Position numbers and translations under genes: made by a program
In this document: positions 1 through 64,000 of the stretch, in pieces
Position numbering within the stretch: the first letter of the stretch is position 1
Layout of the letters: every line of letters starts with the position of its first letter
Source: an uncultured delta proteobacterium
GTDB lineage: Bacteria > Desulfobacterota > Syntrophobacteria > BM002
DNA: 64,000 nucleotides
NCBI GenBank assembly: GCA_963712115.1
Contig: CAVQGX010000026.1
Location: 32,001 to 96,000 of the forward strand
Reading direction: 5' to 3'
The notes under the pieces: model-generated
What the model saw: the letters and a program-made list of their open reading frames with translations, nothing else
Told to the model about the DNA's origin: nothing
Databases searched by the model: none

Positions 1-450
1 TCCCGTCTCTCTGAGTCCCATGTCAAGAACCAAATCCAGATCTTGCTCAACTGCCCGAATCCAGGCAGTGATCTCAGGATACTGGTATCCCTTGGCCAGG
101 CAGCGCTCTACGGATTCCCTATCACGATTGCTGTAAAGGAAAAATTCAGTCTGCCTGATCACACCGTTTGGGCCGCTGAGTCGATGTAATAGATCGAAAA
201 TAGTCTCTATTTGTTGGACCGTGTAAGGAGGTCTGGCTTGCTGACCATCGCGAAAAGTGGTGTCAGTAATTAGCAGCTCGTCAGCCGGGTCAATGGAGAT
301 AATTTTATGGTCGAAATCTATCCGGCTTATCTGTTCGTAAGGAAATACCTCTCTTTGAAGGTTTGGTTCGGGCACTTCTTGGAGTCGGTAAACCCAAAAT
401 TTGCTGTGTTGATGTTCCAATACCCTTTTATGTTTGTTCCAACGTGCCAT
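1..450 (-). CDS. Re-citrate synthase (DRE-TIM metallolyase family), 5' part; runs off the window edge
   Basis: Missing from the ORF track. Manual translation from ATG at 450: MARWNKHKRVLEHQHSKFW...ITDTTFRDGQQARPPYTVQQI...IRQTEFFLYS...YPEITAWIRA...GLRETG. DTTxRDGxQ motif; closely resembles Syntrophus-type Re-citrate synthase from recall. AGGTGA RBS upstream. Confidence 0.85.
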   Translation of the reverse strand, partial: MARWNKHKRVLEHQHSKFWVYRLQEVPEPNLQREVFPYEQISRIDFDHKIISIDPADELLITDTTFRDGQQARPPYTVQQIETIFDLLHRLSGPNGVIRQTEFFLYSNRDRESVERCLAKGYQYPEITAWIRAVEQDLDLVLDMGLRETG

Positions 451-603
451 GATTTCACCTGCATGAAAAAAGTGTTTTGTTTAAGATCGCCCCTAGGACG
501 AACCCTGCGTGTGAAGCCGCATGTTAAGGGACATTTCTCCGAATTGTCAATATTTTATTATAACCGAACAGTTAACAGCTGGCAGCAGACAGCCAGCTGT
601 TAA

Positions 604-843
604 GTCATTACGCTACGCTGTCATTATGCCTTCGGCGTCATTTATGGTCATTGGGTCAATTATTCGCGCTCGCTGCGCTCCGCTCAGTCCCGCAAGCGGG
701 TTCCCAGTTTCGCTACGCCGTCATTCATAGTTAGTTGTCATTGTAGCCTTGCTACAACTGAATGACTACAAATGACGGGCGCTAGCCCTACTGACGGCGA
801 AGCCCTAATGACAACGAAGCGCGTATGCGCGAAGTGTAATGAC
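604..843. repeat. GTCAT/ATGAC mini-hairpin palindromic element, copy A
   Basis: Run of GTCAT boxes followed by ATGAC boxes, separated by small hairpins. 620-733 matches the reverse complement of 44079-44192 with 3 mismatches in 114 nt. Confidence 0.85.
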
Positions 844-859
844 TTGTGGGTGCAGTTGC

Positions 860-2668
860 CTAGCCGGGTAGATCAAGCTTGAGGGAAAGCTCCAAGAGTT
901 GCTCCAAACTCACACTCTCGGGGGCTTGAGTCATTGGACAGGCGGCTTTCTGGGTCTTGGGGAAGGCGATGACATCACGAATTGAATCCGCACCGCACAT
1001 GAGCATGACAAGCCGGTCAAAACCCAGTGCAATGCCTCCGTGGGGTGGCGCACCATATTTGAGAGCATCCAGCATGAAGCCGAACTTGTGCTGGGCTTCA
1101 TCTTCGTCAATGCCCAGAACTTTGAATACTTGCTGCTGAAGATCATGGTCATGAATACGAATACTACCGCCGCCAATCTCGTTGCCGTTTAGGACCAGAT
1201 CGTAGGCGCGGCTGCGGACCTTCTCAGGTTGGGCAGCAAAAATCGCTAGGTCTTGTTCTGCCGGGGCGGTAAATGGATGATGGACAGCGAGGTAACGCTT
1301 TTCTGCAATGTCGTATTCTAATAAGGGGAAATGGGTAATCCAGGTGAAACTATACTGTTTGTCGGTCAAAAGGTTGAGACGACGACCGAAGTGACCGCGA
1401 AGGATGTCCAAAGTGGGATGTACCACCTTAGAGTCGCCCGCCACAAAAAGAATCAAGTCTCCTGGCTCAAGGCCGGCGGTTTCGGCGAGGAGATCTTTCT
1501 CACTGCCGGAGAGGTTTTTGGCAATCGGCCCTTGCCAGTTATTTTCTTGCACTTTGATCCAGGCCACACCCTGGGCACCAGTTTGCACATCGTAGTGATT
1601 GGCCAGGTTCTCTTTTCCCTGCATCTTGTCAAGGTCACTGCGGGGCAAGATTGCTTGACCCTTAAGGTTCAAAGCCTTGACCATGCCGCCAGCTTCAATG
1701 AGCTGCGCGAAGACCCGAAAGTTGCTACTGGCGAAGACCGGGGTTACATCCACCAGTTCCATGCCAAAGCGGGTGTCAGGCTTGTCTGTCCCATAGCGGG
1801 CAATGGCTTCATCGTAAGTAAGGCGGGGAAAGGGAATTTCAAGTTTGTGGCCGAGAACTTTTTCGAATAGATGACAAAGTAACCCCTCAGTGATTTTGAA
1901 AATCTGCTCCTCATTTACGAAAGCCATCTCCATATCAACCTGAGTAAACTCAGGTTGGCGGTCAGCGCGGAGGTCTTCGTCGCGATAACACTTGACGATT
2001 TGATAATAACGGTCGAAGCCGGCGATCATTAACAATTGCTTGAACAGTTGGGGCGATTGTGGCAGGGCATAAAACTTACCTGGGTTAACTCGGCTAGGAA
2101 CAAGGTAGTCGCGAGCCCCCTCGGGAGTGCTCCTGGTCAATACCGGAGTCTCCACCTCTAAAAAATCGATGTCGTTCAGATACTGCCGCACAGCCTGGGC
2201 AGCATGATGACGTCTGAGTAAGTTCTGAAAAATGTTAGGACGACGGAGGTCCAAAAAACGATAGCGCAGCCTTAAATTTTCACCGGCGTCAATCTCCGGT
2301 TCCACTTGAAAGGGAGGAGTGAGGGAGGTATTGAAAAGGCGATACTCATCCACGACAACCTCAATTTCTCCTGTCTTCAATTTGGGATTAGTCATGCCTT
2401 CGGGACGCAAACGCACTTCGCCGCGGACTCCAATAACGTGCTCAGGTCGAAGAGCGTGAGCACGTTGATGTGCTTCTGCATTGCGCTGGGGATCGAACAC
2501 TGCTTGGGTAATACCGGCCCGGTCACGGAGATCGATAAAGATGAGACCCCCGTGATCGCGACGCCTTTGGACCCAACCCATGAGCGTTACCTTAATGCCT
2601 GTATGGTCGAGATTAAGAGTGCAGCAGTCGTGAGTACGTTCCCAGTCACCTAAAGAGTCCAAATTCAT
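860..2668 (-). CDS. aspS: Aspartate--tRNA ligase, probably non-discriminating (Asp/Asn)
   Basis: RRDHGGLIFIDLRD, YALPQSPQLFKQ, DEDLRADRQPEFTQ and GAPPHGG motifs. The His in RRDHGG is typical of ND-AspRS. Start trimmed to ATG 2668. Confidence 0.97.
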   Translation of the reverse strand: MNLDSLGDWERTHDCCTLNLDHTGIKVTLMGWVQRRRDHGGLIFIDLRDRAGITQAVFDPQRNAEAHQRAHALRPEHVIGVRGEVRLRPEGMTNPKLKTGEIEVVVDEYRLFNTSLTPPFQVEPEIDAGENLRLRYRFLDLRRPNIFQNLLRRHHAAQAVRQYLNDIDFLEVETPVLTRSTPEGARDYLVPSRVNPGKFYALPQSPQLFKQLLMIAGFDRYYQIVKCYRDEDLRADRQPEFTQVDMEMAFVNEEQIFKITEGLLCHLFEKVLGHKLEIPFPRLTYDEAIARYGTDKPDTRFGMELVDVTPVFASSNFRVFAQLIEAGGMVKALNLKGQAILPRSDLDKMQGKENLANHYDVQTGAQGVAWIKVQENNWQGPIAKNLSGSEKDLLAETAGLEPGDLILFVAGDSKVVHPTLDILRGHFGRRLNLLTDKQYSFTWITHFPLLEYDIAEKRYLAVHHPFTAPAEQDLAIFAAQPEKVRSRAYDLVLNGNEIGGGSIRIHDHDLQQQVFKVLGIDEDEAQHKFGFMLDALKYGAPPHGGIALGFDRLVMLMCGADSIRDVIAFPKTQKAACPMTQAPESVSLEQLLELSLKLDLPG

Positions 2669-2695
2669 AGAATACCTTTCCCAATTTGCCAAAAA

Positions 2696-2773
2696 GATGT
2701 GGGATTTGAGATGTGCGATGTGAGATAAATAACTCGATTCCGCCCACATCTCATATCTCAGATCTCACATCCC
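2696..2773. repeat. Inverted GATGTGA/TCACATC heptamer array
   Basis: GATGTGG-GATTTGA-GATGTGC-GATGTGA facing CACATCT-CATATCT-CAGATCT-CACATCC; overlaps the hisS stop. Confidence 0.8.
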
Positions 2774-4030
2774 TAACTTGAATCTTTGCAGTAATTTCTC
2801 AACTATTTCTTTTAAAGGAATCTCCTCCTGGGATGAAGCTTCCATGTTGCGCAGCACCGCAGCACCTTTCGTCAGTTCATCATCGCCGAGAATAAGTACA
2901 TGGGTTGCTTCAAGCTTGTCAGCTCTTCGCATTTGGGCCTTAAGACTCTTAGACTCGTAGTCCATCTCCACAGAAAGGCCACTGAGTCTGAGTTCCTGGA
3001 CAAGGGGAAATCCTTTCTTCTTGGCTTCTTCGCCCAAGCAAGCTACAAATAAACGGTTCGAGTCCGGTGCTGCCCCAGCTTTGTCATCTAAAAGCAAAAT
3101 CAGTCGCTCCATGCCGATGGCAAAACCAGTGCCGGACAAGTCGGGCCCCCCCAATGCCTTCATCAGGCCATCGTAACGTCCTCCCCCTCCGACTGCGTCC
3201 TGGGCCCCCAGGTGTGGGGTAATGGCTTCAAAGGTAGTTCTGGTGTAATAGTCCAGACCTCGCACCATGAAAGGATCAATGGTGTAGGCAACGGCGAGGC
3301 TGTCCAGGTGCTCCTTGACACTGTGAAAGTTTTTTTCACATTCATGGCAGAGATGATCCAGAAGCACTGGAGCCTTTTCCACCAACTTACCACAAGAAAC
3401 CACCTTGCAGTCGAAGATCCGCAGGGGATTGATCAGTCTGCGTCGTTGGCAGTCTGAGCAGAGCTTGTCGCTCACCCCTTCCAAGTAGTCAGCCAGGGAC
3501 TGTCGGAAGGGCAGTCTACAATCAGGACACCCCATGGAATTAATGTGCAGGCTAATGTCGGGTATTGTTAACTCCTCCAAAAATACGAGGAGCATGTAGA
3601 TGACCTCAGCGTCAACCATGGGGTCATCCATGGCAAAAACTTCCACGTTGATCTGGTGGAACTGTCGGTACCTCCCTTTTTGTGGCCGCTCATGGCGGAA
3701 CATGGGCCCCATGGTGTAAAATTTGCGCATGGCTGGCTGTAAATCTAATTTATGCTGAATGAAAGCTCGGACCACCGAGGCTGTAGCCTCGGGCCTCAGG
3801 GTGAGGAGTTGGCCGTTACGGTCGGGGAATGTGTACATTTCCTTTTCGACAATATCAGTGGTCTCCCCGATGCTTCGGGCAAAGAGTTCGGTTTTCTCAA
3901 GAATGGGTATTCTTATCTCCTGAAAACCAAAGTTAGAGAAGACCCTCCTGGCAACTGACTCCACCAGCTGCCACTTGCCGACTACATCGGGAAGAATGTC
4001 ATTTATTCCCTTTATTGCCTTGATTGCCAC
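2765..4030 (-). CDS. hisS: Histidine--tRNA ligase
   Basis: LRPEATA, FRHERPQKGRYRQFHQ, VRGLDYY and GGGRYDGL motifs. Likely GTG start at 4030. Confidence 0.97.
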   Translation of the reverse strand: MAIKAIKGINDILPDVVGKWQLVESVARRVFSNFGFQEIRIPILEKTELFARSIGETTDIVEKEMYTFPDRNGQLLTLRPEATASVVRAFIQHKLDLQPAMRKFYTMGPMFRHERPQKGRYRQFHQINVEVFAMDDPMVDAEVIYMLLVFLEELTIPDISLHINSMGCPDCRLPFRQSLADYLEGVSDKLCSDCQRRRLINPLRIFDCKVVSCGKLVEKAPVLLDHLCHECEKNFHSVKEHLDSLAVAYTIDPFMVRGLDYYTRTTFEAITPHLGAQDAVGGGGRYDGLMKALGGPDLSGTGFAIGMERLILLLDDKAGAAPDSNRLFVACLGEEAKKKGFPLVQELRLSGLSVEMDYESKSLKAQMRRADKLEATHVLILGDDELTKGAAVLRNMEASSQEEIPLKEIVEKLLQRFKLGM

Positions 4031-4116
4031 GACTACTCCACCGTCAAAGAGTAAACAAAATTTGATACTTAATCGGCCGGGTAAAGTCAAGGAAAAATCC
4101 AAATAGCAATGACTAA

Positions 4117-4254
4117 GGTTTCAGTGTTCAGTGTTCCCCGCTGTCGCTTCGCTTCAGACGGGATCTTCGACAGATTTCAGCTTCTATGTTTCTTTTTTCT
4201 GAAACCTGACACCTGAAACCTGATCCGCCTCCGGCGGAACACCTAAAACCCTGA
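4117..4254. repeat. Inverted GTGTTCA/CTGAMAC heptamer array with inserted mini-hairpins
   Basis: GTTTCAG-TGTTCAG-TGTTC facing CTGAAAC-CTGACAC-CTGAAAC-CTGA. Hairpin TCCGCCTCCGGCGGA interrupts one unit. Confidence 0.75.
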
Positions 4255-4384
4255 GATTAGCATTGCCAAAAGGACCCTATTGAGATAAGCTTTAATTACA
4301 ATCCTCAGTAATTCATTCCTGCCAGGAGCTGGATCCTGCCGGTATTAATATCTATTTAAAGCCTTTTAATTGGGGAGTAAAACC

Positions 4385-4882
4385 ATGGTACCATCTTTTG
4401 ACTCTGACTCCGATGAAAGAGAGAAACCGAGCTGGCGTGAAATTGACCGGAGAAGAGACCGAAGTCGCCACGCAAGCCGTGATGACCGCAGCACAAAGGA
4501 GAAGTCCCTCCGTTCCACCTGGGCGAAGGAACAATACTTGAAGGAAGTGGACAAATTCTTCACCGGGAAAAAAGGGGGCAAAGAGCACAAGACCGCTTTG
4601 AATGCAATCCACCGCAACTATGGAACCAAAAAGTTTGCCAGTTCGGTCAAGAAGTATCTCCAGAAATATGGAATCCCCGACGACTGGAGCACCTTAATGC
4701 TTCTGCTGGATTACAAGGATGACGAAGTGCTGGTGCAGGTCATAGAAGTGATGAAAGCTCTAGCGCCGGAACGATCCGCCATGGAAAGACATGGTTTCAA
4801 GGACAAGCTGGAAATCCTTTCTTTTACTGCTTCGAAATCGCAGATCATCTCTTTGGTCGAAAGTGTTATGAAGGAATTGTAG
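4385..4882 (+). CDS. Hypothetical protein, likely co-transcribed with polA
   Basis: 166-codon ORF with GGAG RBS, ending 6 nt before the polA start. Confidence 0.8.
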   Translation: MVPSFDSDSDEREKPSWREIDRRRDRSRHASRDDRSTKEKSLRSTWAKEQYLKEVDKFFTGKKGGKEHKTALNAIHRNYGTKKFASSVKKYLQKYGIPDDWSTLMLLLDYKDDEVLVQVIEVMKALAPERSAMERHGFKDKLEILSFTASKSQIISLVESVMKEL

Positions 4883-4888
4883 AAAACC

Positions 4889-7582
4889 ATGTCAGAAAAA
4901 GAGGCTACCCTTTATCTCATCGACGGCAGTGCTTATATCTACAGGGCCTTTTACGCTGTCCGTCATTTGAGTACCTCCTCAGGAATTCCCACCAACGCGG
5001 TCTACGGCTTTATTGGCATGCTCAATAAGATCCTCAGGGAAAAGGACCCAAGGCACATAGTTATTGCCCTTGATGCCCCGGGACCAACCTTCCGCCACGA
5101 CCTCAGCGCTGATTACAAGGCAACTCGTTTAAAAATGCCGGAGGATCTGGCTAAGCAGATTCCATTCATAAAAAGACTGATTGGGGCTTTTGGCATACCC
5201 AGTATGGAGATCCCCGGATATGAAGCCGATGACATCATTGGTACTCTTGCAACCTGGGCCAGCGGGCAGGGGGCGAAAGTGGTAATTGTTTCAGGGGATA
5301 AGGATCTGCTGCAGCTGATGACGCCACAAGTGCAGATGTGGGACACCATGAAAGATGAGGTTTTTGGACCAGCGGAGGTGGAAGCAAAATTCGGAGTTCC
5401 CCCTGCCCAGTTGGTTGAAGTAATGGGGTTAGCTGGAGATAGCAGTGATAACATTCCTGGGGTGCCTGGGGTTGGTCCAAAGACAGCTCAACGGCTAATA
5501 AGAGAATTCGGCAGTATTGATAACTTACTGTTTGAATTGGAGAAAATCCCCAAAGAAAAAGAACGTGAGAGGCTGAAGGTTCATGCCGAGCAGGCCAAAA
5601 TGTCGCGAGAACTGGCTGAGATTAAGTGCGATGTCCCCCTGGAAAAGGACTGGGAGCAGTTTGAGTTGGGCGAGAGTGATCGGGAGGGTCTGTTAGCCCT
5701 ATACAGGGAGCTGGAATTTAAGAAATTCCTCCAAGAATTGGACGAAAAGAAAGACACCCAAGAATTCAAAACGATCAGGGACGACTATAAACTTGTTACT
5801 TCCCTTGAAGCACTGAAAAAGATTCTTTACCGGATTCTAAAGAGCCAAAAGGTAGCCATAAGTGTAATTACCACAGAGGGTAATTATCTTGAGTCTGACC
5901 TGGTAGGTATAGCTCTAGCTTGGGAAGGGGAAAGTGGTTGCCACTACCTTCACCTTGGTCAGGTCTCTAAGTCTGGTCCTAACCAATTATCCGCCACTTC
6001 AACAGTAAAATTGCTGGCCCCACTGCTGGGTGAACCCGATGTTGACAAAGTTATCCACAACAGCAAAAAGGCTTGGATTGTCTTTAAAAGACTAGGCATT
6101 GAGTTGTCGGGCACCAACTTCGACCCAATGTTGGCCGCCTATGTATTGGATCCGGGCAAGAGGGTGCAGGACTTGGAGGCCATAGCAAAAGAATATCTCA
6201 GCAAGTCGTTGGTTTCGTATGATGATCTGGTGGGAACCGGCAGAAAGAGACAAGCCTTAGCCAACCTGCCGGTGGAGCAAATTCTGGCCTATGCCGGAGA
6301 TCAAGCTGTTTATTCCCTGCAACTCGCCACGCCTCTGGAGGAAAAAATCAAGGCAGCCAACCAGACCACACTATTTAGAGACATCGAAATTCCACTGGTT
6401 CGGGTGCTGGCTCGCATGGAGATGAAGGGGGTAAAGATCGATGTGGAGCGACTGGAGGATCTTGATAGGGACTTTAGCGCTCGCCTAGAGGATATAGTCG
6501 AGAGGATTTATGATCTGTCTGGGGAGAGCTTTAACATAAATTCGCCACAACAGTTAGGACGAATTCTTTTTGATAAATTGGCCTTGCCCATGGGAAAGAA
6601 AACAAAGACAGGTTACTCTACCTCCATGGATGTCCTTACAGCACTTGCACCTTACCATCTCCTACCCAGGGAAGTCCTTAATTACAGAACTCTCACGAAG
6701 CTAAAGAATACCTATGTTGACACCCTGCCGCGCATGGTAAACCGGGATACCGGTCGAATACACACGTCCTACAACCAGACCGGTACAGTGACGGGCAGAC
6801 TGAGCTCTAGCGAACCGAATCTTCAGAATATCCCCGTGCGTACTGAAGAGGGGAGAGAAATCCGTCGCGCCTTTGTGGCTGACCCCGGTCATTTGTTAAT
6901 TTCAGCGGACTATTCTCAGATTGAACTGAGAATCCTAGGCCATTATTCTAGAGACCAGGCATTAATTGACGCCTTCCACAAAGGTGAGGACGTGCACCTC
7001 CGCACTGCGGCGGAGATTTTTGAGGTGGAACCACATGAGGTTACCGCGGAAATGAGGCGGCAGGCAAAGACCATTAACTTCGGCATCATCTACGGCATGA
7101 GCGCATTCAGACTCGCCAGGGATCTGGGTGTACCTCAAAAGAAAGGCCAACAGATCTTAGAACGTTACTTTGACAGGTACGGGGGAGTTCGATCATATAT
7201 GGAAGAGACCCCTAGGCTGGGGCGTGAACAGGGATTTGTCGCAACCCTATTAAATCGCAAAAGATTCCTCCCAGATCTGAAGAGCCGCAATCGCAATGTC
7301 AGACAGTTTGCTGAACGAACTGCCATAAATACGCCGATACAGGGCAGCGCTGCTGATATGATCAAAATGGCCATGATTCGCATTGACGCTGAGCTAGAAA
7401 GGAAATCGCTGCCTGCCAGAATGATCATGCAGGTTCACGATGAGTTGGTTGTTGAAGTGGAAGCCAGCAGTGCTCGAGATGTGGCTACTCTGGTGCAGCA
7501 CGAAATGGAATCGGTGGCGTCCCTAGCGGTTCCCTTGGTGGTGCAAGTAGGGATTGGGAATAATTGGGATGAAGCGCACTAG
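4889..7582 (+). CDS. polA: DNA polymerase I
   Basis: 5'-3' exonuclease motifs LIDGS and EADD; polymerase motifs ADYSQIELR, AKTINFGIIYG and QVHDEL. Confidence 0.98.
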   Translation: MSEKEATLYLIDGSAYIYRAFYAVRHLSTSSGIPTNAVYGFIGMLNKILREKDPRHIVIALDAPGPTFRHDLSADYKATRLKMPEDLAKQIPFIKRLIGAFGIPSMEIPGYEADDIIGTLATWASGQGAKVVIVSGDKDLLQLMTPQVQMWDTMKDEVFGPAEVEAKFGVPPAQLVEVMGLAGDSSDNIPGVPGVGPKTAQRLIREFGSIDNLLFELEKIPKEKERERLKVHAEQAKMSRELAEIKCDVPLEKDWEQFELGESDREGLLALYRELEFKKFLQELDEKKDTQEFKTIRDDYKLVTSLEALKKILYRILKSQKVAISVITTEGNYLESDLVGIALAWEGESGCHYLHLGQVSKSGPNQLSATSTVKLLAPLLGEPDVDKVIHNSKKAWIVFKRLGIELSGTNFDPMLAAYVLDPGKRVQDLEAIAKEYLSKSLVSYDDLVGTGRKRQALANLPVEQILAYAGDQAVYSLQLATPLEEKIKAANQTTLFRDIEIPLVRVLARMEMKGVKIDVERLEDLDRDFSARLEDIVERIYDLSGESFNINSPQQLGRILFDKLALPMGKKTKTGYSTSMDVLTALAPYHLLPREVLNYRTLTKLKNTYVDTLPRMVNRDTGRIHTSYNQTGTVTGRLSSSEPNLQNIPVRTEEGREIRRAFVADPGHLLISADYSQIELRILGHYSRDQALIDAFHKGEDVHLRTAAEIFEVEPHEVTAEMRRQAKTINFGIIYGMSAFRLARDLGVPQKKGQQILERYFDRYGGVRSYMEETPRLGREQGFVATLLNRKRFLPDLKSRNRNVRQFAERTAINTPIQGSAADMIKMAMIRIDAELERKSLPARMIMQVHDELVVEVEASSARDVATLVQHEMESVASLAVPLVVQVGIGNNWDEAH

Positions 7583-7583
7583 A

Positions 7584-7826
7584 ATGCCAGAGGCGCAATG
7601 CGCCTCTGGCATAAATCCGAAATCCCAATTTCTAAATCCCAAACAAATTCGAATTACCAAAATACAAAATTAAAAACGGGAAAAATCAATGGCCAGATTC
7701 TCAGCATAGTCGTTTGCCTGCAGAATTAGGGTTGCGCGACCTTTTGAGCATTGAATATTTGAAACTGGGGCCCCACCCAAAGGGTGGGGAGTCCGGAGGA
7801 CAATTTGGAATTTGTTTCGGATTTAG
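7584..7826. repeat. AAATCCN/GGATTT-type inverted array with perfect hairpins
   Basis: Perfect hairpin ATGCCAGAGGCGC-AAT-GCGCCTCTGGCAT, then AAATCCG/AAATCCC units, hairpin CCCCACCC-AAA-GGGTGGGG, and mirror arm GGAATTTGTTTCGGATTT. Confidence 0.65.
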
Positions 7827-7853
7827 CTGAATAGAGAATGGCCCTGGGAAACA

Positions 7854-7882
7854 TTGACAATTGGGGCATGGGACGATAAACT
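7854..7882 (+). promoter_or_regulatory. sigma70 promoter of the putative ncRNA
   Basis: TTGACA(7854)-N17-TAAACT(7877). Confidence 0.8.
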
Positions 7883-7889
7883 AAAAAAT

Positions 7890-8221
7890 GAGCTTGCCAG
7901 GGGCAGGCACAGAAACTGCGTCCACGGAGCGCCGCGCCACCTAATAAGAAGACGGCTAGGCACGCAGGGACGTGCCCCTGAAGGAGTTGCTCCTTCCGGA
8001 ATTCTTCTGGAAGGAGAGCGACCCCGGCACCACGAGAGTCCCTGCCCTCTCGGGTGTCCGTACTGTGGCAGGGTAGTGCTCAGAATCCACTCGCAGACCT
8101 GAGCGCGAGAGTAATGCGGGTTAGGCCCGACCAGAAAAATGTAACCAGGCCATCTGGCGGGCGACGAACTGTCTGGTATTTTGGACGGCAATCAGTTTCT
8201 GTGCCTGTCCCTGTTGGGCTC
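7890..8221 (+). ncRNA. Unidentified ~330-nt structured RNA with three tandem pseudoknots (tmRNA pk2-4-like) and no tRNA-like domain
   Basis: 5' and 3' ends pair over about 30 bp; three H-type pseudoknots at 8025-8177; own promoter and terminators; no credible ORF. Confidence 0.75.
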
Positions 8222-8226
8222 GAGAG

Positions 8227-8298
8227 AAAAACCACCCGCTGAGGGGTGGTTTTTTTAATCCTCCTCTAGCTAAGGCAAAAATAGCTAGGGGTTTTTTT
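8227..8298 (+). terminator. Two tandem intrinsic terminators (the first may be bidirectional)
   Basis: AAAAACCACCC-gctgag-GGGTGGTTTTTTT, then CCTCTAGCTA...TAGCTAGGGG-T7. Confidence 0.8.
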
Positions 8299-8329
8299 GT
8301 TGACCTATCTCCCACTCTTAAAGATAGGA

Positions 8330-8647
8330 TCAGGACTTCTCTTCTTTTTTGATTTTTCCTAGCTCCGACTTAAGTTGTTCAACTTCTTCCTTGTACTTTT
8401 CTGCCTCTTCTTTGTACTTGGGGGCTTCATCGGTGTCCAGAGTTGATGAAAACTCATCCTCTTTCTTGCTGAAATAAGGAAGCTTGTCTTTCACCTCGTC
8501 AAAGCCAAGGTAAGCAGCAATAACACCACCAAACAACAGCATTACAGGCAGTCCCCCTGCGACCAGCAGCAGGAATGCATCCCACCAAACAAGCAAGAGT
8601 ATGACCCCCAGTACAGCTGCAACAATCCCACCGACAAACACCGCCAT
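8330..8647 (-). CDS. Small two-TM membrane protein with charged coiled-coil tail
   Basis: AAGGAGG RBS; two hydrophobic helices; KYKEEAE repeats. Confidence 0.85.
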   Translation of the reverse strand: MAVFVGGIVAAVLGVILLLVWWDAFLLLVAGGLPVMLLFGGVIAAYLGFDEVKDKLPYFSKKEDEFSSTLDTDEAPKYKEEAEKYKEEVEQLKSELGKIKKEEKS

Positions 8648-9036
8648 GCCATTTCCTCCTTCTTGTAGATACCACGAAATTTAGCGGCTACCGAAAAAGA
8701 GCGTGAAAGGCCGCCCATTCCATACTGATGGCACGAAAACTCCTCCCGTATACCATGAGCATCAGGGGATTGCAAGACAATTTTACCCTCTTTAACAAGG
8801 CGCTATTGATATGGTCGCAAATAGCTTGTCCAATAATGTACTTTCGCTTTTATGAGGTCTAATCGGTACACGGTAAAAGTCCACTTTTTTCCGAAAACCC
8901 CTTTACAAGAAGAGCTTTTCTCTATACAATCAGCCCATCTCTAGGTCTGGTCCGGTTTAGCTGTGGATCAGGTATTTGTTGGAATCAGGGATTGTCTAAA
9001 TTAAGTGTTTAAACTCAAGCAACAAGGGTGGTGCTT

Positions 9037-10353
9037 ATGGCTAAACCATCAAAAAAAGGTGCAAAATCGGAAGCCGAAGTTGCGGCAGAGGCAAACAGGA
9101 AAAAAGAGATCCTTGATAAGGTGGCTCAGTCCAACCTGCCCACCAAGACGATTTTGAAGGAGTTGGGCATTTCCAGGTCCACCTATTACAGCTGGCTCAA
9201 GCGCTACGAAGAGGAAGGGGAGGAGGGACTGCTGGACAGTCGCTCACAGGCGCAACCAAGCGAGGAAAAAGTAGAAGCAGCCCCTGCGGTTGAAGAGGCC
9301 GAATCCCAACCTCCGGTGCAGGCGGAACCGGTGGCCGAAGAAGTGAGGGAGGAAAAGGTCGAACCTCCAACAGTGGAGGAACCCAAGGTGAAGCCTCCAG
9401 AGCCGGTTTCCCCGCCATTGGCGAAGGAGCCCAAGGCAGTGGAAAAAGTAAGCAGACCATCTCCAACTCCCCCACTTAGTGGGGGTGAAGCTAAAAAGGG
9501 CCTTGGCGGCTATGCCTTCGTCGCTGTATTGCTCTTGGCAATCGGTCTGTTAGTGAGCATTAGTCTCAGCAATTACAACACCTATAAGCTGGTTAAGAAC
9601 AACAACACCGTCACACTATGGAAGGGTAAGTTTGCTCCCCGTGGTTTTGAAGTGGTGGAGTCCTTCGAGCCGGTAGTGGTTGGGGACAGTGACGTAAGTG
9701 GGTTGACCAACAAGCTCTACACTGGCAAGGCTGCTGTTTATAAAGCCATCTTTGGTTTTTATATGGACCAAGTAACCGGAGAGACTTCCAAAGGTGACAA
9801 GGCAGACATGAGCATGATCAGCCTACTCCTCGACAGGGCAGAGAATTTTATGGATGGCAACGGCAAAGAGGAAGATAGTCTGGCGACAATGCGTTTCAAC
9901 TTGGCCCAACAACGGGTTGCCATGGCAGAATTAGGGTTGCAAAAGGCTTATCAAAAGGCACTGCCGATTTACCAGGAAGCGCTTAAGGCCGGCTTGGCAG
10001 ATAGCGCCATGCTGGAAGCCAAAGTAGAAACCATGCAAAAAACATTGGGACTTGCTCCGGTTCTACCACCAGACGAAGAAGCTGAGACTGCTCCGGCGGA
10101 GGAAACAATCATCAAGGAACCTGCGGCTACTGCCACCCCGGAAGAAAAACCAGCCGAAGTAGTTGTGGCTCCTCAAGAGGAAGGCAAACAAGGGGAAACT
10201 GGAGTCAAGGTAGAGCCAGCTGCCGAAGCCGGCGAGGATGTCAAAGAGGAAACGGGAACAAAAGTTACCACGGAGCCGGCCAAAGATGAGGAGACCAACG
10301 AGAAGCCCAGCGGTTTTAAGGAGTGGCTGAAATCGAAACGATCCCAGTTGTAG
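9037..10353 (+). CDS. Bitopic membrane protein: N-terminal transposase-like HTH, Pro/Glu linker, TM and extracytoplasmic domain
   Basis: ILKELGISRSTYYSWLKRY...GLLD HTH; TM YAFVAVLLLAIGLLVSISL; upstream TTTACA-N17-TACAAT (8902-8930). Confidence 0.85.
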   Translation: MAKPSKKGAKSEAEVAAEANRKKEILDKVAQSNLPTKTILKELGISRSTYYSWLKRYEEEGEEGLLDSRSQAQPSEEKVEAAPAVEEAESQPPVQAEPVAEEVREEKVEPPTVEEPKVKPPEPVSPPLAKEPKAVEKVSRPSPTPPLSGGEAKKGLGGYAFVAVLLLAIGLLVSISLSNYNTYKLVKNNNTVTLWKGKFAPRGFEVVESFEPVVVGDSDVSGLTNKLYTGKAAVYKAIFGFYMDQVTGETSKGDKADMSMISLLLDRAENFMDGNGKEEDSLATMRFNLAQQRVAMAELGLQKAYQKALPIYQEALKAGLADSAMLEAKVETMQKTLGLAPVLPPDEEAETAPAEETIIKEPAATATPEEKPAEVVVAPQEEGKQGETGVKVEPAAEAGEDVKEETGTKVTTEPAKDEETNEKPSGFKEWLKSKRSQL

Positions 10354-10546
10354 ACTCTAGGTTTTACTGAGCACATGGGAGACTCGTGGGGCGTCACTTG
10401 ATACTACCTATAGGGCTGAATGGCTCGGATTCTTTAGATACAATCTGTCCAACATATTCCTGATAGCCTGGATAACTTGCAACGAAGGCTGGATAGAAAT
10501 ACGGGGCGCTGACCGGAAGCGGAGTTCCGGGAAGCGCCCTTTTTAC

Positions 10547-10806
10547 ATTTTAGATTTGAGATCGCGGATTGTAGATTTGCGAAAGCATAGAGCATAGAGC
10601 ATAGGGCATGGGGCATAGGGTCAAAATTTGGAAATTCGAATTTCGAATTTCCAAATTAAAAATCCAAAATTCCAAGTCCTCGGTCGTCTGTCCTTTGACC
10701 TCCGACTTCCGACCTCTGACTTCTCAGCGTCTTTGTGCCTTGTGTCTGGTGCTTAGTGCCTAGTCCTTTCTGTGCAATCTGCAATCTACAGTCTACAATC
10801 TGCAAT
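10547..10806. repeat. Composite array of several heptamer families
   Basis: GATTNYR, GCATAGR, AAATTCN, GACYTCY, GTGCCTW and GCAATCT blocks in series. 10678-10740 resembles the reverse complement of 30331-30395. Confidence 0.8.
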
Positions 10807-10880
10807 GTTGAAAGGGTTTTCCTTTTGGGATATTTTGATGGCTGATTACTCGGGAGCAAGTCACCAGAGTGTGAGATTTG

Positions 10881-13376
10881 ATGATCGATAACCTCATCTA
10901 TACAATTCAAAGACCTAGTCGCTACCTTGGCAATGAGATCAATGTGCCGCGAAAGGATTGGGCCAACAGTAAGGTGAGAATGGTGCTGGCCTTTCCTGAC
11001 GTTTACGAGGTGGGCATGTCTCACCTCGGGATTTTATTGCTCTACAACATTCTCAACCAGCAAGAATGGATAGGGGCTGAGCGAGTTTTTGCCCCTTGGC
11101 CTGATATGGAAGCCAGGCTTCGGGTAAATGGCAAGCCTCTGGCCAGCCTGGAATCGGCCACACCACTCCATCTCTTTGATGTGGTGGGATTCAGTCTCCA
11201 ATATGAGTTGAGCTACACCAATGTGCTGACCATGCTAGAGTTGGGTGGTATCCCTACCCTTGCAGGATCTCGGGGGAGTGATTCGCCATTGGTTATAGGT
11301 GGAGGTCCCACTGCCTTCAATCCAGAGCCAGTGGCACCCTTTTTTGACGCATTGGTTCTCGGGGATGGAGAGGAAGTCATCCTGGAGATCGCCGAGCTGG
11401 TTAAAGAGTGGAAAAAGCAGGGGGGGGAGCGGTCAGATATTCTACAAGCCCTCTCTAAGATTGAAGGAATCTACGTTCCCCAGTTTTTTAAACCACTATA
11501 CGACAGCAGGGGACGTATCAGCGAAATAGAACCCAGCTTTCCTGGCAAAGCAAGGGTGCGAAAACGGATTATCCCAAGCTTGGAGATGAGCCGACAGCCG
11601 AGTCGCCCCTTGGTTCCTTGCACCCGCATTATTCATGACAGGCTGAGTCTTGAATTGGCTCGGGGCTGTACGCGGGGCTGTCGTTTCTGTCAGGCCGGCT
11701 TCATCTACAGACCGGTGCGAGAACGATCACCCCAGGAGATTTTGGGGGCGGCAGCCGAAGGTCTTGCCAGCACAGGTCATGATGAATTGTCTCTACTGGC
11801 CCTTAGTGTCGGTGATTACGGCAACATTCAAGGGTTGCTTCAGACCCTGATGCATCATCACCGGAACGGACAAGTGGCTATCTCTTTGCCAAGTCTTCGG
11901 GTGGGAACGCTCGATGAGAAGATGATTGAAGCGATCAAGCAAGTGCGCAAGACCGGCTTCACCCTGGCACCCGAAGCGGGTAGTGAGCGTCTGCGTCGGG
12001 TCATCAATAAGAGCATAACTGAAAGCGACCTGCTGGAAGGGGTGCGCAAAGTATATTCTGCCGGTTGGCCGCTCATTAAGCTATATTTCATGATGGGTTT
12101 ACCCACTGAAAGATCTAAAGACCGTTGGGCGCTGGTAGATCTTACCATGAAAGTTTGGCACGAGGCGGCTAAGCAAAGACCACGCAGAAGACTGCATGTC
12201 AGTGTTTCTACCTTTGTGCCTAAGCCGCACACTCCCTTTCAATGGGAAGCACAGCTCAGTCTCGAGGAGATTGAAGAAAATCTCGCTTTTTTCAAACAAC
12301 ATTTGCGGAAAAAAGGACTTCATTTCAAGTGGCACAAACCGTGGCAAAGTGTCCTGGAGGGCGTGTTCTCAAGGGGAGACCGACGGTTGGCAGAGGTAAT
12401 CCTGAGGGCTCAGGAGTTAGGTTGTCGCTTCGACGGCTGGAGTGACCATTTGCGGGTTGATCTCTGGCAGCAGGCTTTTGCCGAGGCAGGGATTGATCCC
12501 TTGAAATACGGGGCAAGATCGAGAGATTTCGATGAGGTTCTTCCCTGGTCACATTTGGATTGCGGTGTGAGCAGGGACTACCTTTGGCAAGAATATGAGC
12601 GAGCCCTGAGCGAAGACTTTACCTTAGATTGCAGGACTCGGGGCTGCAATGATTGTGGCGTCTGTGATCACGAAACAGTCCGGATGGAACTCCACCTACA
12701 AGAGATGCCAGAACAGGGTGGGAGGGTGAATCCTGAAGGGAAAAAGGACGAGTCCTGTAGCTATCGGCTAATATTCTCAAAGTCTGGAAGGGGACGCTTC
12801 CTGAGCCACCTAGAGATGGTAACGGTTCTCCAGCGGGCGATGCGACGAGCTAAGCTGCCACTGGCCTACACCCAGGGATATCACCCATCGCCTAAAGTCT
12901 CCTTTGAGGATGCACTGCCACTGGGCTTAGAGAGTCAGGCTGAGGAGATGAAGGTGATATTGTGCGAATCCTTGCTTCCTTCAGAGATTGGCAAACGATT
13001 GAATGGTGAGCTCCCAGCCGGTTTGGAGATACTTGAGGTAGTCAAGGAAGATAAAGATACTAGACAAATGACTCCTAGAGTGGTTACATACGAAGCTACC
13101 TTAAAGAGAGGAGTCTGGCCGATAGAGGGGTTCCGCCGGTTCCAGAGTCAGTCCCTGGCTCCCCTCAGGCAGAGATCCAAAAGGGGCGAGACTCTTATCC
13201 ATTTGGCAGAGCGACTCCTTAGTCTCGAGTCTTTGGATTCATGCACTATTCGGCTCAGCTTTACTCAGGGCCAACATGGTAATATACGGGTCCGGGATCT
13301 ATTAATGCACATATTTGAGCTGTCCAAAGAAGAAATCTTGGACGCTCGCATTGTCAAAATTTCTATGGAAGGATGA
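10881..13376 (+). CDS. B12-binding radical SAM protein (TIGR03960-like) fused to a TIGR03936/DUF2344-like domain
   Basis: FPDVYEVGMSHLG, CTRGCRFC; C-terminal FLSHLE...YTQGYHPSP; typical position upstream of rng. Confidence 0.92.
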   Translation: MIDNLIYTIQRPSRYLGNEINVPRKDWANSKVRMVLAFPDVYEVGMSHLGILLLYNILNQQEWIGAERVFAPWPDMEARLRVNGKPLASLESATPLHLFDVVGFSLQYELSYTNVLTMLELGGIPTLAGSRGSDSPLVIGGGPTAFNPEPVAPFFDALVLGDGEEVILEIAELVKEWKKQGGERSDILQALSKIEGIYVPQFFKPLYDSRGRISEIEPSFPGKARVRKRIIPSLEMSRQPSRPLVPCTRIIHDRLSLELARGCTRGCRFCQAGFIYRPVRERSPQEILGAAAEGLASTGHDELSLLALSVGDYGNIQGLLQTLMHHHRNGQVAISLPSLRVGTLDEKMIEAIKQVRKTGFTLAPEAGSERLRRVINKSITESDLLEGVRKVYSAGWPLIKLYFMMGLPTERSKDRWALVDLTMKVWHEAAKQRPRRRLHVSVSTFVPKPHTPFQWEAQLSLEEIEENLAFFKQHLRKKGLHFKWHKPWQSVLEGVFSRGDRRLAEVILRAQELGCRFDGWSDHLRVDLWQQAFAEAGIDPLKYGARSRDFDEVLPWSHLDCGVSRDYLWQEYERALSEDFTLDCRTRGCNDCGVCDHETVRMELHLQEMPEQGGRVNPEGKKDESCSYRLIFSKSGRGRFLSHLEMVTVLQRAMRRAKLPLAYTQGYHPSPKVSFEDALPLGLESQAEEMKVILCESLLPSEIGKRLNGELPAGLEILEVVKEDKDTRQMTPRVVTYEATLKRGVWPIEGFRRFQSQSLAPLRQRSKRGETLIHLAERLLSLESLDSCTIRLSFTQGQHGNIRVRDLLMHIFELSKEEILDARIVKISMEG

Positions 13377-13380
13377 CATT

Positions 13381-14907
13381 GTGTCCACTGATTTGATCAT
13401 CAGTGTTACCCATTATGAGACACGGGTTGCACTCATAGAAAATGGCACGGTCTCTGAGCTCTACATAGAACGTTCAGGCGATAGAAGCATTGCCGGCAAT
13501 ATATACAAAGGGAGAGTCGTAAGGGTGTTACCAGGGATGCAGGCAGCTTTTGTGGATATAGGTTTGGATAAAGCAGCATTCCTGTATGTTAGCGATGTTT
13601 ATGATAACCTTGAAGATATAGAAAAGATGATGGCCGGCAACGAGGAAAATCAGCAGGAGGATGAGCCACACCGGGAGGAAGCCGAGGGAATTTGGCCGAT
13701 GGAGATGCACATAGAAGATCGGCTACAGGAAGGGCAGGAAGTCCTGGTTCAGGTGGCGAAAGAACCTTTGGGTACCAAGGGAGCGCGCATTACTTCACAT
13801 GTCTCCATCCCGGGGCGTCACCTGGTTCTCATGCCAACAATGGATCATGTAGGAATATCAAGGCGAATTGAAGATGAAAGTGAACGGTCCCGATTACGTG
13901 AACTCCTGCTGCAGATAAAACCTCCCAAGTACGGTTTCATCGCTCGCACCGCAGCTGAGGGGGTGGAGAATGATAAGATCAAAGCAGAGATGGAGTTCAT
14001 GTTGCGGCTATGGCAAACGATTCAGAAAAATAACGAACACAGTCCAGTGCCAAGCCGACTTTACCAAGAGCCGGATATCATTCTCAGGGCAGTGCGAGAT
14101 TTGTTTACCCAAGAAGTGGACAAGCTAATAGTTGATTCTCAGGAAGAGTACGAAAAGATTGTTGAGTTCGTTGAGACTTTCATGCCTAGTTTAAGAGCAG
14201 ATGTAAAGTTGTATGAGGAATCCGAACCCATCTGTGATGCCTACGGAATTGAAATGGAACTTCAGAGGGCTCTGGGCAGGAAAGTGTGGCTAAAATCCGG
14301 CGGCTATATCGTAATAGAAATGACAGAGGCACTTACGGCCATCGATGTCAATACAGGCCGTTACGTGGGCAAACGAAATCTGGAGGAGACCATCCTCAAG
14401 ACTAACCTCGAGGCGGTCAAAGAGATTGCCTATCAGCTGCGCTTACGCAATCTTGGGGGTATCATTATTATCGATTTCATTGATATGGAAAAGGAGGCCA
14501 ATAAGGAAAAAGTATTCAACACGCTCAAAGAAGCCCTGAGGAAGGACAAAAGTAAAACCAACATCCTGAAAATGTCAGAGCTTGGGCTCATTGAGATGAC
14601 CCGTAAACGGACTAAAGAGAGTATAACCCGAGTATTAAGGGAACCGTGCTTTTATTGTGATGGAGAGGGTTATCTCAAATCCACGACCACCATGTGTTAT
14701 GAAATATTTAGCGAGATAGAGCGAGATCATGAGGCACTTTTTGGGCGAAGTGTCATGGTGACCGCACACCCGGAAGTTGTGCATCTTCTCTACGACGAGG
14801 AGCGCCATCGTCTGGAGGAGTTGGAGCAGAATCTCAAGGCACGGATCACGGTGCAAGCAGACCAGAGTCTTCATCTGGAGCAATATGATATCTACACCAT
14901 TTCTTAG
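13381..14907 (+). CDS. rng: Ribonuclease G (Rne/Rng family)
   Basis: GNIYKGRV..VLPGMQAAFVDIG, IDVNTG and IDFIDM motifs; GTG start. Confidence 0.95.
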   Translation: MSTDLIISVTHYETRVALIENGTVSELYIERSGDRSIAGNIYKGRVVRVLPGMQAAFVDIGLDKAAFLYVSDVYDNLEDIEKMMAGNEENQQEDEPHREEAEGIWPMEMHIEDRLQEGQEVLVQVAKEPLGTKGARITSHVSIPGRHLVLMPTMDHVGISRRIEDESERSRLRELLLQIKPPKYGFIARTAAEGVENDKIKAEMEFMLRLWQTIQKNNEHSPVPSRLYQEPDIILRAVRDLFTQEVDKLIVDSQEEYEKIVEFVETFMPSLRADVKLYEESEPICDAYGIEMELQRALGRKVWLKSGGYIVIEMTEALTAIDVNTGRYVGKRNLEETILKTNLEAVKEIAYQLRLRNLGGIIIIDFIDMEKEANKEKVFNTLKEALRKDKSKTNILKMSELGLIEMTRKRTKESITRVLREPCFYCDGEGYLKSTTTMCYEIFSEIERDHEALFGRSVMVTAHPEVVHLLYDEERHRLEELEQNLKARITVQADQSLHLEQYDIYTIS

Positions 14908-15185
14908 TGTAAGTAGACTGTGCCTATACTAGACTGGCAGATATTTTTTGGATCTCTACTGGAGTTTTTGAATCTTTCGAAACATCAAATCCCGAAATCC
15001 CGAAATTCAATGACAAAAACAGGTCTGATTGAATTTTGGTTATTGTTATTTGCTTGGAATTTGTATATCTTTGCATTTTAGTCGCTACAGTACTCCATTA
15101 CTCTAATTCCTTGCTTGCGAGAATTGCTTGACAAAAGAACTCGATTAGTCTATTTTTATCTTTTGTCTTTCTGGAGGATTAACTC

Positions 15186-15497
15186 ATGTACGCAGTGGTG
15201 AAATCTGGAGGCAAGCAGTACAAGGTAAGTGCTGGTGACGTGCTGCGCGTAGAAAAATTGGAAGCCCAGGTGGGCGATACCATAACCTTCGATGATGTCT
15301 TGCTTCTGAGCGACGGTAAGAATATTCAAGCTGAACCATCCGACCTTTCCCAAGCGAAAGTGACTGCTCGGGTCACGGCACACGGGCGGCGTCGAAAAAT
15401 AGTGGTGTTCAAGTACAAAAGGCGCAAGCGCTATCGCCGTAAGCAAGGACATAGGCAATATTTCACTGAACTGGCTATAGAGAACATAGAAGCCTAA
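15186..15497 (+). CDS. rplU: 50S ribosomal protein L21
   Basis: MYAVVKSGGKQYKV...GHRQYFT. Confidence 0.98.
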   Translation: MYAVVKSGGKQYKVSAGDVLRVEKLEAQVGDTITFDDVLLLSDGKNIQAEPSDLSQAKVTARVTAHGRRRKIVVFKYKRRKRYRRKQGHRQYFTELAIENIEA

Positions 15498-15531
15498 AAC
15501 TTTTCGGCTTTATCTGATGAGGTAACTGTCC

Positions 15532-15789
15532 ATGGCACACAAGAAGGCTGGAGGAAGTTCACGAAACGGTCGGGACAGCGCTTCCCAGCGACGAGGCGTC
15601 AAACGCTTTGGGGGCCAATCTGTTCGGGCCGGAAATATTTTGGTGCGTCAGGTGGGTACTAAGTTTCATCCTGGACAAAACGTAGGGTTGGGTAAAGATT
15701 ACACTCTTTTTGCCAAAATAGATGGGATTGTGCATTTTGAAAGGAAGGGCAAAAGCCGTCAAAAGGTGAGCGTTTATGCCCCAAGTTAG
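15532..15789 (+). CDS. rpmA: 50S ribosomal protein L27
   Basis: [16 protein letters not shown]. Confidence 0.98.
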
Positions 15790-15820
15790 TGGCCAGCCAA
15801 ATTGGTCGGATGGACACTAG

Positions 15821-16957
<1,137 letters not shown>

Positions 16958-17032
16958 TAAAATTAAAATTTGGGGAATCTCACAATCTTTGTGGGTTATT
17001 TGCTTTATTAGCTTTAGCGAGGCGGATGCAAG

Positions 17033-18202
17033 GTGGTGATTTCTCCTGAACGCAAAAAGGTGGCGGGCCCTGCCCAAAGGATCGTAATAAAGGTTGGGAG
17101 TTCTGTGCTTGCCGGCAGGCGAGGCCTTGAGCTGGGTGTCATCAATCGGCTTTGCGATGAGGTTTCCATGCTGAGGGAGCAAGGTCGGCAAGTGGTGATC
17201 GTTTCTTCGGGGGCAATCGCTTCCGGCATTCGCAAGGTGGGTTTGAGGGGAATGCCAAAGACCATCCCCCAAAAGCAGGCTGCAGCTGCCGTAGGTCAGG
17301 GCAGCCTAATCCAGGCATACGAAGAGGCCTTCAGCCATTACGATCTTAAGGTTGCCCAGATTTTACTCACCAGTGATGATCTGACCAATCGTCGGCGCTA
17401 CTTAAATGCCCGTCACACCCTACAAACCCTTCTAGAATGGGGGATAATTCCCATTGTCAACGAGAACGACACGGTGGTGGTGGATGAAATCAAGTTTGGA
17501 GACAATGATAACCTTTCGGCACTTATTGCCCAACTAATCGAGGCTGACTTGTTAGTGGCATTGACAGACATGGACGGTCTCTACGACTCAGATCCGCGGG
17601 AAAACCGAGATGCAAAAATTATCCCTATTGTTCACCGTATCGACAGAGAGGTGGAGAGTTTTGCCGGAGATCGTCCGGGAGGGCTCGGCACTGGTGGTAT
17701 GCTCAGTAAACTAATGGCAGCCAGAAAAGTTACCGCTGCTGGGGTGCCGATGATAATTGGCAATGGCAGAAATCGTTATGTTCTCAAGCAAATTTTTGAT
17801 GGCGAGGAGGTAGGCACTCTCTTCTTACCAGCCGAGCGGCGTCTTCCAAGCAAAAAACAGTGGATTGCCCATACACTGAAACCCCAAGGGGAAGTGATCC
17901 TGGATGCGGGGGCGGCAAAAGCATTGAAGCTAAGGGGTAAGAGCCTTTTGTCCACCGGTATAGTCGCGGTAAGCGGGAGGTTTGAAGTGGGGGCTCCAGT
18001 GCGCTGCTTGAGCAGTGAGGGGGAAGTGATCGGCATTGGTCTAGTGAATTATGGGGCAGAAGAAATAGAAAAAATAATGGGTGTGCGCAGCAATCGAATA
18101 GAGGAGGTTCTGGGATACAAGCACTCTGACGAAATAATTCACCGAGACAATTTTGTTTTGAGTGAAACAATCGGGACAGACTCAGACGGGCAAGGTGCCT
18201 AG
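17033..18202 (+). CDS. proB: Glutamate 5-kinase with PUA domain
   Basis: VIKVGSS, NENDTV, FGDNDNLSA and GTGGM. Confidence 0.97.
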   Translation: MVISPERKKVAGPAQRIVIKVGSSVLAGRRGLELGVINRLCDEVSMLREQGRQVVIVSSGAIASGIRKVGLRGMPKTIPQKQAAAAVGQGSLIQAYEEAFSHYDLKVAQILLTSDDLTNRRRYLNARHTLQTLLEWGIIPIVNENDTVVVDEIKFGDNDNLSALIAQLIEADLLVALTDMDGLYDSDPRENRDAKIIPIVHRIDREVESFAGDRPGGLGTGGMLSKLMAARKVTAAGVPMIIGNGRNRYVLKQIFDGEEVGTLFLPAERRLPSKKQWIAHTLKPQGEVILDAGAAKALKLRGKSLLSTGIVAVSGRFEVGAPVRCLSSEGEVIGIGLVNYGAEEIEKIMGVRSNRIEEVLGYKHSDEIIHRDNFVLSETIGTDSDGQGA

Positions 18203-18249
18203 TGCCTTTGCCTAGCAGGCAGCAAGCAGCGTACAGCAGGCACCGGCAA

Positions 18250-18350
18250 GTCATTTGCTCCGCGTCATTTGGCTCCGCCGTCACTAGGCCTTACGGCCGT
18301 CATTAAGTGGTGACAACAAATGACCATGAGTCAAAGCGCAACAAAATGAC
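18250..18350. repeat. GTCAT/ATGAC element, copy B (degenerate)
   Basis: Colinear with copy D (49717 onward); contains hairpin GGCCTTACGGCC. Confidence 0.75.
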
Positions 18351-18431
18351 CTAGAATGGTCTGAGTCTTAGTAGTACCCAGTCCGTAGTGCCTAGTTCCT
18401 AGTGGTTAGTGTAAAAGGGGGGAGAGTCTCT

Positions 18432-19076
18432 TTGGGTATCGGAATTATGGGCGGAACCTTTAATCCGGTTCATCTTGGCCACTTGCGAGCGGCTGAAGAA
18501 GTGGCGGAGTCTCTGCAGTTGAAGCAGGTAATTTTCATGCCTGCAGCAAAACCACCTCACAAAAGTGCGGTGGGTTTGGTTTCTTTTGATCATCGCTACC
18601 GTATGTTGGAACTTGCTGTTAGTGGGAACCCCCTATTCGTGCTGTCGGACCTGGAGCATCAACGTCCAGGTAAGTCCTACTCGGTGGAAACACTGACGCA
18701 ACTCTCAAGCCAATATGGTGGAGATGAGGAACTCTACTTTGTTTTGGGATTAGATGCATTCTTGGAACTGCCGACCTGGAAGAGTTACCGTGAGCTATTC
18801 AAACTCTGCCACTTTGTTGTAGTAGCACGGCCGGGGTTTGCCCCGGAATCCTTGGATGTAATGCTCAAGAGCCAGGTTGATGATGGTTATTTTTTTGACT
18901 CTGAGGTTCAGGGATATGTCCATCCGAACCAATATGTCGTCTATTATAGGGAAATAACTCTGTTGGATATCTCCTCTTCCGATATTCGAAATCTTCTGGC
19001 CAGTAGCCGTTCGGTGCGCTACTTGTTACCGGACAAGGTGGAACACTACATTCGCCATCATGGTCTATATAGGTAA
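18432..19076 (+). CDS. nadD: Nicotinate-nucleotide adenylyltransferase
   Basis: GGTFNPVHLGH and ISSSDIR; start uncertain. Confidence 0.95.
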   Translation: MGIGIMGGTFNPVHLGHLRAAEEVAESLQLKQVIFMPAAKPPHKSAVGLVSFDHRYRMLELAVSGNPLFVLSDLEHQRPGKSYSVETLTQLSSQYGGDEELYFVLGLDAFLELPTWKSYRELFKLCHFVVVARPGFAPESLDVMLKSQVDDGYFFDSEVQGYVHPNQYVVYYREITLLDISSSDIRNLLASSRSVRYLLPDKVEHYIRHHGLYR

Positions 19077-19148
19077 TAATATAGAAACGAGACGGCAAAA
19101 GCGAAAAAACCGCAAAAGCTTGAATCACAGAGATCGCAGGGGCAGAAA

Positions 19149-19267
19149 AATTGAGGAATTAAGGAATTAGGGAATTGAGGAATTCGCAATCACAAAAAAC
19201 CAAGCAGATAGCAATCTCTTGGCCATTTAATTCCTCAATCCTTGAATCCCTAAATCCCTAAATTCCT
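19149..19267. repeat. Inverted AGGAATTN/AATYCCTN octamer array
   Basis: Four GGAATT octamers facing five complementary units. Confidence 0.8.
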
Positions 19268-19276
19268 GCACGGGAT

Positions 19277-19672
19277 ATGAAGCAGCAAACTTCAAAGAAA
19301 GTCGAGGAGATGGGCGGGCTAGAAAAAGCGATGTTATGCGCCGAGGTGGCGGCTGCCCATAAGGCAGAGAGACCCTTGATCTGCGAAGTAGCTGCAGTTG
19401 TGGGTTACACTGATTATTTTGTCATCTGTTCCGGCCGCTCAACTCGACACGTCCAAGCCCTTGCCGAACACATTGAATCAGCTCTGGCTCAACGAAGGGT
19501 CAAGCCCATGGGGGTAGAAGGCATGCTAGAAGGTCATTGGGTGCTCCTCGATCTCAATGATGTGATAGTGCACATTTTTTACCATCCCTTGAGGGCATTT
19601 TATGATCTAGAGGGGCTTTGGTGGGAGGCCCGGCAAATAGAGTTTTCTGAGAAGGGGGTTTCAGATCAATGA
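19277..19672 (+). CDS. rsfS: Ribosome silencing factor
   Basis: DYFVICSG, WVLLD and FYDLEGLW. Confidence 0.95.
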   Translation: MKQQTSKKVEEMGGLEKAMLCAEVAAAHKAERPLICEVAAVVGYTDYFVICSGRSTRHVQALAEHIESALAQRRVKPMGVEGMLEGHWVLLDLNDVIVHIFYHPLRAFYDLEGLWWEARQIEFSEKGVSDQ

Positions 19673-19910
19673 GACGTCTCGGAGAAATTAATACCTGTGG
19701 GAGTGAAGGGAATACAGTCACGGAGGAAGTGGCGTTTATGCACCAAATTCTCCGGTTTCAGGTGTCAGGATTCGAAATGATAGACCGAACACTGAAACTT
19801 AGGGTTGTGATTTGTTATTGAGGAATTAATTTGGTTGCTGGGATCAGAATCTGGCAAAAGTAGCTAAAGACGAGATTATACTATGATAGTAAGACATCGG
19901 TGGAACAGTA

Positions 19911-21317
19911 TTGATTTTTCTGGTGATATTCGTGATCTCAGCCGGGTGGTCGACTGGAAAGGCACGTGCTGAATTCTCAATTGAGGATGAAAAAAAGCTT
20001 GGAGAGAAGTTTCTCCAAGCAGTCCTGCGACAGCTCAGATTGGTTGAGGACCCGGAGGTGGTTGGTTACGTAGACAGGGTGGGGCAGACCGTAGTTGATC
20101 ACCTTGAGGTTCATACCTTTCCTTATCATTTTTACGTGGTGGACAGCAGTGCCCTCAACGCCTTCGCGGCTCCGGCAGGGCACGTGTTCATGAACCGCGG
20201 CCTCATAGAAATCATGGACGATGAAGGAGAGCTGGCCGCGATCCTGGCTCACGAAATCGCCCACGTCCAGTCCCGGCATATTGCCCAGCGTATGGCCAGG
20301 GCGCAAAAACTGAGCATAGCTTCTCTCGGTGGCCTTCTGGCCGGAATCCTTTTGGGCGGCGAGGCTGGGGCGGCGATTATTGCTGGTAGTCAGGCGGGCG
20401 CCACCTCGGCAATGCTCAATTACAGCCGCCAGGATGAAGAGGAAGCGGACCGCAAGGGGCTTCGCTATCTGGAAGCGGCTGACTATCATGGTGAGGATTT
20501 TGTAATTATCATGAAAAAAATGGGCCAGGACAGCTGGAAAGCTGGCGGCCATATACCTACCTATCTCACCACCCACCCGGGAGTACCCGAACGTGTCGCC
20601 TACCTGGCCACAACAGTGGAGACAAGGCCCAAGTCTTCCCAAGCCACTAAGAAAGGTAGTAATAACTCTGACGCCTTCCTGTTAATGCAGACTAAGCTCT
20701 ATGGTGGTTACGAAAACCCCGCGGAGGCCTCAGCCAAGTTTCGCGAATGGCTTGAAAGACCTGAAACCAAACCGATGGCCTACTATGGGATGGGTCTGCT
20801 GCAAAGGAGGCAAAGGATGATGCAAGAAGCTGTCGATTCTCTTAAGAGCGCCATTAATCTGCGTCCGGATCTAGTCCCCATCTTGGTGGAACTAGGAGAG
20901 ACCTACTTCCAGATGGGCGAATTTGATAAGGCTAACTCAGTGGTGTCTTCGGCCCTCATCCTGGAACCGGATCAAGAGATGGCCCTCTATGTCTTGGGCC
21001 GCACCCAATTGGAGCAGGGTAGAGCGGCAGAAGCAAGCAAGAACCTGGCACGAGCAGCCCGGGTCAATGATAGGTTGCCGGCCATCCACTACTATCTCGG
21101 ACTAGCTTACGGCAGGTTGAATCAACTGGCGGAAGCGCACTACCAGTTCGGGATTCATTACAGGCGTGAGGGATCTTTGAAGAATGCACAGTTTCACTTC
21201 ATGGAAGCTTTGCGGTATGCCGATAGTCCCAACCGGAAAGAGGCTATCGAAAAACAACTGCAGCAGTTGAAGGGAGAGATTAAAGAAGAACAGCGAGAGA
21301 ATAATAAAAGCCGGTGA
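19911..21317 (+). CDS. M48 metalloprotease with TPRs (BepA/YfgC-like)
   Basis: NAFAAPAG, HEIAH, YSRQDEEEAD and THP motifs plus TPRs. The true start may be ATG 19883 if a 1-nt insertion is an error. Confidence 0.92.
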   Translation: MIFLVIFVISAGWSTGKARAEFSIEDEKKLGEKFLQAVLRQLRLVEDPEVVGYVDRVGQTVVDHLEVHTFPYHFYVVDSSALNAFAAPAGHVFMNRGLIEIMDDEGELAAILAHEIAHVQSRHIAQRMARAQKLSIASLGGLLAGILLGGEAGAAIIAGSQAGATSAMLNYSRQDEEEADRKGLRYLEAADYHGEDFVIIMKKMGQDSWKAGGHIPTYLTTHPGVPERVAYLATTVETRPKSSQATKKGSNNSDAFLLMQTKLYGGYENPAEASAKFREWLERPETKPMAYYGMGLLQRRQRMMQEAVDSLKSAINLRPDLVPILVELGETYFQMGEFDKANSVVSSALILEPDQEMALYVLGRTQLEQGRAAEASKNLARAARVNDRLPAIHYYLGLAYGRLNQLAEAHYQFGIHYRREGSLKNAQFHFMEALRYADSPNRKEAIEKQLQQLKGEIKEEQRENNKSR

Positions 21318-21319
21318 AA

Positions 21320-23385
21320 TTAGAAAAAGAGTTCTTTCTTCTCCACCAGAGAGTCAAAGTGGGAAAATTGCATAGTGAAAGTGGCGCGCCCCTGACTGGC
21401 CGAGCGCAATGCAGTTGAGTAGCCAAACATCTGAGAAAGAGCCACGGTGGCGTGGATAATTTTCACAGAACGTCGGGAGTGGATTCCTTCAATCTTCCCC
21501 TTCCTTATGTTGAGGTCATTGATGACTTCGCCGGTGAATTCTTCAGGAACAATAATTTCAACCGACATGATGGGCTCGAGTAGCTGAGGTTGTGCCTTTC
21601 TGCAACCTTCCTGGAGGGCAGTTGATGCAGCCACCTTAAAGGCGAGTTCACTGGCGGTCTGTTCTTTGTAGATCCCGCCGATTACTGCCACTTCTACATC
21701 CACTACCGGATACCCCGCGATTACACCACTTTCAAATGATTCCACCACCCCTTCCTCCACAGCAGGGATTAAGGATTTCGGTAAGGAGCCATCCCTAACC
21801 AAGTCGCGGAAGAGGTTGCCCTTGCCCCTGGGCCTAGGCTCCAGATGCAGTTCAACCTGGGCATAGTGAGGGACCCCTGCAATCTCTCGGTCAAAACTTG
21901 ACTTCGACCTCAGCAGACCTTAGTAATAGTTTCACGATAGACTACCTGAGGCTTTCCCACATTAACCTGGATGGCATATTCTCTGAGCAGTCTATTAACC
22001 AGGATATCCAGGTGGAGTTCACCCATTCCTGAGATAATGGTCTGGCCGGTGTCTGGATCTTGGCGAAAGTGGAAAGTGGGGTCCTCTTCCGCCAGTTTCT
22101 CCAGGGACTGAATAGTCTTGTCCTCATCGGCGCGAGTACGAGGCTCCATGGCAATGGAAATTACCGGTTCATAGAACTCGATGTGTTCCAGCAAGATAGG
22201 TTTATTTGGCGCGCAAATGGTATCCCCAGTGGTGGTTGACTTGAGACCAACCATGGCTACGATTTCGCCAGCGCCAGCCTTGGCCCGTCTTTCCCGCTTG
22301 TTTGCATGCATCTGAAAAATCCGGGCGACCTTCTCTTTCTGCTTGCGGTTGACATTGTAGACTTCGGCTCCTGCAGAGACCGTACCTGAGTATACTCTTA
22401 CATAGGTGAGTTTCCGTCCCTGATCCATTTGAATTTTGAAGGCGAGCCCGGCAAAAGGTTCATTGTCACTGCTGGCGCGGGTTTCTTTTTCTCTGGTCTC
22501 AGGGTGCTGTCCCGACACAGCTTCAACATCCAAGGGGCTGGGAAGGAAATCAATAATGGCATCCAACAGCAGTTGGATTCCTTTGTTTTTGAGGGCACTA
22601 CCGCACAGGACTGGAACCATTTTCAGCTTTAGAGTGGCCTGACGAACTACCGGCAGGAGATCCTCCGGCTCAAGAACCTCATCGGCCAAGTATTTTTCCA
22701 TTATGGTATCATCAAGCTCTGCAAGGGATTCGAGGAGTTCTGTACGATTTGCTCTTGCCTGTTCCTCGTATTCGGGGGGAATTGCCGTGAATTCGTAGGC
22801 GAGGCCGAGGGTGGACTCATCCCAGAGCACTGCCTGCATCCTAAGCAAATCGATAACCCCGACGAAGTCTGCTTCTGATCCCATGGGTATCTGTAGAACA
22901 AGTGGTCGGGTACCGAGCTTGTCTCGCATCTGATCCACGGCGCCAGTGAAGTCTGCACCCAGTCGGTCCATTTTGTTTATGAAGGCGATCTTGGGAACCC
23001 GATATTTGTCAGCTTGGTGCCAAACTGTCTCAGACTGTGGTTCTACCCCTCCAACAGCACAAAAAACTCCAATGGCACCATCGAGAACTCGAAGAGATCG
23101 CTCCACCTCAATGGTGAAGTCCACGTGCCCAGGCGTGTCAATGAGGTGGAATTCGTAATCTCGCCACAAACAGGTAGTAACTGCTGAGGTAATAGTTATA
23201 CCCCGTTCTTGCTCCTGCTCCATCCAGTCCATGACCGCTTCGCCGTCATGGACTTCCCCCATTTTATGCGATTTGCCGGTGTAGTAGAGGATGCGCTCGG
23301 TGACTGTGGTCTTACCAGCATCTATGTGGGCTATGATGCCAATATTGCGTGTTTTTTGCAGTCGTTTGACTCCGGACATAACCAT
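21320..23385 (-). CDS. fusA: Elongation factor G (stand-alone paralogue), broken by two 1-nt insertions near 21890-21920
   Basis: [23 protein letters not shown] and GMGELHL; domains IV-V lie in the second ORF. Removing one G and one T restores [18 protein letters not shown]. Confidence 0.9.
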
Positions 23386-23529
23386 TCACCGGTGCGAAGA
23401 TTTTGGCAGCCCTCTAAAGACAGGGGGCTTTTTACCTCTTCTACTGTTTCCGCCGCTCACGGAACAATGGAATACTGAAAGATGGAATTTCCAACATTCC
23501 ATTGGCCCAGAGGGGTGAAGTTCTTCCTT

Positions 23530-24123
23530 TCATCGGACAAGTAAAAGGTTGGCCGTTTTGGCTTGTCGAATGTCCAAATGACCGCTCAAAGTTGATGCTG
23601 GCTTACCTTCAAAGAGCAATTGCACCCGTTCAACTTGTTCCAGATTCAGAACGAGTGAGTTTACAATTGTATACAGGGTGAGCCGTTCCGCCGTGATCCC
23701 GCCAGGATGAAGACGGGAGAGCTCTGAGCTAAAATCTAAATAGGCAGTCCCGTCATCTGTGACAAATATATGGAGCAAGCGTGACCCAGCTGGGATGGTG
23801 GAAACAAGTTTGGGGTCATCGGGCCCCTCCAAAAGAGCAGCTATTATGGCCTCGATGGCAGAAATGGTGTCTTCGGCCAGTATTTTTCTCTCCTCGGCCT
23901 GGAGATAATTCCCTTTTCGGTCGGCAAAATAAAGGTGGACTTTCCTGGTTATGGCCTCTTGAACTGAGATTGAGTCGCTCACCCTTGAAGAGGGGCTGAC
24001 TGACTCGGATCTGGGTAAAAATAGTTTCCCTAAAAAGAAGGACGCACCAAAGCCCAGCAAAATTGCAACTACGAGGAGCAGCCAAAATCGACCTTTCCGC
24101 TTGGATACTAACTTCAAGCCCAT
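23530..24123 (-). CDS. GerMN domain membrane protein
   Basis: N-terminal TM; LYF, LLEGP, AYLDFS and IVNSL motifs. Confidence 0.88.
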   Translation of the reverse strand: MGLKLVSKRKGRFWLLLVVAILLGFGASFFLGKLFLPRSESVSPSSRVSDSISVQEAITRKVHLYFADRKGNYLQAEERKILAEDTISAIEAIIAALLEGPDDPKLVSTIPAGSRLLHIFVTDDGTAYLDFSSELSRLHPGGITAERLTLYTIVNSLVLNLEQVERVQLLFEGKPASTLSGHLDIRQAKTANLLLVR

Positions 24124-24143
24124 TTGCTCAAATCACACCTCTC

Positions 24144-24422
24144 TCACCCTTTGTTGACTCGCTCTTTGAGTTCTTTGCCAACCTTGAAAAAGGGGAGCTT
24201 CTTATTCTTTACTTGGATACTATCACCCGTCCTGGGATTGCGCCCCTGATAACCCTGATAAGATTTCACTTTGAAACTGCCAAAACCGCGGATCTCGATC
24301 CGATCTTCCTCTGTAAGTGCCCGCTCCATAATACCAAACACAGTTTTGACTACTAGCTCTGCCTCCTTAATGCTTACGCCCTCAGCAGCAGCAACTGCGG
24401 CGATAAGTTCACGCCTAGTCAT
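24144..24422 (-). CDS. ihfB: Integration host factor beta / HU family
   Basis: IEIRGFGSF, GRNPRTG and FKVGKELKERV. Confidence 0.88.
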   Translation of the reverse strand: MTRRELIAAVAAAEGVSIKEAELVVKTVFGIMERALTEEDRIEIRGFGSFKVKSYQGYQGRNPRTGDSIQVKNKKLPFFKVGKELKERVNKG

Positions 24423-24455
24423 ACAAAATCCTCCTTTTTTTGCTGTGCAGAAAGA

Positions 24456-25745
<1,290 letters not shown>

Positions 25746-25933
25746 CTATTAAGTTTCTTTTTAGCTTTAAAAAAACAAAAAAATCTACCATGCCAAGCTA
25801 CTTTTGTCAATGATATTTATTACTTCCGAGGGTGCCTCGCATCTATGCTTTCTCGCACATTATTGGTGAAATGGTCTCTTGTCGCTGGTATCAAAAGGAT
25901 TGATGGAGAAGTGCGAGAGGACAAAGGTTAATA

Positions 25934-25996
25934 GAAGGGACGGCCATATCCTCAGTCACGCCTCTCGGCGTTGATTGATCAGATAATCCGGGCTAG
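25934..25996 (+). mobile_element. Degenerate right end of the MITE family seen at 59993-60176
   Basis: Shares GGACGGCCATATCC and terminal ATCCGGGCTA with that element. Confidence 0.5.
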
Positions 25997-26009
25997 GAAT
26001 GCTAGTTTC

Positions 26010-27008
26010 CTAAAAGAGCTGCAGCTCCAGCTTAAGCAAACTGCTTCTTTGGCCTAAGGCGATAAGAGTATCGCCAATTTGAATAGTAGTGTGGGAAGCA
26101 GGGTTAAATAACATTGTGCCGTCGGCCTTTTTTATGGCCACAATAATTAGATCTAGCTCTTTACGGATACCTGAATCAACCAACGCCACATCTGCCAATT
26201 TACTTTGCGGTCTAACTGGAATCTCCTCCATCCCCATGCCAGTGCCTGGATCGTGGGTGGCAAAGTCAATAAACTCCGTGACGTTTGGCCGAAGCAAGGC
26301 CTGAGCCATTCGGTAGCCACCGATTTGGTGGGGCGACACCACGTGGTTGGCGCCCGCCTGCACAAGCTTTTTCTCAGAGCCTATTCTTCCGGCTCGGGCA
26401 ATTATGAATAGGTTTGGTTTCAGTCCTTTGGCGGTTAGGGTTATATAGACATTGTCTGCCTCTGAATCCAGGGCGGTTGCCAATCCCTTAGCACTTCGAA
26501 TACCAGCCTTGAGAAGGCATTGCTCCTCTGTGGCGTCGCCGAGTAAATATAGATGGCCGTCTTCTTCTATCTTGGCGGTAACAGTGCTGTCATTGTCGAT
26601 CACCACCAAGGGAGTTGGTTTGGATCTGTAGATTTCTTCGCAAATAATGCGGCCTACACGTCCATAACCGCAGATGATGATATGATTCTTAAGTTTTTCA
26701 ATCTGACGTTCCAATTTTTTCCTCCCCATAATTCGGAGCAGCTGTCCCTCAACCACGATCTGGGTGAGTGTACCGACAAGATAGCCCACCACACCTAAAC
26801 CCGAAATCAGAATGGTCATTGTTAGTATACGACCTTGGTCGCTAACTGGATTGACTTCGCTAAAGCCGACGGTGGTGAGAGTAATCACAGTCATGTAAAG
26901 AGAATCTAAAAAATTCCACTTCTCGAGAATCATGTAACCGACTGTACCCATGCTAACAACCAGAAATAGCATAACGGCAGCGAATATTAAGTTGCGGGTT
27001 TTTGTCAT
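26010..27008 (-). CDS. Potassium channel protein with RCK (TrkA-N/C) domains
   Basis: TTVGF filter and GYGRVG Rossmann motif. Confidence 0.93.
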   Translation of the reverse strand: MTKTRNLIFAAVMLFLVVSMGTVGYMILEKWNFLDSLYMTVITLTTVGFSEVNPVSDQGRILTMTILISGLGVVGYLVGTLTQIVVEGQLLRIMGRKKLERQIEKLKNHIIICGYGRVGRIICEEIYRSKPTPLVVIDNDSTVTAKIEEDGHLYLLGDATEEQCLLKAGIRSAKGLATALDSEADNVYITLTAKGLKPNLFIIARAGRIGSEKKLVQAGANHVVSPHQIGGYRMAQALLRPNVTEFIDFATHDPGTGMGMEEIPVRPQSKLADVALVDSGIRKELDLIIVAIKKADGTMLFNPASHTTIQIGDTLIALGQRSSLLKLELQLF

Positions 27009-27083
27009 AGTTTCGTCACGTGCAGGTTACCGTGGAAACCCCCTGTTTATAGTGGGTGACGCAGCAGACGACTGGTTATTTTG

Positions 27084-27785
27084 TCAGGCTGGTTGGGATG
27101 CGAGAATCTCCACACTATAGTCACTGAGCTGGGTCAGTTCGGGTAGATCGCCAAAAGGTACGGTGAAGGAGACCTCTTGACGGGATCCTATCTCCTGCGC
27201 CTGATCCTTGGTGGCGGGCTGAGTCTGAACAAAAGCCAGTAAATTTTCCAGGGGCATGCTCTGCAATTGCTGGTTAGATAGAATATTGCCGGCGTAAAAA
27301 TCCAGTTGCCGCGCCGTTTGACCGTCGCTGGTATAAATTTTGGCACGCAAGTGAATCCAGCGGAGAGGTTTGGGGAATTCGTTACGTACCCTCCCTTGGA
27401 TGACAAAAAGCTGCCCGGCATTCTGGTTGTCAACAAAGTAGCCGCGGGTTTCCACCAAATGAAGCTGCTCGATACCTGTGCTCTTCTCGACGGGTTTAGG
27501 CTTTAAGGGCCACGGTACATAGAGCCACAGAGCTATACTGCCTGCAATTAAGAGTAGTGGGATGAGGAAAAGGAGCAGACGTCTACTGGAGGTTTTTCGC
27601 CTTGAGGGTGGGGGGCTTTTCACCTCTTGAGAAACTAGTGCCGCCTCCATGACATCAAGCTTCTCAGGGCGTGAGACGGTGAAAACATGTTGGCAGCTGG
27701 AACAACGGACTCTGACAGCCGGCCGGTTGATGAGATCTGGATTTAGTTTGAATTTCTTGTTGCACTGTTCACACTGAACAATCAT
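27084..27785 (-). CDS. MJ0042-type zinc-ribbon / DUF3426-like membrane protein
   Basis: CEQC...VRCSSC..F, a TM helix, and LFVIQGRVRN. Confidence 0.85.
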   Translation of the reverse strand: MIVQCEQCNKKFKLNPDLINRPAVRVRCSSCQHVFTVSRPEKLDVMEAALVSQEVKSPPPSRRKTSSRRLLLFLIPLLLIAGSIALWLYVPWPLKPKPVEKSTGIEQLHLVETRGYFVDNQNAGQLFVIQGRVRNEFPKPLRWIHLRAKIYTSDGQTARQLDFYAGNILSNQQLQSMPLENLLAFVQTQPATKDQAQEIGSRQEVSFTVPFGDLPELTQLSDYSVEILASQPA

Positions 27786-27836
27786 ACCTAGACCTCGTTG
27801 CTTTCGATACGGTCCGTGTGACGGCGTAAACTTGGG

Positions 27837-28361
27837 CTACAAAATCAGCTCATAAATGCCAGGTAGCTGGCGGTTGGCTTCATTGCAGTCTAGGCCATAG
27901 CCAACAACGAAGCCCTTTTCCAGCTGCAATCCAACGTACTCCAGCGGGATGGACACGGTGCGCCGCTCTCTCTTATCTAAGAGGGTACAAATCTTCACCG
28001 AACGCGGCTTTTTGCTTGCCAGGTGTTTTTTCAAAAATGCCGTAGTTAGTCCAGAGTCTACAATGTCCTCCACAATAAGGACGTCACGACCCTGCAAATC
28101 AAGTTCAACATCTGTGGTGATTCTAATCTTGCCGCTTGACTCTGTGCCAGGACCGTAACTGGCCACTCGAATAAAGTCCAACTGTACTGGTATGGTCAGT
28201 TGGCGCACCAGATCAGCAAGAAAGATAAAAGCACCTTTGAGAACCCCTATGAGTACAACCTCTTTGCCCTCATAGTCTTGAGAGATCCGGTTTGCCAGCT
28301 GTTGAACCTGACGGGCAATTTTTTCGGCGGTAAATACCACACGCTTTTCGTGCTTATTCAT
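27837..28361 (-). CDS. hpt: Hypoxanthine phosphoribosyltransferase
   Basis: VLIVEDIVDSGLT and FVVGYGLD. Confidence 0.95.
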   Translation of the reverse strand: MNKHEKRVVFTAEKIARQVQQLANRISQDYEGKEVVLIGVLKGAFIFLADLVRQLTIPVQLDFIRVASYGPGTESSGKIRITTDVELDLQGRDVLIVEDIVDSGLTTAFLKKHLASKKPRSVKICTLLDKRERRTVSIPLEYVGLQLEKGFVVGYGLDCNEANRQLPGIYELIL

Positions 28362-28466
28362 ACTCCGACCTGTGGCCGCTGGCAGAAGACTCAATTATCC
28401 CGCATCTATAACTAGCTTAGATATGAGGATCTTGTCAACTATTTTGAAAACTTAGGCGTTCTAGTC

Positions 28467-28579
28467 ACTAGATACTGGATACAAGGCAGCAACAAATCTC
28501 CCATACGTCTTGACCCAGGGAAAATCGCAAATGTATCATCTAGCATCCAGCATCCAGTATCAAGCATCGAGCATCCAGC
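28467..28579. repeat. GATACTR/YAGYATC heptamer array
   Basis: CTAGATA-CTGGATA facing TAGCATC-CAGCATC-CAGTATC-AAGCATC-GAGCATC; the same family occurs at 57618-57690. Confidence 0.7.
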
Positions 28580-28589
28580 TCATTTCACA

Positions 28590-28618
28590 TTGACATCTCG
28601 GGGCTAGAGTTGCTACTT
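28590..28618 (+). promoter_or_regulatory. Putative sigma70 promoter for the NtrC-type gene
   Basis: TTGACA-N17-TACTTT. Confidence 0.55.
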
Positions 28619-28672
28619 TCAGACCAGTGAGGCAACAAACTGCCAACTCCCATTGGTAGACGTTGTCAGGCA

Positions 28673-28813
28673 TAACCGCAGAGATCACAAAAGGATAATT
28701 TGAGATTTTAGATTGTAAGATTGCAGATTGCGAAATTCTCTAGTTCCTACTTTTGTCAATCTGCAATCTTCAATCTACAATCTCAAATTATCCTTTTGCG
28801 ATCTCTGTGGTTA
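28673..28813. repeat. Near-perfect 141-nt palindrome with a GATTGCA heptamer core
   Basis: Arms of about 58 nt differ at about 4 positions. Confidence 0.9.
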
Positions 28814-28876
28814 AATTCCCTCCTTCGATGGTGGGTTGGGCTGGAGCGAAGAACAGCGCAGAACTGTGATAGAGAT

Positions 28877-30280
28877 ATGAGTAAGGATAAATCCATAAAA
28901 GCCAAGATCCTTGTTGTTGATGACGAACAGGGGGCTAGGGATGCCCTACAGGTCATTCTTGAGGATGATTATGAGGTGACCACTGCTGCTGGTGGGCAGG
29001 AGGCAATCGCATATTGTGAGGGTTTTGATTACGATTTAGTTTTTTTGGACGTCGCCATGCCAGAGCTTGATGGCATTGCCACCTTAAGAAGGCTTCGCAC
29101 CATGGACGAGCCCATGGACGTTGTTATGATCTCAGCATCGGACAAAGCGGACAAGGCGGTGGAGTCTATCAAGCTTGGTGCTTATGACTATATCACCAAG
29201 CCTTTTGAGCCTGACGATATACTATCGGCGGTGGATCGGGTTCTGGAGAAACAAACCTTGCAGAGAGAAGTCCGTTATCTGCGCTCTGAAATAGCCCACA
29301 GATATGGGGAACTGGAGATTGTGACAAGGGATTCAACGGTACTGGATATCTTGCAACTTGTAAACAAGGTGGCAAGCGCCGCTAGTTCCGTTCTTATTAC
29401 CGGCGAAAGCGGCACTGGCAAAGAACTGATAGCCAGATCGCTGCACCAGCACGGCGACCGCTGCAAGGCTCCTTTTGTGGCGATTAATTGTGCTGCAATT
29501 CCCAGTGAACTAATGGAGAGCCAACTTTTCGGCCACGAAAAAGGGGCTTTCACCGGGGCCCACACTCGCACCATTGGGAAGTTCGAGCACGCCAATGGCG
29601 GGACCATTTTTTTGGATGAGATTTCGGCCCTTCGCCCTGAGCTGCAGGCGAAACTCCTCCGGGTTATCCAGGACAAAGAGATCGTGCGGCTCGGCAGTAA
29701 CCGGACTATAAAAGTGAACGTCCGTATCCTGGCCGCTACTAATACCAATCTGGAGGACCTTATAGAGGAGGGCAGCTTTCGGCGGGATCTCTACTTTCGG
29801 CTCAATGTCATCCCCATTTATCTCCCGCCTTTGCGCGAGCGGGAAGGCGATGTAAGACTCCTGGCTCAACACTTCCTTAACAGGTTCAACCTGCAGCTGA
29901 AGCGGGAAATGAAGGGTTTTACCGACAAGGCTATTGAAACCCTAGAGCGCTACCCGTGGCCCGGGAACATCCGTGAGTTGGAAAATTTGATCGAGAGACT
30001 GGTCGTACTGGGACGGGAGGGCGACTACATATCATATGAAGACCTGCCATTGGAAATCCTCCTGGATTCCAGCCTTATGACAGAGACTCCCCCCTTGGGA
30101 GATGGATTGCTTCAGGCCCGGGACAATTTCGAGAAGCAATACATCCTCAAAGCCCTGAAAAAGGCGGAGTGGAATCAGAGCGAAGCCGCCCGCATTCTCA
30201 GAATTCATCGGAATACCCTAATCCAAAAAATGAAATCCCTGGCGATCAAGGAATCACCTTCCGCAAGCCCCGCTAAATAG
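28877..30280 (+). CDS. Sigma54-dependent response regulator (REC-AAA+-HTH, NtrC/AtoC family)
   Basis: VVDD..FLD..KPF receiver; GESGTGKE, GAFTGA and WPGNIREL; Fis-type HTH. Confidence 0.96.
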   Translation: MSKDKSIKAKILVVDDEQGARDALQVILEDDYEVTTAAGGQEAIAYCEGFDYDLVFLDVAMPELDGIATLRRLRTMDEPMDVVMISASDKADKAVESIKLGAYDYITKPFEPDDILSAVDRVLEKQTLQREVRYLRSEIAHRYGELEIVTRDSTVLDILQLVNKVASAASSVLITGESGTGKELIARSLHQHGDRCKAPFVAINCAAIPSELMESQLFGHEKGAFTGAHTRTIGKFEHANGGTIFLDEISALRPELQAKLLRVIQDKEIVRLGSNRTIKVNVRILAATNTNLEDLIEEGSFRRDLYFRLNVIPIYLPPLREREGDVRLLAQHFLNRFNLQLKREMKGFTDKAIETLERYPWPGNIRELENLIERLVVLGREGDYISYEDLPLEILLDSSLMTETPPLGDGLLQARDNFEKQYILKALKKAEWNQSEAARILRIHRNTLIQKMKSLAIKESPSASPAK

Positions 30281-30325
30281 TCTTCCTCCTCAATTCACCT
30301 AGCATGACTAGTCACTCGGCAGTAA

Positions 30326-30695
30326 ACACTAGGCACAAAGGCGGTGAGAAGTCAGAGGTCGGAAGTCGGAGGTCAGCAAGGACAGACGACAGAGGTCGGA
30401 GGTCACGTCTGATAATCTAAGATAAAGAGTCTACTAGCTAATAGTCAGTAGGAGTGGCATAGGGCATAGAGTAAATCCCCATGCCTAAAGCCCCTAACTC
30501 TAGGCGCTCTGCGCTCTACGCTTTGCGTCTGTAACAACGGACTACGGACCACGGACAACTGACAAAAAGCCAGATGCCCGCTGCCTGTTTAGCCGGTTTA
30601 GCCGTTGGCCATCAGCCCAGAAAAGAATTCCACCTTCCGCGTTCCGACTTCCGCCGTTAAATCCTCGTTTCGCCCGACCTCCCGTTTCGCCGGAG
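30326..30695. repeat. Composite heptamer/octamer array
   Basis: GTCRGAR, GCATAGR, GCTCTRC, ACNACGG, TTTAGCCG, TTCCGMN and GTTTCGCC blocks. Confidence 0.75.
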
Positions 30696-30714
30696 TGCTT
30701 TGCACTCTGCGAAC

Positions 30715-30751
30715 TGCACATTAGCCTGGGCAATGCACAAGATCATGTGCA
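30715..30751. promoter_or_regulatory. Putative tandem enhancer (UAS) for the sigma54 activator
   Basis: TGCACA-N6-TGGGCA and TGCACAAGATCATGTGCA; 14/18 match at 34818-34835. Confidence 0.55.
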
Positions 30752-30937
30752 GTGGCTAGACAAAGCCTGAACTCTTCACAACCTTCCATGGGTAATGCTC
30801 TATATTTTCCAGGCCAGACTATCTTAGACACTGTGCAAACCTATCTGGCAACTAGGAATTTGTCTTCTCTCCAACTGCAATTAATTATTCTGTAATCTCA
30901 TAAGTATAGACGCCAATTCCTCCCCTATTGTCCCCTC

Positions 30938-30953
30938 TGGTACCGACCTTGCT
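30938..30953 (+). promoter_or_regulatory. sigma54 -24/-12 promoter
   Basis: TGGTAC-CGACC-TTGCT with correct GG-N10-GC spacing. Confidence 0.7.
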
Positions 30954-31017
30954 CTTACTCCCCCCATCTCAGAAACGGGGCACAAATCCTTTACACATAT
31001 GAGAGGAGGGAGAGGCA

Positions 31018-31120
31018 ATGAAAAAGACTAAGAGGATTTTGCTGCAACTACTCATTACTGGAAGCATTATTGCTATGTATGTTCTGCCGGCGCTGGCAAG
31101 CAGGGGGCGGGGGCGCCTAA
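31018..31120 (+). CDS. Small signal-peptide precursor (33 aa if a 1-nt insertion is corrected; 63 aa to 31209 as written)
   Basis: Strong RBS GAGGAGG; MKKTKR-hydrophobic-PALA signal sequence; then GGG GGC GGG GGC GCC TAA one base out of frame; terminator directly after. Confidence 0.65.
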
Positions 31121-31151
31121 TCACGACCAACGTGTGGTTGGTTGGTGTAAG

Positions 31152-31184
31152 AAGCATAGTCCTTTGGGGCTGTGCTTTTTTTTT
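31152..31184 (+). terminator. Intrinsic terminator after the peptide gene
   Basis: AAGCATAGTCC-loop-GGGCTGTGCTT followed by a T-run. Confidence 0.8.
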
Positions 31185-31275
31185 GCAAACTGTCGGAAAG
31201 CTGGTATAGTAAGTATTTCATAGAGCCAAGATAGACGTCTAATTGGTAGACAAATCAGACACGGGATTAAAGCTC

Positions 31276-32892
31276 ATGAAAAGACTACTGTTGCCGTTCG
31301 CTGTTATACTGATGCTTATCATCAGCTGCCAACAGGAGCCTACCGGAACCCCAACGAGTTCAACCGAAGCCACGATAGGCGGTGTCTACCGAGCTGCCCT
31401 TCCCTGGAGTCCGACGAATCTCTGGATCCGCGCCTTCACCACGGATATCTACTCGGTAACTCTAATCCAACAGATCTTTGACGGCTTAGTTCAGTTCGAC
31501 AAGAATCTCAATGTAGTCCCGAGCCTCGCCAGCTCTTGGAAAGTATCGCCGGATCGGCCTTACTTACACGTTTACTCTCCGAGAAGATGCCAAATTTCAC
31601 AACGGCCGACAGGTGACAGCTGACGATTTCGTCTATTCATTTACCCGCATCCTGGATCCAGAGGAGCCAGCAGGCGCACTAAGCTTCTTTGAAAGAGTTA
31701 AGGGGGCGGCGATCCTACCGAAATGGGAAGAGTAAAGAAGTTGCTGGTCTCAAGGCCCTTGATGCTCACACCCTGGAGATAACTCTCAGATGAACCTTTT
31801 GCACCGTTTCTGTCCAGTGTTGGCCATGGCGATTCCAAGGTGGTTGCCCCGAGAAGAGGTCGAACGGTGGGGCAAGGAATTTGGCCATCACCCGGTGGGC
31901 ACAGGTCCCTTCCGCTTGGAGTCTTGGGAAGGGAATCAGATTGTGCTCAGTGCAAATCCTGATTACCACGAAGGCAGACCTTATTTGGATCGAGTTCGTC
32001 TACACCATCTATGCGGGTGCGCAACGAAAGAAGATCCTGCAGGATTTTTAGGAGGACCGCTTGGAAGAAGCGCTAGTCTTCGGAGCAGATCGAGAGGAAA
32101 TGGCCAAGTCAGCCGTCTATCAGTTCGTCAGGAAGCCCAGTCTGAGCCTGCAGTTTTACGGAATGAATTGCGACCAATTCCCCGTTGAAAGATAGACGGG
32201 TACGGCAGGCTCTGAGTTGGGCCATCGACAAAGAAGAAATCGTTCGTGAGGTGTTCAAAGATCAATTCATTCCTGCGGAAACAATCCTGCCGCCCGGCAT
32301 GACCGGCTATACTCCGGAAAACGCCGCCTACGGTTATGATCCTGAAAGGGCCAAAGAACTCCTTGCTGAAGCCGGGTATGGTCCATCACAAGAAAAGCTG
32401 TCATTGACTCTCCTGTCTGCTTCGAAATCAAACGTGGCCCAGAAGAGAATTGGCCATGGTAGCAGCGGACTTAGCTGATGTGGGAGTTGAACTTCAAATC
32501 CAATACGAAACAGATTGGCCCACCTTTGAAGGCAGCTCTCAGATCAACGGAAAGTTCCAGATTGTATCGGTACTTCTGGTCTGCTGACATTCCGGATCCC
32601 GACAATTTTGTCAATGTACTATGCGGCTCAGACTCTCAGTACAACTTCATGCGCTACAACAACCCCAAAGTGGATCGCCTCCTTGCCCAGGCTCTGGCAG
32701 AAACCGATATTATCAAACGGGTGAGGCTGTATCGGGAGGCTGAGAGTATGATCTTGGAGGATGCTCCAATGATTCCCTTTATGTATTGGGTCTTCGAGTC
32801 CGTTTTTCAACCTTACGTCAAGGGCCTGGAGATTAGTGCTCTAGGACAGCCCATACATTCCTCTGAAAAAGATCTGGCTCGATAAGCACTAG
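31276..32892 (+). CDS. Family-5 (OppA/DppA-like) solute-binding lipoprotein, fragmented by several frameshifts
   Basis: Lipobox IISC; IFDGLVQFD, LASSW, PVGTGPF, VRQALSWAID, YDPERAKELLAEAG and DAPMIP spread over consecutive frames. Confidence 0.85.
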
Positions 32893-32967
32893 TCGTTCTT
32901 TTCTACCCCTTCATGTGCGTCATCGCCAGTTCACCGAAGTCTAACGACCATCAACGGACAGCGCTGA

Positions 32968-34792
32968 ATGTCCTGGTTTGCCCGAAAAATACGTTTGAAG
33001 ACTCGATTCATGGTCGCTATCGGCACAGTTCTTTTTGCGCTAATGGCGATTATTGTTTTGCTGGTGGGGAATCGGTCCACCCGGATCATTAAACAGGAGG
33101 TGGAGGCCCGCGGTCTTGCTGTGGCCCGCAGCATCGCTGCTGTCTCCACTAATGCTCTAGTAACATACAATTACATTACCTTGGAACAGAACGCCGAAAA
33201 GGCCGGCCAGGGCACTGATATTGTCTATGTCATTGTCCTCGATAAAGAGGAGAAAGTAGCTGCATTTAGCGGTCACAGCGGCTGGCAAGGGAATTATTTG
33301 GACGATCCGGTGAACAAAAAAGCTCTGGCTGCCAAGAGGCCGGTTATCCAGTCTGTTTTGTGGGAAGAAACGGGTGAGCGGGTACTGGATATAGGTGTGC
33401 CAGTTTTCATCTCTAGTTCTGACATGAAATGGGGCACCGTTCGAGTGGGACTTTCTCTTGAGCGCATGTATTGGCAAATTAGACGGACCCAATTGGTTCT
33501 GGTGGGAATTGGCACAGTGGCTCTAATATTAGGACTTGCCGGAGCCCATGTCATGGCCAGCCGTATCACCCAACCATTGGGCCAATTAGCCAACGCCACA
33601 ATCGCTGCCGCCGAAGGTGACCTAGATCAGCGGCTAGATATCCACACCAGAGATGAGGTAGAGGATCTTGCCAACAGCTTCAACACCATGATCAGTGAGA
33701 TTTTGGATCAGCGGGTGCAACTGGAGCAGCGTTTCAATGAAATCTTAGAACTCAAAGCCTATAACGATATAGTTTTGGCTTCCATGACCAACGGCTTGAT
33801 AACCCTGGATTTGGGTTCACGGATTGTTAGTGCCAATGGCGCAGCAGAATCCATACTGGGGCTGGAGGGCAGGCACTGGCAGGGGATAAGTTTCCGTGAC
33901 CTGTGGCCTAAAGACAACTCACTAGTTCGATTGCTGCAAAAATGTCTACAAAGTCAGACTCCTTGCCGTAACCAGGAAATCTCATTGGACACGGGCGAGG
34001 GAAAGCAGCGCACCCTCATGGTGAACACCTCTTTCCTAGAAGATGGAAGGGAGGAAACAATGGGGGTGTTAGTAGTGATAAACGACATTACAGAGGTAAA
34101 GGCCCTGGAGGCTCGAATGCGGCAGAGTGACCGACTGGCCGCTCTAGGTACACTTTCAGCCGGACTTGCCCACGAAATCAGAAACCCGCTCTCTGCCATC
34201 AAAACCTTTGTCCAGCTTTTGCCGAGAAAGATCTCAAATCCCGCCTTTTTTGATAAGTTTCAGACCACCGTACCCCGCGAGTTGAACCGGATCAACGATC
34301 TCATAGAGAGCCTACTGGAATTAGCACGACCACCCAAGCTCGAATTTAAGATGACCTCATTTAAGTGGTTGTCTCTCCCAGGTAGAAGATCTCTATCGAG
34401 ATAAGCTTGAGGCAGCCAACATCACCCTTGAAATTAGCCAAGAAGAATCTTTGCCGGAACTCTGGGCCGACAGGGAACACTTGGTACGGGCATTATCCAA
34501 TATCGTGGTAAACGGTCTAGAGGCCATGCCTGAGGGAGGCAACCTCACCGTCACCGCTGAAGAACAGGCAGGAGGGGTGGTACTTCAGTTCACCGACACC
34601 GGTGTAGGCATGGACGAGGCCACCAAAGATAAGATATTCAACCCTTTCTTCACCACCAAAGACACAGGCACAGGGCTTGGCCTGGCCATGACGCACAAGA
34701 TCATCCAGGAGCACGGCGGCGATATTGAGGTTGACAGTTTGGTTGGCAAGGGAACTACCTTTACCTTGAGATTTCCTGGAGTGCAAGGATGA
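32968..34792 (+). CDS. Sensor histidine kinase (TM-periplasmic-TM-HAMP-PAS-HisKA-HATPase), one frameshift near 34361
   Basis: AHEIRNPL; N, G1, F and G2 boxes in the downstream ORF. Deleting one T joins both as ...TSLSGCLSQVEDLYRDK... Confidence 0.92.
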
Positions 34793-34933
34793 ACTGTGCC
34801 CACAATAGTGGTGCCACTGTACATGATCATAGGCATGCCACAATTGTCCTGCCCGAATCAATAAAAGGTTAGATACTGCCCATCTCCCATATTTAGAGCC
34901 TTCTTCCTCACCAGCGATTGTGATTCTCGACTC

Positions 34934-34949
34934 TGGCATTATCCTTGCT
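34934..34949 (+). promoter_or_regulatory. sigma54 -24/-12 promoter
   Basis: TGGCAT-TATCC-TTGCT; UAS-like 18-mer at 34818-34835. Confidence 0.7.
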
Positions 34950-34993
34950 GAGTATGAAAGTGAAGCATCCTATTTAGGAAAGGAGGCTGTGAC

Positions 34994-35359
34994 ATGGCAT
35001 ATTTAGATAAAGAAATAGTAGTGGTGGATGACGACCAGGGGATTCTGGAGTCATTTGATGCAATGCTTGGGGATGATTATCCATTGGTGACCTTGGACAA
35101 TGGGTTTGCCGCTATTGAATATGTGAAATCCCACAAACCCAGACTCGTCTTTCTAGACATAAAAATGCCAGGTATGAATGGTATGGAGGTGCTCAAAAAG
35201 TTAAGGCAAGATAAAGTGGAAGTAGCAGTGGTAATGGTTACAGCTACGACCCAAAGCCATTACGAGAGCGAGGCGGAGGAGTTGGGCATAACCGCTTATC
35301 TGCGCAAACCTTTTGAGATTGATGAGGTGGAAGATATCACGAGACGAGTGCTACATTGA
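34994..35359 (+). CDS. Single-domain response regulator
   Basis: VVDDD, FLDIKMP, VTA and KPF; AGGAGG RBS. Confidence 0.95.
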   Translation: MAYLDKEIVVVDDDQGILESFDAMLGDDYPLVTLDNGFAAIEYVKSHKPRLVFLDIKMPGMNGMEVLKKLRQDKVEVAVVMVTATTQSHYESEAEELGITAYLRKPFEIDEVEDITRRVLH

Positions 35360-35441
35360 CTATTTAAGATTGGAGATTTAAGATTGCAGATTGCAACTTA
35401 GCGATGATATCTCTTGTTTTCTCGTTCTTGAGGAAAAATCT

Positions 35442-36227
35442 TCAATCTACATTCCGCAATCTCAAATTCTCTTGGCATTCCTCCAGAAAACCCTGCCATT
35501 GTTGAAAATATTTAGAGCCACCCACTACGTAAGTATCGTTGTGCCCCGACTGTGGAACCAAGTAAAATCGTTTTGGGGCCCGTGCAGTCTGATATAGCCG
35601 TTGCGCCATCTCTAGCGGGATAGCTTCGTCGTATTCACCATGTATGAAGAGAAGGGGGGCTTGGATCAGGTCAATTTTGCCTATGTTGTCATAAGCGGAC
35701 TGGCTAAGCTCGGGAGGAATCGCTCCCAAAAAATAGCGCTTTAACATGTCTTGGGAGGAGGTAAAAGCAGCCTCGAGCACCGCGCCAAGACAAGGTTCGC
35801 TACAAGCTAGATCCACGGCCAGGGCCGTACCCAATGAACGACCGAAGAGCAGAATGTCAGTTGGCTCAAGCATACGCTCCCTGACCAGATAGTTCCAAGC
35901 ACCTCTGGCATCGAGGTAAGTGCCAGCCTTGGAAATGTGGCCAGCGCTCAGGCCAAACTCCCGGTAATCAAAGATGAAAATTGAGATATTCAGATAGCGG
36001 TGAAGGAGTGCGAGATTTTCCAATCTGTGGCTTATATTGCCGGCATTGCCATGAAACCACAGGAGGGTAGTGTTTTCCCCAGGATCTGAGGAGGGCACGA
36101 ACCAACCATGTAACCGAATACCGTCTGCAGCTGAGAAAAAGACGTTTTCGTACTCTAGACGAAATTCTTTTGGTGTTCCCTCTAGCTGCCGCATGGGGAA
36201 AAAGATCAAACCTTTTTCAGAGAGCAT
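35442..36227 (-). CDS. Alpha/beta hydrolase
   Basis: FHGNAGN, GRSLG, HGEYD and GHND. The C-terminus runs into a GATTGCA/GCAATCT array (35364-35468). Confidence 0.93.
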   Translation of the reverse strand: MLSEKGLIFFPMRQLEGTPKEFRLEYENVFFSAADGIRLHGWFVPSSDPGENTTLLWFHGNAGNISHRLENLALLHRYLNISIFIFDYREFGLSAGHISKAGTYLDARGAWNYLVRERMLEPTDILLFGRSLGTALAVDLACSEPCLGAVLEAAFTSSQDMLKRYFLGAIPPELSQSAYDNIGKIDLIQAPLLFIHGEYDEAIPLEMAQRLYQTARAPKRFYLVPQSGHNDTYVVGGSKYFQQWQGFLEECQENLRLRNVD

Positions 36228-36310
36228 GGCTGATTCCAGTGTCTGGTTACAGGGCAGATTAAAAAACACAGAGAGCACAATTCAGAACAAAGCCGAAATA
36301 AATTCAAGCT

Positions 36311-36462
36311 GGATGTGAGATGTGAGATCTGAGATGTGAGAATCAAATTCAGGAATTTAGGGATTGAGGAATTCAGGGATTTTTCTAGACCAGGCTCAAT
36401 TCCTTAATCCCTTAATTCGCAATTCCTGAATGTCTACATCACATATCGCACATCCCACATCT
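36311..36462. repeat. Nested palindrome: GATGTGA arms outside, GGAATT octamer arms inside
   Basis: Block order A-B-spacer-B'-A'. Confidence 0.85.
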
Positions 36463-36498
36463 GTTGTTCAGTTTTCCATTTGCAAAAGATTTTTGCCC

Positions 36499-37848
36499 CT
36501 ATGATTGTGGTTCCAGAAGCTTTTTTGTTTTCTCCGCCAACTCCCGGAGCGTTTCGCCACTCATCCAGTAAGGGTGAGCTGTGTCGTCATCCTTAAAGAA
36601 CCAGAGCAGCCCTTTCTCTGTATTTTTCGAGGGAACTTCTGCCAGGAAAAATGTTCCGAGCTTCTTATCTTTTTCAGAATAAAGAACCAAGTCTAACCGT
36701 CTCTCTCCGGTAACCGGATCCACCTCAGGAAGACCGCCGGGTAAGTACTCCAGTTCCTGCATCTTCCAGAGTAGAGAATTGACCTGCCAGTTTTCAGGAT
36801 GTTGCCTGCTGTCGCCTGCCGCCCACTTCCATTTCTCCCCCTGGCGCTCAAGCCGCCCACTATCATCATTCAGTTTCAAACCGACAGCTTTTATTTGGTC
36901 CAAGTCGAAAGCGAGCAGGGTGCGATCCTCAAGGTCGCTGAGACTAACCGGGAGTTGCTCCAGTAACTTCTCGTCCACCAGGGCAACACCTGGCAATTCT
37001 CCTCCTTTGGCATAAATACCCTCTGCCTTTTTACTGTTGCCGAGGAGGAGAGTTTGGCTCTTATCTTTACTGGCGAGGCTGATTCTTATCCTGGCAGGCT
37101 CAAAACCAAGTTGGGGTAAATCGCTTTTTTCGTTGTCCAGAAACCTTTTTGCCCGTAGCCAGATCAAGCGACTGATAAGGCTCTCCACTTTAGAATTTTT
37201 AATGCTGACCTCAGGAAAAGCTGAGAGCTGCCAATTGTCCTTTGTCACTTTTGTCAAAGCAAGTTTTACCTCAGCACGCTCAATCTCAACCCGGTCTATC
37301 TCCTCACTTTTCAGAGAAAAAAATTCTTTACTACGCAAGTCAAAAATCTTCTTGTTCAGCCCTTGCTCCCGGCTGGCAGCGATTAGGACCACGCGATTTG
37401 GTTGGTCGCCGGAGGCGTAATACTGATCGGCCACAACCGCTTTGGCGCCAACACGCAAATGATGCCGGGTGCCATCCGCCAAGAAAGATAGATGGAGCCT
37501 TGGGTTGTCAAGACCATAAGGGTGAAGGTCTTGAGCTTCAGCCTCGACCTCCCGTTCCATCTTAAGAGACTCCAGGCTTGTTAGCAGACTTCCCACGGCG
37601 AATTCATCGGCGGCAGAATTTATCGGTTCAATTATTTGCCATTGGCCTTCTTTATTGAGCGTTATGGGGTTGCCTTGCCCTTTGTCTAATTGGAGAGAGG
37701 TGATTTTAGCTTTTTCCACTTGAAAAAGACGGAGGGCATCTTCTTTCTCTTCGGTGAGAGCATTGCGGCGCACTACCTCGAAGTAGTAAAAGTACCCAGC
37801 AAGCACTGCAAGAACGGCCAAATAGATAAGGGCAGTTCTGGTTTTCAT
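36499..37848 (-). CDS. DUF4340-like domain protein
   Basis: N-terminal TM, repeated W..P..AD/YGL..P pattern, typical position after a GldG-like gene; ATGA overlap. Confidence 0.85.
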   Translation of the reverse strand: MKTRTALIYLAVLAVLAGYFYYFEVVRRNALTEEKEDALRLFQVEKAKITSLQLDKGQGNPITLNKEGQWQIIEPINSAADEFAVGSLLTSLESLKMEREVEAEAQDLHPYGLDNPRLHLSFLADGTRHHLRVGAKAVVADQYYASGDQPNRVVLIAASREQGLNKKIFDLRSKEFFSLKSEEIDRVEIERAEVKLALTKVTKDNWQLSAFPEVSIKNSKVESLISRLIWLRAKRFLDNEKSDLPQLGFEPARIRISLASKDKSQTLLLGNSKKAEGIYAKGGELPGVALVDEKLLEQLPVSLSDLEDRTLLAFDLDQIKAVGLKLNDDSGRLERQGEKWKWAAGDSRQHPENWQVNSLLWKMQELEYLPGGLPEVDPVTGERRLDLVLYSEKDKKLGTFFLAEVPSKNTEKGLLWFFKDDDTAHPYWMSGETLRELAEKTKKLLEPQS

Positions 37849-39266
37849 CGGTGTTTTCTCCGCAGCCTGAATACTGTCAGACCGGATACCATAACTACCG
37901 CTGGCATCAAAAGCAGTCCCACCCAAAACAAAAGCTGGCTCTGCGAGCGACTGAGGGTTAGCGGCGTTCCCGAGGTCTTGGGACGTTCAACGGTGATAAG
38001 ATTTTCCTGTTGGGCTAGGTAGTTGATGGAGTTCAGGAAAAAGTCGGAATTCCCCTGCAGACTGAAGTAACTGTTGCTGGCAAAATCGCTGTCACCAAAA
38101 ACCAGTATTTGGGCCTGCCCTCCTGGGCTTTCTCCTCCAGCACCCTTAACAGCCTCTTGCTCATCGCTCTTTTGCCCATCCCCTGAGCTCTTGTTTGAGA
38201 TGGAGGCGACTAGCGCAACATTGATTGGACCCTTTTTGTCTTTGGCCTGGTCGAATTTCGGTGGCTCCGGTTGGCCAAACTGGAACTCGGTTTCAGACCA
38301 ACTATAAGGCGAGGTGGAGGCGAGCTCGGTCATATCGACGGAGGCAGGAATCTCCTTAGCCGAACCAATGGATCTTGCTGTGGGAAAGAAGCAGGCAACG
38401 TTAAAGCCGTCGGTAATCTTGTGGAAACTATACTCGGTGATAACTGGGATGAGATAGCTGGCACCAAAGACCCTACTCATGGTGTCCACAATAATGTCCG
38501 ATGAGATGGCGATCCCGTAGGACCTGAGAAAGTCACCCAGGCCAGCGTCAGAAAAAGGCTCAAGTAACAACATCAAGCTGCCATCTCGTCCGAGATATTG
38601 ACGCAAGGCTTCGAGCTCAGTGGCCATCAAGACCTTTTTGGGATCAGCTACAACCACAAGAGCAGCATCCTCGGGAATCTTGGGGACCTCCAGCAGGTTG
38701 AGCGTTTTCACCTGGAAGTTTTCCTTTTCAATGGCAGCCTTGGCAGTAGAATAACCGTCTTTATCAAAATTGCTAATGTCCCTGTCTCCATGACCAGTGA
38801 GAAAGTAGACGACCCTTTGTTTTTCCTGCGTCAGCTTCAAGATAGCGTTGGTAATAGATTCTTCATCCGCAGTGGTTATGGTTTGTGTCTTGCCGAAGCC
38901 CTCCAAAACCAAGGTTCCGTAGGTGCGAATCATGTAGTGTTTGGCCAGGCTAGGCTCCCGGTCTGGATCGATAAGCTGATAGTTGATCTTTTTGGAGTAA
39001 TATCTATAGGTCTCGAGCAAGTCACGGCTCTGGTCCCTGTTGGGATCAGCTTCCTGGTAAAAGCCTTTGATATTGATGTCGTCATTGAGTGCTTTGACAA
39101 CCTTTTGTGACTGTTCTGAGATGCTATATCGTTTACCTTCAGTAAGATCTAGCCGCAGTGGATGGCGTTGACCGATAAGGGCCGCAAAGGCCAAAATGCC
39201 AACGAAAGCAACAAAACCCAGGGCGGTACTGGACAATAGGGCAAGCTTTCCAGGCTTCTTTGTCAT
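37845..39266 (-). CDS. GldG-family ABC auxiliary component
   Basis: RLDLT, VYFLTGHG and VFGDSDF; C-terminal TM. Confidence 0.9.
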   Translation of the reverse strand: MTKKPGKLALLSSTALGFVAFVGILAFAALIGQRHPLRLDLTEGKRYSISEQSQKVVKALNDDINIKGFYQEADPNRDQSRDLLETYRYYSKKINYQLIDPDREPSLAKHYMIRTYGTLVLEGFGKTQTITTADEESITNAILKLTQEKQRVVYFLTGHGDRDISNFDKDGYSTAKAAIEKENFQVKTLNLLEVPKIPEDAALVVVADPKKVLMATELEALRQYLGRDGSLMLLLEPFSDAGLGDFLRSYGIAISSDIIVDTMSRVFGASYLIPVITEYSFHKITDGFNVACFFPTARSIGSAKEIPASVDMTELASTSPYSWSETEFQFGQPEPPKFDQAKDKKGPINVALVASISNKSSGDGQKSDEQEAVKGAGGESPGGQAQILVFGDSDFASNSYFSLQGNSDFFLNSINYLAQQENLITVERPKTSGTPLTLSRSQSQLLFWVGLLLMPAVVMVSGLTVFRLRRKHR

Positions 39267-39272
39267 CTCAGA

Positions 39273-40043
39273 CTACCCCCTCCATTGACGAGATTCCAAA
39301 ATCCGCAGCGTAGTAAACAAAAAGAGTAGGATAAAAAGAAAATAAAAGAGCACGTCGCGGGAATCCAGAATTCCTTTGGCAAAATTGTCATAGTGTGTAA
39401 GCAGCGAGAGATATTTTAAAAAGCTCCCCAGGCCGGGGCCTACCAAGGATTCGCTCCAGCCGATGATCCAAAGAAATAATAAGGCCCCGAAGGCAATGGC
39501 TGCAGCGATTATCTGGTTTTCAGTAAGGGATGAGGCAAGAAGGCCCAGGCTGACAAAAGCACTGCTCATCAGAAAGAGGCCGACATAGCAACCCAGGATA
39601 GTCGCCCAAGGGGGATCGGTGAGAATTTCCAACAAGAGCATGGCAGGAAAAGTTCCCAGCAGAAGAAGAAGTAACACTGTAACCCCAGCGGTAAACTTTC
39701 CCAGCACAGCACCTCGGTCAGAGATGGGATAAGTGAATAACAGCTCTGCGGTACCGGTCTTTTTTTCTTCGGCGAAGAGTCTCATGGTTATTAGTGGCAC
39801 CATGAGCAAGAGAATGATGCTAATGCTGCCAAAGAAAGGCTCGAGTACCATGTCCGTAAGGTTGAGCTGCTGGGAAAGGAAGGGATTCGTACCTGCCTGA
39901 AAACTCAGAAGAGAGTAGTAGGCTACCGATGAGTAGAAAAAATAGCCTACCAGGCCCAGAAATATGAAGGCAACCACGTAGAATATGGGTGAGGCAAAGA
40001 GCCTATAAAGCTCCTTGCGATAGACAACAGAAAATCCTTTCAT
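39273..40043 (-). CDS. ABC-2 permease (GldF-like)
   Basis: PLITMRLFAEEKKTGT and LTENQIIAA. Confidence 0.92.
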   Translation of the reverse strand: MKGFSVVYRKELYRLFASPIFYVVAFIFLGLVGYFFYSSVAYYSLLSFQAGTNPFLSQQLNLTDMVLEPFFGSISIILLLMVPLITMRLFAEEKKTGTAELLFTYPISDRGAVLGKFTAGVTVLLLLLLGTFPAMLLLEILTDPPWATILGCYVGLFLMSSAFVSLGLLASSLTENQIIAAAIAFGALLFLWIIGWSESLVGPGLGSFLKYLSLLTHYDNFAKGILDSRDVLFYFLFILLFLFTTLRILESRQWRG

Positions 40044-41005
40044 TCTTGCTCCTCCCCGGGCTCTTCATCAGTCACCAACTGCATGAAAATGTCCTCCAGG
40101 CTCAAGTCCTGCAATTTGAGCTCTCGAAGATGCCAGCCATGTTCCACCACTGTGCGAGCCAACTCAGGGCGCAAGTCTTGCCCCCGCTGGCTCTCTATTA
40201 AATAGGTAGATTCGCTGTTTGCCGGTTTAACTGCCAAAACACCAGCAAGTCCCCCTATTTTCGCCATGACCTCAGACCTAGGCCCCTCAACCTCTAGGTA
40301 AACCTGCAAGTTCCTCTGTAGTTGAGTAGTGAGATTTGCCGGGGTGTCAGTTGCAATTATTTGCCCGTTGTTAATAATCAGGATACGTTGACAAATCTGG
40401 CTTACCTCAGGAAGGATATGGCTACTCAGAATGATGGTGCGTTCAGTGCCCAACTGTTTGATCAGGGCGCGGATTTCAACTATCTGGGTAGGATCCAATC
40501 CTATGGTGGGCTCGTCTAGGATAAGGATCGGCGGATCATTTAACAGCGCTTGGGCAATGCCGATGCGCTGCCGATAGCCTTTAGACAAATGTCCGATAAT
40601 CCGATTCGCTACAGAGGTAATCGCGCATATCTCCATCACCCGGTCGATTTCTTGTCGGATACGGGAGCGGACCACCCCCTTTGCAGTGCCAGCAAATTCA
40701 AGAAAACGGCGGGTTGTCATCTCCGAATAAAGAGGGACGTTTTCAGGAAGATAGCCAATCTTAGCACGCACTTCCAGGGAGTTCTGTTGACAGTCCAGTC
40801 CCGCAACTCGAGCTACTCCCGAGGTGGGTGGCATGAAGCAGGTGAGAATCCTTAGAGTGGTAGTCTTGCCAGCTCCATTGGGGCCAAGGAATCCCACGAT
40901 CTCGCCCTGGTCCACCCTAAAGCTCACCTGCCGCAGAGCGGGAACCGGGCCATAAAACTTGGTGAGATTTTCAACTTCGATCACTTTATCGAGCCTCCGG
41001 TTCAC
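40040..41005 (-). CDS. ABC transporter ATP-binding protein (GldA-like)
   Basis: GPNGAGKTT, LSKGYRQR and ILDEP. Confidence 0.95.
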   Translation of the reverse strand: MNRRLDKVIEVENLTKFYGPVPALRQVSFRVDQGEIVGFLGPNGAGKTTTLRILTCFMPPTSGVARVAGLDCQQNSLEVRAKIGYLPENVPLYSEMTTRRFLEFAGTAKGVVRSRIRQEIDRVMEICAITSVANRIIGHLSKGYRQRIGIAQALLNDPPILILDEPTIGLDPTQIVEIRALIKQLGTERTIILSSHILPEVSQICQRILIINNGQIIATDTPANLTTQLQRNLQVYLEVEGPRSEVMAKIGGLAGVLAVKPANSESTYLIESQRGQDLRPELARTVVEHGWHLRELKLQDLSLEDIFMQLVTDEEPGEEQE

Positions 41006-41007
41006 CC

Positions 41008-41108
41008 ATAGCGCAGAGCGTCTGGTAAACAGTAAACGGTAAACCGATTATGCGCTGACTCCGCAACCCTTCACCGTTTACCATTTACTCTCTTTTCCGC
41101 TATGCGTT
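41008..41108. repeat. Nested short array: CATAGCG outside, GTAAACR/YTTAC inside
   Basis: catagcg...GTAAACA-GTAAACG-GTAAACC...ttcaccg-tttacca-tttac...cgctatg. Confidence 0.65.
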
Positions 41109-41162
41109 TACATATAAAAATGGTGGTCCATAGACCACCGAGTGCAAAGCATTCCAACTTGC

Positions 41163-41372
41163 TCAGGGAACTAGGAGTTGGAATTCTGACTGCTGGGTAA
41201 CCTTTTTGGTGCCCACCGAGCTGCCGCAGTACTGACAAAGGTACTCATGCAGTTCTCCGTCAGGTAGAAACAGAAGTAACCGTTGCCTCACAGGTGTAGC
41301 CTGGCGGCATTTGGCGCAGAACAGAGCAGTGGCCTCGAGTTGGTCAAACTGCTTATGCTGGTGAGCACTCAT
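41163..41372 (-). CDS. Small CxxC-CxxC zinc-binding hypothetical protein
   Basis: CAKC...CQYCG; lies between dnaJ and the ABC operon. Confidence 0.8.
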   Translation of the reverse strand: MSAHQHKQFDQLEATALFCAKCRQATPVRQRLLLFLPDGELHEYLCQYCGSSVGTKKVTQQSEFQLLVP

Positions 41373-41431
41373 AATGAAGAGTTCTCTTTAAACATTCACA
41401 TTTGCATGAGATCTGCAAATATCAGCAATAT

Positions 41432-42562
41432 CTAATGTTTGCTCTTGGAATGCTTGTTCTTATGCCCCCGGCCCCAGAATTTAAAAAGCTTCTCAGAGGA
41501 TTTCTTGCTCTTTTCAATCTCGGCAAATTCCCGCAAAATTTCTTTCTGCCGTTTGTTGAGGTTCACAGGTGTTTTCACCTGGATATCGATAAGCAAATCT
41601 CCCCGGGCCGACCCTCGCAGACTGGGCACTCCCTCTCCCCTCAACCGAATGACATCGCCACTTTGAGTGCCTGGTGGAATCTTCACGCTCCGGGTAGAGT
41701 CTAGAGTTTGGATTTCGATAGTTTCTCCAACTGCGGCCTGCAACATGGAGATAGGGATATGGCAATAAAGGTTGTAGCCTTCTCGCTCAAAAAACTCGTG
41801 TGGGTCTACATGTAAGCGCACGTAAAGGTCTCCAGGGGGGCCGCCTAAGTAACCGCTCTCGCCTTGGTTAGGAATACGGAGACGCACGCCAGTATCCACG
41901 CCAGCCGGGACCTTAACCAATACTTTCTGGTTAATTTTTTGTCGTCCGGTACCATTGCATGGTTGGCAAGGGTTGGTAATAATTTGTCCCTGGCCTCCGC
42001 ACCGGTGGCAAGTCGTGCTAATTCGAAAGAATCCCTGAGACTGCAAAATCTGGCCCTGGCCGTGGCATATAGGGCAACTCTCTTCCTCCGTACCTGCTTC
42101 CCGGCCCGTTCCCTCACAAGATTCGCAGGTTGCACTGTTGGGTATCTCTATTTCCTTCTCAGTTCCAAAAACAGCCTCATCGAATTCGAGCCGCATATCA
42201 TACAGGAGATCTGCACCTGGTCTGGCCGAAGTTCTTGAACCTCTCCTGCGGTTTCCAAAACCAAAAAAATCCTCAAATATGTCACCAAAGGCAGAAAAAA
42301 TATCGTCGAAACCACCAAACCCGGCGAACCCTGTACCTTCCAGGCCAGCGTGGCCGAACTGATCGTAGATGTCGCGCTTCTGCGAGTCCCGCAGGACTTC
42401 ATAAGCCTCAGCCGCCTCTTTAAAATTCTCTTCGGCTTCTTTATCACCTGGATTCCGATCCGGGTGAAACTTGAGCGCCAGCTGACGATAAGTTTTTTTT
42501 ATCTCCTCTTGAGAGGCTTTGGTATCGACACCTAAAACCTCATAGTAGTCTCGCTTAGCCAT
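41432..42562 (-). CDS. dnaJ: Chaperone DnaJ
   Basis: HPD motif, G/F region and four CxxCxGxG repeats. Confidence 0.98.
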
Positions 42563-43046
42563 CGAACAATATCTTTCCAGTAAGTTTTTACCTTAAATCA
42601 GGCGGCTGAAAACTTTGTGGAACCGTTTAAACAATAAAAAACACGCAACTAAATTGATTCTCCTGTCCTAGACTGACTGGAAGAAGGACTTATTCTTTAC
42701 GATCTTCTATAATCATCACGCCTATATTTGTCAATTTTATAGCTAACCTAGAGCGGATTGCTCGTGTTTTTAATTGGTTGCATGAGCAAGCCGGGCTACT
42801 AGCCATTGATGCCATGGCTTCACTTAGACAGGAGGAACTCCTCCTGGCCAATCCAACCCTTTTATTATGCTATCCAAGCAAATTCCGGAAGAACAAGAAA
42901 ACAAGTTCTTATTCTTTCGGGCTACATATGAGGGAGCATAATGCTTCAATAACCATGCCGGCTAGGAGATAATGCTACAGGCTCTGATAAAAGGGGGGGA
43001 TTTGTTGGTTAGATGTGGTCCGATTCTAATTCATTGGGGTTCCCAG

Positions 43047-43469
43047 TCAATGGAGCATGGTTCCGCCTGAAGTTCGCTCCTGCGGGGGAAGTTGAAGAAG
43101 TTTCTCCACCTGAGCCGCTTTTTCATGGTTGTCTGCTCGCTCATAGGCAAAGCTGGCAAACAAAAGCTTACCCAGCCCCAAGGCTTTGTCCCCTAACTGT
43201 GTCCACTCTTCAGGAGATGGAGAATCCCTCAGAATTTTTGCTAATCTATGGTAGAGAAAATAATCTCCCTCGGCAGCACACTTTTCCTTGAGCTGAATCA
43301 ACCCTTCAAAATGTTCGGCTTTTTCAAAGAAATCGATGCAGTCGGAAATGAATCCCTCCTGCAAATAGCCTTGGCCCAGCTTTATAAGTTCGGAGTTGTC
43401 CACTCTGTCGCTGTTTAGTAAGTCGCGCTTTTTTAGACAACTTGGGAGCTTTTTGCCTGCCAATGCCAT
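43047..43469 (-). CDS. Hypothetical helical-repeat protein
   Basis: ATG with AAGGAG RBS at 43469; the longer ORF overlaps rpoZ out of frame. Confidence 0.75.
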   Translation of the reverse strand: MALAGKKLPSCLKKRDLLNSDRVDNSELIKLGQGYLQEGFISDCIDFFEKAEHFEGLIQLKEKCAAEGDYFLYHRLAKILRDSPSPEEWTQLGDKALGLGKLLFASFAYERADNHEKAAQVEKLLQLPPQERTSGGTMLH

Positions 43470-43530
43470 TAACTCCTTACACCCTAGCTGGCCACAGCCT
43501 GCTGCCAGGGAAAGTGTTATGCAGACGAAC

Positions 43531-43872
43531 TCAGTCTTCCTTAACTTCTTCGCCTTCGTCGGCTTTTGCTGACTGGGGTAGTGCTTCTTTTGCGTCCTCC
43601 TGAGTGGTGGCTTCGGTTTCAGCTTCCTCAGGACTTTGCTCTGGTAGGGTCTCGGCGATAAGCTCATCCGGTTCGATCTGGGCGAGAGAGTCAAAATTCA
43701 CTAGCCCAGCTGCGATTTCTCTGAGGGCCAAGACAACCTCTTTGTTTTTAGGTGCATCTACAAGGGGAGTGGCACCTTTACGTAGTTGGATGACCCTTTT
43801 GGCGCCGAGATGGACCAAAATGAAGCGATTGTTGACTTCCTTGAGACAATCTTCAATGGTGACACGAGCCAT
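43531..43872 (-). CDS. rpoZ: RNA polymerase omega subunit with acidic tail
   Basis: [10 protein letters not shown]...NRF.LV...ALREIA. Confidence 0.96.
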
Positions 43873-43969
43873 GTTTGTCCTCCTCAAAAAATGAATGTAT
43901 ACCCGAGAACTTTACAGGAAGCAAGGGGAAAATGGAAATCAGCAGTCAGGCAGCAGCAGACAGCAGGCA

Positions 43970-44222
43970 GTCATGAGGTCATTACACTCTGCGCTATCGC
44001 GCTTCGCTGTCATCAGGGCTGGGCCCGTCATTAGGCCTAACGGCCGTCATTAGGTTGTTTCAACGCCACAATGACATTTAACTATGAATGACAGCGTAGC
44101 GAAACTGGGAACCCGCTTGCGGGACTGAGCGGAGCGCAGCGAGCGCGAATAATTGACCTAATGACCATAAATGACGCCGCAGGCATAATGACGGCGAAGC
44201 CATATGACGCGTAGTAAATGAC
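43970..44222. repeat. GTCAT/ATGAC element, copy C
   Basis: Contains a 114-nt block near-identical to copy A, in inverted orientation. Confidence 0.85.
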
Positions 44223-44328
44223 CTGTTGAATGCCAGCCGTCAGCTTCCAGCTGACAAATAAAAAAGCCCAGGCAACCCGAGATCTAGAGCCCGGGCGCCT
44301 GGGCCGCATTTGTAACTCCTTTGGTGAA

Positions 44329-46002
<1,674 letters not shown>

Positions 46003-46290
46003 CTATTTAATTATGGCAAGAATATCGTCCTCACGCATGATTAGATGTTCCTCGCCATCAATCTTGATGTCCGTTCCCGCATACTTACCAAAAAGCACTC
46101 GGTCTCCCTTTTTGACGCTAACCGGACTAACCTTGCCATTTTCCAATATCTTTCCTTTGCCAGCAGCAACAACTTTACCCTGCTGGGGCTTTTCTTTAGC
46201 AGTATCAGGAATAATAATACCGCCGGTGGTCTTTTCCTCCTCCTTGATCCGTTTGACAATGACTCGATCTTGCAAAGGTCTCAGCTTCAT
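46003..46290 (-). CDS. groES: Co-chaperonin GroES
   Basis: [10 protein letters not shown]...[13 protein letters not shown]. Confidence 0.98.
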
Positions 46291-46377
46291 GCCATCACTC
46301 TCCTTTTCTAATAGCACTCCCCTAGAGTGCAAAATTGATTTAGATATTGTGGGAGTCTGTACTTCCTCAGAGAATTG

Positions 46378-46404
46378 TTAGCACTCGTCTAGGATGAGTG
46401 CTAA
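46378..46404. promoter_or_regulatory. CIRCE operator (HrcA)
   Basis: Perfect TTAGCACTC-N9-GAGTGCTAA upstream of groES. Confidence 0.97.
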
Positions 46405-46839
46405 CACAGAGAAATTTACCGATTCGTAGAAAAAATTCAAGTGCTAAAATAGGTTTTCTCCCTCTAAATAACATAGGATGCTTAGGAAAATAAGGCGTAA
46501 TCTTCAAATGTCAAGACTTTCCTCTTTTGTTCGCCTCAATACTTCATTTTGATCCCTAAAAAAAGAAAGAAGAGAGAACTCAATGGGGATTATCATAGCA
46601 TTAACCCGCGGCTAGATTTGCCTTGACAAACTAAATGGCCTTGGGCATTGTTAGCGCCAATATATGTGTTCCCAGCTTCCCCTCTTTGCCGCAGGCGGTC
46701 AAATTGGGGTTTTCGTTTTGCCGTTGTATTTGCCTGGCAGAAAACAACCTGCCTCTCGGTTATAATTTTAGCGAAGGCCGGTTGTCCGCCTTGCCGGTTG
46801 GGAAGATACCTGCAAATTTCACTCATTTAGGATGAGCAG

Positions 46840-47319
46840 TTGAATTCCAATAATAACAACAGCTCGATCACCGTTAGAAAAAATGGCAATGGAATAGTGG
46901 CGGAAATAACCGTCGCTGCCGGGACAGAACGTGTTTGGCGTATTCTGACTTCCTTTGATGAAATGGGCGCACATCTGAGCGGACTAAAAACAAGCAAAGT
47001 ATTAAGAAAAGAAGGCAATTACCTTCTGGTAGAACAAAGGGCGAAAGTGGGAATTTCGCTCTTATCATTTTCTTTTCGAGTGGTTATGGACGTTGTCGAA
47101 GATAGACCCTTCCTCTATTTCAGCCAGCGCCAGGGATCCTTTGCAACCTTCCGCGGCCATTGGAGGGTCGAACCTAAATCGGACGGCAAGGGAACCCGGA
47201 TTAGCTATTATCTCGAAGCTAGTCCGGCTCAGAGTCTGGGAGGTCGACAGTTTGGCAATCTGATGATCAAACAAAACTTGCAGCAATTAGCTTGCTGGAT
47301 CGATAATGGGGGAATTTAG
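46840..47319 (+). CDS. SRPBCC / polyketide-cyclase-like protein
   Basis: VWRILTSFD, GSFATFRGHW and GTRISY; start uncertain. Confidence 0.8.
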   Translation: MNSNNNNSSITVRKNGNGIVAEITVAAGTERVWRILTSFDEMGAHLSGLKTSKVLRKEGNYLLVEQRAKVGISLLSFSFRVVMDVVEDRPFLYFSQRQGSFATFRGHWRVEPKSDGKGTRISYYLEASPAQSLGGRQFGNLMIKQNLQQLACWIDNGGI

Positions 47320-47335
47320 GAATTGAGGAGTCCCT

Positions 47336-47581
47336 ATGCGCCGGCACCGTCATGACTTTGTGGAAAAATACCAGGGGATAATGGCCTTCGGCTATTCCCG
47401 CGAGGAAGATGAACGCTCCCTGATAGTTTTTCTGCAAAAGTTCTCCGACGATGACCTCATGGAACTGCTAAGGGGTCGAGTTAGCGACTCAGAGATTGAC
47501 AATCTGGTTGATCTCCTTACGGGCCTAATGAAAAAACATCTGAGCGAAGAAGAGTATCATCGTTATTTCCTCAAAGACTAA
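47336..47581 (+). CDS. Small hypothetical protein
   Basis: GAGGAG RBS; ends KKHLSEEEYHRYFLKD. Confidence 0.8.
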   Translation: MRRHRHDFVEKYQGIMAFGYSREEDERSLIVFLQKFSDDDLMELLRGRVSDSEIDNLVDLLTGLMKKHLSEEEYHRYFLKD

Positions 47582-47643
47582 AAGGCATAGGGCATGGGGC
47601 ATGGCGCAGAGGGCGAGACTTAAGGACTAAGGAGGAGCAACAG

Positions 47644-48729
47644 ATGGGGAAGCGCATTTATAACTTCAACCCAGGTCCAGCTGCGCTGCCATTGCCTGTT
47701 CTTGAAGAGATTCAAGCGGAGTTCTTGGATTACAGGGGATCTGGCATGTCCATAACCGAAGTGAGCCATCGCTCTGCCTTGTTCGATGAGGTGATAAACG
47801 ATGCCAAGCTGCGGGTCAGACGGCTGCTTGAATGTGGGGAAGACTATGAGGTGCTATTTCTCCAAGGAGGAGCGAGTCTGCAATTTTCCATGGTGCCAAT
47901 GAATTTGCTACCGGATGATCAGTTCGCTGACTACGTGAACACCGGCTCTTGGTCTACAAAGGCCATAAAAGAGGCTCAGATTCTGAATAAAGAGGTGCGG
48001 GTGGTTGCCTCTTCGGAGGACCGTGACTTCACCTATATTCCAAGGAATATCAGCTTAAATGAGGATGCGGCCTATGTACACATAACTTCTAATAATACCA
48101 TTCGCGGTACCCAATGGAGCAGTTTCCCCGATACGGGAACCGTACCCCTGGTAAGTGACGTTTCCTCTGACATCATGGGCCGCGCTATGGACCTAGCCCC
48201 CTTTGGACTCATTTATGCGGGGGCCCAGAAAAATCTGGGACCGGCAGGTGTCACCCTGGTGGTAATCCGAAGAGACATGCTTGAGCGCGTACCGGACAAT
48301 CTGCCCATTATGTTGAAGTACACCACTTTCGCCGCCAAGAACTCAATGTTCAATACCCCGCCTTGTTTCGCCATCTACGTGGTTCAACTGGTGCTCAAAT
48401 GGCTGGAAGAAAACGTAGGTGGTCTGGCCAAGATGGAACAGATAAACAAGGAAAAGGCAGCACTTGTTTACAACTACCTGGATAAGAGTGATTTTTACTG
48501 GGGCACTGCGGAAAAAGAAGACCGGTCGATGATGAATGTCACTTTCCGCTTAACAGATCAATCTCTTGAGCAAATATTCATCGACCAAGCCTTGGCAAGT
48601 GGTCTAGGGGGCCTCAAAGGACATCGCTCGGTTGGCGGCTGCCGCGCCTCCCTCTATAATGCCACAGACCTTGAGGCAGTGGAGGCCCTGGTCTCGTTCA
48701 TGGCAGATTTCGAACGTAGTTATGGTTAA
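47644..48729 (+). CDS. serC: Phosphoserine aminotransferase
   Basis: YNFNPGPA, AGAQKNLGPAG and GHRSVGG. Confidence 0.97.
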   Translation: MGKRIYNFNPGPAALPLPVLEEIQAEFLDYRGSGMSITEVSHRSALFDEVINDAKLRVRRLLECGEDYEVLFLQGGASLQFSMVPMNLLPDDQFADYVNTGSWSTKAIKEAQILNKEVRVVASSEDRDFTYIPRNISLNEDAAYVHITSNNTIRGTQWSSFPDTGTVPLVSDVSSDIMGRAMDLAPFGLIYAGAQKNLGPAGVTLVVIRRDMLERVPDNLPIMLKYTTFAAKNSMFNTPPCFAIYVVQLVLKWLEENVGGLAKMEQINKEKAALVYNYLDKSDFYWGTAEKEDRSMMNVTFRLTDQSLEQIFIDQALASGLGGLKGHRSVGGCRASLYNATDLEAVEALVSFMADFERSYG

Positions 48730-48746
48730 ACGCCTAGCGCTTTAAC

Positions 48747-49036
48747 CAGCAGGCAGCGGACAGCTCGCAGCAGGCAGTCGTTTTAACTAGGCACTAGGAA
48801 CTAAGCACTAGACACTAGGCACAGCAGGGCGACGCGGTGAAACGGCGAGACGGAGACGCGGCGAAAATACCAGAAATTGAGAGGAATTCTGTTTTGATAG
48901 CTTTTCTCCTGAATTCTGGATTCTGGCTCCTTGCTCTATGCCCCATGCTCAATGCCCTATGCCTTTTTGAATCCGCAATCCGCAATCCGCAATCCCAAAT
49001 TGACAAAGTGCCTAGCTCTCTCCGCCTTGCCCCTCG
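48747..49036. repeat. Composite array of at least six repeat families
   Basis: CAGCRGR, ACTAGGC, GAVRCGGH, ATTCTGG, YATGCYC and AATCCGC blocks. Confidence 0.8.
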
Positions 49037-49065
49037 CGCAATGAGGTCTGGGAGGACTTGACGCC

Positions 49066-49692
49066 GTGCTCTTCTACTACCGCGTCGATCGTGCCCTGGC
49101 TGTCGGTTCCCCCTGGTGTCGTTGGCTGATTTCTCGGGCTCCCACTTCTGTTGTCCTTAAATACAACAGGACCTTTCCCCCCTATCATCCCACCACGAGA
49201 ATGTGCCTGAGTCTAATGCTCCAGATTCTGAAGGAACGATCCTATCAAGACCTTGTGGATGTGGGGTGCGGAAGCGGTGTTCTCGCGCTAGCAGGCTTAA
49301 AACTGGGTATCGAGAGGGCAGTAGCACTGGATATCGACCCCCAAGCGCTTAACCTTAGTAGAATAAATGGACAATTAAATGGGTTGGCAAGCAGACTTAT
49401 GCTGGTCAAGGGTTCAGCCGAAGCAGTAGCTGGCTGCTTTGATCTGGTACTAGCAAACTTGCCTATGCAGGTGCTCACTGAAAAACTCCCGGAGCTGTGT
49501 CGCCTAAGTAGGGCCGGAGGCGGGCTGGTGCTCTCAGGCTTTCAGGATCTAGACAAGCCTTTGCTGCAAGAAAAACTAGGACATCAGGGACTGAAAGAAA
49601 AAACGTGGTTGAGTGCGGATCTCACTTTTTTTGGCGAGTCACCAACCGGGAGTTTTACCTGGATGGCGGTGCATGCCACTAGAGACCACTAG
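49066..49692 (+). CDS. PrmA-like SAM methyltransferase (short)
   Basis: HPTT, DVGCGSGVL, DID, FDLVLAN and LSG. Confidence 0.8.
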   Translation: MLFYYRVDRALAVGSPWCRWLISRAPTSVVLKYNRTFPPYHPTTRMCLSLMLQILKERSYQDLVDVGCGSGVLALAGLKLGIERAVALDIDPQALNLSRINGQLNGLASRLMLVKGSAEAVAGCFDLVLANLPMQVLTEKLPELCRLSRAGGGLVLSGFQDLDKPLLQEKLGHQGLKEKTWLSADLTFFGESPTGSFTWMAVHATRDH

Positions 49693-49716
49693 GCACTACG
49701 CACTGAGTAACATGAA

Positions 49717-49866
49717 GTCAGTTGCTTCGCGTCACTTGGCTGCGCCGTCATTAGGCCTTGCGGCCGTCATTAAGTTGTTACAACAAATTATCTATGAATG
49801 ACAGCGTAGCGTTAATGACCATAAATGACGCCGAAGGCAACTGACCACCCATGACGGGAGCAGCCC
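49717..49866. repeat. GTCAT/ATGAC element, copy D
   Basis: Left half resembles copy B; right half resembles copy C without the central insert. Confidence 0.8.
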
Positions 49867-49894
49867 GCAGTGGGCAGCAGGCAGAAATTTTCAG

Positions 49895-50989
49895 CTAAAT
49901 TTTGAATTCCAAGCGTATATGCTCAGATACCTGGCGAGTAAGGGAGATTACTCTCTCGGCCAGGGCTTCAGTCAGGGTGCCACAACCGCAGCTGGGAGTA
50001 ATAAGCGCTTGGCGAAAGATGGTTTCCAGCGAAAGATCATTGCCGACCAGCTCCTCGACCTGGCTGCGCCAGCGACTCACTAAGGAATCAGAGCTTTCTT
50101 GATTGATATGATCCGCTTCCATAGTCGGAACGATACCCCAGGCTACCAGGCCGCCGCGGTCGAGGTACGGAACCAGATCCGGACGATAGAGAGCAAAACG
50201 GTCAAAGTAGTTATAGGCGTCGAAATTGATCAGGTCCAAAGAACTTCCGAAGAAAAGAGACCAGTCAGTGTTTGCGCAAACGTGAGTACCTGCGAGACCG
50301 CCAGCTTTATGAATATGGCTGGCCACCTCATTGTGCAGAGTGATGATCTCTTCTGCCGAAACGCTGATAAAGGCAGATGAGCCAAACCCGGCTAGGGCGG
50401 GCTCGTCGATGAATACAATAACAGGCAGTCCAGAGCGGGCCAATCGTTCGACCTGCCACTGCGCCTTGAGGGCGAGAGTCTTAACCACCACATCACGGAG
50501 TCGAGGGTCGTAGAGGGCAAGTTGATCATTCTCGTTTTTCAGACCCGCCAGCAAAGTAAAAGGTCCGGTGATTTGGCCCTTTACCGCAGCAGGGCGCGGC
50601 TGCTGCCGTTCCAGCCTGTCCAGAAAGGCAAAGAAAGTCCTGCCCGTGTCGTCTCCGAAACGAAAGCGGGACTTTTCCAAAGGAAGCTCGCCATCTGAGG
50701 CTGCCAGGTATTCCTCATAAAATTTGAGCAATTCCTCCTCGAAGTTTGGGGCAGAGGTGACAAACAGGGTACGGTTGTCTCTGCGCACCAATCCAGGCAG
50801 GCCTTCGTTGAACTGCACCATCATCTGTTCGGGGTTATAGGGCGAAAGTTGCGGCCAGACAGGAATTTCCACCATCTGTTCAAACACCAGGTCTAAAGCC
50901 CTCCGGCGATCATCATGGGGCAAGCTTCCCACCAGAGTGGCGGCTGCGTTAGGGTGCCATTTTTCAACAGTATCAGACAAGACTCTCAC
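49895..50989 (-). CDS. Cobalamin-independent methionine synthase catalytic-domain-like protein
   Basis: GSLP, KGQITGPFT, IDEP, HVC and TPSCG. Confidence 0.8.
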   Translation of the reverse strand: MRVLSDTVEKWHPNAAATLVGSLPHDDRRRALDLVFEQMVEIPVWPQLSPYNPEQMMVQFNEGLPGLVRRDNRTLFVTSAPNFEEELLKFYEEYLAASDGELPLEKSRFRFGDDTGRTFFAFLDRLERQQPRPAAVKGQITGPFTLLAGLKNENDQLALYDPRLRDVVVKTLALKAQWQVERLARSGLPVIVFIDEPALAGFGSSAFISVSAEEIITLHNEVASHIHKAGGLAGTHVCANTDWSLFFGSSLDLINFDAYNYFDRFALYRPDLVPYLDRGGLVAWGIVPTMEADHINQESSDSLVSRWRSQVEELVGNDLSLETIFRQALITPSCGCGTLTEALAERVISLTRQVSEHIRLEFKI

Positions 50990-51287
50990 TCCTAATTTCT
51001 CAGGAATTAAATAGCTCTGTTCTCTTAAAAAATAACAGAGCCGAGGATCTCGAGTCTGGGTATCACACAGTCAAGGTTGTGTCAATGTAAGAAGGGAAAC
51101 AGGAGTTTCCCCAGAAATATTTTTGTGACATAGGCCACGGGAAAGCTACTCCACAACGATCATATTCGCACCATCTATTGGCAGAGTTCCTGCTTAGGAA
51201 GCACCACATCTTCATGCAGGCCCTTTCGAGGCTGAGATTGGTAAAGATAGGTTGCTCAGATGCTCGTTGTTTCGCAGCTTCCCCTTT

Positions 51288-51517
51288 TGGCTTTGGCTGA
51301 TGTCTCTTCTGAGTGACTGCTGAAGGTCTGTGTCACTTCCCCGGCTGTGGATGGGGGAGCCCCTGGCCCGCCGAAGCATTGCGAAGGCGGGAACAGGGAG
51401 GGGGGCCGCCTCCCCGGCCACAGCTGGGCTAGAAGTGACCAGACCGTGAGCCCTGGCCTCCGGCCCATAGGGGCCTACGCCCCGGTGGGAACGACAGAAG
51501 AGACATCAGCCAAACCA
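51288..51517. repeat. 230-nt multi-stem palindromic element
   Basis: Perfect 20-bp terminal IR (51292-51311 / 51495-51514) and internal stems. Confidence 0.8.
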
Positions 51518-51583
51518 CTTCGTGTAACATCCGGGCTAAGTAAACAGCGCAAATCAGGGGGGATTATACCGCTGGAATAAAGG

Positions 51584-51612
51584 TTGACAAAAATTGGGCA
51601 ATTGATTAGACT
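51584..51612 (+). promoter_or_regulatory. sigma70 promoter of tRNA-Gly
   Basis: TTGACA-N17-TAGACT. Confidence 0.8.
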
Positions 51613-51624
51613 TCCTACGCCTGA

Positions 51625-51700
51625 GCGGGCATAGCTCAGTTGGTAGAGTACGAGCTTCCCAAGCTCGGTGTCGCGGGTTCGAATCCCGTTGCCCGCTCCA
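51625..51700 (+). tRNA. tRNA-Gly (CCC)
   Basis: 76-nt cloverleaf; anticodon arm CGAGC-TTCCCAA-GCTCG; GGTTCGAATCC; encoded CCA. Confidence 0.98.
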
Positions 51701-51907
51701 TCAGCTCTTCCAGTTGAGCTGGTGAGCTTGGCGGAGGGAACACGGCTGAAAGCCGATGTTCATGTCCCTTTTTGAGGTAGCTGCCAGGTGGACAGGGAGC
51801 CACCGGCGGTGCGCTTACTTCGATTAGTGGATTTTTAGGTTATAGACTTGCTTGCTTCAAAAGCCAGCTTTTGTTGTCGATTTAGTTATAATCTAGTCTG
51901 CTAGGAG

Positions 51908-51933
51908 AAGTGGGCGTCAGCCCACTTTTTTTT
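51908..51933 (+). promoter_or_regulatory. rimP leader terminator-like hairpin
   Basis: AAGTGGGC-GTCA-GCCCACTT plus T-run just before rimP, matching the known rimP-leader pattern. Confidence 0.8.
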
Positions 51934-51937
51934 GTAT

Positions 51938-52408
51938 ATGAAGGAAGATCAACAAGCACAGATCCACAGGCAGGTGGAAGAAATCTGCGAGTCTCTTGTC
52001 GTTTCAGAGGGAATGGAGTTGGTGGACCTTGAGTATCGCAGGGAGGGTCCCCGATGGATGCTCCGACTTTTCATAGACAAAGAGGGGGGAGTTAATATTG
52101 ATGACTGCGCCCGCATTAGTCGGGAGTTAGGCGATCTTTTGGAGGTGAAGGACGTTATTCCCCAAGCCTATGTGCTTGAAGTCTCTTCGCCAGGATTGAA
52201 TCGGCGGATTAGGAAAAAGGAGGATTTTTCTCGGTTTGTCGGTCAAAAGGTTCAGCTCTGGCTAGTTTCGCCCAAGGATGGTCGGAGAAAGATTGTGGGG
52301 GACCTAGTTGGAGTTGAAGGAGAAGAGGTAGTTGTGACAGCTACCGAGGGCCGCTTCTCGGTGGCACTGAAGGATATAGCCAGGGCCAATTTGATCTATG
52401 AATTCTAA
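51938..52408 (+). CDS. rimP: Ribosome maturation factor RimP
   Basis: LRLFID, DDC and YVLEVSSPG. Confidence 0.96.
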   Translation: MKEDQQAQIHRQVEEICESLVVSEGMELVDLEYRREGPRWMLRLFIDKEGGVNIDDCARISRELGDLLEVKDVIPQAYVLEVSSPGLNRRIRKKEDFSRFVGQKVQLWLVSPKDGRRKIVGDLVGVEGEEVVVTATEGRFSVALKDIARANLIYEF

Positions 52409-52496
52409 AGCCTGAGGCAATGAGCTTTCGGACGTGGATGAACGGCCCGACAAACTCCTGAAACGTTCTCAACTCGAAGGGGTTTTTGTAGCTCTT

Positions 52497-52630
52497 GAAC
52501 TTTGCCTCGCTTATGGAATATTGGAATATTGGAATGCTGGAAACTGGGAAACCGCTTACATTTTTCTCCCCATTATTCCATTATTCCAAAATTCCATCAT
52601 TCCAGTTGGCGAGCAAAGCTAAGCCAAGTT
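52497..52630. repeat. Inverted TGGAATAT/ATTATTCC octamer array
   Basis: Facing arms bounded by CTTTGCCTCGC / GCGAGCAAAG. Related tracts at 23461-23502, 54189-54219 and 60303-60407. Confidence 0.8.
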
Positions 52631-52653
52631 AGTGGATAAGGAGAACAACGGAA

Positions 52654-54117
52654 ATGATCCAGGATCTGAAAAGGTTAATAGAACAGGTCAGCAGAGATAA
52701 AGGCATTGAGCGGGACATACTTATCGCCACTCTGGAAGAGGCCATGCGGTCTGCTGCCAGGAAAAAATTCGGCCACGATCTCGATTTGGAAGTAGCCTAC
52801 AACGATGAATTCGGAGAGATTGAAGCGTTTCAATTTAAAGAGGTAGTGGCAAAGGTAAAGGACCCAGTGTTGGAGATATCGCTCGCTGAGGGCCGCAAAT
52901 TGGACCCCGAATGTGAGATCGGAGATAGCCTGGGTATAAAATTGGACACCGACACCTTTGGCCGCATTGCTGCCCAATCAGCCAAGCAAGTCATCATCCA
53001 GAAAATGAAAGACGCCGAACGAGAGATGATCTACGAAGATTACAAGGACCGGCGCGGCGAGATCATCAACGGTATAGTTCAACGCTTGGACAAAGGGGGA
53101 ATTACAGTAAACCTGGGTCGGGCCGAGGCCATTATCCCCTACCGGGAGCAGGTGCCCCGAGAGACTTACAGAAGGGGCGATCGCATTCGGGCTTTAGTAC
53201 TGGAGGTGAACCGGGAAGCGCGCGGGCCTCAGATCATCCTCAGTCGAACCCACCCGGAGTTTATCATCAAGCTCTTCACTCTCGAGGTGCCCGAGATAGC
53301 CGAAGGCATTGTCACCATTATGGGAGCAACTCGGGAACCAGGTAGCAGGGCTAAGATAGCTGTGACCTCTAAAGATCCGGACATTGACCCCGTAGGCGCC
53401 TGTGTGGGGATGAAAGGCTCCAGGGTGCAAAGTGTGGTCCAAGAGTTGCGAGGTGAAAAAATAGACATTATTGAATACAACCCGGATCCTGCCAAATTCG
53501 TATGCAATGGGTTAGCGCCCGCAGTTATTTCCAAGGTCGTCATAGACCAGGCTAATCGTCTTATGGAGGTTATAGTTCCCGATGATCAGCTTTCTCTTGC
53601 CATAGGTAAACGGGGCCAGAATGTGCGCTTAGCCTCAAAACTTACCGAGTGGCGCATAGACGTCAAGAGTGAGAGCAAGTATCAGAAATCACTCAAAGAG
53701 GGTTATGACTCACTCCTAGCACTGCCAGGGGTCGGGGATGCTACCGCCGACACTCTCTATGAGGCTGGGTTTGCCTCGGCAGAGGAGTTGGCTGGCGGCC
53801 TAGTGGAGGAACTGGTGGCGATTCCTGGTATAAGCCAGCAGAAAGCGGTGAAGTTTCTGGACGCAGCAAAAGAATATTTGGCCGAGCAAGAGGAAACTCA
53901 GGCCGAAAAGGAGAAGGCTCAGGCCGAGCAAGAGAAAGCTCAGGCCGAACAGGAGAAAGCTCAGGCCGAGCAAGAGAAAGCTCAGGCCGAACAGGAGAAG
54001 GCTCAGGCCGAGCAAGAAGAAGCTCAGGCCGAGCAAGAGGAAGCTCAGGCCGAGCAAGAGGAAGCTCAGGCCGATGAAAAGGAAAAACCTGAGGTTGAAG
54101 AGGGTGACAAAGCATAG
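52654..54117 (+). CDS. nusA: Transcription factor NusA
   Basis: FGRIAAQSAKQ, REPGSRAKIAV and AIGKRGQN; repetitive C-terminal tail. Confidence 0.98.
   Translation: MIQDLKRLIEQVSRDKGIERDILIATLEEAMRSAARKKFGHDLDLEVAYNDEFGEIEAFQFKEVVAKVKDPVLEISLAEGRKLDPECEIGDSLGIKLDTDTFGRIAAQSAKQVIIQKMKDAEREMIYEDYKDRRGEIINGIVQRLDKGGITVNLGRAEAIIPYREQVPRETYRRGDRIRALVLEVNREARGPQIILSRTHPEFIIKLFTLEVPEIAEGIVTIMGATREPGSRAKIAVTSKDPDIDPVGACVGMKGSRVQSVVQELRGEKIDIIEYNPDPAKFVCNGLAPAVISKVVIDQANRLMEVIVPDDQLSLAIGKRGQNVRLASKLTEWRIDVKSESKYQKSLKEGYDSLLALPGVGDATADTLYEAGFASAEELAGGLVEELVAIPGISQQKAVKFLDAAKEYLAEQEETQAEKEKAQAEQEKAQAEQEKAQAEQEKAQAEQEKAQAEQEEAQAEQEEAQAEQEEAQADEKEKPEVEEGDKA
53881..54069 (+). repeat. Coding 21-nt tandem repeat x9 (AEQE[K/E]AQ)
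   Basis: GCCGARCARGARRARGCTCAG-type units. Confidence 0.95.
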
Positions 54118-54242
54118 TTAGCCGTTTCAGCTTTATGCAAGCCAGCGTGGATCCATAATATTCAGGGCTCTGGTTTGTTGCGCCACTCATGGAATGGTGG
54201 AATATTGGAAAGTTGGGCTAGATAGGAAACGAAGTGGAGCTA

Positions 54243-54527
54243 ATGGGGAAGAAAGGAAGGCAGCCGCAACGAACCTGCATTGTCTGTCGTAGCAAGAGAG
54301 CCAAGGCAGAACTTTTGAGGTTGGCCTTGGATAATAGGGAGAGAGTTTACTTAGATCACCGGCAACACCACCATGGTCGTGGGGGTTATGTGTGCTCCAG
54401 ACCAGAGTGCCTGACGCGAGTAAAACTGGTACACCTCAACAGGGCCTTTCGCCGAACACTATCTGAAGATGCATGGAATCCTGGCATGGCAATGGCTGAG
54501 GCTCTCAAGGGTTGTGAGGCTCAGTAA
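54243..54527 (+). CDS. ylxR: YlxR/RnpM family protein
   Basis: PQRTCIVCR and GRGGYVC. Confidence 0.9.
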   Translation: MGKKGRQPQRTCIVCRSKRAKAELLRLALDNRERVYLDHRQHHHGRGGYVCSRPECLTRVKLVHLNRAFRRTLSEDAWNPGMAMAEALKGCEAQ

Positions 54528-54611
54528 AAAAGGGGTTGAATTTAGCCAGACACTCAAGAGCGGGGTTATGAATTTTAGCAAGTAGTACATTAATAGAAGT
54601 CGGGGGATTGC

Positions 54612-57260
54612 ATGGCGAAGCTGAGGGTGTACGAATTGGCAAAAGAATTGGACATGCCCAACAAGGACTTGGTGGAAAAAATCGACAGCTTGGGCATTCA
54701 AATCACTGGGCACATGAGTTCTTTGGATGAAGAAGAGGCTCAGCTAGTGCGAGACACGGTAACGGGTAGGTCGCAACAACTGATTGTGGAAAAGCGGGTT
54801 CGGCGAGGAGTTATCCGCAGACGTCGAAAGGTCGTCAAGGCCGAGCCACAGTCTGAACCGGTAGAAGCAGAAATCAAACCAGAGGGAGTACCCCCCGTGG
54901 AGATTCATGCCGAAACACAGCTTGAGGGCACCGCTCCAACGGAAGCACAGTTGGAGGAAGAGTTAGCAACCGTTGTGGATGAGGAACTAACACCCGAAGC
55001 TGAAGCAGAAGCAAAAGTCGCTGAAGAAGCTGAGCCCGAGAAGAAAGTAAAAAAGAAAGTTGCAGAAAAGGAAAGAAAAATAAAGAAGCCTCGGCGACGG
55101 GTCAAGAAAGAGGCTGCGGCCAAGATAATTAAGCTTCCAGAAAGGGTCGTGGAGGTGGTTCCTGAGGAAGAGGTCAAACCCGAGGAAAAGACTGAGCCTC
55201 TGGCAGTTGAGCCCGTGCCCCCCGCGGTTGCACCCGAACCTGAGCCAGAAAAGAAGACGGCCAAAGCAAAAAAGAAGAAAGGTAGACGTGCACGTATTGA
55301 GGAGGAGGAAGAGGAACGGCTTGCCAGAAAGAAACTGCCCAGTCGTCGCAAAGAGGTGGTTAGCGGGGCAGATCTTTATGAAAGGCGTACCATTCCAGGC
55401 CGGGCTATGAAAGGTCGGAGGGTAGCTCGAGCGGTTGCCAAAGACCTCAAAAAGACTGAGATCACAGTTCCGAAGGCTGTCAAGCGTCGGCTAAGAGTTG
55501 ACGAGGCCATAACCGTAGGGAATCTCGCCAAGCGCATGGGAATCAAGGCTACTGAGGTCATCAGAAAACTAATGGAATTGGGCCTCATGGCAACTCTTAA
55601 TCAGGCGATCGATTTTGACACAGCGGCCCTGGTGGCAGCGGAATTTAGCTACGAGACGGAGAAGACTAGTTTTGAGGAAACAGAAATCATCCAGGCCACA
55701 CCCGATCGGGAGGAAGACCTAAAACCTCGACCTCCGGTCGTAACCATTATGGGACACGTCGACCACGGCAAAACCTCCCTGCTTGACGCCATCAGGGAGA
55801 CCAAGGTTACAGAGAGAGAGGCGGGGGGTATCACTCAGCATATTGGTGCCTACAACGTGAGCCTAGACGCCGGGCAAGTTGTTTTCTTGGACACGCCGGG
55901 GCATGAAGCCTTCACCGCCATGCGGGCCCGCGGTGCCCGGGTGACAGATCTGGTTGTTCTAGTAGTGGCGGCGGACGATGGGGTCATGCAGCAAACGGTT
56001 GAGGCAATCAACCATGCCCAGGCGGCAGATGTTCCCATATTGGTGGCCATTAACAAGATAGACAAGGAAAACGCTAACCCCGATAAGGTAAAAAGGGAGT
56101 TGGCCGAAAGAGGACTCTCTCCAGAGGAATGGGGCGGCGAGACCACAATGGTGGAAGTCTCTGCCAAGAAGAAGATAGGGCTGGATGAGCTGCTCGAGCT
56201 AATTCTGCTCCAGGCAGAGCTTATGGAACTCAAGGCCAATCCTAACAAGAAGTCCAGAGGCAGGGTGATCGAGGCTAGATTGGACACAGGAAAAGGGCCG
56301 CTGGCTACCGTTTTGGTGCAGGAGGGAACCCTGCGAGCCGGAGATCCTTTCGTCTGTGGGACCTTCCACGGAAGAGTTCGAGCAATGCTAGATGATCTGG
56401 GGCGCAAAGTAGAACAAGCGGAGCCCTCAATGCCGGTGGAGGTCCATGGTATATCAGGGGTGCCACAGGCAGGCGACGAGTTTGTGGTTGTGGAGGATGA
56501 GAGGCAGGCAAGACAGGTAGCAGCCCACAGGCAGCTAAAACTCCGCGAAGCTGAGCTTTCCCGAGCTACCAAGGTGACCTTGGATAACCTTTTCGCCCGA
56601 ATCAAAGAAGGGGAAACCAAAGAGCTCAGGATGGTGCTCAAAGCTGACGTGCAGGGCTCCTTGGGCGCAATTATTGACTCTTTGAACAACCTCAGTACCG
56701 AGGAAATCAAAGTTAACGTCATTCACAGCGCCGCAGGGGCGGTTACTGAGACTGACATAATGCTGGCCTCAGCTTCTGACGCCATAGTTATTGGTTTTAG
56801 CGTTAGGGCCCCTCAGAAAGTTCAAGAGCTGGCCGAAGCTGAGAAGGTGGATCTGCGCTTCTACGACGTCATCTACCAACTGGTTGCTGATGTAAAAGAC
56901 GCAATGGAGGGAATGCTGGAGCCCATCTACAAAGAGCACTTTATGGGTCGCGCCGAGGTACTCAAGACCTTCACTGTTTCCCGACTTGGAACAGTGGCTG
57001 GCTCGATGATCAACGAAGGCCGGGTGGAAAAGGGAGCCAAGATCCGGGTCCTACGTGACAATGTGGTGATCAATGACAGCAAGATCGCTTCACTCAGAAG
57101 ATATAAAGATGAGGTTAAGGAGGTAAAGGCAGGTCAAGACTGCGGCATAATGATTGAGAAGTTTAACGATGTCAAGATTGGGGACATCCTGGAGACTTAT
57201 ACAGTCGAAGAGATTAAAGCTGTCCTGGAGCCCGGCAAAGGCAATAAAAAGTCGGAATAG
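54612..57260 (+). CDS. infB: Translation initiation factor IF-2
   Basis: GHVDHGKT, DTPGH and NKID. Confidence 0.99.
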   Translation: MAKLRVYELAKELDMPNKDLVEKIDSLGIQITGHMSSLDEEEAQLVRDTVTGRSQQLIVEKRVRRGVIRRRRKVVKAEPQSEPVEAEIKPEGVPPVEIHAETQLEGTAPTEAQLEEELATVVDEELTPEAEAEAKVAEEAEPEKKVKKKVAEKERKIKKPRRRVKKEAAAKIIKLPERVVEVVPEEEVKPEEKTEPLAVEPVPPAVAPEPEPEKKTAKAKKKKGRRARIEEEEEERLARKKLPSRRKEVVSGADLYERRTIPGRAMKGRRVARAVAKDLKKTEITVPKAVKRRLRVDEAITVGNLAKRMGIKATEVIRKLMELGLMATLNQAIDFDTAALVAAEFSYETEKTSFEETEIIQATPDREEDLKPRPPVVTIMGHVDHGKTSLLDAIRETKVTEREAGGITQHIGAYNVSLDAGQVVFLDTPGHEAFTAMRARGARVTDLVVLVVAADDGVMQQTVEAINHAQAADVPILVAINKIDKENANPDKVKRELAERGLSPEEWGGETTMVEVSAKKKIGLDELLELILLQAELMELKANPNKKSRGRVIEARLDTGKGPLATVLVQEGTLRAGDPFVCGTFHGRVRAMLDDLGRKVEQAEPSMPVEVHGISGVPQAGDEFVVVEDERQARQVAAHRQLKLREAELSRATKVTLDNLFARIKEGETKELRMVLKADVQGSLGAIIDSLNNLSTEEIKVNVIHSAAGAVTETDIMLASASDAIVIGFSVRAPQKVQELAEAEKVDLRFYDVIYQLVADVKDAMEGMLEPIYKEHFMGRAEVLKTFTVSRLGTVAGSMINEGRVEKGAKIRVLRDNVVINDSKIASLRRYKDEVKEVKAGQDCGIMIEKFNDVKIGDILETYTVEEIKAVLEPGKGNKKSE

Positions 57261-57333
57261 GGAGGCTGGTGAAACTCTCTCCTCAGTGCTTGGTGTTGAG
57301 GAGGGGTACCGCTAAGGTCGAAAGGGCACGGCG

Positions 57334-57621
57334 ATGGTTGTTGGGGTTGCAAAGCTAAGCCTGCGTTTGCCAGGAAACAAATCGCTCAAGGGGAAACGTA
57401 AGGTGATTAAGAGCATTTCCGAAAGGTTGCGCCAGCGTTTCAATCTGGCAGTGGCCGAGACCGACGCCCAGGATTTATGGCAGACTGGAGAGTTAGGGCT
57501 TGTGGCAGTCGGCAACCAGACTGGATACATCGACTCAAAATTGGACAAAGCAATCAATTTTGTCGAAAATATGCAAGTGGCTGAAATTATTAGGATCCAA
57601 AGGGAATTAATTCACTTCTAG
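57334..57621 (+). CDS. DUF503 (YlxP) protein
   Basis: SLKGKR...RFNLAVAE; conserved position after infB. Confidence 0.92.
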   Translation: MVVGVAKLSLRLPGNKSLKGKRKVIKSISERLRQRFNLAVAETDAQDLWQTGELGLVAVGNQTGYIDSKLDKAINFVENMQVAEIIRIQRELIHF

Positions 57622-57696
57622 ATTCTGGATTCTGGATACTAGATACTTGATAGTGGATCGAGTCTAGAGAATTTAGCATCGAGCATCGAGAAACTC

Positions 57697-58047
57697 ATGG
57701 AAAACAAAAGAGCAGATCGGATTGCGGATCTCATTTTGAAAGAGCTCGCCGAGGTACTTTTGCGCAGGGTGAAAGACCCCCGTCTGGCTGACATCACCTT
57801 GACCAATGTTGAGGTGTCACCGGACCTTCGTCATGCAAAGGTATATTACAGTCTATTGGGGGATGATGAGAAAAGAAATAAAGCAACTGTGGGTCTAGAA
57901 AGTGCTAGAGGATTTGTCAAGCGTGAGTTGGGCAAGAGGTTGCAGCTGAGGCGAATGCCGGATATCTCATTTTACTTTGATGCTTCCCTGGAACACGGAT
58001 CCCAAATTGACCGGCTACTTGCTGAACTCAAGGAATCTGACCATTGA
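57697..58047 (+). CDS. rbfA: Ribosome-binding factor A
   Basis: KDPRL, SPDLRHAKVY and RRMP. Confidence 0.97.
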   Translation: MENKRADRIADLILKELAEVLLRRVKDPRLADITLTNVEVSPDLRHAKVYYSLLGDDEKRNKATVGLESARGFVKRELGKRLQLRRMPDISFYFDASLEHGSQIDRLLAELKESDH

Positions 58048-59012
58048 TAGAGGCTATCGCAAAAGAGCTTAGAGATAACAAACGTTTTCTCCTGACTACC
58101 CACGTAAATCCAGACGGAGACGCCATCGGTTCCCTTGGGGCTCTTGCCTTGGTACTCGAGGATCTGGGCAAAGAGGTGGTGGCCTACTGTCAGGATGAGA
58201 TACCTGGGTTTCTGCGATTTCTCCCCTATTCAGAGCGGATAGTAAGGGAGATCCCGGGTCCCAATGGGTTTGATGTGGCGGTGGTGCTGGATTGTGGAGA
58301 ACTTGACCGGATTGGCAACGCTGCCGAGGCTTTACAACAAGTCGAGAAAATCATCCATATCGACCACCATAGCTCCAGCGATGATTTCGGCCAGCTGAAT
58401 CTGGTCCGACCGGAGTGTAGTAGCACAGCCGAAATTCTCTACGAGATTTTTCAGGCTATCCCGGCGTCTTTGAGCTCGGAAGCAGCAGAGAACATCTACA
58501 CCGCTATCCTGACCGACACAGGCTCTTTTCGTTTTGCCAACACCACGGCAAGAGCCCTGGACATAGCGGCAGAAATGGTGGCCCTCGGAGTGGCGCCGGA
58601 CAAGATTGCCAGTGAGGTCTACGACAGCATGAGCCCCGAGCGCTTGCAATTGTTGGCTCTCAGCCTCAACACTCTAACTTTGTGGGCAAATGGCCGTCTG
58701 GCCACCATGCAGGTGAGTCGGCGGATGCTGGAAGAGACTAAGACTTCTGTCATGGACACCGACGGGTTCGTCAATTATCCGCGAGGGATAAACACCGCTG
58801 AGATGGCCATTTTTTTCAGAGAAATGGATTCGGGCAAGGTAAACGTCAGCTTGAGGTCTCGGGGTGGGCTGAATGTAGCCGAATTTGCTCGCAATTATGA
58901 CGGCGGTGGCCATCATAATGCGGCGGCATTTCGTGCCGAAGGATCTCTAACTGAAGTGGTTGAGGAAGTCTTAGCAGCAGCAGAGGAATTCATTGCTGGA
59001 GGATCGCAGTGA
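58044..59012 (+). CDS. nrnA: DHH/DHHA1 phosphoesterase NrnA
   Basis: HVNPDGDA, IDHH, TDTG and GGGH. Confidence 0.92.
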   Translation: MIEAIAKELRDNKRFLLTTHVNPDGDAIGSLGALALVLEDLGKEVVAYCQDEIPGFLRFLPYSERIVREIPGPNGFDVAVVLDCGELDRIGNAAEALQQVEKIIHIDHHSSSDDFGQLNLVRPECSSTAEILYEIFQAIPASLSSEAAENIYTAILTDTGSFRFANTTARALDIAAEMVALGVAPDKIASEVYDSMSPERLQLLALSLNTLTLWANGRLATMQVSRRMLEETKTSVMDTDGFVNYPRGINTAEMAIFFREMDSGKVNVSLRSRGGLNVAEFARNYDGGGHHNAAAFRAEGSLTEVVEEVLAAAEEFIAGGSQ

Positions 59013-59995
59013 ATTTGAGCCCAAGTTTGAAGCCAAAAGAACGAGCCTACGGTCAGGCCAAATTCACCGCTAATGGTGTTCTGGTTTTAGATAAACCAAC
59101 AGGCTTGACCTCCCATGATGTGGTCAAGGAGGTGAAAATAAGGCTGGGAGCGCTCAAGGTGGGACACAGTGGCACTTTGGATCCCTTTGCTACGGGGGTT
59201 CTCATTCTGCTGATTAACCGCGCCACAAAGCTCGCTCCCTTTCTCTTGGACCAGGACAAGAGATATCGTTTTACTGTTAAATTTGGAGTTGAGACTGATA
59301 CCCAGGACAGCACCGGCAGGGTGGTTGCTACCTATCCGTGTGGACCCTTACCTGAGGGCGAAATAAGAGAGGCCTGTGCTGCCTTTTTAGGCGACATAGA
59401 GCAGAGGGTCCCCCGCTTTTCAGCCGTTCGTGTAGGGGGACAAAGACTTTATCGGCTGGCGCGCCAAGGTGTCGATGTGACTCCACCCTGTCGCACAGTG
59501 AAGATCAAGAATTTTGACCTCTGCGACCTAAGCTGGCCAGAGGTTACATTTGAGGTCACCTGCTCTAAAGGAACTTACGTGAGAAGTCTTGGAGCAGATC
59601 TGGCCTGTCACTTGAACTGCAGTGGACATGTGAGCAAGTTACGACGGCTTGCCAGTGGGGGATTTGACCTGAGACAGGCCCTGACCCTGGAAAAATTTAA
59701 ACAAATTGTCGACAAGGGAGAACTTGGCCAGAACCTTATCTCGCCAGCACAGGCATTGTCTAACTATCCTGAACTAAGAGTTTCTTATGTGGCTGCCAAC
59801 ACTATCCGCCGGGGAGGTAGGCTAAACTCGAGAGAGTTTCTTGAATCTGAACTCAGCCTCGAAGGTCCCTATAGGGTTCTGGACCCCGGTAATAACCTGG
59901 TGGCGATGGTTGCCAAATCGGGTCAAAGACCCAGTGATGGGCACGAAGGGGAGATCACATTCAAGACTTTACGCGTTTTTGGGCCAATTTCTTAG
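59009..59995 (+). CDS. truB: tRNA pseudouridine(55) synthase
   Basis: GHSGTLDP and CSKGTYVRSL. Confidence 0.97.
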   Translation: MNLSPSLKPKERAYGQAKFTANGVLVLDKPTGLTSHDVVKEVKIRLGALKVGHSGTLDPFATGVLILLINRATKLAPFLLDQDKRYRFTVKFGVETDTQDSTGRVVATYPCGPLPEGEIREACAAFLGDIEQRVPRFSAVRVGGQRLYRLARQGVDVTPPCRTVKIKNFDLCDLSWPEVTFEVTCSKGTYVRSLGADLACHLNCSGHVSKLRRLASGGFDLRQALTLEKFKQIVDKGELGQNLISPAQALSNYPELRVSYVAANTIRRGGRLNSREFLESELSLEGPYRVLDPGNNLVAMVAKSGQRPSDGHEGEITFKTLRVFGPIS

Positions 59996-60176
59996 CCCGG
60001 ATATTTCATGAATTGTCTTCGGGAGACTGTGAAGATGGGCGTGCCACCGGGCAACCGCAGGGGGTTGGATCCGAGGCGTACTTGAATAGTACGTCGCAGG
60101 GTCGAACACCCGAGGACGCCCGGAAGGACGGCCATATCCACGGTCGCAGCAGGCGATTCATGAAATATCCGGGTTA
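59993..60176. mobile_element. MITE-like element, 184 nt
   Basis: 21-nt TIRs TAGCCCGGATATTTCATGAAT / ATTCATGAAATATCCGGGTTA (1 mismatch), TA at both ends, internal stems; supplies the truB stop. Confidence 0.8.
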
Positions 60177-60230
60177 TAGGGTAAATCTAAGGTTCTGGGA
60201 CGAAGAGCCTCTATTTTAGGCAAATTTATT

Positions 60231-60478
60231 AGGGTCCGGGAAACCTGGTCCTTCCGCCGGGTCAAAGTTAAATGGCTTTGCCAATAAAGATGGCGAGCTG
60301 TTCTGGAGTACTGGAGTACTGGAGTATTGGAAAAAGCTAAAACCCGAATGTCAAATTGAATAAGTTTTTATCATTACTCCATCGCTCCACCACTCCATTA
60401 CTCCAGCAGAATCCCGCATCGAGGAAAGACCAGCTCTGGGGTCCGCTCAAGGCCAGGTCCTCAGGGCCTGGATTCCTT
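60231..60478. repeat. Large imperfect palindrome with TGGAGTAC/TTACTCCA octamer core
   Basis: CTGGAGTA units facing TACTCCA units, inside outer arms ACCTGGTCCTT / AAGGCCAGGT. Confidence 0.7.
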
Positions 60479-60528
60479 ACTAGGAATGGTGAATAAGCTA
60501 AAGGTCGAAACACGAGGAGGTATTAACT

Positions 60529-60798
60529 GTGGCACTAACGGTTGAAAGGAAAAAAGAAGTAATAGAGATCTTCAAAACACATGAGACCGATACTGGATCT
60601 CCTGAAGTGCAGATAGCTTTGCTCAGCGAGCGCATCAACTATCTCACTGAGCATTTCAAAACTCACAAAAAAGACCATCATTCAAGGAGGGGATTGCTAA
60701 AACTGGTAGGGCAGCGTCGCCGTCTCCTAGATTATCTCAAACGCAAGGACATTGATCGCTATCGAGTCGTTATTGAGCGACTAGGTCTTCGTCGTTAA
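60529..60798 (+). CDS. rpsO: 30S ribosomal protein S15
   Basis: [10 protein letters not shown] and KDHHSRRGL. Confidence 0.99.
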
Positions 60799-60992
60799 TC
60801 GAGGCAGGAGTCCATTTATGGTATTTCCGGGAATCTCTTGGCAATTTATCCCAAGAAAGATCCATGTATCTACAAAAAGAATTTTTATTATATGCGGCCT
60901 TGCCGAGAAAGTGAGATCCGCAGAACTCGGCATTGCTTTATTGCTAGTTGGCTGTTGCCAGATAAAGCTGCTGAAGTAAAGGAAACAAAATT

Positions 60993-63095
60993 ATGAAGGA
61001 AATAGTTGAAATTGAAGTAGGTGGCCGAAGATTCAGGCTTGAAACTGGGGAGATGGCAAAACAGGCTAGTGGTGCTGTACTCGTCAGCTACGGAGAAACG
61101 GTGGTTCTGGTTACCGCGGTTGGTGAGGAAAGGATCCGTGAGGGCATCGATTTCCTGCCGCTAAGCGTGGACTATATGGAAAAAGGCTTTGCTGTGGGTA
61201 GGATCCCTGGCGGTTTTTTCCGCCGCGAAATTGGTCGACCCAGCGAGAGAGAAACACTGACATCCCGCCTAATTGATCGACCAATCCGGCCCCTTTTTCC
61301 GAAAAAATATCGAAAGGAAATCCAGGTGATTGCCACCGTGCTCTCTGCCGATCCTGATAACGACCCGGGTATGGTAGCAATGGTGGGGGCATCCGCGGCA
61401 CTGGAAATTTCCGACATACCCTTTCAAGGACCAATAGGTGCTGTAAAGGTAGGACGGTGCAATGGTGAGTTGATAATCAATCCAACTGCAGTCCAGTTGG
61501 AAATGAGCGATCTTGATGTGGCTGTGGCCGGCAACCGTCAGGGCATCGTCATGGTGGAGGGTAATGCCCAATTTGTCAGTGAAGATGATTTATTGGAGGC
61601 GCTCTATTTCGCCCACGATGCAATACAGCCCATCTTGGATATGCAGGAGACACTGAAATCCCGCTGCGGCAAGAGTAAGAAAACATTTGAGCCTCCCGAG
61701 GAAGATCAAGCTCTAGCGGCTAGGGTGGCAGAGCTTTCCCAACAGAGAATTGCGGAAGCCAACACCACCGCCGAAAAAGAAGCCCGCTATCTCCTGCGGA
61801 GTTCCGTGATCCAGGAGATCATGGAAAAACTCGGTCCGGACTTTGCGCAACGTGAGTCAGAAGTGCGAGAGATTGTCCATAACATCGAGAAGAAGTTCGT
61901 GCGTGAGATGGCACTCGCCCGCAAGACTAGGATCGACAACAGAGGGCTCAAAGACATTCGGCACATTGATTGTCAGGTTGGTCGCTTGCCCCGAACCCAC
62001 GGTTCCGGACTTTTCACCCGCGGTGAGACCCAGGTACTCTCTGTGGTGACTTTGGGATCCTCCTCTGACGAACAGAAGATAGAGGCTTTGGAGGGTGATG
62101 AGTTTAAGAGTTTCATGCTCCACTATAATTTTCCTCCCTATTGTGTGGGGGAGGCCAGATTCCTTAGAGGACCTAGCCGACGGGAAATTGGTCATGGGGC
62201 TCTGGCTGAGAGAACCCTGAAAAAAGTACTTCCCTCCCATGAAGATTTCCCTTACACAGTTCGGGTGGTGGCGGAGGTGTTGGAATCCAATGGTTCCTCT
62301 TCCATGGCCTCGGTGTGTGCCAGTTCCCTTGCTCTTATGGATGCGGGGGTGCCGCTGAAAAAAGCCGTGGCCGGAATCGCCATGGGTCTGATCAAGGAAG
62401 ATGACCGGGTCGCCATTCTCAGCGATATCCTCGGTGATGAGGACCACCTGGGAGACATGGACTTCAAGGTGACCGGTAGCTCTGAAGGAGTTGTAGCCCT
62501 GCAGATGGACATCAAGGTGGCAGGTGTACCACGTGAGGTCATGCGTCAGGCTCTATTTCAAGCCAAAGAGGGTCGGCTCCACATTCTGGAGGAGATGAGC
62601 AAGACCATATCGGCGCCTCGTGAGGAACTCTCACCTTACGCACCCAGAGTTCTGAGCATTCAAATACATCCGGATAAAATCCGCGACGTCATCGGTCCTG
62701 GCGGCAAAATAATTCGTAATATAATTGCCGAAACCAACACCAAGATTGATGTTGAAGATGATGGCAAGGTGACCATTATGAGCCCTGATCTCGCCGGCTG
62801 TCAAAAGGCGGTGGAGATGATCGAAAAGCTTACGGCTGAAGCAGAGGTTGGTGGTCTTTATCTGGGTAAAGTGCGTAAAATTACTGACTTTGGGGCATTT
62901 GTGGAGATACTTCCCGGGACTGATGGGTTGGTACATATTTCACAGCTGGATCATGAACGAGTTCAGAAGGTGAGAGACGTACTGAATGAAGGAGACGAGG
63001 TATTGGTCAAGGTGCTGGAAATCGACAGAGACGGGCGTATTCGTCTCAGTCGAAAAGCCGCCCTGGGAGAATCTCTCAGCAAAGTACGAAATTAG
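60993..63095 (+). CDS. pnp: Polynucleotide phosphorylase
   Basis: [17 protein letters not shown] and DMDFKV; KH and S1 domains. Confidence 0.99.
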
Positions 63096-63135
63096 AGGCT
63101 CACAGCATTCACGGCAGAGCACCCTGCCGCTCATG

Positions 63136-63327
63136 GTCATTGGGCCACTGAACGTGGCCGTCACTACGCTTCGCTGTCATTTATAGTCATTTATTGTTAG
63201 GACATAATGACCACAAATGACGGCCGTAAGGCCTCATGACGGGCGCCAGCCCGAATGACGCCGAAGGCAAATGACCATAAGTGACGAACGCTAGCCCTGT
63301 TGCCGGCGAAGCCAACTGAGGCGCAGC
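63136..63327. repeat. GTCAT/ATGAC element, copy E
   Basis: Same hairpin modules (GGCCGTAAGGCC, GGGCGCCAGCCC, GCCGAAGGC, GGCGAAGCC) in a different order. Confidence 0.8.
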
Positions 63328-63357
63328 ATATGGCATCATCAATGAGGGAGCTGAAGG

Positions 63358-64000
63358 TTGTATCAGAAAACGGTTTTAGATAATGGTATGCGGGTGGTGA
63401 CTGAGCGGATCCCCCATCTGCATTCAGTGTCCATGGGTATCTGGCTGAATGTAGGCTCACGTGATGAGACAGAGAATGAAAGCGGCCTGACCCATTTCAT
63501 TGAGCACATGCTCTTTAAAGGGACAGACAAGAGAAGTGCTCAGGAGATTGCCAAACAGCTTGATGCTGTGGGGGGCATGTCCAACGCCTTCACCAGTAAA
63601 GAGAATACCTGCTTCCATGCAAAAGTGCTAGACACTCACCTACCCCTGGTCGTGGACATACTATCCGACATCTTCCTCCATTCCGTATTCGATCGCGCCG
63701 AAGTGGAACGGGAGCGAGAGGTGATCCTCCAAGAAATTAATATGGTGGAGGACACTCCCGACGAATATGTGCATATACTTTTCAATCGGAACTTCTGGGA
63801 TGGTAACCCAATGGCTCGCCCGATTTTTGGTAGCATCAAGACCGTGCAAAGCTTTACCCAGGAGATGATTCTTGGCTACCTGAATCGCGGCTACCATCCT
63901 GATCGAATTGTTTTGAGCGCTGCCGGCAACTTGAACCATGAGAAATTTCTCGAACTGGTGGAACCTGCCTTTAACAATATAAAGAGACATTCACACACTC
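63358..64000 (+). CDS. M16 (pitrilysin-family) peptidase, 5' part
   Basis: Missing from the ORF track. TTG start: YQKTVLDNGMRVVTE...GSRDE...HFIEHMLFKGT...NAFT; typical gene after pnp. Confidence 0.93.
   Translation, partial: MYQKTVLDNGMRVVTERIPHLHSVSMGIWLNVGSRDETENESGLTHFIEHMLFKGTDKRSAQEIAKQLDAVGGMSNAFTSKENTCFHAKVLDTHLPLVVDILSDIFLHSVFDRAEVEREREVILQEINMVEDTPDEYVHILFNRNFWDGNPMARPIFGSIKTVQSFTQEMILGYLNRGYHPDRIVLSAAGNLNHEKFLELVEPAFNNIKRHSHT

What the first reader, a model, noticed from the sequence alone, without database searches (positions are those of the whole stretch)
2696..60478. Window-wide system of nested, polarised 7-8-mer palindromic arrays in intergenic DNA
Seen: about 20 spacers carry 3-6 degenerate tandem copies of a 7- or 8-mer, usually facing their reverse complement across a short unique spacer. 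At least 10 families recur at distant sites: GATGTGA, GTGTTCA, GATTGCA, GCATAGR, GTCRGAR, ACTAGGC, GATACTR, GTAAACR, CAGCAGR, AGGAATTN, TGGARTAY and AAATCCN. In most families the G-rich arm is 5' and the C-rich arm 3'. Families nest inside each other (36311-36462, 41008-41108, 28673-28813) and lie within conserved operons without breaking genes. Inference: simple slippage would not give fixed period, inversion, polarity and nesting together. These look like emptied footprints of cassette-like elements that target each other's centres. Unverified recollection: similar arms flank four-helix-bundle (IVP/Avd-like) and GxxExxY genes in other genomes, so these are candidate cargo or mobiliser genes.
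Basis: partly seen in the sequence, partly recalled or inferred. Interest (0 to 1): 0.8.

Follow-up and report, generated by a model that had tools for sequence, protein, structure and literature searches.

The report
Heptamer-repeat hairpins left by gene cassettes
The short 7- and 8-base repeat runs that fill about 40% of the gaps between genes here are the arms, mostly now gene-less, of small hairpin-shaped cassettes that elsewhere in this and other genomes enclose a tiny four-helix-bundle or nuclease gene.

Summary
The window holds 44 arrays of 7- or 8-mers in 19 of 45 intergenic spacers. The genome holds 2,115 period-7 arrays against 79 in a simulated genome. In intergenic DNA there are 1,771 against 21 after dinucleotide shuffling.

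G-rich arrays lie 5' and C-rich arrays 3' of the centre in 340 clusters, against 45 the other way.

"Usually paired" is overstated:
- 631 of 2,070 heptamer arrays have an inverted partner (null 192).
- 669 of 1,351 clusters are single arrays.

The organism is not a cyanobacterium. Its nearest relatives are MAGs labelled Desulfobacterota or Deltaproteobacteria.

- All 11 full-length 23S_rRNA_IVP genes of this genome sit between inverted repeat arms (by eye).
- So do 23 of 34 such genes in ten other genomes.
- At least 3 of 5 GxxExxY nuclease genes here have such arms.
- At one orthologous site two relatives carry the gene, while this genome keeps only the two arms about 9 nt apart.

The window itself holds no cargo gene. 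How the cassettes move, why the arms are polarised and why an arm has about 4.4 units are unexplained.

This scan noted the cassette before on other DNA. My seven paper searches found no description of it.

The parts
2695..2771 (.). hisS-aspS spacer: AGATGTG x4.6 facing CACATCT x3.9, G-rich arm 5'
   Evidence: each arm finds its partner
4120..4223 (.). GGTTTCA/GTGTTCA arm facing CTGAAAC/CTGACAC arm. Member of a dispersed family; its centre is interrupted by extra sequence.
   Evidence: Family shown (13 of 17 hits of the loop motif carry the same arms).
7613..7826 (.). AAATCCC x4.4 ... GGATTT. About 210-nt palindromic element of the AAATCC family, with reversed polarity (C-rich arm 5').
   Evidence: 13 copies with similar centres. 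An IVP-bearing relative lies at G000:C30:121300-122060.
10541..10806 (.). Composite: GATTKRA, GCATAGR, AAATTCG/AATTTCG centre, GACYTCY, TGCCTWG, TGCAATC. G-rich arrays come first, C-rich last; only the outer pair is complementary.
14987..15006 (.). Solitary AAATCCCG x2.5 between RNase G and rplU
18214..18404 (.). CAGCAGR array, a 16/17-mer GTCATTTGGCTCCGCC repeat, and a TAGTGCC array
19149..19267 (.). AGGAATTN x4.5 facing AATCCCTA x4.9 (nadD-rsfS spacer)
28470..28579 (.). GATACTR units and CATCCAG x6.1
28673..28813 (.). Nested: an outer unique inverted repeat encloses GATTKYA units facing CAATCTN x3.9
30330..30655 (.). Composite: GARGTCR, GCATAGR, GCGCTCT (the arm type of the GxxExxY cassettes), ACAACGG, TTCCGCC
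35362..35395 (.). GATTGCA x4.1 array
36311..36462 (.). Nested: GATGTGA x4.3 ... ACATCNC x3.7 around AGGAATTN/AGGGATT units facing AATCCCTT
41008..41108 (.). Nested: outer CATAGCGCAGAGCG ... CGCTATGCG around GTAAACR x2.9 facing GTTTACC units
43939..43970 (.). CAGCAGR x4.6 array
47311..47608 (.). GGAATTGA x2.4 (47311-47329) and GGCATGG x3.6 (47584-47608), on either side of a short ORF-like stretch
48747..48995 (.). Composite: CAGCAGG, ACTAGGC, GAGACGC-like, then CTATGCC and AATCCGC. G-rich arrays come first and none are complementary. The 5' CAGCAGG arm is shared with the orthologous spacer of L002 and L003.
52514..52604 (.). rimP-nusA spacer: TGGAATAT x2.8 facing CCATTATT x4.4. The orthologous spacer is 60 nt in L004 and 97 nt in L005, without arrays.
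54190..54216 (.). Solitary TGGAATGT x3.4 behind nusA
57616..57690 (.). DUF503-rbfA spacer: GATWCTR units and AGCATCG x2.3. One contig of run X15 has 171 other letters in place of 57620-57697.
   Evidence: table 5
60303..60405 (.). Octamer hairpin: CTGGAGTA x3.6, a 40-nt loop AAAAGCTAAAACCC.., then CATYRCTC x4.2. One of 9 dispersed copies with the same order of unit variants. It lies inside the 252-bp element 60231-60482.
63096..63357 (.). pnp-M16 spacer filled with GTCATT/AATGAC 17-mer-type repeats. The orthologous spacer is 17 nt in L005 and holds GCATAGR or other hairpins in L001-L004.
   Evidence: the same repeat type forms the arms of the IVP cassette at G000:C3

Best explanation
The arrays are the arms of a family of small hairpin-shaped cassettes built like the ORF-bearing intervening sequences of 23S rRNA. 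An arm of about 4.4 tandem 7- or 8-mers (G-rich) is followed by a centre and then by a roughly complementary arm (C-rich).

Complete members carry one small gene in the centre. It is either a four-helix-bundle protein (PF05635, IVP/S23p) or a PD-(D/E)XK GxxExxY protein (PF13366). Most copies in this genome, and all those in the window, are gene-less.

Shown:
- The gene-and-arms architecture, in this genome and in others.
- One orthologous site where the gene was lost and the arms stayed.
- Dispersed gene-less copies that share their loops and the order of their unit variants.
- Presence or absence between species and between strains.

Inferred:
- Gene-less hairpins arise by loss of the cargo and then spread, or persist, as non-autonomous copies.
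- New elements tend to replace the centre of older ones, which gives the nesting.
- Copy number then drifts by slippage in each arm independently.
- Inside operons the transcribed arms fold into long imperfect stems that are tolerated, and perhaps processed by RNase III as in rRNA IVS.

The enzyme that moves them is not identified. The GxxExxY nuclease is the better candidate.
For: Cargo with arms.
- All 11 full-length IVP genes of G000 have inverted periodic arms by eye. 4 of them pass a strict unit match.
- 23 of 34 IVP genes from G001-G010 pass the strict match.
- The G-then-C order holds for either gene strand: 15 G-then-C against 6 C-then-G.
- All 5 PF13366 genes have inverted flanks. 3 show clear CGCAGAG or CACGAAG units.

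Emptied state.
- G012 and G006 have the IVP gene between TAGCCGGTT-type arms behind the same ABC-ATPase gene. G000:C46 has both arms about 9 nt apart and no gene.
- At a second site G000:C23 keeps only a remnant of the 3' arm.

Shared arm types.
- 453 of 2,492 arrays have a unit identical to one that flanks an IVP gene here.
- AAGCACG (24 arrays) and AGAGCGC (15 arrays) match the GxxExxY arms.

Dispersal.
- 13 of 17 hits of one loop motif, and 9 of 12 hits of another, carry the same arms with the same order of variants.

Turnover.
- The pnp-M16 spacer is 17 nt in L005, a GCATAGR hairpin in L004, and that hairpin plus a nested CAGCTGR hairpin in L001.
- Contigs of other samples skip or replace 57620-57697 and 60231-60482.

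Folding and size.
- G..C clusters have a median z of -3.2 against -0.4 for array-free spacers.
- Array length has a non-geometric mode at 30-32 nt (7-mers) and 34-37 nt (8-mers).

Distribution.
- PF13366 is present in the array-rich genomes G000, G012, G001 and G011, and absent from the array-poor G006 and G008.
Against: - No cargo gene lies in the window or in 80 related NusA loci.
- About 1,350 clusters stand against 14 IVP and 5 GxxExxY matches, and 272-284 unit types against a dozen cassette types.
- The IVP leader motif is never found orphaned in a gene-less hairpin: of 52 hits, only the 4 beside IVP genes count.
- Half of the clusters are single arrays without a partner. Those fold little better than controls: median z -0.77, with 27% below -2 against 10%.
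- The two arms are only 81% complementary, their unit order is not mirrored and their copy numbers are uncorrelated (r = 0.07).
- Array density does not follow IVP copy number among close relatives. G012 has 51.5 arrays per 100 kb and G006 has 7.5, and both have 4 IVP matches.
- No transposase, target-site duplication or excision product was identified.
- No reverse transcriptase was found (genome 94% complete).
- The emptied-site case is a single locus. The direction of change rests on NusA identity, not on a tree.
Confidence: 0.55

Rival explanations
1. In-situ microsatellites. The arrays arise at each site by polymerase slippage, as proposed for heptanucleotide repeats in prokaryotes and for cyanobacterial STRR. 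They are kept because transcribed inverted arrays make useful RNA stems (terminators, processing sites or mRNA stabilisers). On this reading the cargo genes simply insert into such stems.
For: - Copy numbers of the two arms are uncorrelated and unit order is not mirrored, as expected if each arm slips on its own.
- Half of the clusters are solitary arrays.
- Density is higher in convergent (2.55 per kb) and tandem (2.40) spacers than in divergent ones (1.41), which fits elements at 3' ends.
Against: - The order of unit variants and the loops are conserved between dispersed copies.
- The length distribution peaks at about 4.4 units instead of decaying.
- The polarity of 340 against 45 also holds for non-complementary neighbours.
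- The same arms sit with and without the gene at one orthologous site.
- Contigs showed no 7-nt indel. Only 1 indel row was listed, but contigs drop rare variants.
Confidence: 0.2
2. Break-repair scars. The arrays are synthesised de novo at double-strand breaks, for example after cleavage of a hairpin tip, by reiterative addition of a G-rich word to both 3' ends before joining. That gives G-rich then C-rich on both strands. New arrays appear at the centre, and inner units of the older arms are lost by resection.
For: - Strand-symmetric polarity, including in non-complementary pairs (96 against 23).
- Arms of a pair are independent in unit order and copy number.
- Where centres differ between copies or species, inner arm units are missing too. 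Examples are L004 against L001, and the C52 and C3 copies of the octamer element.
Against: - No polymerase or template for such addition was identified, and there is no reverse transcriptase.
- Dispersed copies share identical loops and variant order, which de novo synthesis would not give.
- Most pairs are complementary (204 of 230 adjacent opposite-skew complementary pairs run G then C), so both ends would have to use the same word.
Confidence: 0.1
3. A REP/REPIN-like system. The hairpins are non-autonomous elements moved in trans by a domesticated Y1 (RAYT or IS200/IS605-type) transposase.
For: - The hairpins are intergenic, hairpin-forming, dispersed and occur in families. REPINs are described as REP doublets forming hairpins (PMC3116915, passages).
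- The genome has 4 PF01797 matches.
Against: - None of the 4 Y1 genes is flanked by arrays. Two are typical IS200/IS605 copies with their own GC-rich hairpins, and they are identical to each other in their flanks.
- REPs are not built of tandem 7-mers.
- There are 272-284 unit types but only 4 Y1 genes.
Confidence: 0.03

Closest known systems
ORF-bearing intervening sequences (IVS) of 23S rRNA (Coxiella burnetii, Leptospira and others)
   Same: A long stem of inverted repeats encloses an S23p/IVP (PF05635) ORF. In Coxiella, tandem GACAGAT heptamers lie in the 5' arm just upstream of the ORF, and RNase III cuts at the first repeat. Repeat number varies between strains (PMC4990558, passages).
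   Different: - Here the elements lie between protein genes and inside operons, not in rRNA helices.
- Nearly all are gene-less and number about 1,350 clusters per genome.
- A second cargo type (GxxExxY nuclease) uses the same design.
- Excision by RNase III was not tested here.
[quoted passage not shown]
   Same: - Tandem degenerate heptamers.
- In P6b they base-pair into a hairpin whose length varies by copy number and by indels of extra elements that do not follow the repeat (PMC3488679, passages, citing Costa et al. 2002).
- STRR (Mazel et al. 1990) and the small dispersed repeats nested in heptamer arrays (Elhai et al. 2008) are recalled only. The Elhai paper was not held.
   Different: - The host is not a cyanobacterium. 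It has a sigma-54 activator, and its relatives are labelled Desulfobacterota, Deltaproteobacteria or Syntrophobacterales.
- The same arrays occur in some Acidobacteriota MAGs.
- I saw no link to a cargo gene, no polarity rule and no length mode in the passages I read.
REP / REPIN elements with RAYT transposases
   Same: Abundant intergenic hairpin-forming repeats in families, thought to be non-autonomous mobile DNA tied to a single-copy gene flanked by the repeats (PMC3116915, passages).
   Different: The arms are tandem 7- or 8-mers. The flanked genes are PF05635 and PF13366, not Y1 transposases. The Y1 genes here are not flanked by arrays.
TAACTGA direct repeats of marine Beggiatoaceae, some cyanobacteria and Bacteroidetes
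   Same: Intergenic tandem heptamers with a patchy, cross-phylum distribution (PMC4679880, abstract and passages).
   Different: There it is one word, almost only as direct repeats (169 direct sets against 1 inverted set), mostly just upstream of start codons. Here there are hundreds of words, inverted arrangement is frequent, and the arrays lie anywhere in spacers.

Membership tests
IVS-type cassette (stem of inverted repeats around a PF05635 ORF) | Inverted-repeat arms able to form a long stem | tested here: met
   235 complementary array pairs with arms 81% complementary. G..C clusters have a median fold z of -3.2 against -0.4 for controls.
IVS-type cassette (stem of inverted repeats around a PF05635 ORF) | PF05635 ORF in the loop | tested here: inconclusive
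   Met for the genome: 11 of 11 full-length IVP genes by eye, and 23 of 34 in other genomes. Not met for any element in the window. One orthologous site links a gene-less hairpin to a filled one.
IVS-type cassette (stem of inverted repeats around a PF05635 ORF) | Insertion in an rRNA helix and excision from the transcript by RNase III | not testable with these tools
   The window elements lie between protein genes. Only assembled contigs of RNA libraries were available, and these cannot show RNA ends.
STRR (cyanobacterial short tandemly repeated repetitive sequences) | Highly iterated tandem heptamers, mostly non-coding | tested here: met
   2,115 period-7 rows against 79 simulated, and 88% lie outside crude ORFs.
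STRR (cyanobacterial short tandemly repeated repetitive sequences) | Host is a (heterocystous) cyanobacterium | tested here: not met
   A sigma-54 activator and non-cyanobacterial gene order. The nearest NusA loci are Desulfobacterota- or Deltaproteobacteria-labelled MAGs.
REPIN-RAYT | A Y1 (RAYT) gene flanked by the repeats | tested here: not met
   4 PF01797 matches, none with arrays within 600 bp.
MITE (deletion derivative of an IS) | Terminal inverted repeats plus target-site duplication, and a parent element with a transposase | tested here: inconclusive
   Inverted arms and empty-site alleles exist. No transposase parent was found and no target duplication was determined. The parents that were found carry IVP or GxxExxY genes, not a known transposase.
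Simple-sequence (slippage) repeats | Unit-number polymorphism and a decaying length distribution | tested here: not met
   Length modes lie at 30-32 nt and 34-37 nt. No 7-nt indel appeared in contigs of 4 runs (table 4), but contigs hide rare variants.
CRISPR array | Direct repeats of 25-40 nt separated by unique spacers | tested here: not met
   The units are 7-8 nt and head to tail, without spacers.

The most novel reading that the evidence does not exclude
Heptamer and octamer arrays in bacteria from several phyla, possibly including the cyanobacterial STRR, are the products of one undescribed class of selfish hairpin cassette. Each arm is a counted array of about 4-5 protein-binding words. 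These are read on the single-stranded or RNA hairpin by the pentameric IVP ring and cut or copied with the help of the GxxExxY nuclease. On this reading the strict G-rich-5' polarity is a mechanistic footprint of how the arms are made or recognised. Cargo loss then seeds thousands of gene-less hairpins that reshape operon spacers.
Probability: 0.25. Interest if true: 0.85.

Novelty: new variant of a known kind. Interest (0 to 1): 0.68.

Why it matters
Tandem heptamer repeats have been known since 1990 (recalled) and rRNA intervening-sequence proteins for about 30 years. Neither has an accepted function or origin.

This genome ties them together at scale. It offers:
- a quantified polarity rule;
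- a preferred arm size of about 4.4 units;
- dispersed families;
- turnover between species and between strains;
- an orthologous site with filled and emptied states.

That makes several questions directly testable:
- Does IVP or the GxxExxY nuclease bind or cut these hairpins?
- Are the stems processed in mRNA?
- Do the elements move?

There is also a practical point. About 40% of the spacers in core operons (rimP-nusA-infB-rbfA, hisS-aspS, obg-proB-nadD) carry such elements, so they may affect operon expression and confuse repeat and CRISPR finders.

Tried and rejected
- One hypervariable position per unit. The share of deviations in the most variable column was 0.472 against 0.435 for a uniform null, so I dropped the idea.
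- Mirrored arms. Unit order is not mirrored: 0.811 observed against 0.821 after shuffling unit order.
- Genes enclosed by matching arms 180-2500 bp apart as cargo. There were 122 inverted against 149 direct matching pairs, and the ORFs I read were housekeeping genes (cysS-like, NuoF-like and others). Only the 0.4-0.5 kb intervals hold IVP genes.
- Hairpin-gene-hairpin units as IS elements. Rejected for the same reason.
- A strict pair-in-pair nesting count gave 1 case. It missed arrays that TRF reports at period 14 or 16, or below its score cut-off. I replaced it.
- Orphan IVP leader motif inside gene-less hairpins: none found.
- Reverse-transcriptase route: no PF00078 match.
- Rfam: only a tRNA at gathering score. 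Around 59950-60560 there were only chance-level hits.
- Filled states in the window's own orthologous spacers: no IVP by tblastn in L001-L080 or in the window.
- IVP copy number as a predictor of array density. It looked good across 10 genomes chosen by one locus each (16, 15, 21, 4, 12 against 4, 3, 2, 4, 1). It failed between the close relatives G012 and G006.
- A loose motif search returned 319 mostly irrelevant hits. I used only a few copies read by eye.
- Papers not held: Elhai 2008 and Rouhiainen 1995.
- Parts of the stretch without contig cover are not used as evidence.

Full report
WHAT IS THERE

The window is G000:C26:32001-96000 of a 4.9-Mb, 49% G+C draft genome in 70 contigs. Pfam names almost every long ORF:
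- aspS and hisS, and polA;
- a radical-SAM protein, RNase G, rplU, obg, proB, nadD and rsfS;
- serS, and a sigma-54 activator;
- an ABC transporter, dnaJ and groESL;
- rimP, nusA, infB, rbfA, nrnA, truB, rpsO and pnp.

The organism is not a cyanobacterium. The five closest NusA loci (82-91% identity) are MAGs labelled Deltaproteobacteria, Syntrophobacterales or Desulfobacterota. The next best are only 47-49% identical.

After removing overlapping rows there are 44 arrays in 24 clusters. 19 of 45 crude intergenic spacers hold at least one array.

IS IT MORE THAN CHANCE

Yes.
- Genome-wide there are 2,115 period-7 rows against 79 in a 3rd-order Markov simulation of the genome, and 426 against 92 at period 8. 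Other periods are far less enriched.
- Within intergenic DNA alone there are 1,771 against 21 (period 7) and 328 against 16 (period 8) after dinucleotide-preserving shuffling.
- 88% of the period-7 rows lie mostly outside crude ORFs, which cover 79% of the genome.
- Arrays occur in 29-34% of spacers of every type. They are denser in convergent (2.55 per kb) and tandem (2.40) spacers than in divergent ones (1.41).

PAIRING, POLARITY AND NESTING

Pairing is real but not the rule.
- 631 of 2,070 heptamer arrays have at least two reverse-complement units within 300 bp. The null, using the flanks of a random other array, is 192.
- For octamers the figures are 68 of 422 against a null of 4.
- In the window 13 of 44 arrays have a partner.
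- 669 of 1,351 clusters are solitary arrays.

Polarity is the strongest regularity.
- Clusters that hold both G-rich and C-rich arrays run G then C 340 times, C then G 45 times, and are mixed 31 times.
- Adjacent complementary arrays give 204 against 26.
- Adjacent non-complementary arrays still give 96 against 23.
- Because an inverted repeat reads the same on both strands, this rule is strand-symmetric.
- It also holds in the close relative G012 (16 against 3) and in loci of other phyla (14 against 3).

Nesting occurs at the three sites named but is a minority state. Of 235 pairs, 92 have centres of 40 nt or more. Of those, 28 hold another array and 22 hold an inverted repeat.

G..C clusters fold far better than shuffles. 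Their median z is -3.2 and 67% fall below -2. Array-free spacer segments have a median of -0.4 and 10% below -2. Solitary arrays are intermediate at -0.8 and 27%. These figures come from samples of about 70 each, with 15 mononucleotide shuffles per sequence.

FINE STRUCTURE

- The two arms of a pair are 81% complementary. The order of their unit variants is not mirrored (0.811 against 0.821 after shuffling unit order). Their copy numbers are uncorrelated (r = 0.07).
- Array length is not geometric. There is a mode at 30-32 nt for 7-mers (501 of 2,070) and at 34-37 nt for 8-mers (78 of 422), which is about 4.4 units in both.
- The mode is seen in abundant and mid-sized families, and as a local mode in loci of other phyla (34 of 154). 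It is not seen in rare families.
- There are 272-284 unit types. A few dominate: AGAGGTC 117, ATTTCGG 102, ACTAGGC 94, GCATAGN about 190.

DISPERSED ELEMENTS

Several families are true repeated elements.
- 13 of 17 hits of the loop motif of the GGTTTCA family carry the same arms with the same order of variants.
- 9 of 12 hits of the octamer family's loop motif do so, including the window copy at 60303-60405.
- An AAATCC family of about 170-210 nt has 13 copies with similar centres and reversed polarity. Its window copy is at 7613-7826.

TURNOVER

Synteny with L001-L005 is conserved, but the spacers differ.
- pnp-M16 is 17 nt in L005. It is a GCATAGR hairpin in L004. In L001 it is that hairpin with a CAGCTGR hairpin in its centre and most of the outer 3' arm gone. 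L002 and L003 hold other families, and the window holds 17-mer repeats.
- rimP-nusA is 60 nt in L004, 97 nt in L005 and 245 nt in the window, where it holds the octamer hairpin.

Contigs of four public runs (two DNA, two RNA libraries; estuary, marine-sediment and soil metagenomes) hold related strains.
- One X15 contig has 171 other letters in place of 57620-57697.
- X5 and X15 contigs join 60230 to 60483, so they lack the 252-bp element that holds the octamer hairpin.
- No 7-nt indel was listed, but contigs drop rare variants.

CARGO GENES

The genome has 14 matches to PF05635 (23S_rRNA_IVP), 11 of them full length.
- By a strict unit match, 4 sit between matching inverted arrays.
- Reading the flanks, all 11 have inverted periodic arms. 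These include the 17-mer type and the AAATCC type.
- Of 34 IVP genes fetched from ten other genomes (Acidobacteriota and other MAGs, and the close relative G006), 23 pass the strict test. Most of the rest have arrays on both sides.
- Polarity is G then C for either gene strand: 10 and 5, against 2 and 4 the other way.

The genome also has 5 PF13366 (PDDEXK_3) genes with the GxxExxY motif. All have inverted flanks, and 3 show clear CGCAGAG or CACGAAG units. The same words form gene-less arrays elsewhere in the genome (24 and 15 arrays) and at 30504-30531 in the window.

THE EMPTIED SITE

Behind the same ABC-ATPase gene, G012 and G006 carry an IVP gene between TAGCCGGTT-type and AACCGGCT-type arms. 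G000:C46 has both arms about 9 nt apart and no gene. The gene is present in both the nearer and the farther relative by NusA identity, so loss in G000 is the simplest reading. No tree was built.

At a second site G000:C23 keeps only a remnant of the 3' arm. At a third site the G000 cassette at C30:124358-124941 corresponds in G012 to 194 nt holding other arrays.

WHAT DOES NOT FIT

- No cargo gene lies in the window or in the 80 NusA loci.
- No orphan IVP leader was found.
- IVP number does not predict array density between G012 (51.5 arrays per 100 kb) and G006 (7.5), which have 4 matches each.
- PF13366 follows density better. It is present in G000, G012 (one partial match), G001 and G011, and absent from G006 and G008. 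That is only five genomes with measured density.
- No reverse transcriptase was found.
- The four Y1 transposase genes have no arrays beside them.

COMPARISON WITH WHAT IS KNOWN

- The architecture matches ORF-bearing 23S rRNA intervening sequences. In Coxiella, tandem GACAGAT heptamers lie upstream of the S23p ORF, RNase III cuts at the first repeat, and repeat number varies between strains (PMC4990558, passages).
- It also matches the degenerate heptanucleotide hairpin of the Nostoc tRNA-Leu intron (PMC3488679, passages).
- IVP genes have been noticed wedged between cas genes (PMC3936711, passage).
- STRR (Mazel 1990) and Elhai 2008 are recalled only.
- Seven searches found no paper that links heptamer arrays to IVP or GxxExxY cassettes, or that reports the polarity or length rules. 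Subscription journals are largely outside the library.
- Earlier agents of this scan reported the same cassettes in other genomes: 30 notes for IVP and 62 for GxxExxY. I tested the architecture independently here.

VERDICT

The mechanism of movement, the polarity and the counted arm size remain open.

Noticed in passing
window 59994-60176: A 184-nt near-perfect hairpin element between truB and rpsO. Contig depth there is 2,972 (X1) and 28,607 (X5), against roughly 20-100 beside it, so it is highly repeated in these communities. Contigs of the DNA runs X1 (1) and X5 (2) join 59992 to 60177, which is an empty-site allele. It looks like a separate small mobile element.
   Followed up: partly
window 60231-60482: A 252-bp element with conserved ends (AAATGGCTTTGCC..TAAAGAT on the left, GGAAAGACC..CCTGGATTCYTTAC on the right). 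Its middle is the octamer hairpin. Other genomic copies carry other hairpin families in the same position, so the hairpins behave as exchangeable modules. At least 14 partial copies exist in the genome, and the element is absent in contigs of X5 and X15.
   Followed up: partly
window 771-820, 18250-18283, 44165-44210, 63096-63357: 16- or 17-mer repeats of the type AATGACGSCGAAGSC (GTCATT.. on the other strand). The same repeat type forms both arms of the broken IVP cassette at G000:C3:31620-32190, so cassette arms are not restricted to 7- or 8-mers.
   Followed up: partly
window 21320-23385 and 32968-34792: An EF-G-like gene and a sensor histidine kinase are each split into two ORFs, by an in-frame stop or a frameshift. 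They could be pseudogenes or assembly errors. No array lies at the breaks.
   Followed up: no
window 53880-54094: A 21-nt in-frame tandem repeat (9.3 copies, also read as 42 and 63 nt) in the C-terminal part of nusA. It is a coding repeat and unrelated to the intergenic arrays.
   Followed up: no
G000:C64:8012-8374 and G000:C48:16547-16906: Two IS200/IS605-type Y1 transposase copies with identical flanks, inserted directly behind TTTAAC. The C64 copy sits at the right end of a copy of the 252-bp element.
   Followed up: no
L030, L059, L069, L078, L056 (Acidobacteriota/Terriglobia MAG loci): These unrelated genomes carry the same kind of polarised, sometimes nested heptamer arrays at 5-8 per 10 kb. 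Some words are shared with this genome, namely CAGGTGT/CCTGACA, GACAACG and CGAAATT. Whether shared words mean transfer or convergence was not examined.
   Followed up: partly
G003 locus L093 (IVP gene at about 601-915): This IVP gene lies between two complete hairpins of one word family (TGGTAGG x9.4 and CCACCTA x4.4 on the left; GGTAGGT x4.3 and ACCTACC x9.4 on the right). That is an outer G-then-C pair around an inner C-then-G pair.
   Followed up: no

Follow-up and report, generated by a model that had tools for sequence, protein, structure and literature searches.

A structured non-coding RNA gene with three consecutive pseudoknots in uncultured Syntrophobacterales-type Desulfobacterota

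Large bacterial RNAs that carry several covarying pseudoknots are few, and those that are understood are ribozymes, the cores of ribonucleoproteins or self-assembling cages. The transfer-messenger RNA (tmRNA) has a body, H2-H5-PK2-PK3-PK4, made of a long closing helix, a hairpin and three H-type pseudoknots, each spanning about 50 nt and separated from the next by a very short linker, and PK2 to PK4 form its least constrained part. The OLE, raiA, ROOL, GOLLD and HEARO RNAs are GC-rich intergenic genes with their own promoter, many covarying helices and pseudoknots and invariant unpaired nucleotides, and their biochemical role is not established. The 6S RNA, in turn, is an abundant RNA of about 200-300 nt that has a long, sequence-conserved closing helix and its own sigma-70 promoter.

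In this report, we describe an RNA gene that resembles each of these systems in part. It occupies positions 7890-8221 of the + strand (332 nt) of the window, by which we mean the whole stretch of 64,000 nt that was analysed. It is a new gene, present in a single copy, for a structured non-coding RNA. A conserved sigma-70 promoter of its own precedes it, and, in the genomes sampled, the gene appears to be confined to one order of uncultured Syntrophobacterales-type Desulfobacterota. With the tmRNA it shares the layout of the body, a similar overall size (332 nt against 356 nt for the tmRNA of the same genome) and a high word depth in RNA libraries. Unlike the tmRNA, it has no tRNA-like domain, CCA end or tag frame, it shows no sequence or profile similarity to it, its range is a single order, and it coexists with a normal ssrA and a normal smpB. 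It has all of the features listed above for OLE, raiA, ROOL, GOLLD and HEARO; however, it is smaller than OLE, ROOL and GOLLD, has no associated protein gene and is far more narrowly distributed. Unlike the 6S RNA, which it resembles in abundance, size, closing helix and promoter, it lacks the central bubble architecture and any match to RF00013. We rate it as a new family that has no detectable relative. No description of it was found in the literature searched, a passage of PMC5737381 on ROOL included; the supplementary motif lists of the discovery papers could hold one.

The clean covariation, the strong conserved promoter and the metatranscriptome cover in several studies take this RNA beyond a fold prediction, to what we regard as a well-founded new family. 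Its layout copies the least understood part of the tmRNA. Nature has here provided a system for testing what pseudoknots in series are capable of when the tRNA and mRNA parts are absent. The narrow and uncultured host range limits its reach. The features of the locus are as follows.

4889-7582, + strand: polA, DNA polymerase I, with the Pfam DNA_pol_A domain and the 5'-3' and 3'-5' exonuclease domains
7854-7882, + strand: sigma-70-type promoter TTGACA-17-TAAACT (-35 box 7854-7859, -10 box 7877-7882), 10 of 12 consensus positions
7890-8221, + strand: the RNA gene
7890-7896/8215-8221, 7898-7918/8193-8213 and 7919-7923/8183-8187, + strand: terminal helix P1, with the 5-nt bulge GCAAT at 8188-8192
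7890-7923, + strand: 5' strand of P1, pairing with 8183-8221, with almost no sequence change in its inner part (7906-7923)
8183-8221, + strand: 3' strand of P1, which holds the bulge
7931-7956, + strand: P2, a weakly supported hairpin (7931-7935/7952-7956) with a variable, A-rich loop
7960-7975, + strand: hairpin P3
7983-8024, + strand: P4, a long variable hairpin
8025-8073, + strand: pseudoknot a (first stem 8025-8038/8047-8060, second stem 8040-8046/8067-8073)
8076-8121, + strand: pseudoknot b (first stem 8076-8083/8099-8106, second stem 8089-8095/8115-8121)
8125-8177, + strand: pseudoknot c (first stem 8125-8134/8154-8162, second stem 8144-8150/8171-8177)
8227-8254, both strands: hairpin of the form A-run-CCACCCG-loop-CGGGTGG(-U-run), a bidirectional terminator common to the RNA and the convergent gene
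8263-8298, + strand: second terminator-like hairpin (8263-8291, inverted repeat I7) with a U-run
8330-8647, - strand: convergent gene whose translation is a membrane protein of 105 aa that ends in a charged tail

The RNA gene lies between polA and the small membrane-protein gene, which converge on it, and this order is well conserved. In the 27 homologous loci examined, which represent 23 distinct sources, polA is always found upstream on the same strand, the small membrane-protein gene (-) follows the RNA in 26, and a gene for an HTH/membrane protein (+) comes next in 25. The 105-aa protein has no Pfam match. The third neighbour (9028-10353, + strand) encodes a protein of 441 aa. It begins with a transposase-like HTH domain and also contains a membrane segment and long regions rich in Pro, Glu and Ala; as its position is kept in 25 of the 27 loci, the gene is a resident of the locus rather than a transposase gene. 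The interval from polA to the promoter contains 4.4 copies of the repeat AAATCCC and a strong hairpin of -22.9 kcal/mol that has no U-run (sites 7613-7643 and 7765-7796). The RNA itself has a G+C content of 60.2%, against 49.8% for the window.

The transcription signals that the original prediction had pointed out, a promoter and a double terminator, are both there. P1 starts about 7 nt past the promoter, and a promoter scoring at least 9 of 12 stands 7-20 nt ahead of P1 in all of the 26 homologues checked. On the other side, the two hairpins at 8227-8254 (-19.5 kcal/mol) and 8263-8291 (-13.8 kcal/mol) are each followed by a U-run. The first of them is present in 26 of 26 homologues, and its CCACCCG-loop-CGGGTGG stem covaries in two lineages. 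Its A-run is also found in 26 of 26, so that this hairpin can always serve as a terminator on the minus strand, for the convergent gene; the U-rich tail on its 3' side, in contrast, is found in only 15 of 26, which makes it only sometimes a canonical terminator for the RNA.

Every element of the predicted fold is present where the original prediction had placed it in the sequence, and we could examine this fold in an alignment of 39 homologous sequences, 37 of them distinct, which we term A2. The layout is that of a P1 helix enclosing P2, P3 and P4 and then three H-type pseudoknots of 46-53 nt, which have second stems of 7 bp and are separated by linkers of 2-3 nt. The structure counted on A2 comprises 112 pairs; standard pairs are formed in 93.0% of the 4105 cells, and 46 of the 112 pairs show changes on both sides. 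None of 500 shuffles reached any of the five measures used, but the sequences of A2 are related (mean column identity of 75%), so that this shuffle control overstates the significance, and the sounder evidence for the structure comes from slid controls and from the counts of pair types. When the 3' partners are slid by 1-3 columns, the pairing of the full structure falls to 33-44%. Taken alone, the three pseudoknot second stems, which make up 21 pairs, have 99.1% of their 777 cells paired, and sliding brings this figure down to 25-45%; changes on both sides are seen in 5 of these 21 pairs. The three consecutive pseudoknots that had been proposed from one sequence are thus borne out by its homologues.

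The 332-nt stretch has a minimum free energy of -161.3 kcal/mol (z = -6.05), and none of 100 shuffles folds as well. The opposite strand folds nearly as well (z = -5.6), which means that the folding energy alone does not give the strand. The cells of A2 do so: G-U cells number 309 against 103 A-C cells, which favours the + strand, as the G-U pairs of the single sequence had led one to expect. No open frame is conserved across the homologues; in the genomes G009, G010 and G013, the longest frame reaches only 58-65 aa.

The support differs from one element to the next. In P1, the paired ends with the GCAAT bulge were recovered as predicted: changes on both sides are frequent in the outer part (15 of the 28 pairs of helix 1), while the inner part and the bulge are kept in sequence on A2, beyond what pairing alone would ask for. 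The one extra pair drawn at first, A7924-U8182, is not conserved. In P2, 85.9% of the cells pair; four of its pairs hardly vary, and in the fifth C-A predominates. P3 is paired in 99.5% of the cells, with changes on both sides in 2 of its 5 pairs. P4, the long hairpin announced ahead of the pseudoknots, folds as a hairpin in 27 of 27 distinct versions despite their sequence divergence, and 9 of its 16 pairs change on both sides. The second stem of pseudoknot a is paired in 98.1% of the cells, and its central pair occurs in 6 pair types. That of pseudoknot b is paired in 100% of the cells; its compensatory support is one pair that goes from CG to UA in two sequences, in addition to G-U changes, and 6 of the 11 pairs of the first stem change on both sides. 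In pseudoknot c, the second stem is paired in 99.2% of the cells, and 3 of its 7 pairs change on both sides, including one from AU to GC in seven sequences. The third loops of the pseudoknots hold invariant unpaired nucleotides (CGAGAGU, GCGACA), as do the linkers, and a GGAG just past P1 is conserved in A2.

Several additional pairings were considered and dropped. A pseudoknot between the P3 loop and the 3' tail, possible in the source genome, is not conserved in A2; an alternative proposed by RNAalifold, pairing 7932-7935 with 8116-8119, competes with pseudoknot b; and the complementarity of the pseudoknot a loop to P1 (I5) is specific to the source genome. An all-against-all covariation scan for extra tertiary pairs was dominated by clade effects and gave nothing usable.

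This architecture led us to a proposal for what the RNA does. The stacked pseudoknots, with their 7-bp second stems and linkers of 2-3 nt, the invariant unpaired nucleotides and the sequence-conserved inner P1 and bulge suggest a rigid array that could form a stable scaffold acting in trans, in the manner of abundant housekeeping RNAs, and binding a protein partner or the ribosome. The recognition surfaces would be the invariant nucleotides of the linkers and of the third loops together with the inner P1 and its bulge, and P1 as a whole would be a stem for stability or processing rather than the working part. This mechanism is put forward on the basis of architecture, conservation and presence in RNA libraries only, and we hold it to be a tentative possibility that falls short of being probable; the complete explanation, a new structured RNA gene together with a scaffold acting in trans, we consider moderately probable.

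The distribution of the RNA was examined in several ways. A DNA search of 41 related genomes recovered it from 20 of the 21 that belong to its own family and from none of the 19 that represent five other families of the class. A scan with the exact pattern, using one genome per species, gave 61 loci, of which 19 are true homologues (nhmmer E<=1e-72), all in genomes already found by the DNA search; the titles of their records designate them as Syntrophobacterales, Syntrophobacteria, Deltaproteobacteria, Desulfobacteraceae or Desulfobacterota MAGs. The same scan of metagenomes gave 31 loci, of which 27 are true homologues. The other pattern loci (42 of the 61 on genome contigs and 4 of the 31 in metagenomes) have no nhmmer match and are not homologues; one of them, L061, is GC-rich coding sequence. 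We also used a covariance model, R1, which has 159 positions and covers only 8025-8182, the pseudoknot helices being outside the model. Applied to 47 non-homologous pattern loci, including a viral one, R1 scored only the pattern itself, with 11.8-16.7 bits in 8 loci. In the genome collection, the order amounts to one family of 5 genera, and R1 found one copy in each of 21 of its 22 genomes. The only genome of the order without the RNA is 83% complete and lacks the polA match too, so that the region is probably unassembled there. Outside the family, R1 was applied to samples and not to the whole groups: 100 genomes of the class yielded one weak match (22 bits, E = 0.028), and the 149 from the phylum yielded none.

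The sister families give an idea of what the locus may have looked like before. In 5 of 9 of their loci, the small gene is convergent to polA at a distance of about 70-190 nt, with only a terminator hairpin in between, whereas the spacer between polA and the small gene measures 747 nt in the source genome; R1 had no match in any of the 9 loci. Since the RNA is missing from these spacers, the gene is a lineage-specific insertion into an old convergent spacer, ahead of an old bidirectional terminator. It also follows that the neighbours say nothing about function, as they adjoin each other in relatives that have no RNA.

Such an insertion would be expected if the region were what is left of a mobile element, or no more than a structured spacer or terminator without function. 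This is extremely unlikely in our view. The RNA is single-copy in the source genome, and it has no match in phage and plasmid collections; the single match to a viral contig is a chance pattern, as non-homologous as the other rejected pattern loci. There are no direct or tandem repeats in 7850-8310, which also means that the three pseudoknots are not copies of a single unit, and no repeats at the ends of the RNA other than P1. In addition, compensatory changes and a conserved promoter are maintained across 5 genera, and contigs from RNA libraries cover the RNA.

The homologues with covariation that had been sought downstream of polA thus exist; known families gave a very different picture. At gathering score, Rfam 15 finds nothing in the whole window but a tRNA at 51625. 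Relaxing the threshold to E<=10 for 7700-8400 brings up 10 weak matches, none of which concerns a ribozyme class or the tmRNA, RNase P, 6S, SRP or raiA families. Nine of them overlap the terminators or precede the RNA, and one of the nine extends back to 8184, inside the 3' strand of P1; the tenth is to a fungal snoRNA model (12.7 bits). As they lie on terminators or belong to eukaryotic or archaeal families, all are taken as chance. Seven divergent homologous loci gave only five sub-threshold Rfam matches. Two homologues have matches to the archaeal H/ACA model PyrR205 (L016:1696-1756 and L019:262-324), with 26.4 and 20.9 bits, below the gathering score of 35.6, which we also attribute to chance; they fall in the region of pseudoknot b.

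The comparison with the tmRNA deserves particular attention, as the original prediction had described the RNA as tmRNA-derived or convergent. The first half of this idea would make it a paralogue of the tmRNA that lost the tRNA-like domain and the tag, and that would act as a decoy on the ribosome or sequester S1 or SmpB. Indeed, the elements follow one another as they do in the tmRNA, where a closing helix and a hairpin come before three pseudoknots (46-53 nt each in this RNA), with covariation support for P1, P4 and pseudoknots a-c, and this is a likeness in layout, not homology. The conserved GGAG just past P1 would also fit, and the genome encodes both SmpB and a canonical tmRNA, the latter scoring 207 bits, with the tag ADNYAYAVAA and a length of 356 nt, so that the ssrA that was to be looked for elsewhere in the genome is there. 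However, neither RF00023 nor any other model of the tmRNA and tRNA clans matches 7700-8400 at E<=10, and ARAGORN calls no tmRNA in the window. The acceptor stem, the T-arm and the 3' CCA are absent, the end of P1 being GGGCUC, which agrees with the predicted absence of a tRNA-like domain. No tag frame with a resume codon and a stop is seen either, in agreement with the same prediction: ARAGORN calls none, and no frame is conserved among the homologues, where indels of 1-2 nt occur in the P2 loop (7939-7951) and show that this loop is not a reading frame. When R1 was run with filters off on the tmRNA and RNase P loci of the same genome, it gave at most 3 bits, and the local alignment of the RNA to its own tmRNA scored 20, against 18.8 +/- 2.3 for shuffles, 97 of 300 of which scored as high. 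PK2-PK4 would, in addition, be an odd part to keep alone. From the absence of any clan match, the low R1 scores and the shuffle-level alignment, it follows that the likeness to the tmRNA is one of layout only and that descent from the tmRNA is without support; we give the paralogue a low probability.

The other canonical RNAs were found elsewhere in the genome: the RNase P RNA with 326 bits (C30), the 6S RNA with 81 bits (G000:C2:41852-42034) and the SRP RNA with 60 bits. For RNase P RNA, RF00010 has no match in 7700-8400 at E<=10, and the local alignment to the RNase P RNA of the same genome is at shuffle level. For 6S RNA, RF00013 has no match at E<=10, and the RNA has a multi-domain core with no central bubble. 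Thus, the RNA at 7890-8221 is not a tmRNA, an RNase P RNA, a 6S RNA or an SRP RNA, and the families that the original prediction wished to see compared (the tmRNA clan, RNase P, 6S, SRP and raiA) give no match even at E<=10. The Rfam models of OLE, ROOL, GOLLD, raiA and HEARO have no match, at gathering score or at E<=10, and those of the hammerhead, twister, pistol, hatchet and HDV-like ribozymes have none either, at E<=10 here and at E<=5 on the seven homologous loci. Type III antitoxins of the ToxI type also carry several pseudoknots in a row and, like this RNA possibly, are processed; unlike theirs, its pseudoknots are not sequence repeats, there being no tandem repeats, and no toxin gene follows, the downstream genes encoding a membrane protein and an HTH protein. 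Separately, the 6S model gives 30-40 bits (cut-off 46.4) to five stretches of 178-180 nt in the source genome (G000), at C44:13967-14144, C18:1992-2171, C46:149003-149182, C11:77088-77267 and C4:57-236; these may be copies of a further structured repeat.

The RNA is present in the RNA libraries of several studies. The stretch occurs in 20 public runs from 12 studies, of which 6 are RNA libraries, and the contigs (Logan) of 4 of these 6, from 4 studies, were placed on 7400-8800. Contigs cover the RNA body in 4 of the 4 metatranscriptome runs examined, as the original prediction of an orphan transcript would have it. One contig of run X16 (record 10) spans 7907-8183 in one piece and one of X17 (record 13) spans 7981-8180; X15 and X19 have many, and their word depths run into the thousands. 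The word depths of the contigs on the RNA body go from 166 to several thousand (X15, X16 and X19), and those of the X15 and X19 contigs over 8199-8620 are about 200-290, bearing in mind that genes cannot be ranked by the depth of contigs and that a lack of cover is no proof of anything. It is with this reserve that we mention the lack of contig cover at 7823-7869 (four runs), at the end of polA (X15 and X17) and at 8184-8213 (X16), as these are contigs only and cannot be counted as evidence, and the same holds for the difference in depth from the flanking genes.

The ends of these contigs raise the question of the role of P1. Contigs end at 7907 (X16), at 7912 (X15) and at 8183 (X15 and X16), with adapter letters adjoining, and ends at 8183-8184 recur across three studies; such stops are at best a weak hint of RNA ends. 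In X19, a contig of 198 nt with a depth of 793 joins 8184 back to 7909 (79 + 119 letters, 2 of them ambiguous). At face value, the main species would measure about 276 nt, be devoid of the outer P1 and of the whole 3' strand of P1, and might be circular; as P1 would then be mostly missing, the mature fold would differ from the one drawn here. P1 would in this case be a processing stem, cut within both of its strands to release a species of about 276 nt (about 7909-8184), either closed into a circle, for example by RtcB, or left with a conserved single-stranded 5' tail. This would recall the processing stems of rRNA, where the flanks also pair into a long stem and the apparent ends lie inside it. 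It would account for the contig ends of the three studies and for the back-join; the sequence conservation of the inner P1 and the bulge is what one would look for in a recognition site; and the U-run past the post-P1 hairpin is missing in 11 of 26 homologues, so that no canonical intrinsic terminator can produce their 3' end. The genome has a gene for RtcB (G000:C33:33369-34676, - strand, L191; full-length Pfam match of 594.6 bits). The RtcB gene contains one in-frame TGA, which may be a selenocysteine codon or a break.

However, these data are contigs and not reads. The 5' stops vary (7907, 7909 and 7912), as reverse-transcriptase stalling or loss of the second strand would make them do, the 3' stop falls exactly at the start of the P1 duplex, as failed random priming would give, and template switching from end to end on an abundant RNA could produce the back-join, which was seen in one run only. 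No self-cleaving ribozyme model matches at E<=10. The technical readings, namely stalling of the reverse transcriptase in a 29-bp GC-rich duplex, failure of priming and template switching, are equally good, and we regard processing within P1 as unlikely. Circularisation through an archaeal bulge-helix-bulge, which the one back-join contig might also bring to mind, differs in that there is no such geometry here, the apparent cut sites are about 13 bp apart along P1, and only contigs are at hand. A more elaborate reading, in which an abundant RNA resembling the pseudoknot ring of the tmRNA would be excised from P1, closed into a circle of about 276 nt and act on the ribosome or on another large machine, is improbable. 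Should the hints of processing or circularisation hold true, this RNA would be among the few defined ones from bacterial chromosomes that are circular or excised from a stem, and a true circle would found a new class of circular, pseudoknot-built bacterial RNA.

The conservation of the inner P1 beyond pairing, which the scaffold proposal takes as a recognition surface, would also be expected if the RNA worked by base-pairing. Its 5' segment (about 7906-7930), or the 3' strand of P1 with the terminator (8185-8255), could act as a small RNA on mRNAs, or read-through could produce an antisense to the small gene; contigs that bridge the 3' part of the RNA and the convergent gene (8080-8608 in X15 and 8116-8473 in X19) go in this direction, but they carry no strand information. 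Sites complementary to the 5' segment occur in its own genome at chance level (about eight 12-mers, as expected), and an antisense action would have no need of an elaborate covarying body of 250 nt made of pseudoknots. For these reasons, a base-pairing regulator, or the precursor of one, seems very unlikely, and the scaffold acting in trans stays our preferred, if tentative, proposal. One match of 13 out of 14 to the 5' segment was set aside, as it lies within a dispersed repeat family and counts as one event.

This family consists of short repeats dispersed in the same genome (for instance G000:C30:56431-56790, L193), built of modules of about 115 nt and about 60 nt. Two copies have no Rfam family at gathering score, and no ORF of at least 150 aa is found in the 3 kb past one copy. 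Some copies reach about 330 nt, one copy gives 236 blastn HSPs spread over many contigs, and 20 copies have a 14-mer in common.

Follow-up and report, generated by a model that had tools for sequence, protein, structure and literature searches.

On sequence evidence, the locus at positions 28877-35359 of the window (the whole stretch of DNA that was analysed, 64,000 nucleotides from an uncultured delta proteobacterium) is a member of a signalling cassette that is conserved in Desulfobacterota, among bacteria related to sulfate reducers, and has homologues in Methylomirabilota. The cassette combines a sigma-54 activator, a tiny gene for a predicted exported precursor, a substrate-binding protein (SBP), a membrane histidine kinase, and a single-domain receiver. 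It has the appearance of signalling between cells by means of a peptide, in a form with no described example in double-membrane bacteria, and a literature search found no description of such a cassette. The best reading is an autoinduced, exported hexapeptide that is sensed through the SBP and kinase, which we give roughly an even chance of being correct. Pfam profiles and motif searches found all elements on the + strand where a preliminary description of the locus had put them. The genes of the activator and receiver are intact, but those of the peptide, SBP, and kinase have frameshifts that had not been noticed.

The activator gene (28877-30280, + strand) encodes an NtrC/AtoC-type enhancer-binding response regulator with a receiver (Response_reg, 2.7e-30), an AAA+ domain (Sigma54_activat, 1.1e-69) whose GAFTGA loop is visible in the translation, and a Fis-type helix-turn-helix (HTH_8, 1.6e-13; all Pfam). 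Alignments to relatives are gap-free over 1380-1415 nt. The best NCBIfam model is AtoC (461.6 bits; cut-off of 714), and the LuxO model scores 325.9 bits (cut-off of 800). Two probable sigma-54 promoters lie downstream on the same strand, promoter 1 at 30938-30953 (TGGTAC-N5-TTGCT) and promoter 2 at 34934-34949 (TGGCAT-N5-TTGCT). Assessed by GG at -24 and GC at -12 (TGGCAC-N5-TTGCW) and by conservation among relatives, both have the two elements at fixed spacing; promoter 1 is unchanged in 11 of 11 aligned sequences, as are the GG and TTGC elements of promoter 2 in 9 of 9, and sigma-54 is encoded in the genome by two rpoN genes.

The two promoters share an 18-bp palindrome-like upstream motif. 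The first set of upstream activator sites (30715-30751, + strand) consists of TGCACA-N6-TGGGCA followed by TGCACA-N6-TGTGCA, which is the sole strict palindrome of its kind in the genome, and is located ∼190-220 nt 5' of promoter 1. Upstream activator site 2 (34818-34835, + strand; TGTACA-N6-TAGGCA) matches site 1 in 14 of its 18 positions. Because the 4.9-Mb genome has 161 sigma-54-like sites and only these two carry the motif within 300 nt upstream, and because both promoters are invariant in 9-11 relatives, the layout is beyond chance. The predicted outputs are the peptide and the lone receiver only, a point that weighs against the best reading. The comparative data back the earlier proposal that both genes are targets of the activator. 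The receiver gene (34994-35359, + strand; CheY-like, single domain, Pfam Response_reg 7e-26) closes the unit. A convergent hydrolase gene follows it.

Promoter 1 precedes the small precursor gene (31018-31120, + strand), which has a strong GGAGG-type ribosome site at 31001-31015 and whose conserved product is a predicted 27-aa signal peptide followed by X-GGGG-X. In this genome, a frameshift from one extra base near 31098 makes the assembled ORF miss the conserved TAA (31118-31120) and continue to 31209, giving 63 aa where the conserved length is 33 aa. Two hairpins with a U9 run, one small and conserved and the next terminator-like, are located 3' of the gene (31124-31184, + strand); the fold has an energy of -31.8 kcal/mol (z -5.75; RNA fold) and is kept in alignment A1. 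A simple consensus terminator scan called no terminator at 31124-31184. Of 42 loci, 39 have a T-run within 140 nt of their last peptide gene. Of the tiny Sec-type precursor with its own terminator described previously, the small ORF, two-hairpin fold, and U-run stand, but the true precursor is the 33-aa product rather than the 63-aa ORF.

Members of the small ORF family are 30-33 aa long and have a predicted signal peptide that ends in P-[AV]-[LM]-A and is followed by X-Gly4-X plus a stop. The predicted signal peptides begin with MKK, have a hydrophobic core of ∼17-18 residues, and carry Pro at -4; Gln7 and a Tyr near -7 are further conserved residues of the hydrophobic segment. Among 53 distinct peptide genes, 211 of 212 core codons encode Gly, with all four Gly codons used at each Gly position, and the stop directly follows X6 in every gene. 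All 53 have Ala at -1 and either Ala or Val at -3, a regularity that is in part imposed by the search pattern. Peptide genes number 1-11 per locus, in tandem. A pattern scan of the class matched 41 of 122 genomes (two control hits). In a phylum sample of 401 genomes, three matched, all within the class and none outside it (three hits for the control pattern), and 45 stretches were found among 185,579 species genomes, with titles that are all of Desulfobacterota type. The pattern used in these scans accounts for part of the constancy of P, A, and Gly4. Such an ORF is present in 13 of 13 orthologous loci found via SBP homology alone, the outcome sought by a previously suggested check of homologous loci, and in three of three Desulfobacterota loci found via kinase homology. 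In Methylomirabilota and one MAG, homologous SBP(s) and kinase follow longer, predicted exported ORFs of 42-46 aa, which likewise finish with a Gly run (..NGGG or ..EGGGGGW).

That these genes form one signalling unit, as first proposed, is supported by comparison of loci: the SBP gene is directly 3' of the peptide gene(s) in all 42 loci that were scored, the kinase gene comes next in 38 of 38, a sigma-54-like site is 5' of the peptide gene in 34 of 42 (a palindrome-like site in 28 of 42), and a block of divergence described below joins peptide and SBP. An exception is locus L128, where 11 peptide copies are without an SBP or kinase within 5.5 kb and a transposase-like ORF adjoins the array. 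The sigma-54 promoter is not alone in driving the SBP and kinase genes. They are predicted to be served by their own sigma-70-like promoter (31183-31210, + strand; TTGCAA, 16 nt, TG-n-TATAGT), which has 9 of 12 matches plus a TG extension and is conserved in close relatives.

The SBP gene (31276-32885, + strand) encodes an OppA/DppA-type lipoprotein (SBP_bac_5; lipobox ..LIISC). Intact SBPs of relatives are 534-539 aa. In the window, Pfam matches the SBP on two pieces only; the full-length family-5 domain is present in an orthologue (L012; 2.8e-94, profile positions 1-365). The nearest solved relatives bind peptides (8upi, 5.5e-72; HbpA, GsiB, DppA, OppA, and PrgZ). Asp439 is unchanged in 35 of 35 SBPs and aligns with a DppA Asp at chain residue 436, which we take to be the Asp408 of DppA that binds the free alpha-amino group of the ligand. 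The Arg with which DppA clamps the dipeptide carboxylate is Ala in the alignment of the cassette SBP. As previously described, the SBP lacks an adjacent transporter: no BPD_transp_1 permease or oligo_HPY ATPase was detected among ORFs tested at 26010-39266, nor in the loci of relatives. Three complete Opp/Dpp operons are located elsewhere in the genome, each with its own SBP, and the peptide may be imported through these transporters.

The kinase gene (32968-34792, + strand) encodes, in order, TM, sCache_3_2, TM, HAMP, PAS, HisKA, and HATPase_c, with no receiver or HPt domain; the intact kinase of relatives is 607 aa, and the best NCBIfam model is AtoS (348.1 bits; cut-off of 646). In the genome, the SBP_bac_5 genes that adjoin sCache_3_2-HAMP sensors are that of the cassette and one paralogue, and the paralogous pair is without such a peptide and adjoins a secreted subtilase. 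A co-fold of SBP and kinase sensor domain, part of a check suggested earlier, scored 0.55 (best of three controls, 0.00), with runs agreeing in at least 96% of contacts and partner pLDDT of at least 82. This passes a mark that 58 of 80 solved complexes attained, as did 2 of 110 mismatched pairs. The score lies in a weak band: with scores up to 0.60, only 7 of the 80 solved complexes, plus both passing mismatches, reached the mark. The model thus lends weak support to docking of the SBP on the sensor domain. The sCache domain could also have a ligand of its own.

Whereas the Gly4 core is constant, the end residues of the peptide appear to vary between strains along with the SBP, as in pherotypes. 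Activator/SBP identities are 0.98/0.82, 0.95/0.74, and 0.93/0.66 in pairs of strains with different mature peptides versus 0.94/0.90, 0.96/0.96, and 0.93/0.86 in pairs with the same peptide; pairs are mutually related and only three share a peptide. In sliding windows comparing strains with different peptides, a sharply bounded divergent block begins at the 3' end of the peptide gene, stops either within the SBP gene or where that gene ends, and is flanked by conserved activator and kinase genes. Divergence is thus limited to presumed signal and receptor in these few, related pairs. Of the co-variation anticipated between the two, this block is borne out, but column-wise there is no excess: mutual information of peptide end residues with SBP columns is not above that with kinase columns. 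Periplasmic proteins often evolve faster regardless.

We suggest the following circuit. Sequence and conservation show the first step, from the NtrC-type activator to two sigma-54 targets, the tiny precursor gene (often in tandem) and the lone receiver gene. Export of the 30-33-aa precursor would go through Sec or YidC, and signal peptidase I would cleave it behind P-[AV]-[LM]-A. The hexapeptide released, X-Gly-Gly-Gly-Gly-X, would have the size and solubility to pass porins. The transporter-less lipoprotein, predicted to be co-produced with the kinase from the separate sigma-70-like promoter, would bind the hexapeptide, consistent with its retention of the Asp that anchors the free amino end. 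The loaded SBP would then dock on the periplasmic sCache domain and change phosphotransfer to the activator, which in turn would yield more peptide, forming a positive loop, and more receiver, as an output or damping arm. In the original proposal, the circuit would act in quorum sensing and the receiver as a phosphate sink; both are putative roles.

Other explanations need to be weighed against a released signal. The small protein may be a private feedback partner rather than an intercellular signal, either retained in membrane or periplasm as a signal-anchor that is not cleaved and bears a short Gly4 tail, or acting on its producer alone; it would tune the SBP-kinase complex as MgrB does PhoQ, and the SBP would sense outside peptides. 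The long hydrophobic segment (∼17-18 residues) with Gln7, Tyr near -7, and Pro at -4 exceeds generic signal-peptide needs, an invariant Gly4 core has low information content, and the paralogous SBP-sensor pair does without a peptide beside its secreted subtilase, all of which fit. We nevertheless consider this somewhat unlikely, because the invariable small residues at -1 and -3 fit selection for signal-peptidase cleavage (even if partly enforced by the pattern), up to 11 tandem copies suit a released product, and changes in the end residues accompany those in the SBP block.

A lower probability is assigned to sensing of environmental oligopeptides, such as a nutrient or prey cue, with the small peptide as a regulon output and not the SBP ligand. 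It draws on the placement of the SBP within a general peptide-binding clade, the SBP-kinase unit having its own sigma-70-like promoter, and the secreted protease adjoining the paralogous pair. We regard it as improbable since it leaves unexplained both why a Gly4 peptide is directly 5' of this SBP clade in 42 of 42 loci, and also in another phylum, and why divergence spans the peptide end and SBP as one block. Last, the small ORF might be a leader peptide, in which a ribosome at the Gly codons controls the hairpins and hence read-through into the SBP and kinase genes. Its stop is indeed 4-6 nt before the conserved hairpin, which is followed by the terminator-like one. But each Gly position draws on all four Gly codons and shows no rare-codon signature, the signal-peptide part is kept at the protein level, tandem copies exist, the SBP and kinase genes are served by a promoter of their own, and the downstream genes are unconnected to glycine supply, making this explanation very improbable.

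The hexapeptide circuit has partial counterparts among known systems. In Phr-Opp-Rap of Bacillus subtilis, a monoderm, Opp takes up the peptide, whose target is the cytoplasmic TPR receptor Rap. This system shares with the cassette a short Sec-type precursor, C-terminal 5-6 residues as the (here presumed) signal, and a family-5 binding protein in the pathway. It differs in that the cassette has a membrane kinase and sigma-54 activator instead of a Rap-like gene and adjacent permease, and in the mature part, X-Gly4-X, which in the Desulfobacterota form would need no pro-segment removal. A Phr-Rap-type cassette was rejected because the neighbours are activator, SBP, kinase, and receiver genes, with no Rap/RRNPP TPR receptor gene. 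The PrgZ/TraC proteins of Enterococcus are likewise OppA-type lipoproteins dedicated to a short peptide pheromone, and PrgZ (4faj) matches the cassette SBP at 4e-39. PrgZ differs in that its hydrophobic peptides, which originate from signal peptides, are passed on to the Opp permease to be imported, and there is no kinase.

In Vibrio, the LuxP-LuxQ-LuxU-LuxO-sigma-54-Qrr pathway responds to AI-2 by a phosphorelay via LuxU. Like the cassette, it pairs a transporter-less periplasmic SBP with a membrane kinase and an NtrC-type activator, and its sigma-54 promoters give rise to very short transcripts, each with a terminator of its own. Those transcripts are non-coding, whereas the small transcript of the cassette encodes the presumed signal, and LuxP is of another SBP family. 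A LuxPQ-type AI-2 sensor was rejected, as the SBP here is of family 5 and the kinase is without receiver/HPt. Binding proteins are also co-sensors of histidine kinases in AioX-AioS-AioR, TorT-TorS, ChvE-VirA, and chitin-binding protein-ChiS, with environmental ligands (arsenite, TMAO, sugars, and chitin oligomers, respectively); AioR is a sigma-54 activator and the chitin-binding protein of Vibrio is a family-5 SBP. We know of none of these with a self-made exported peptide gene under a promoter of the system itself. AtoS-AtoC of Escherichia coli has the same domain orders in kinase and activator, but no binding protein or peptide gene, and both model scores are under family cut-offs. MgrB is, like the precursor, a tiny membrane-targeted protein induced by the system it may affect, but it is an uncleaved inhibitor without a binding protein, whereas the cassette has an SBP and a conserved, putative cleavage motif.

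As assembled, the frameshifts mean that the sensing half (peptide, SBP, and kinase) cannot be made in this genome. The SBP gene is in at least six ORF pieces with 11-13 frameshifts, nearly all single-base (+1) insertions and mostly outside homopolymers, and no open SBP reading frame is found in the window; in the kinase gene, one extra base near 34359 separates HisKA from HATPase_c. We judge the breaks to be probably technical. Real, very recent decay, which would leave a dead relic of the sensing half and a signal-blind variant, is possible but the less probable explanation. It would account for breaks striking exactly the three sensing genes (one in peptide, 11-13 in SBP, and one in kinase), and for 14 of 15 genes of G000 being matched by ORFs of relatives in one frame, the remaining one being the kinase. 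Among short-read relatives, moreover, one SBP has an in-frame TAA and another a +1. Against decay, besides the kind and position of the insertions, the SBP read through by frameshift-aware alignment is 83% identical to its nearest relatives, L002/L009, with one in-frame stop, and its dN/dS (0.11-0.12) is like that of intact orthologue pairs (0.09-0.19). On this basis, the breaks have either a technical or a very recent origin. Related public contigs, ∼98% identical, are without the extra bases wherever they cover them, including 31098 and 34359. The SBP gene is hard to assemble because it is a strain-variable block, and another SBP_bac_5 gene of the same genome is also in two frames.

All parts of the cassette named in the preliminary description are present on the + strand at 28877–35359. 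The activator (28877–30280) has receiver, Sigma54_activat, and HTH_8 domains with a GAFTGA loop in translation, and the receiver at the other end (34994–35359) is a plain single domain. Between them, in order, are the small peptide ORF, the gene for an OppA/DppA-type lipoprotein of the SBP_bac_5 family (SBP), and the kinase, which is assembled as one ORF encoding sCache_3_2, HAMP, PAS, and HisKA domains (+ strand, 32968–34404) and another in a different frame encoding HATPase_c (+ strand, 34451–34792). Both of the claimed sigma-54 promoters were found. Their −24/−12 sites (+ strand, 30938–30953 ahead of the small ORF and 34934–34949 ahead of the receiver) are each preceded by an 18-bp site of the type TGYACA-N6-TRKGCA (30715–30751 and 34818–34835), giving the two promoters a common design. 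A regular expression identified 161 sigma-54-like sites across the 4.9-Mb genome, none of which except these two is preceded within 300 nt by the palindrome-like motif. The genome encodes sigma-54, with two full Sigma54_DBD matches (contig C17, 13955–14431; contig C58, 2538–3014). The genome is rated 6% contaminated, and the matches are either two rpoN genes or the mark of a second strain in the bin.

The precursor gene had been described as having its own terminator. RNA folding predicts two hairpins followed by nine U 3′ of the small ORF (−31.8 kcal/mol, z −5.75) and, together with conservation, is the basis of the assignment; a simple terminator scan called none in 30600–31400. A search of 30200–31300 against Rfam returned two chance-level matches alone (E 0.19 and 0.24), far under gathering scores. 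A sigma-70-like promoter with an extended −10 (+ strand, 31183–31210) lies directly after the hairpins and U-run, and therefore the SBP and kinase are probably expressed independently of sigma-54.

Relatives of the small peptide were gathered using DNA patterns and exact sequence look-up. In ten close relatives, the gene has 33 codons, encoding MKK.KR, a hydrophobic stretch, ..Y-[AV]-L-P-A-L-A, and [AQSE]-GGGG-[ATSFVP] before the stop. The DNA pattern P-[AV]-x-A-x-GGGG-x-stop is present in 41 of 122 Syntrophobacteria genomes and 13 of 31 genera (reversed control, 2), and in a phylum sample of 401 genomes it was found in three, all within the class (control, 3). A stricter pattern applied to one genome per species (185,579 species) yielded 45 stretches with titles of Syntrophobacteria, Desulfobacterales, or Deltaproteobacteria/Thermodesulfobacteriota and no others; the isolates among them are Desulfoferrobacter suflitae DRH4, with the predicted mature end CGGGGR, and Desulforhabdus sp. 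TSK, with CGGGGN. Seven of ten peptide sequences are in public databases, all as "hypothetical protein," and the peptide has no family in Pfam or NCBIfam and only unnamed clusters in the ESM Atlas.

The invariance of P, A, and Gly4 in loci found by the pattern is partly circular because the pattern demands these residues. Homology searches are free of this bias. The absence of the small ORF from homologous loci had been named as grounds for rejecting the proposal, and the ORF is present in all 13 loci found by SBP homology and all three found by kinase homology, with one Ala within the Gly run or an extra Trp in three of the 16. Loci in other genera and families that were reached solely via the SBP (∼40% identity) keep the gene order and have one to four tandem 30-codon ORFs of unchanged design. 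A search seeded with one distant SBP found no loci. In some Desulfobacterales variants, a Trp apparently follows the sixth residue (..SGGGGPW in locus L138), and two loci (L106 and L107) matched the DNA pattern while a stop-dependent search gave no peptide.

Each of the four Gly positions draws on all four Gly codons among 53 distinct gene sequences, and the sixth residue is followed directly by a stop, for which TAA, TAG, and TGA are all used. Selection therefore acts on the encoded peptide rather than on a G-rich RNA. Variants with Cys as the first residue (..LPV[LM]A-C) were considered as lipoproteins. Lipidation cannot be the common mechanism because Cys is present in only 16 of the 53 genes.

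In all 42 scored loci, an SBP homologue begins no more than 900 nt downstream of the final peptide gene, and the kinase is next after the SBP in all 38 loci with sufficient sequence. Of the 42 loci, 34 have a sigma-54-like site in the 260 nt preceding the first peptide gene, 28 have a palindrome farther upstream, and 39 have a T-run past the last peptide gene. The activator and receiver of Desulfobacterales loci are sometimes on the opposite side or strand, and the peptide, SBP, and kinase remain together. The exception is locus L128, with neither an SBP nor a kinase within 5.5 kb. It has eleven tandem peptide genes (..RGGGGL) with a 160-nt period (− strand, 5546–7146) adjoining a transposase-like ORF (4104–5156). 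In Syntrophobacteraceae, a receiver-HisKA-HATPase_c protein follows the lone receiver (392 aa at 12041–13219 of locus L021) and is at the matching place in loci L022–L027, L093, L137, and L142, which hints at an additional phosphorelay step that is missing from the genus of the window.

Scanning with the kinase alignment extended the cassette beyond Desulfobacterota, to full-length relatives in a Methylomirabilota MAG (locus L140) and another MAG (locus L139). In both, one or two SBPs (41–44% identical; two tandem genes preceding the kinase in L140) and the kinase (36–37%) are downstream of small ORFs of 42–46 codons that have a signal-like start and end in ..NGGG or ..EGGGGGW (two tandem copies at 375–739 of L139; 985–1113 of L140). 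In the two loci checked, the Gly-run end is common to the long and short forms, which points to the C-terminus as the functional part of the precursor. The longer forms may, like Phr precursors, require another cleavage.

The closest solved relatives of the SBP are peptide binders (8upi, HbpA, GsiB, DppA, OppA, MppA, and PrgZ), and NikA is farther away. An Asp invariant in 35 of 35 SBPs aligns with the Asp of DppA that holds the free amino group of the ligand, and the Arg with which DppA closes its pocket on a dipeptide is replaced by Ala. The SBP has a lipobox and a linker of ∼20 residues. As claimed, it stands apart from any transporter; the three complete Opp/Dpp operons of the genome all encode a binding protein of their own. 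One other SBP stands alone, an intact paralogue 45% identical to the cassette's orthologue (locus L136, positions 196000–209000 of contig C31; module at 3638–9712). Its neighbors are an Arc/PilZ protein, a secreted subtilase (Peptidase_S8), and an sCache_3_2-HAMP membrane sensor with C-terminal GAF and HD-GYP-type (HD_5) domains, and the module lacks an X-Gly4-X ORF. Since both lone SBPs adjoin sCache_3_2-HAMP sensors, this SBP clade and an sCache sensor form a recurring module with differing outputs. Co-folding of the SBP with the periplasmic domain of the kinase scored 0.55 (best of three controls, 0.00) on a test passed by 58 of 80 solved complexes and 2 of 110 mismatched pairs, with only seven of those 80 plus both passing mismatches at 0.60 or under. 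Contacts agree by at least 96% across runs and partner pLDDT is at least 82. The model faintly suggests that the SBP may dock on the kinase.

Within the genus, the activator averages 0.89 identity, the receiver 0.86, the kinase 0.82 (∼0.87 over its sensor part), and the SBP 0.73. We compared 31 pairs of loci with activators at least 80% identical, of which three encode the same mature peptide and 28 encode different ones. Activator and SBP identities are 0.94/0.90, 0.96/0.96, and 0.93/0.86 in same-peptide pairs. Among the 28, SBP divergence is in many cases out of step with that of the activator, as in pairs of 0.98/0.82, 0.95/0.74, and 0.93/0.66. The divergence ratio is 0.98–2.05 for same-peptide pairs versus a mean of 2.73 (range 1.29–9.79) for different-peptide pairs. 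Sliding windows resolve the boundaries. For loci L011 and L067, identity is 0.91–0.96 over the activator and promoter, 0.66–0.78 from the peptide gene's 3′ end through the first third of the SBP gene, and 0.89–0.96 thereafter. For L005 and L011, the low-identity block is the entire SBP gene and stops at the start of the kinase, and L005 and L007, which share a peptide, have no such block. This pattern of a pherotype locus, from pairs that are few and mutually related, provides the strongest indication in the data of a functional pairing between peptide and SBP. In a column-wise test of co-variation, mutual information between peptide end residues and SBP columns had no excess over kinase columns (means of 0.46 vs. 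0.45 for X1 and 0.58 vs. 0.57 for X6).

In the mechanism that we propose, the precursor would be exported and cut after ..A-x-A to release X-Gly4-X, the lipoprotein would bind it, and the loaded SBP would dock on the sCache domain. Phosphotransfer from the kinase to the adjacent activator would close a positive loop onto the peptide gene, and the receiver would be an output or a damper. As reasoning, not result, a poly-Gly ligand would be soluble and a poor protease substrate, with its identity set by its two ends. We tentatively read the cassette as a native diderm form of ribosomal-peptide quorum sensing, in at least two phyla (Desulfobacterota and Methylomirabilota), in which signal peptidase frees an unmodified X-Gly4-X with end residues acting as strain dialects, perceived in the periplasm by a dedicated OppA-like protein that acts by docking on an sCache kinase to switch a sigma-54 activator. 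A pheromone could also be the hydrophobic end of the signal peptide, like those of Enterococcus, but this leaves the invariant, fixed-length Gly4 tail unexplained. The small peptide might instead be a private feedback partner, which we regard as rather doubtful. The SBP and kinase could be a sensor of environmental peptides, and the small peptide an output that has nothing to do with the ligand; with peptide binders as relatives of the SBP on one side and the joint divergence of peptide and SBP on the other, we consider this unlikely. For an ORF followed by hairpins and a U-run, a leader peptide also comes to mind, and next to the signs of coding selection on the peptide this is very improbable.

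The cassette is a cross between types that fails the defining features of each. It resembles Phr/Opp signaling in its working but is without Rap, and it resembles LuxPQ-LuxO-sigma-54 and AioXSR as a binding-protein-assisted two-component system but is without a LuxP-type protein and without the environmental ligand of AioXSR. Full-text-index searching judged by titles and abstracts, with supplements and most subscription journals outside its scope, found no description of such a cassette. Linear ribosomal peptide pheromones are textbook Gram-positive biology and to our knowledge are hardly known in two-membrane bacteria. The cassette is a minimal testable candidate, with a 30-aa precursor, a purchasable hexapeptide as the presumed signal, a soluble presumed receptor, a sigma-54 promoter expected to be functional in E. 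coli as a read-out, and cultured carriers in strains DRH4 and TSK. If the reading is true, it would provide a handle on cell–cell signaling in syntrophic and sulfate-reducing communities and a natural example of a signal and receptor diversifying jointly.

The copy in the window is not intact. The activator and receiver are open, but the small ORF, SBP, and kinase are frameshifted as assembled. One extra base near 31098 turns the conserved 33-codon gene into a 63-codon ORF, and a single inserted base splits the kinase near 34359. The SBP gene is in at least six ORF pieces of changing frame, with 11–13 events in frameshift-aware alignments to orthologues (one double insertion, at most one deletion, and otherwise single-base insertions), the majority outside homopolymers. 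The read-through SBP sequence contains one in-frame stop, shares 83% identity with its nearest relatives, and has a dN/dS of 0.11–0.12 to them, in line with the 0.09–0.19 of pairs of intact orthologues. Relatives' ORFs of at least 250 aa match 15 genes of the genome at ≥60% identity; 14 of these genes are in one frame and the kinase is the exception. At 31098, 32172/3, 32442, 32530, 32552, 32564, and 34359, the extra bases are missing from public contigs of related populations, some of them ∼98% identical, wherever these cover the positions. None of the public sequencing runs searched contains this strain (best word share 0.25), and parts of the SBP gene had no coverage in them. Genome-wide counting of frame-hopping ORF chains was uninformative (5215 vs. 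5908 in the reversed control).

We consider consensus or assembly error the probable source of the breaks and real decay the less probable one, because the breaks are insertion-only and outside homopolymers, in a gene that still looks selected and is in the most strain-variable block. We rate the window as a damaged or badly assembled copy of a real, conserved cassette. The locus also illustrates that sensor genes varying between strains can assemble poorly and so look like pseudogenes. Five other MAGs with a broken SBP gene raised the idea of repeated natural loss, which we rejected: the activator or kinase is also broken in the assemblies of loci L071, L083, and L084, and thus their breaks reflect general assembly error, leaving L030 (one TAA) and L089 (one +1). 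Elsewhere in the assembly, an SBP_bac_5 gene heading a complete Opp/Dpp operon is likewise in two frames, as a second frameshift (locus L219, positions 38000–50000 of contig C11; gene at 3420–5550).

Spacers around the cassette are filled by arrays of 7-nt units in three to six copies each (CATCCAG, CAATCTA, GAAGTCG, GCGCTCT, ACAACGG, TTCCGCC, and AGATTGC; 28537–28579, 28756–28783, 30348–30374, 30504–30565, 30628–30655, and 35362–35395). It is in these spacers that the public contigs of relatives become divergent or end. In an alignment of the receiver promoter and leader region of relatives, loci L012, L011, and L002 have inserts of ∼100–400 nt between promoter 2 and the receiver start that are absent from the window and are bounded by GCCCGG..CCGGGC-type inverted repeats.

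Follow-up and report, generated by a model that had tools for sequence, protein, structure and literature searches.

Organization of the locus

The window (the whole 64,000-nt stretch analysed here) carries on its forward strand a small open reading frame (ORF) between the gene for a sigma-54-dependent response regulator and the genes for a substrate-binding lipoprotein (SBP) of the SBP_bac_5 family, a histidine kinase and a single-domain response regulator (Table 1). The ATG of the small ORF, at 31018, lies 8 nt after GGAGG (31005-31009); positions 31018-31098 read MKKTKRILLQLLITGSIIAMYVLPALA, and the letters that follow are a-gca-ggg-ggc-ggg-ggc-gcc-taa. The sigma-54 regulator gene likely starts near 28877, because the relatives' proteins have 467-482 aa, as against 519 aa when the first TTG is used. 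Its product shares 90.9% identity over 473 aa with the orthologue at locus L037. Among the NCBIfam models, AtoC matched this regulator best, below its cut-off, the ZraR model also matched, and LuxO was among the weaker matches. The best model for the kinase was AtoS-like, likewise below cut-off, and the ZraS model also matched.

Table 1. Coordinates of the small gene, its transcription signals and its neighbours in the window
Feature	Position	Strand	Basis or remark
Sigma-54-dependent response regulator (REC, Sigma54_activat, HTH_8)	28721..30280	+	ORF list; Pfam of orthologues
Sigma-54-type -24/-12 element, TGGTAC-N5-TTGCT	30938..30953	+	80 nt before ATG; comparison of loci
Conserved small ORF	31018..31120	+	Broken by one surplus A at 31098/31099; alignments of relatives
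Small ORF: signal-peptide-like part	31018-31098	+	
Small ORF: tail codons	31100-31117	+	A-GGGG-A in the relatives' frame
Small ORF: stop	31118-31120	+	
63-aa ORF as deposited	31018..31209	+	ORF list; result of the frame break, not a conserved gene
GGGGGCGGGGG	31103..31113	+	Nucleotide-invariant in 15/15 sequences of the window's family
Block GTGTGGTTGGTTGGTG after the stop	31132..31147	+	16 nt, nearly invariant, family-specific
Intrinsic terminator	31153..31184	+	10-bp stem, 4-nt loop, T-run; folding and alignment
Sigma-70-like promoter, TTGCAA, 16-17 nt, TG-n-TATAGT	31183..31210	+	Promoter scan; conserved in alignment
SBP_bac_5 (OppA/DppA-like) lipoprotein gene	31276..32892	+	Pfam; intact, 534-539 aa, in relatives
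Histidine kinase (sCache_3_2, HAMP, PAS, HisKA, HATPase_c)	32968..34792	+	ORF list, Pfam, tblastn
Single-domain response regulator (REC only)	34994..35359	+	Pfam; 90.9% identity to the L037 orthologue

A conserved small gene with one surplus base

The initial annotation regarded the 63-aa ORF as doubtful on the ground that it runs through an intrinsic terminator, and named support from homologues for the 63-aa frame as the finding that would speak for it. The hairpin and T-run at 31153-31184 are conserved, bearing out the first point, and the homologues gave the 63-aa frame no support while the ORF itself proved conserved. One base at the two A's of 31098/31099 is missing in all 13 relatives aligned with MAFFT, and 14 of 14 relatives (L002-L015) read a 33-aa ORF that consists of a signal-peptide-like segment, L-P-[AV]-L-A, a variable residue, GGGG, a variable residue and a stop. 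The short ORF is also read by further relatives in three other sets of 17, 29 and 19 loci. In the relatives, the stop falls about 30 nt 5' of the terminator, after a Gly-rich tail of 5-9 residues. Two one-base repairs of the window's frame had been offered: the one ending in A-GGGG-A stands, this being the tail of relatives L008 and L011, with which the window's tail is identical once one A is dropped, and the one ending in S-R-GGG-A falls, having been seen in no relative. The proposed gene structure, a signal-peptide-like segment followed by a short Gly-rich tail, gains strong support from the layout common to all relatives. It is hardly credible that the 63-aa ORF is the organism's real gene. 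The deposited sequence encodes it and a gene caller predicted it, but this product (P0003) is the window's own and the only instance of a frame common to no relative, and its extension crosses the conserved terminator hairpin, the loop of which varies in length between species.

Of 21 further genomes from this family, 17 gave a DNA-level match to the 521 nt around the ORF, and the DNA that other genera have in common with this region is the ORF itself. Among 15 sequences of the window's family, the variable columns were distributed over the three codon positions as 17/13/28, and 25 of the 27 third positions of the signal part vary, indicating that the ORF is a translated gene. Its conservation with third-position variation is far beyond chance. 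These comparisons indicate that the window holds a copy, with one surplus base, of a conserved and previously undescribed gene of 30-33 codons.

Frame breaks in the window are confined to 31018-34792, with one in the peptide gene, at least five in the SBP gene and one in the kinase gene; the window's remaining genes have long open frames. The SBP gene was matched by tblastn in frames 1, 2, 1, 2, 3 and 1 in succession, and the kinase changes frame near 34334-34365. All breaks are insertions in the window, and the surplus bases do not lie in homopolymers. The source strain was not found in public sequencing runs, the best run holding 0.13 of the sampled words; the four public runs compared are represented by contigs of relatives. 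The relatives' contigs leave out one base at 31098 or 31100. The near-identical run X2 had no cover over 31022-31243, and its contigs over the SBP gene (96-98% identity) have one base fewer at each of 32173, 32442, 32530 and 32564. The first three of these positions coincide with changes of reading frame, and the fourth, together with two bases left out at 32552 (runs X1 and X12), makes up three bases and no frame change. The window's genome has duplicate marker hits and about 6% contamination. We consider a consensus error in a strain-heterogeneous region considerably more probable than decay. If the breaks in the peptide, SBP and kinase genes were nevertheless real rather than an assembly artefact, the module would be dead in this genome. 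At least one other frame-broken copy was found (L071, P0033). Genes of 30 codons that carry G-runs are easily lost or garbled.

Transcription signals and invariant nucleotide blocks

The sigma-54-type element has the GG-N10-GC layout of promoters of the TGGCAC-N5-TTGCW type. At 14 of 18 loci, the same element or a one-base variant precedes the ATG by 72-90 nt, and the remaining four have GG[CT]A[CT]-N5-TTGC[GT], so that a -24/-12 motif lies 72-135 nt 5' of the ATG in 18/18. In 29 further loci, the strict pattern was found 5' of the first gene copy in 21 and variants with TTGCC or GGGCAT in six; two are masked or at a contig end, and the element is therefore present in 27/27 assessable loci. 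The background of the strict pattern amounted to 36 matches in 527,778 nt, the true sites being counted in. Where the gene occurs in arrays, the later copies have no promoter of their own, and the arrays thus look polycistronic. The window's genome encodes rpoN (Sigma54_DBD). The peptide gene is most likely transcribed from this predicted sigma-54 promoter under the neighbouring sigma-54 response regulator, and the sigma-70-like promoter at 31183-31210 is predicted to serve the binding-protein gene in the window's family.

Contigs of RNA run X24 cover 30866-31049 and 31099-31211 (85-96% likeness); carry-over of DNA is possible, and one of these contigs starts 5' of the predicted promoter. This cover is not taken as a sign of expression.

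In the terminator hairpin, 31153-31162 pair with 31167-31176, and a T-run reaching 31184 comes next. The surrounding 111 nt have a fold z-score of -4.09, with none of 200 shuffles folding as well. Nine pairs of the stem are kept in 14/14 aligned sequences; three of the pairs vary on one side and one varies on both. A simple scan for consensus terminators did not list the terminator at 31153-31184. A terminator follows the ORF or the array, also in the distant loci L046 and L050.

Two nucleotide blocks, the G-run GGGGGCGGGGG and GTGTGGTTGGTTGGTG, are invariant or nearly so within the window's family, and GTGTGGTTGGTTGGTG forms the 3' arm of a weak hairpin at 31124-31144, which is not claimed as a structure because it shows almost no covariation. 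An explanation built on these features would make the locus a regulatory element, either a Gly-codon leader peptide with an attenuator or a dual-function small RNA, that tunes termination at 31153-31184 and read-through into the SBP gene. Four Gly codons, a stop, two hairpins and a T-run do lie directly 5' of the next gene; the G-run and GTGTGGTTGGTTGGTG are invariant in nucleotides; and the transcript would be a sigma-54 RNA of about 220 nt beside the gene of its activator, just as the Qrr RNAs adjoin luxO. This explanation is nonetheless very improbable in our judgement, since distant members keep neither the G-run nor the 16-nt block (the latter is absent from L042, L046 and L050), use other Gly codons and conserve neither the spacing nor the sequence between stop and terminator. 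RNAalifold gave no conserved alternative antiterminator/terminator pairing overlapping the ORF end, and the first hairpin is almost without covariation. Furthermore, the downstream gene has a conserved promoter of its own, a leader peptide needs no conserved signal-peptide-like body, and Rfam returned no match to the element, the only hits over 28000-34000 being two sub-threshold chance microRNA matches at 28692-28795. The invariance of the G-run and of the 16-nt block in nucleotides is not explained by a model based on the peptide only.

The peptide family and selection on its tail

Members of the family are 30-33 aa long and share the architecture MKK, hydrophobic stretch, Y-x-L-P-[AV]-L-A, X-GGGG-X and stop. 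The window's precursor has MKKTKR, 17 hydrophobic residues and P-A-L-A, and thus a basic n-region, a hydrophobic h-region and small residues at -3/-1, as expected of a predicted signal peptide. The hydrophobic stretch, at about 17 residues or 21 with P-x-L-A included, is at the long end of the range for the h-region of signal peptides. The -3/-1 residues are [AV]-x-A in all sequences of the window's family and of a 17-row alignment, with I at -3 in a few others (L091). L at -2 is invariant in the 17-row alignment, and M or F occurs there in the wider set. Among the cluster representatives, one member has no P (L119, with T instead) and two have no Y. Within the signal part, Q10, Y21, P24 and L26 are nearly invariant; the alignments indicate that this part is more conserved than a generic signal peptide requires. 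A signal peptidase I (Peptidase_S26) is encoded in the window's genome.

In the order, 17 of 22 genomes matched the family profile, a count that takes in the window's own and one weak, partial match; the matches numbered 49 of 122 genomes in the class (three weak ones included) and 9 of 401 in an even sample of the phylum. Searched against 1.84 billion cluster representatives, the profile returned 59 at E <= 0.001, of which 51 have P-x-x-A and a Gly-rich C-terminal tail of 5-9 residues, most commonly of six (34/51). The remaining eight comprise three long unrelated proteins, two frameshifted copies (the window's product and P0033), one read-through form, one fragment from the N-terminus and one member with only two glycines. 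No Pfam or NCBIfam family matched the peptides, for which these collections hold no curated model. The members are labelled 'hypothetical protein' in the source records, and no description of the family was found in the main text of open papers, literal tail strings included. Carriers are metagenome-assembled genomes of uncultured Syntrophobacterales, Syntrophobacteraceae, Desulfobacterales and Desulfobacteraceae and, among cultured bacteria, Desulfocicer vacuolatum DSM 3385, Desulfoferrobacter suflitae DRH4 and Desulforhabdus sp. TSK. The tails of these three strains read TGGGGP (calculated mass about 444 Da), CGGGGR and CGGGGN, respectively.

Tandem arrays of 2-4 copies of the peptide gene are common. 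Some arrays contain three identical copies (L069, L115), and D. vacuolatum DSM 3385 has three identical copies of the gene. Paralogues within one genome have identical tails and different signal parts (L077, L090, L095); between lineages, the first and last residues of the tail vary widely, the first being highly variable. Distant members encode GGGG with different codons (GGT-GGA-GGT-GGT, GGC-GGC-GGT-GGC and others), which shows that glycine itself is under selection. The X-GGGG-X tail behind the A-x-A-type site is, as far as codon usage and alignments indicate, under selection at the protein level.

These features bear on whether the tail is released at all. For a signal peptide the hydrophobic stretch is long, and it might instead anchor the product in the membrane, which counts against release. 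The uncleaved 30-33-mer would then be a single-pass helix of the inner membrane, N-in, with its Gly tail in the periplasm, that together with the lipoprotein regulates the kinase in a feedback. Accessory regulators of this kind are MgrB for PhoQ, and SaeP and SaeQ for SaeS. In line with this proposal, the hydrophobic segment has 21 residues with P-x-L-A, polar Q/E and Y positions are conserved within it, the gene is presumably controlled by its own two-component system, and Pfam searches of five loci found no dedicated exporter gene in the module. Conversely, the most conserved feature is the tail beyond the A-x-A-type site, and among paralogues it is the helix that diverges and the tail that is kept, whereas a regulator acting by helix-helix contact would predict the opposite. 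In addition, arrays of 2-4 copies suggest bulk production, and a tethered tail of six residues could hardly reach the cleft of the binding protein. We regard an uncleaved membrane regulator, the main rival to a released peptide, as unlikely, while giving it appreciable weight.

The neighbouring signalling genes

Pfam analysis of five loci with different outer flanks revealed one common core, in the order sigma-54 regulator, peptide, SBP_bac_5 protein, kinase and receiver-only regulator, with PAS usual in the kinase. In 29 of 29 further loci, the SBP_bac_5 gene lies directly 3' of the peptide gene on the same strand, and the kinase gene then follows in all 27 whose contig continues; the order SBP, kinase, receiver is constant across loci. 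The sigma-54 regulator gene lies 5' of the peptide gene in 21 of the 26 loci with enough sequence and is not adjacent in five of the 26. In some loci of Desulfobacterales, it is adjacent and divergent. To judge from gene order, the micro-gene is obligatorily linked to a two-component system and an orphan binding protein of the peptide type.

Among the 38 Pfam-scanned proteins of the five loci (up to 6 kb on each side, shorter ORFs left out), none has ABC permease or ATPase domains, and the grouping of an SBP gene with permease and ATPase genes that marks an Opp/Dpp uptake system was thus not found there. Nor was a RiPP modification enzyme or a dedicated protease-exporter found among these 38 proteins, or a cytoplasmic TPR receptor of the RRNPPA type (Rap, NprR, PlcR, Rgg) among the neighbours in the five loci. 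The gene pair is that of an orphan SBP beside a kinase with a periplasmic sensor domain.

The SBP begins like a lipoprotein, with Cys18 nearly invariant. Compared with solved structures, its profile matched peptide binders best (8upi, HbpA, DppA, OppA, MppA and PrgZ; 187-279 bits), as against about 127 bits for NikA. Its motif W-x-x-D-x-P-D-P-x-N-F aligns with the corresponding motif of HbpA and MppA; in DppA and OppA, the Asp of this motif holds the free N-terminus of the ligand. The link between peptide and SBP is supported indirectly, by synteny, by these peptide-binding relatives and by the divergence of the SBP together with the tail described below.

The ligand of such a protein might also be of another chemistry, namely an oligoglycine metal chelator for a NikA-like protein or the modified tail of a RiPP precursor. 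The backbone nitrogens of oligoglycines coordinate Cu(II) and Ni(II), SBP_bac_5 includes binders of nickel and metallophores, and the NCBIfam models of NikA and CntA do match the SBP, although far below their cut-offs. We see only a slim chance for this chemistry: peptide binders score higher against the SBP than NikA does (279 versus 127 bits), the 38 scanned proteins of the five loci include no modifying enzyme or transporter, and the first residue of the tail is highly variable.

The signal might, moreover, be longer and more hydrophobic than the tail, for example Y-x-L-P-V-L-A plus tail, and be released by an intramembrane protease, as streptococcal SHP and enterococcal pheromones are made by Eep through intramembrane proteolysis. 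This would account for the conservation of Y-x-L-P-[AV]-L-A beyond the needs of signal peptidase, and OppA-type proteins, including PrgZ, which is among the matches of the SBP, bind hydrophobic 7-9-mers. The canonical -3/-1 motif, however, fits signal peptidase I, Pfam searches of the five loci found no linked protease gene, and the variation between lineages lies at the two ends of the tail rather than in Y-x-L-P-V-L-A. A longer signal is therefore improbable, in our estimation.

Divergence of the peptide and the binding protein

Within the window's family, comparisons between species gave 66-76% identity for the SBP, as against 84-95% for the regulator and 73-96% for the kinase. Where kinase identity is at least 85%, the SBP identity minus the kinase identity averages -1.5 points in pairs with the same tail (n=6) and -14.0 points in pairs with different tails (n=16); at lower kinase identity (<85%), same-tail and different-tail pairs showed no difference. 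As these pairs come from about nine genomes with perhaps two or three independent tail changes, they give no more than a statistically weak suggestion that the SBP diverges together with the tail.

A sliding DNA comparison of locus L035 (tail S-GGGG-T) with L045 (Q-GGGG-A) gave 90-95% identity for the regulator gene. The value falls to 63-86% across the stretch that begins with the peptide gene and ends with the SBP gene, and it is back at 87-96% beyond about kinase codon 30. The peptide and SBP genes form a sharply bounded hypervariable island between conserved regulator genes. Such bounded divergence is the pattern of pherotype loci such as agr and comQXP. The hypervariable block could also be the reason for the poor assembly consensus at exactly this place.

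Discussion

Considering gene order, conservation and predicted promoters, we propose the following scenario for the module. The precursor may insert into the membrane N-in/C-out with its basic end inside, so that six uncharged, flexible residues would be all that must cross. Signal peptidase I may cut after L-A and free the tail as a 5-7-mer of about 0.4 kDa, which would be the cognate ligand of the adjacent orphan OppA/DppA-like lipoprotein. The peptide-binding lipoprotein may in turn modulate the adjoining sCache histidine kinase, and the kinase would signal to the sigma-54 regulator, giving a feedback loop on the peptide gene. Variable tail ends and a fast-evolving binding protein would provide each lineage with its own signal-receptor pair. 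We put the chances that an exported 5-7-mer released by signal peptidase is sensed by the orphan binding protein and kinase, with sigma-54 feedback, at about even. More tentatively, and with confidence that falls short of even, we suggest that in Gram-negative sulfate reducers and syntrophs X-GGGG-X may serve as a self-made autoinducer specific to each lineage ('pherotype'), exported by Sec, small enough for porins, read in the periplasm by the SBP and kinase and amplified through a sigma-54 activator.

The making of this putative signal may be compared with the Phr peptides. Phr precursors are small, carry a Sec-type signal peptide and contain the active 5-6-mer at the C-terminus, and an OppA-family protein takes part in reception; propeptide units of the Phr type are tandemly duplicated, with lineage-specific variants. 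The module likewise has a small precursor with a predicted signal peptide, a short C-terminal tail, an OppA-family SBP, tandem copies and lineage variants. The Phr-type (RRNPPA) signalling propeptides of Bacillus are among the closest known systems (see also PMC11343458). Unlike Phr, the precursor of the module has only 30-33 aa and no pro-region, it belongs to a diderm host (Desulfobacterota), the five loci show neither a cytoplasmic RRNPPA receptor nor Opp permease genes linked to it, its reception would be periplasmic, through the SBP and a histidine kinase, and its transcription would depend on sigma-54.

As regards the reading of the signal, LuxP-LuxQ with the sigma-54 regulator LuxO is a system in which a binding protein is coupled to a kinase. 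CBP-ChiS of Vibrio cholerae is also a binding-protein-coupled sensor kinase (PMC12704726). The module resembles both in having an orphan SBP beside a membrane kinase, no transporter genes and a sigma-54 enhancer-binding regulator in the pathway. It differs in that its ligand would be a peptide from an adjacent gene of the cell itself and that its kinase has an sCache_3_2 sensor, the best models for kinase and regulator being AtoS/AtoC-like, below their cut-offs; no homology with LuxP is claimed. PrgZ of Enterococcus plasmid pCF10 (PDB 4faj; 187 bits) is, like the SBP of the module, an SBP_bac_5 lipoprotein, and it binds a short ribosomal peptide signal. Unlike what is proposed here, PrgZ passes its peptide to the Opp permease for import, and its ligand is a hydrophobic heptamer cut from the signal peptide of a lipoprotein.

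Concerning feedback, ZraP-ZraS/ZraR, MgrB-PhoQ and SaeP/SaeQ-SaeS involve accessory products of the envelope that are induced by the adjoining two-component system and feed back on its kinase. The module similarly has an accessory gene beside a two-component system, and the predicted sigma-54 dependence is as in Zra. However, ZraP folds into a periplasmic protein of some 140 aa, neither MgrB nor SaeQ, which act as membrane proteins, is cleaved to a hexapeptide, and the peptide of the module has no sequence similarity to ZraP, MgrB, SaeP or SaeQ. By analogy, the module thus resembles Phr in the making of the signal, CBP-ChiS or LuxP-LuxQ/LuxO in its reading, and ZraP-ZraSR or MgrB-PhoQ in the logic of feedback. 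It is a member of none of these systems: defining features such as an RRNPPA receptor or Opp permease genes were not found in the five loci scanned, and sequence similarity is absent.

The locus represents a compact and conserved five-gene module of sigma-54 regulator, peptide, binding protein, kinase and receiver, whose hosts are sulfate-reducing and syntrophic bacteria, anaerobes of sediments and digesters. A peptide and a putative receptor that diverge together while the signalling core stays constant make up the pattern expected of private signal-receptor pairs. Because cultured strains carry the module, synthetic hexapeptides offer a direct test of the hypothesis. In Gram-positive bacteria, signalling by ribosomal peptides is textbook knowledge; in Gram-negative ones it is rare or disputed. 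If the pherotype reading is true, the module would give diderm bacteria a counterpart to the peptide quorum sensing of Gram-positive ones, with the block of peptide and receptor evolving as a hypervariable cassette.

Sequence conservation and frame breaks at the peptide gene

Two short blocks, GGGGGCGGGGG, which spans three of the four third positions of the glycine codons of the peptide tail, and GTGTGGTTGGTTGGTG, located 3′ of the peptide stop codon, were invariant at the nucleotide level in the window's family, in which nearly all the other synonymous sites of the peptide gene were variable. Both blocks were absent from the distant members of the peptide family. They could represent an element that acts at the RNA or DNA level, for example a structure rich in G or a site at which a regulator of the downstream promoter binds. 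The first tail residue was Cys in many members (e.g. the relatives' loci L069, L070, L074, L083 and L090), producing V-L-A-C or V-M-A-C, which is near a lipobox, yet non-canonical. Some of the Cys-tailed products might be lipid-modified, or thiol-bearing once cleaved.

All frame breaks in this part of the window fell within three genes, those encoding the peptide, the SBP (five or more breaks) and the kinase (a single break); the flanking genes were intact. In comparisons with near-identical environmental contigs, each difference was a surplus base on the window side, and none of these bases lay in a homopolymer. A frame-shift was also present in another genome, in copy 1 of two tandem peptide copies (locus L071; also cluster representative P0033), where the shifted copy reads A-A-R-R-R-G-T and the adjoining copy A-GGGG-P. 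Members of the peptide family are prone to garbling or slippage. In the window's own genome, rpoN and signal peptidase were each matched twice, each on separate contigs (C17/C58 and C16/C59), the two signal-peptidase matches having identical scores; contamination is reported as about 6%, and the bin may hold redundant contigs from two strains.

Coordinates of features in the window and in loci of relatives
Feature	Sequence	Position	Detail
Nested inverted repeat	Window	28673-28813	43-nt arms, 93% complementary; 19-nt inner arms
Region with frame breaks	Window	31018-34792	
GGGGGCGGGGG	Window	31103-31113	
GTGTGGTTGGTTGGTG	Window	31132-31147	
Frame-shifted peptide copy	L071	6601-6711	
Hybrid protein gene	L046	10560-11711	
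Hybrid protein gene	L050	10677-11840	
Hybrid protein gene	L067		
Hybrid protein gene	L070		

Flanking regulatory genes

Counted from the first TTG (28721), the ORF of the sigma-54 regulator encodes 519 aa; its orthologues have 467-482 aa. Translation probably begins instead at an ATG close to 28877 (MSKDKS...). Directly upstream of this likely start lies the nested inverted repeat, which accounts for sub-threshold matches to microRNA families in Rfam. The repeat may be a palindrome with a regulatory role, or else a mobile element of small size.

In the Syntrophobacteraceae-type loci, the receiver-only regulator is followed by a hybrid protein (receiver, HisKA and HATPase_c), instead of which the window's family carries an alpha/beta hydrolase gene on the opposite strand. 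The presence of the hybrid protein thus suggests that the phosphorelay of the Syntrophobacteraceae-type loci is longer than that of the window's family.
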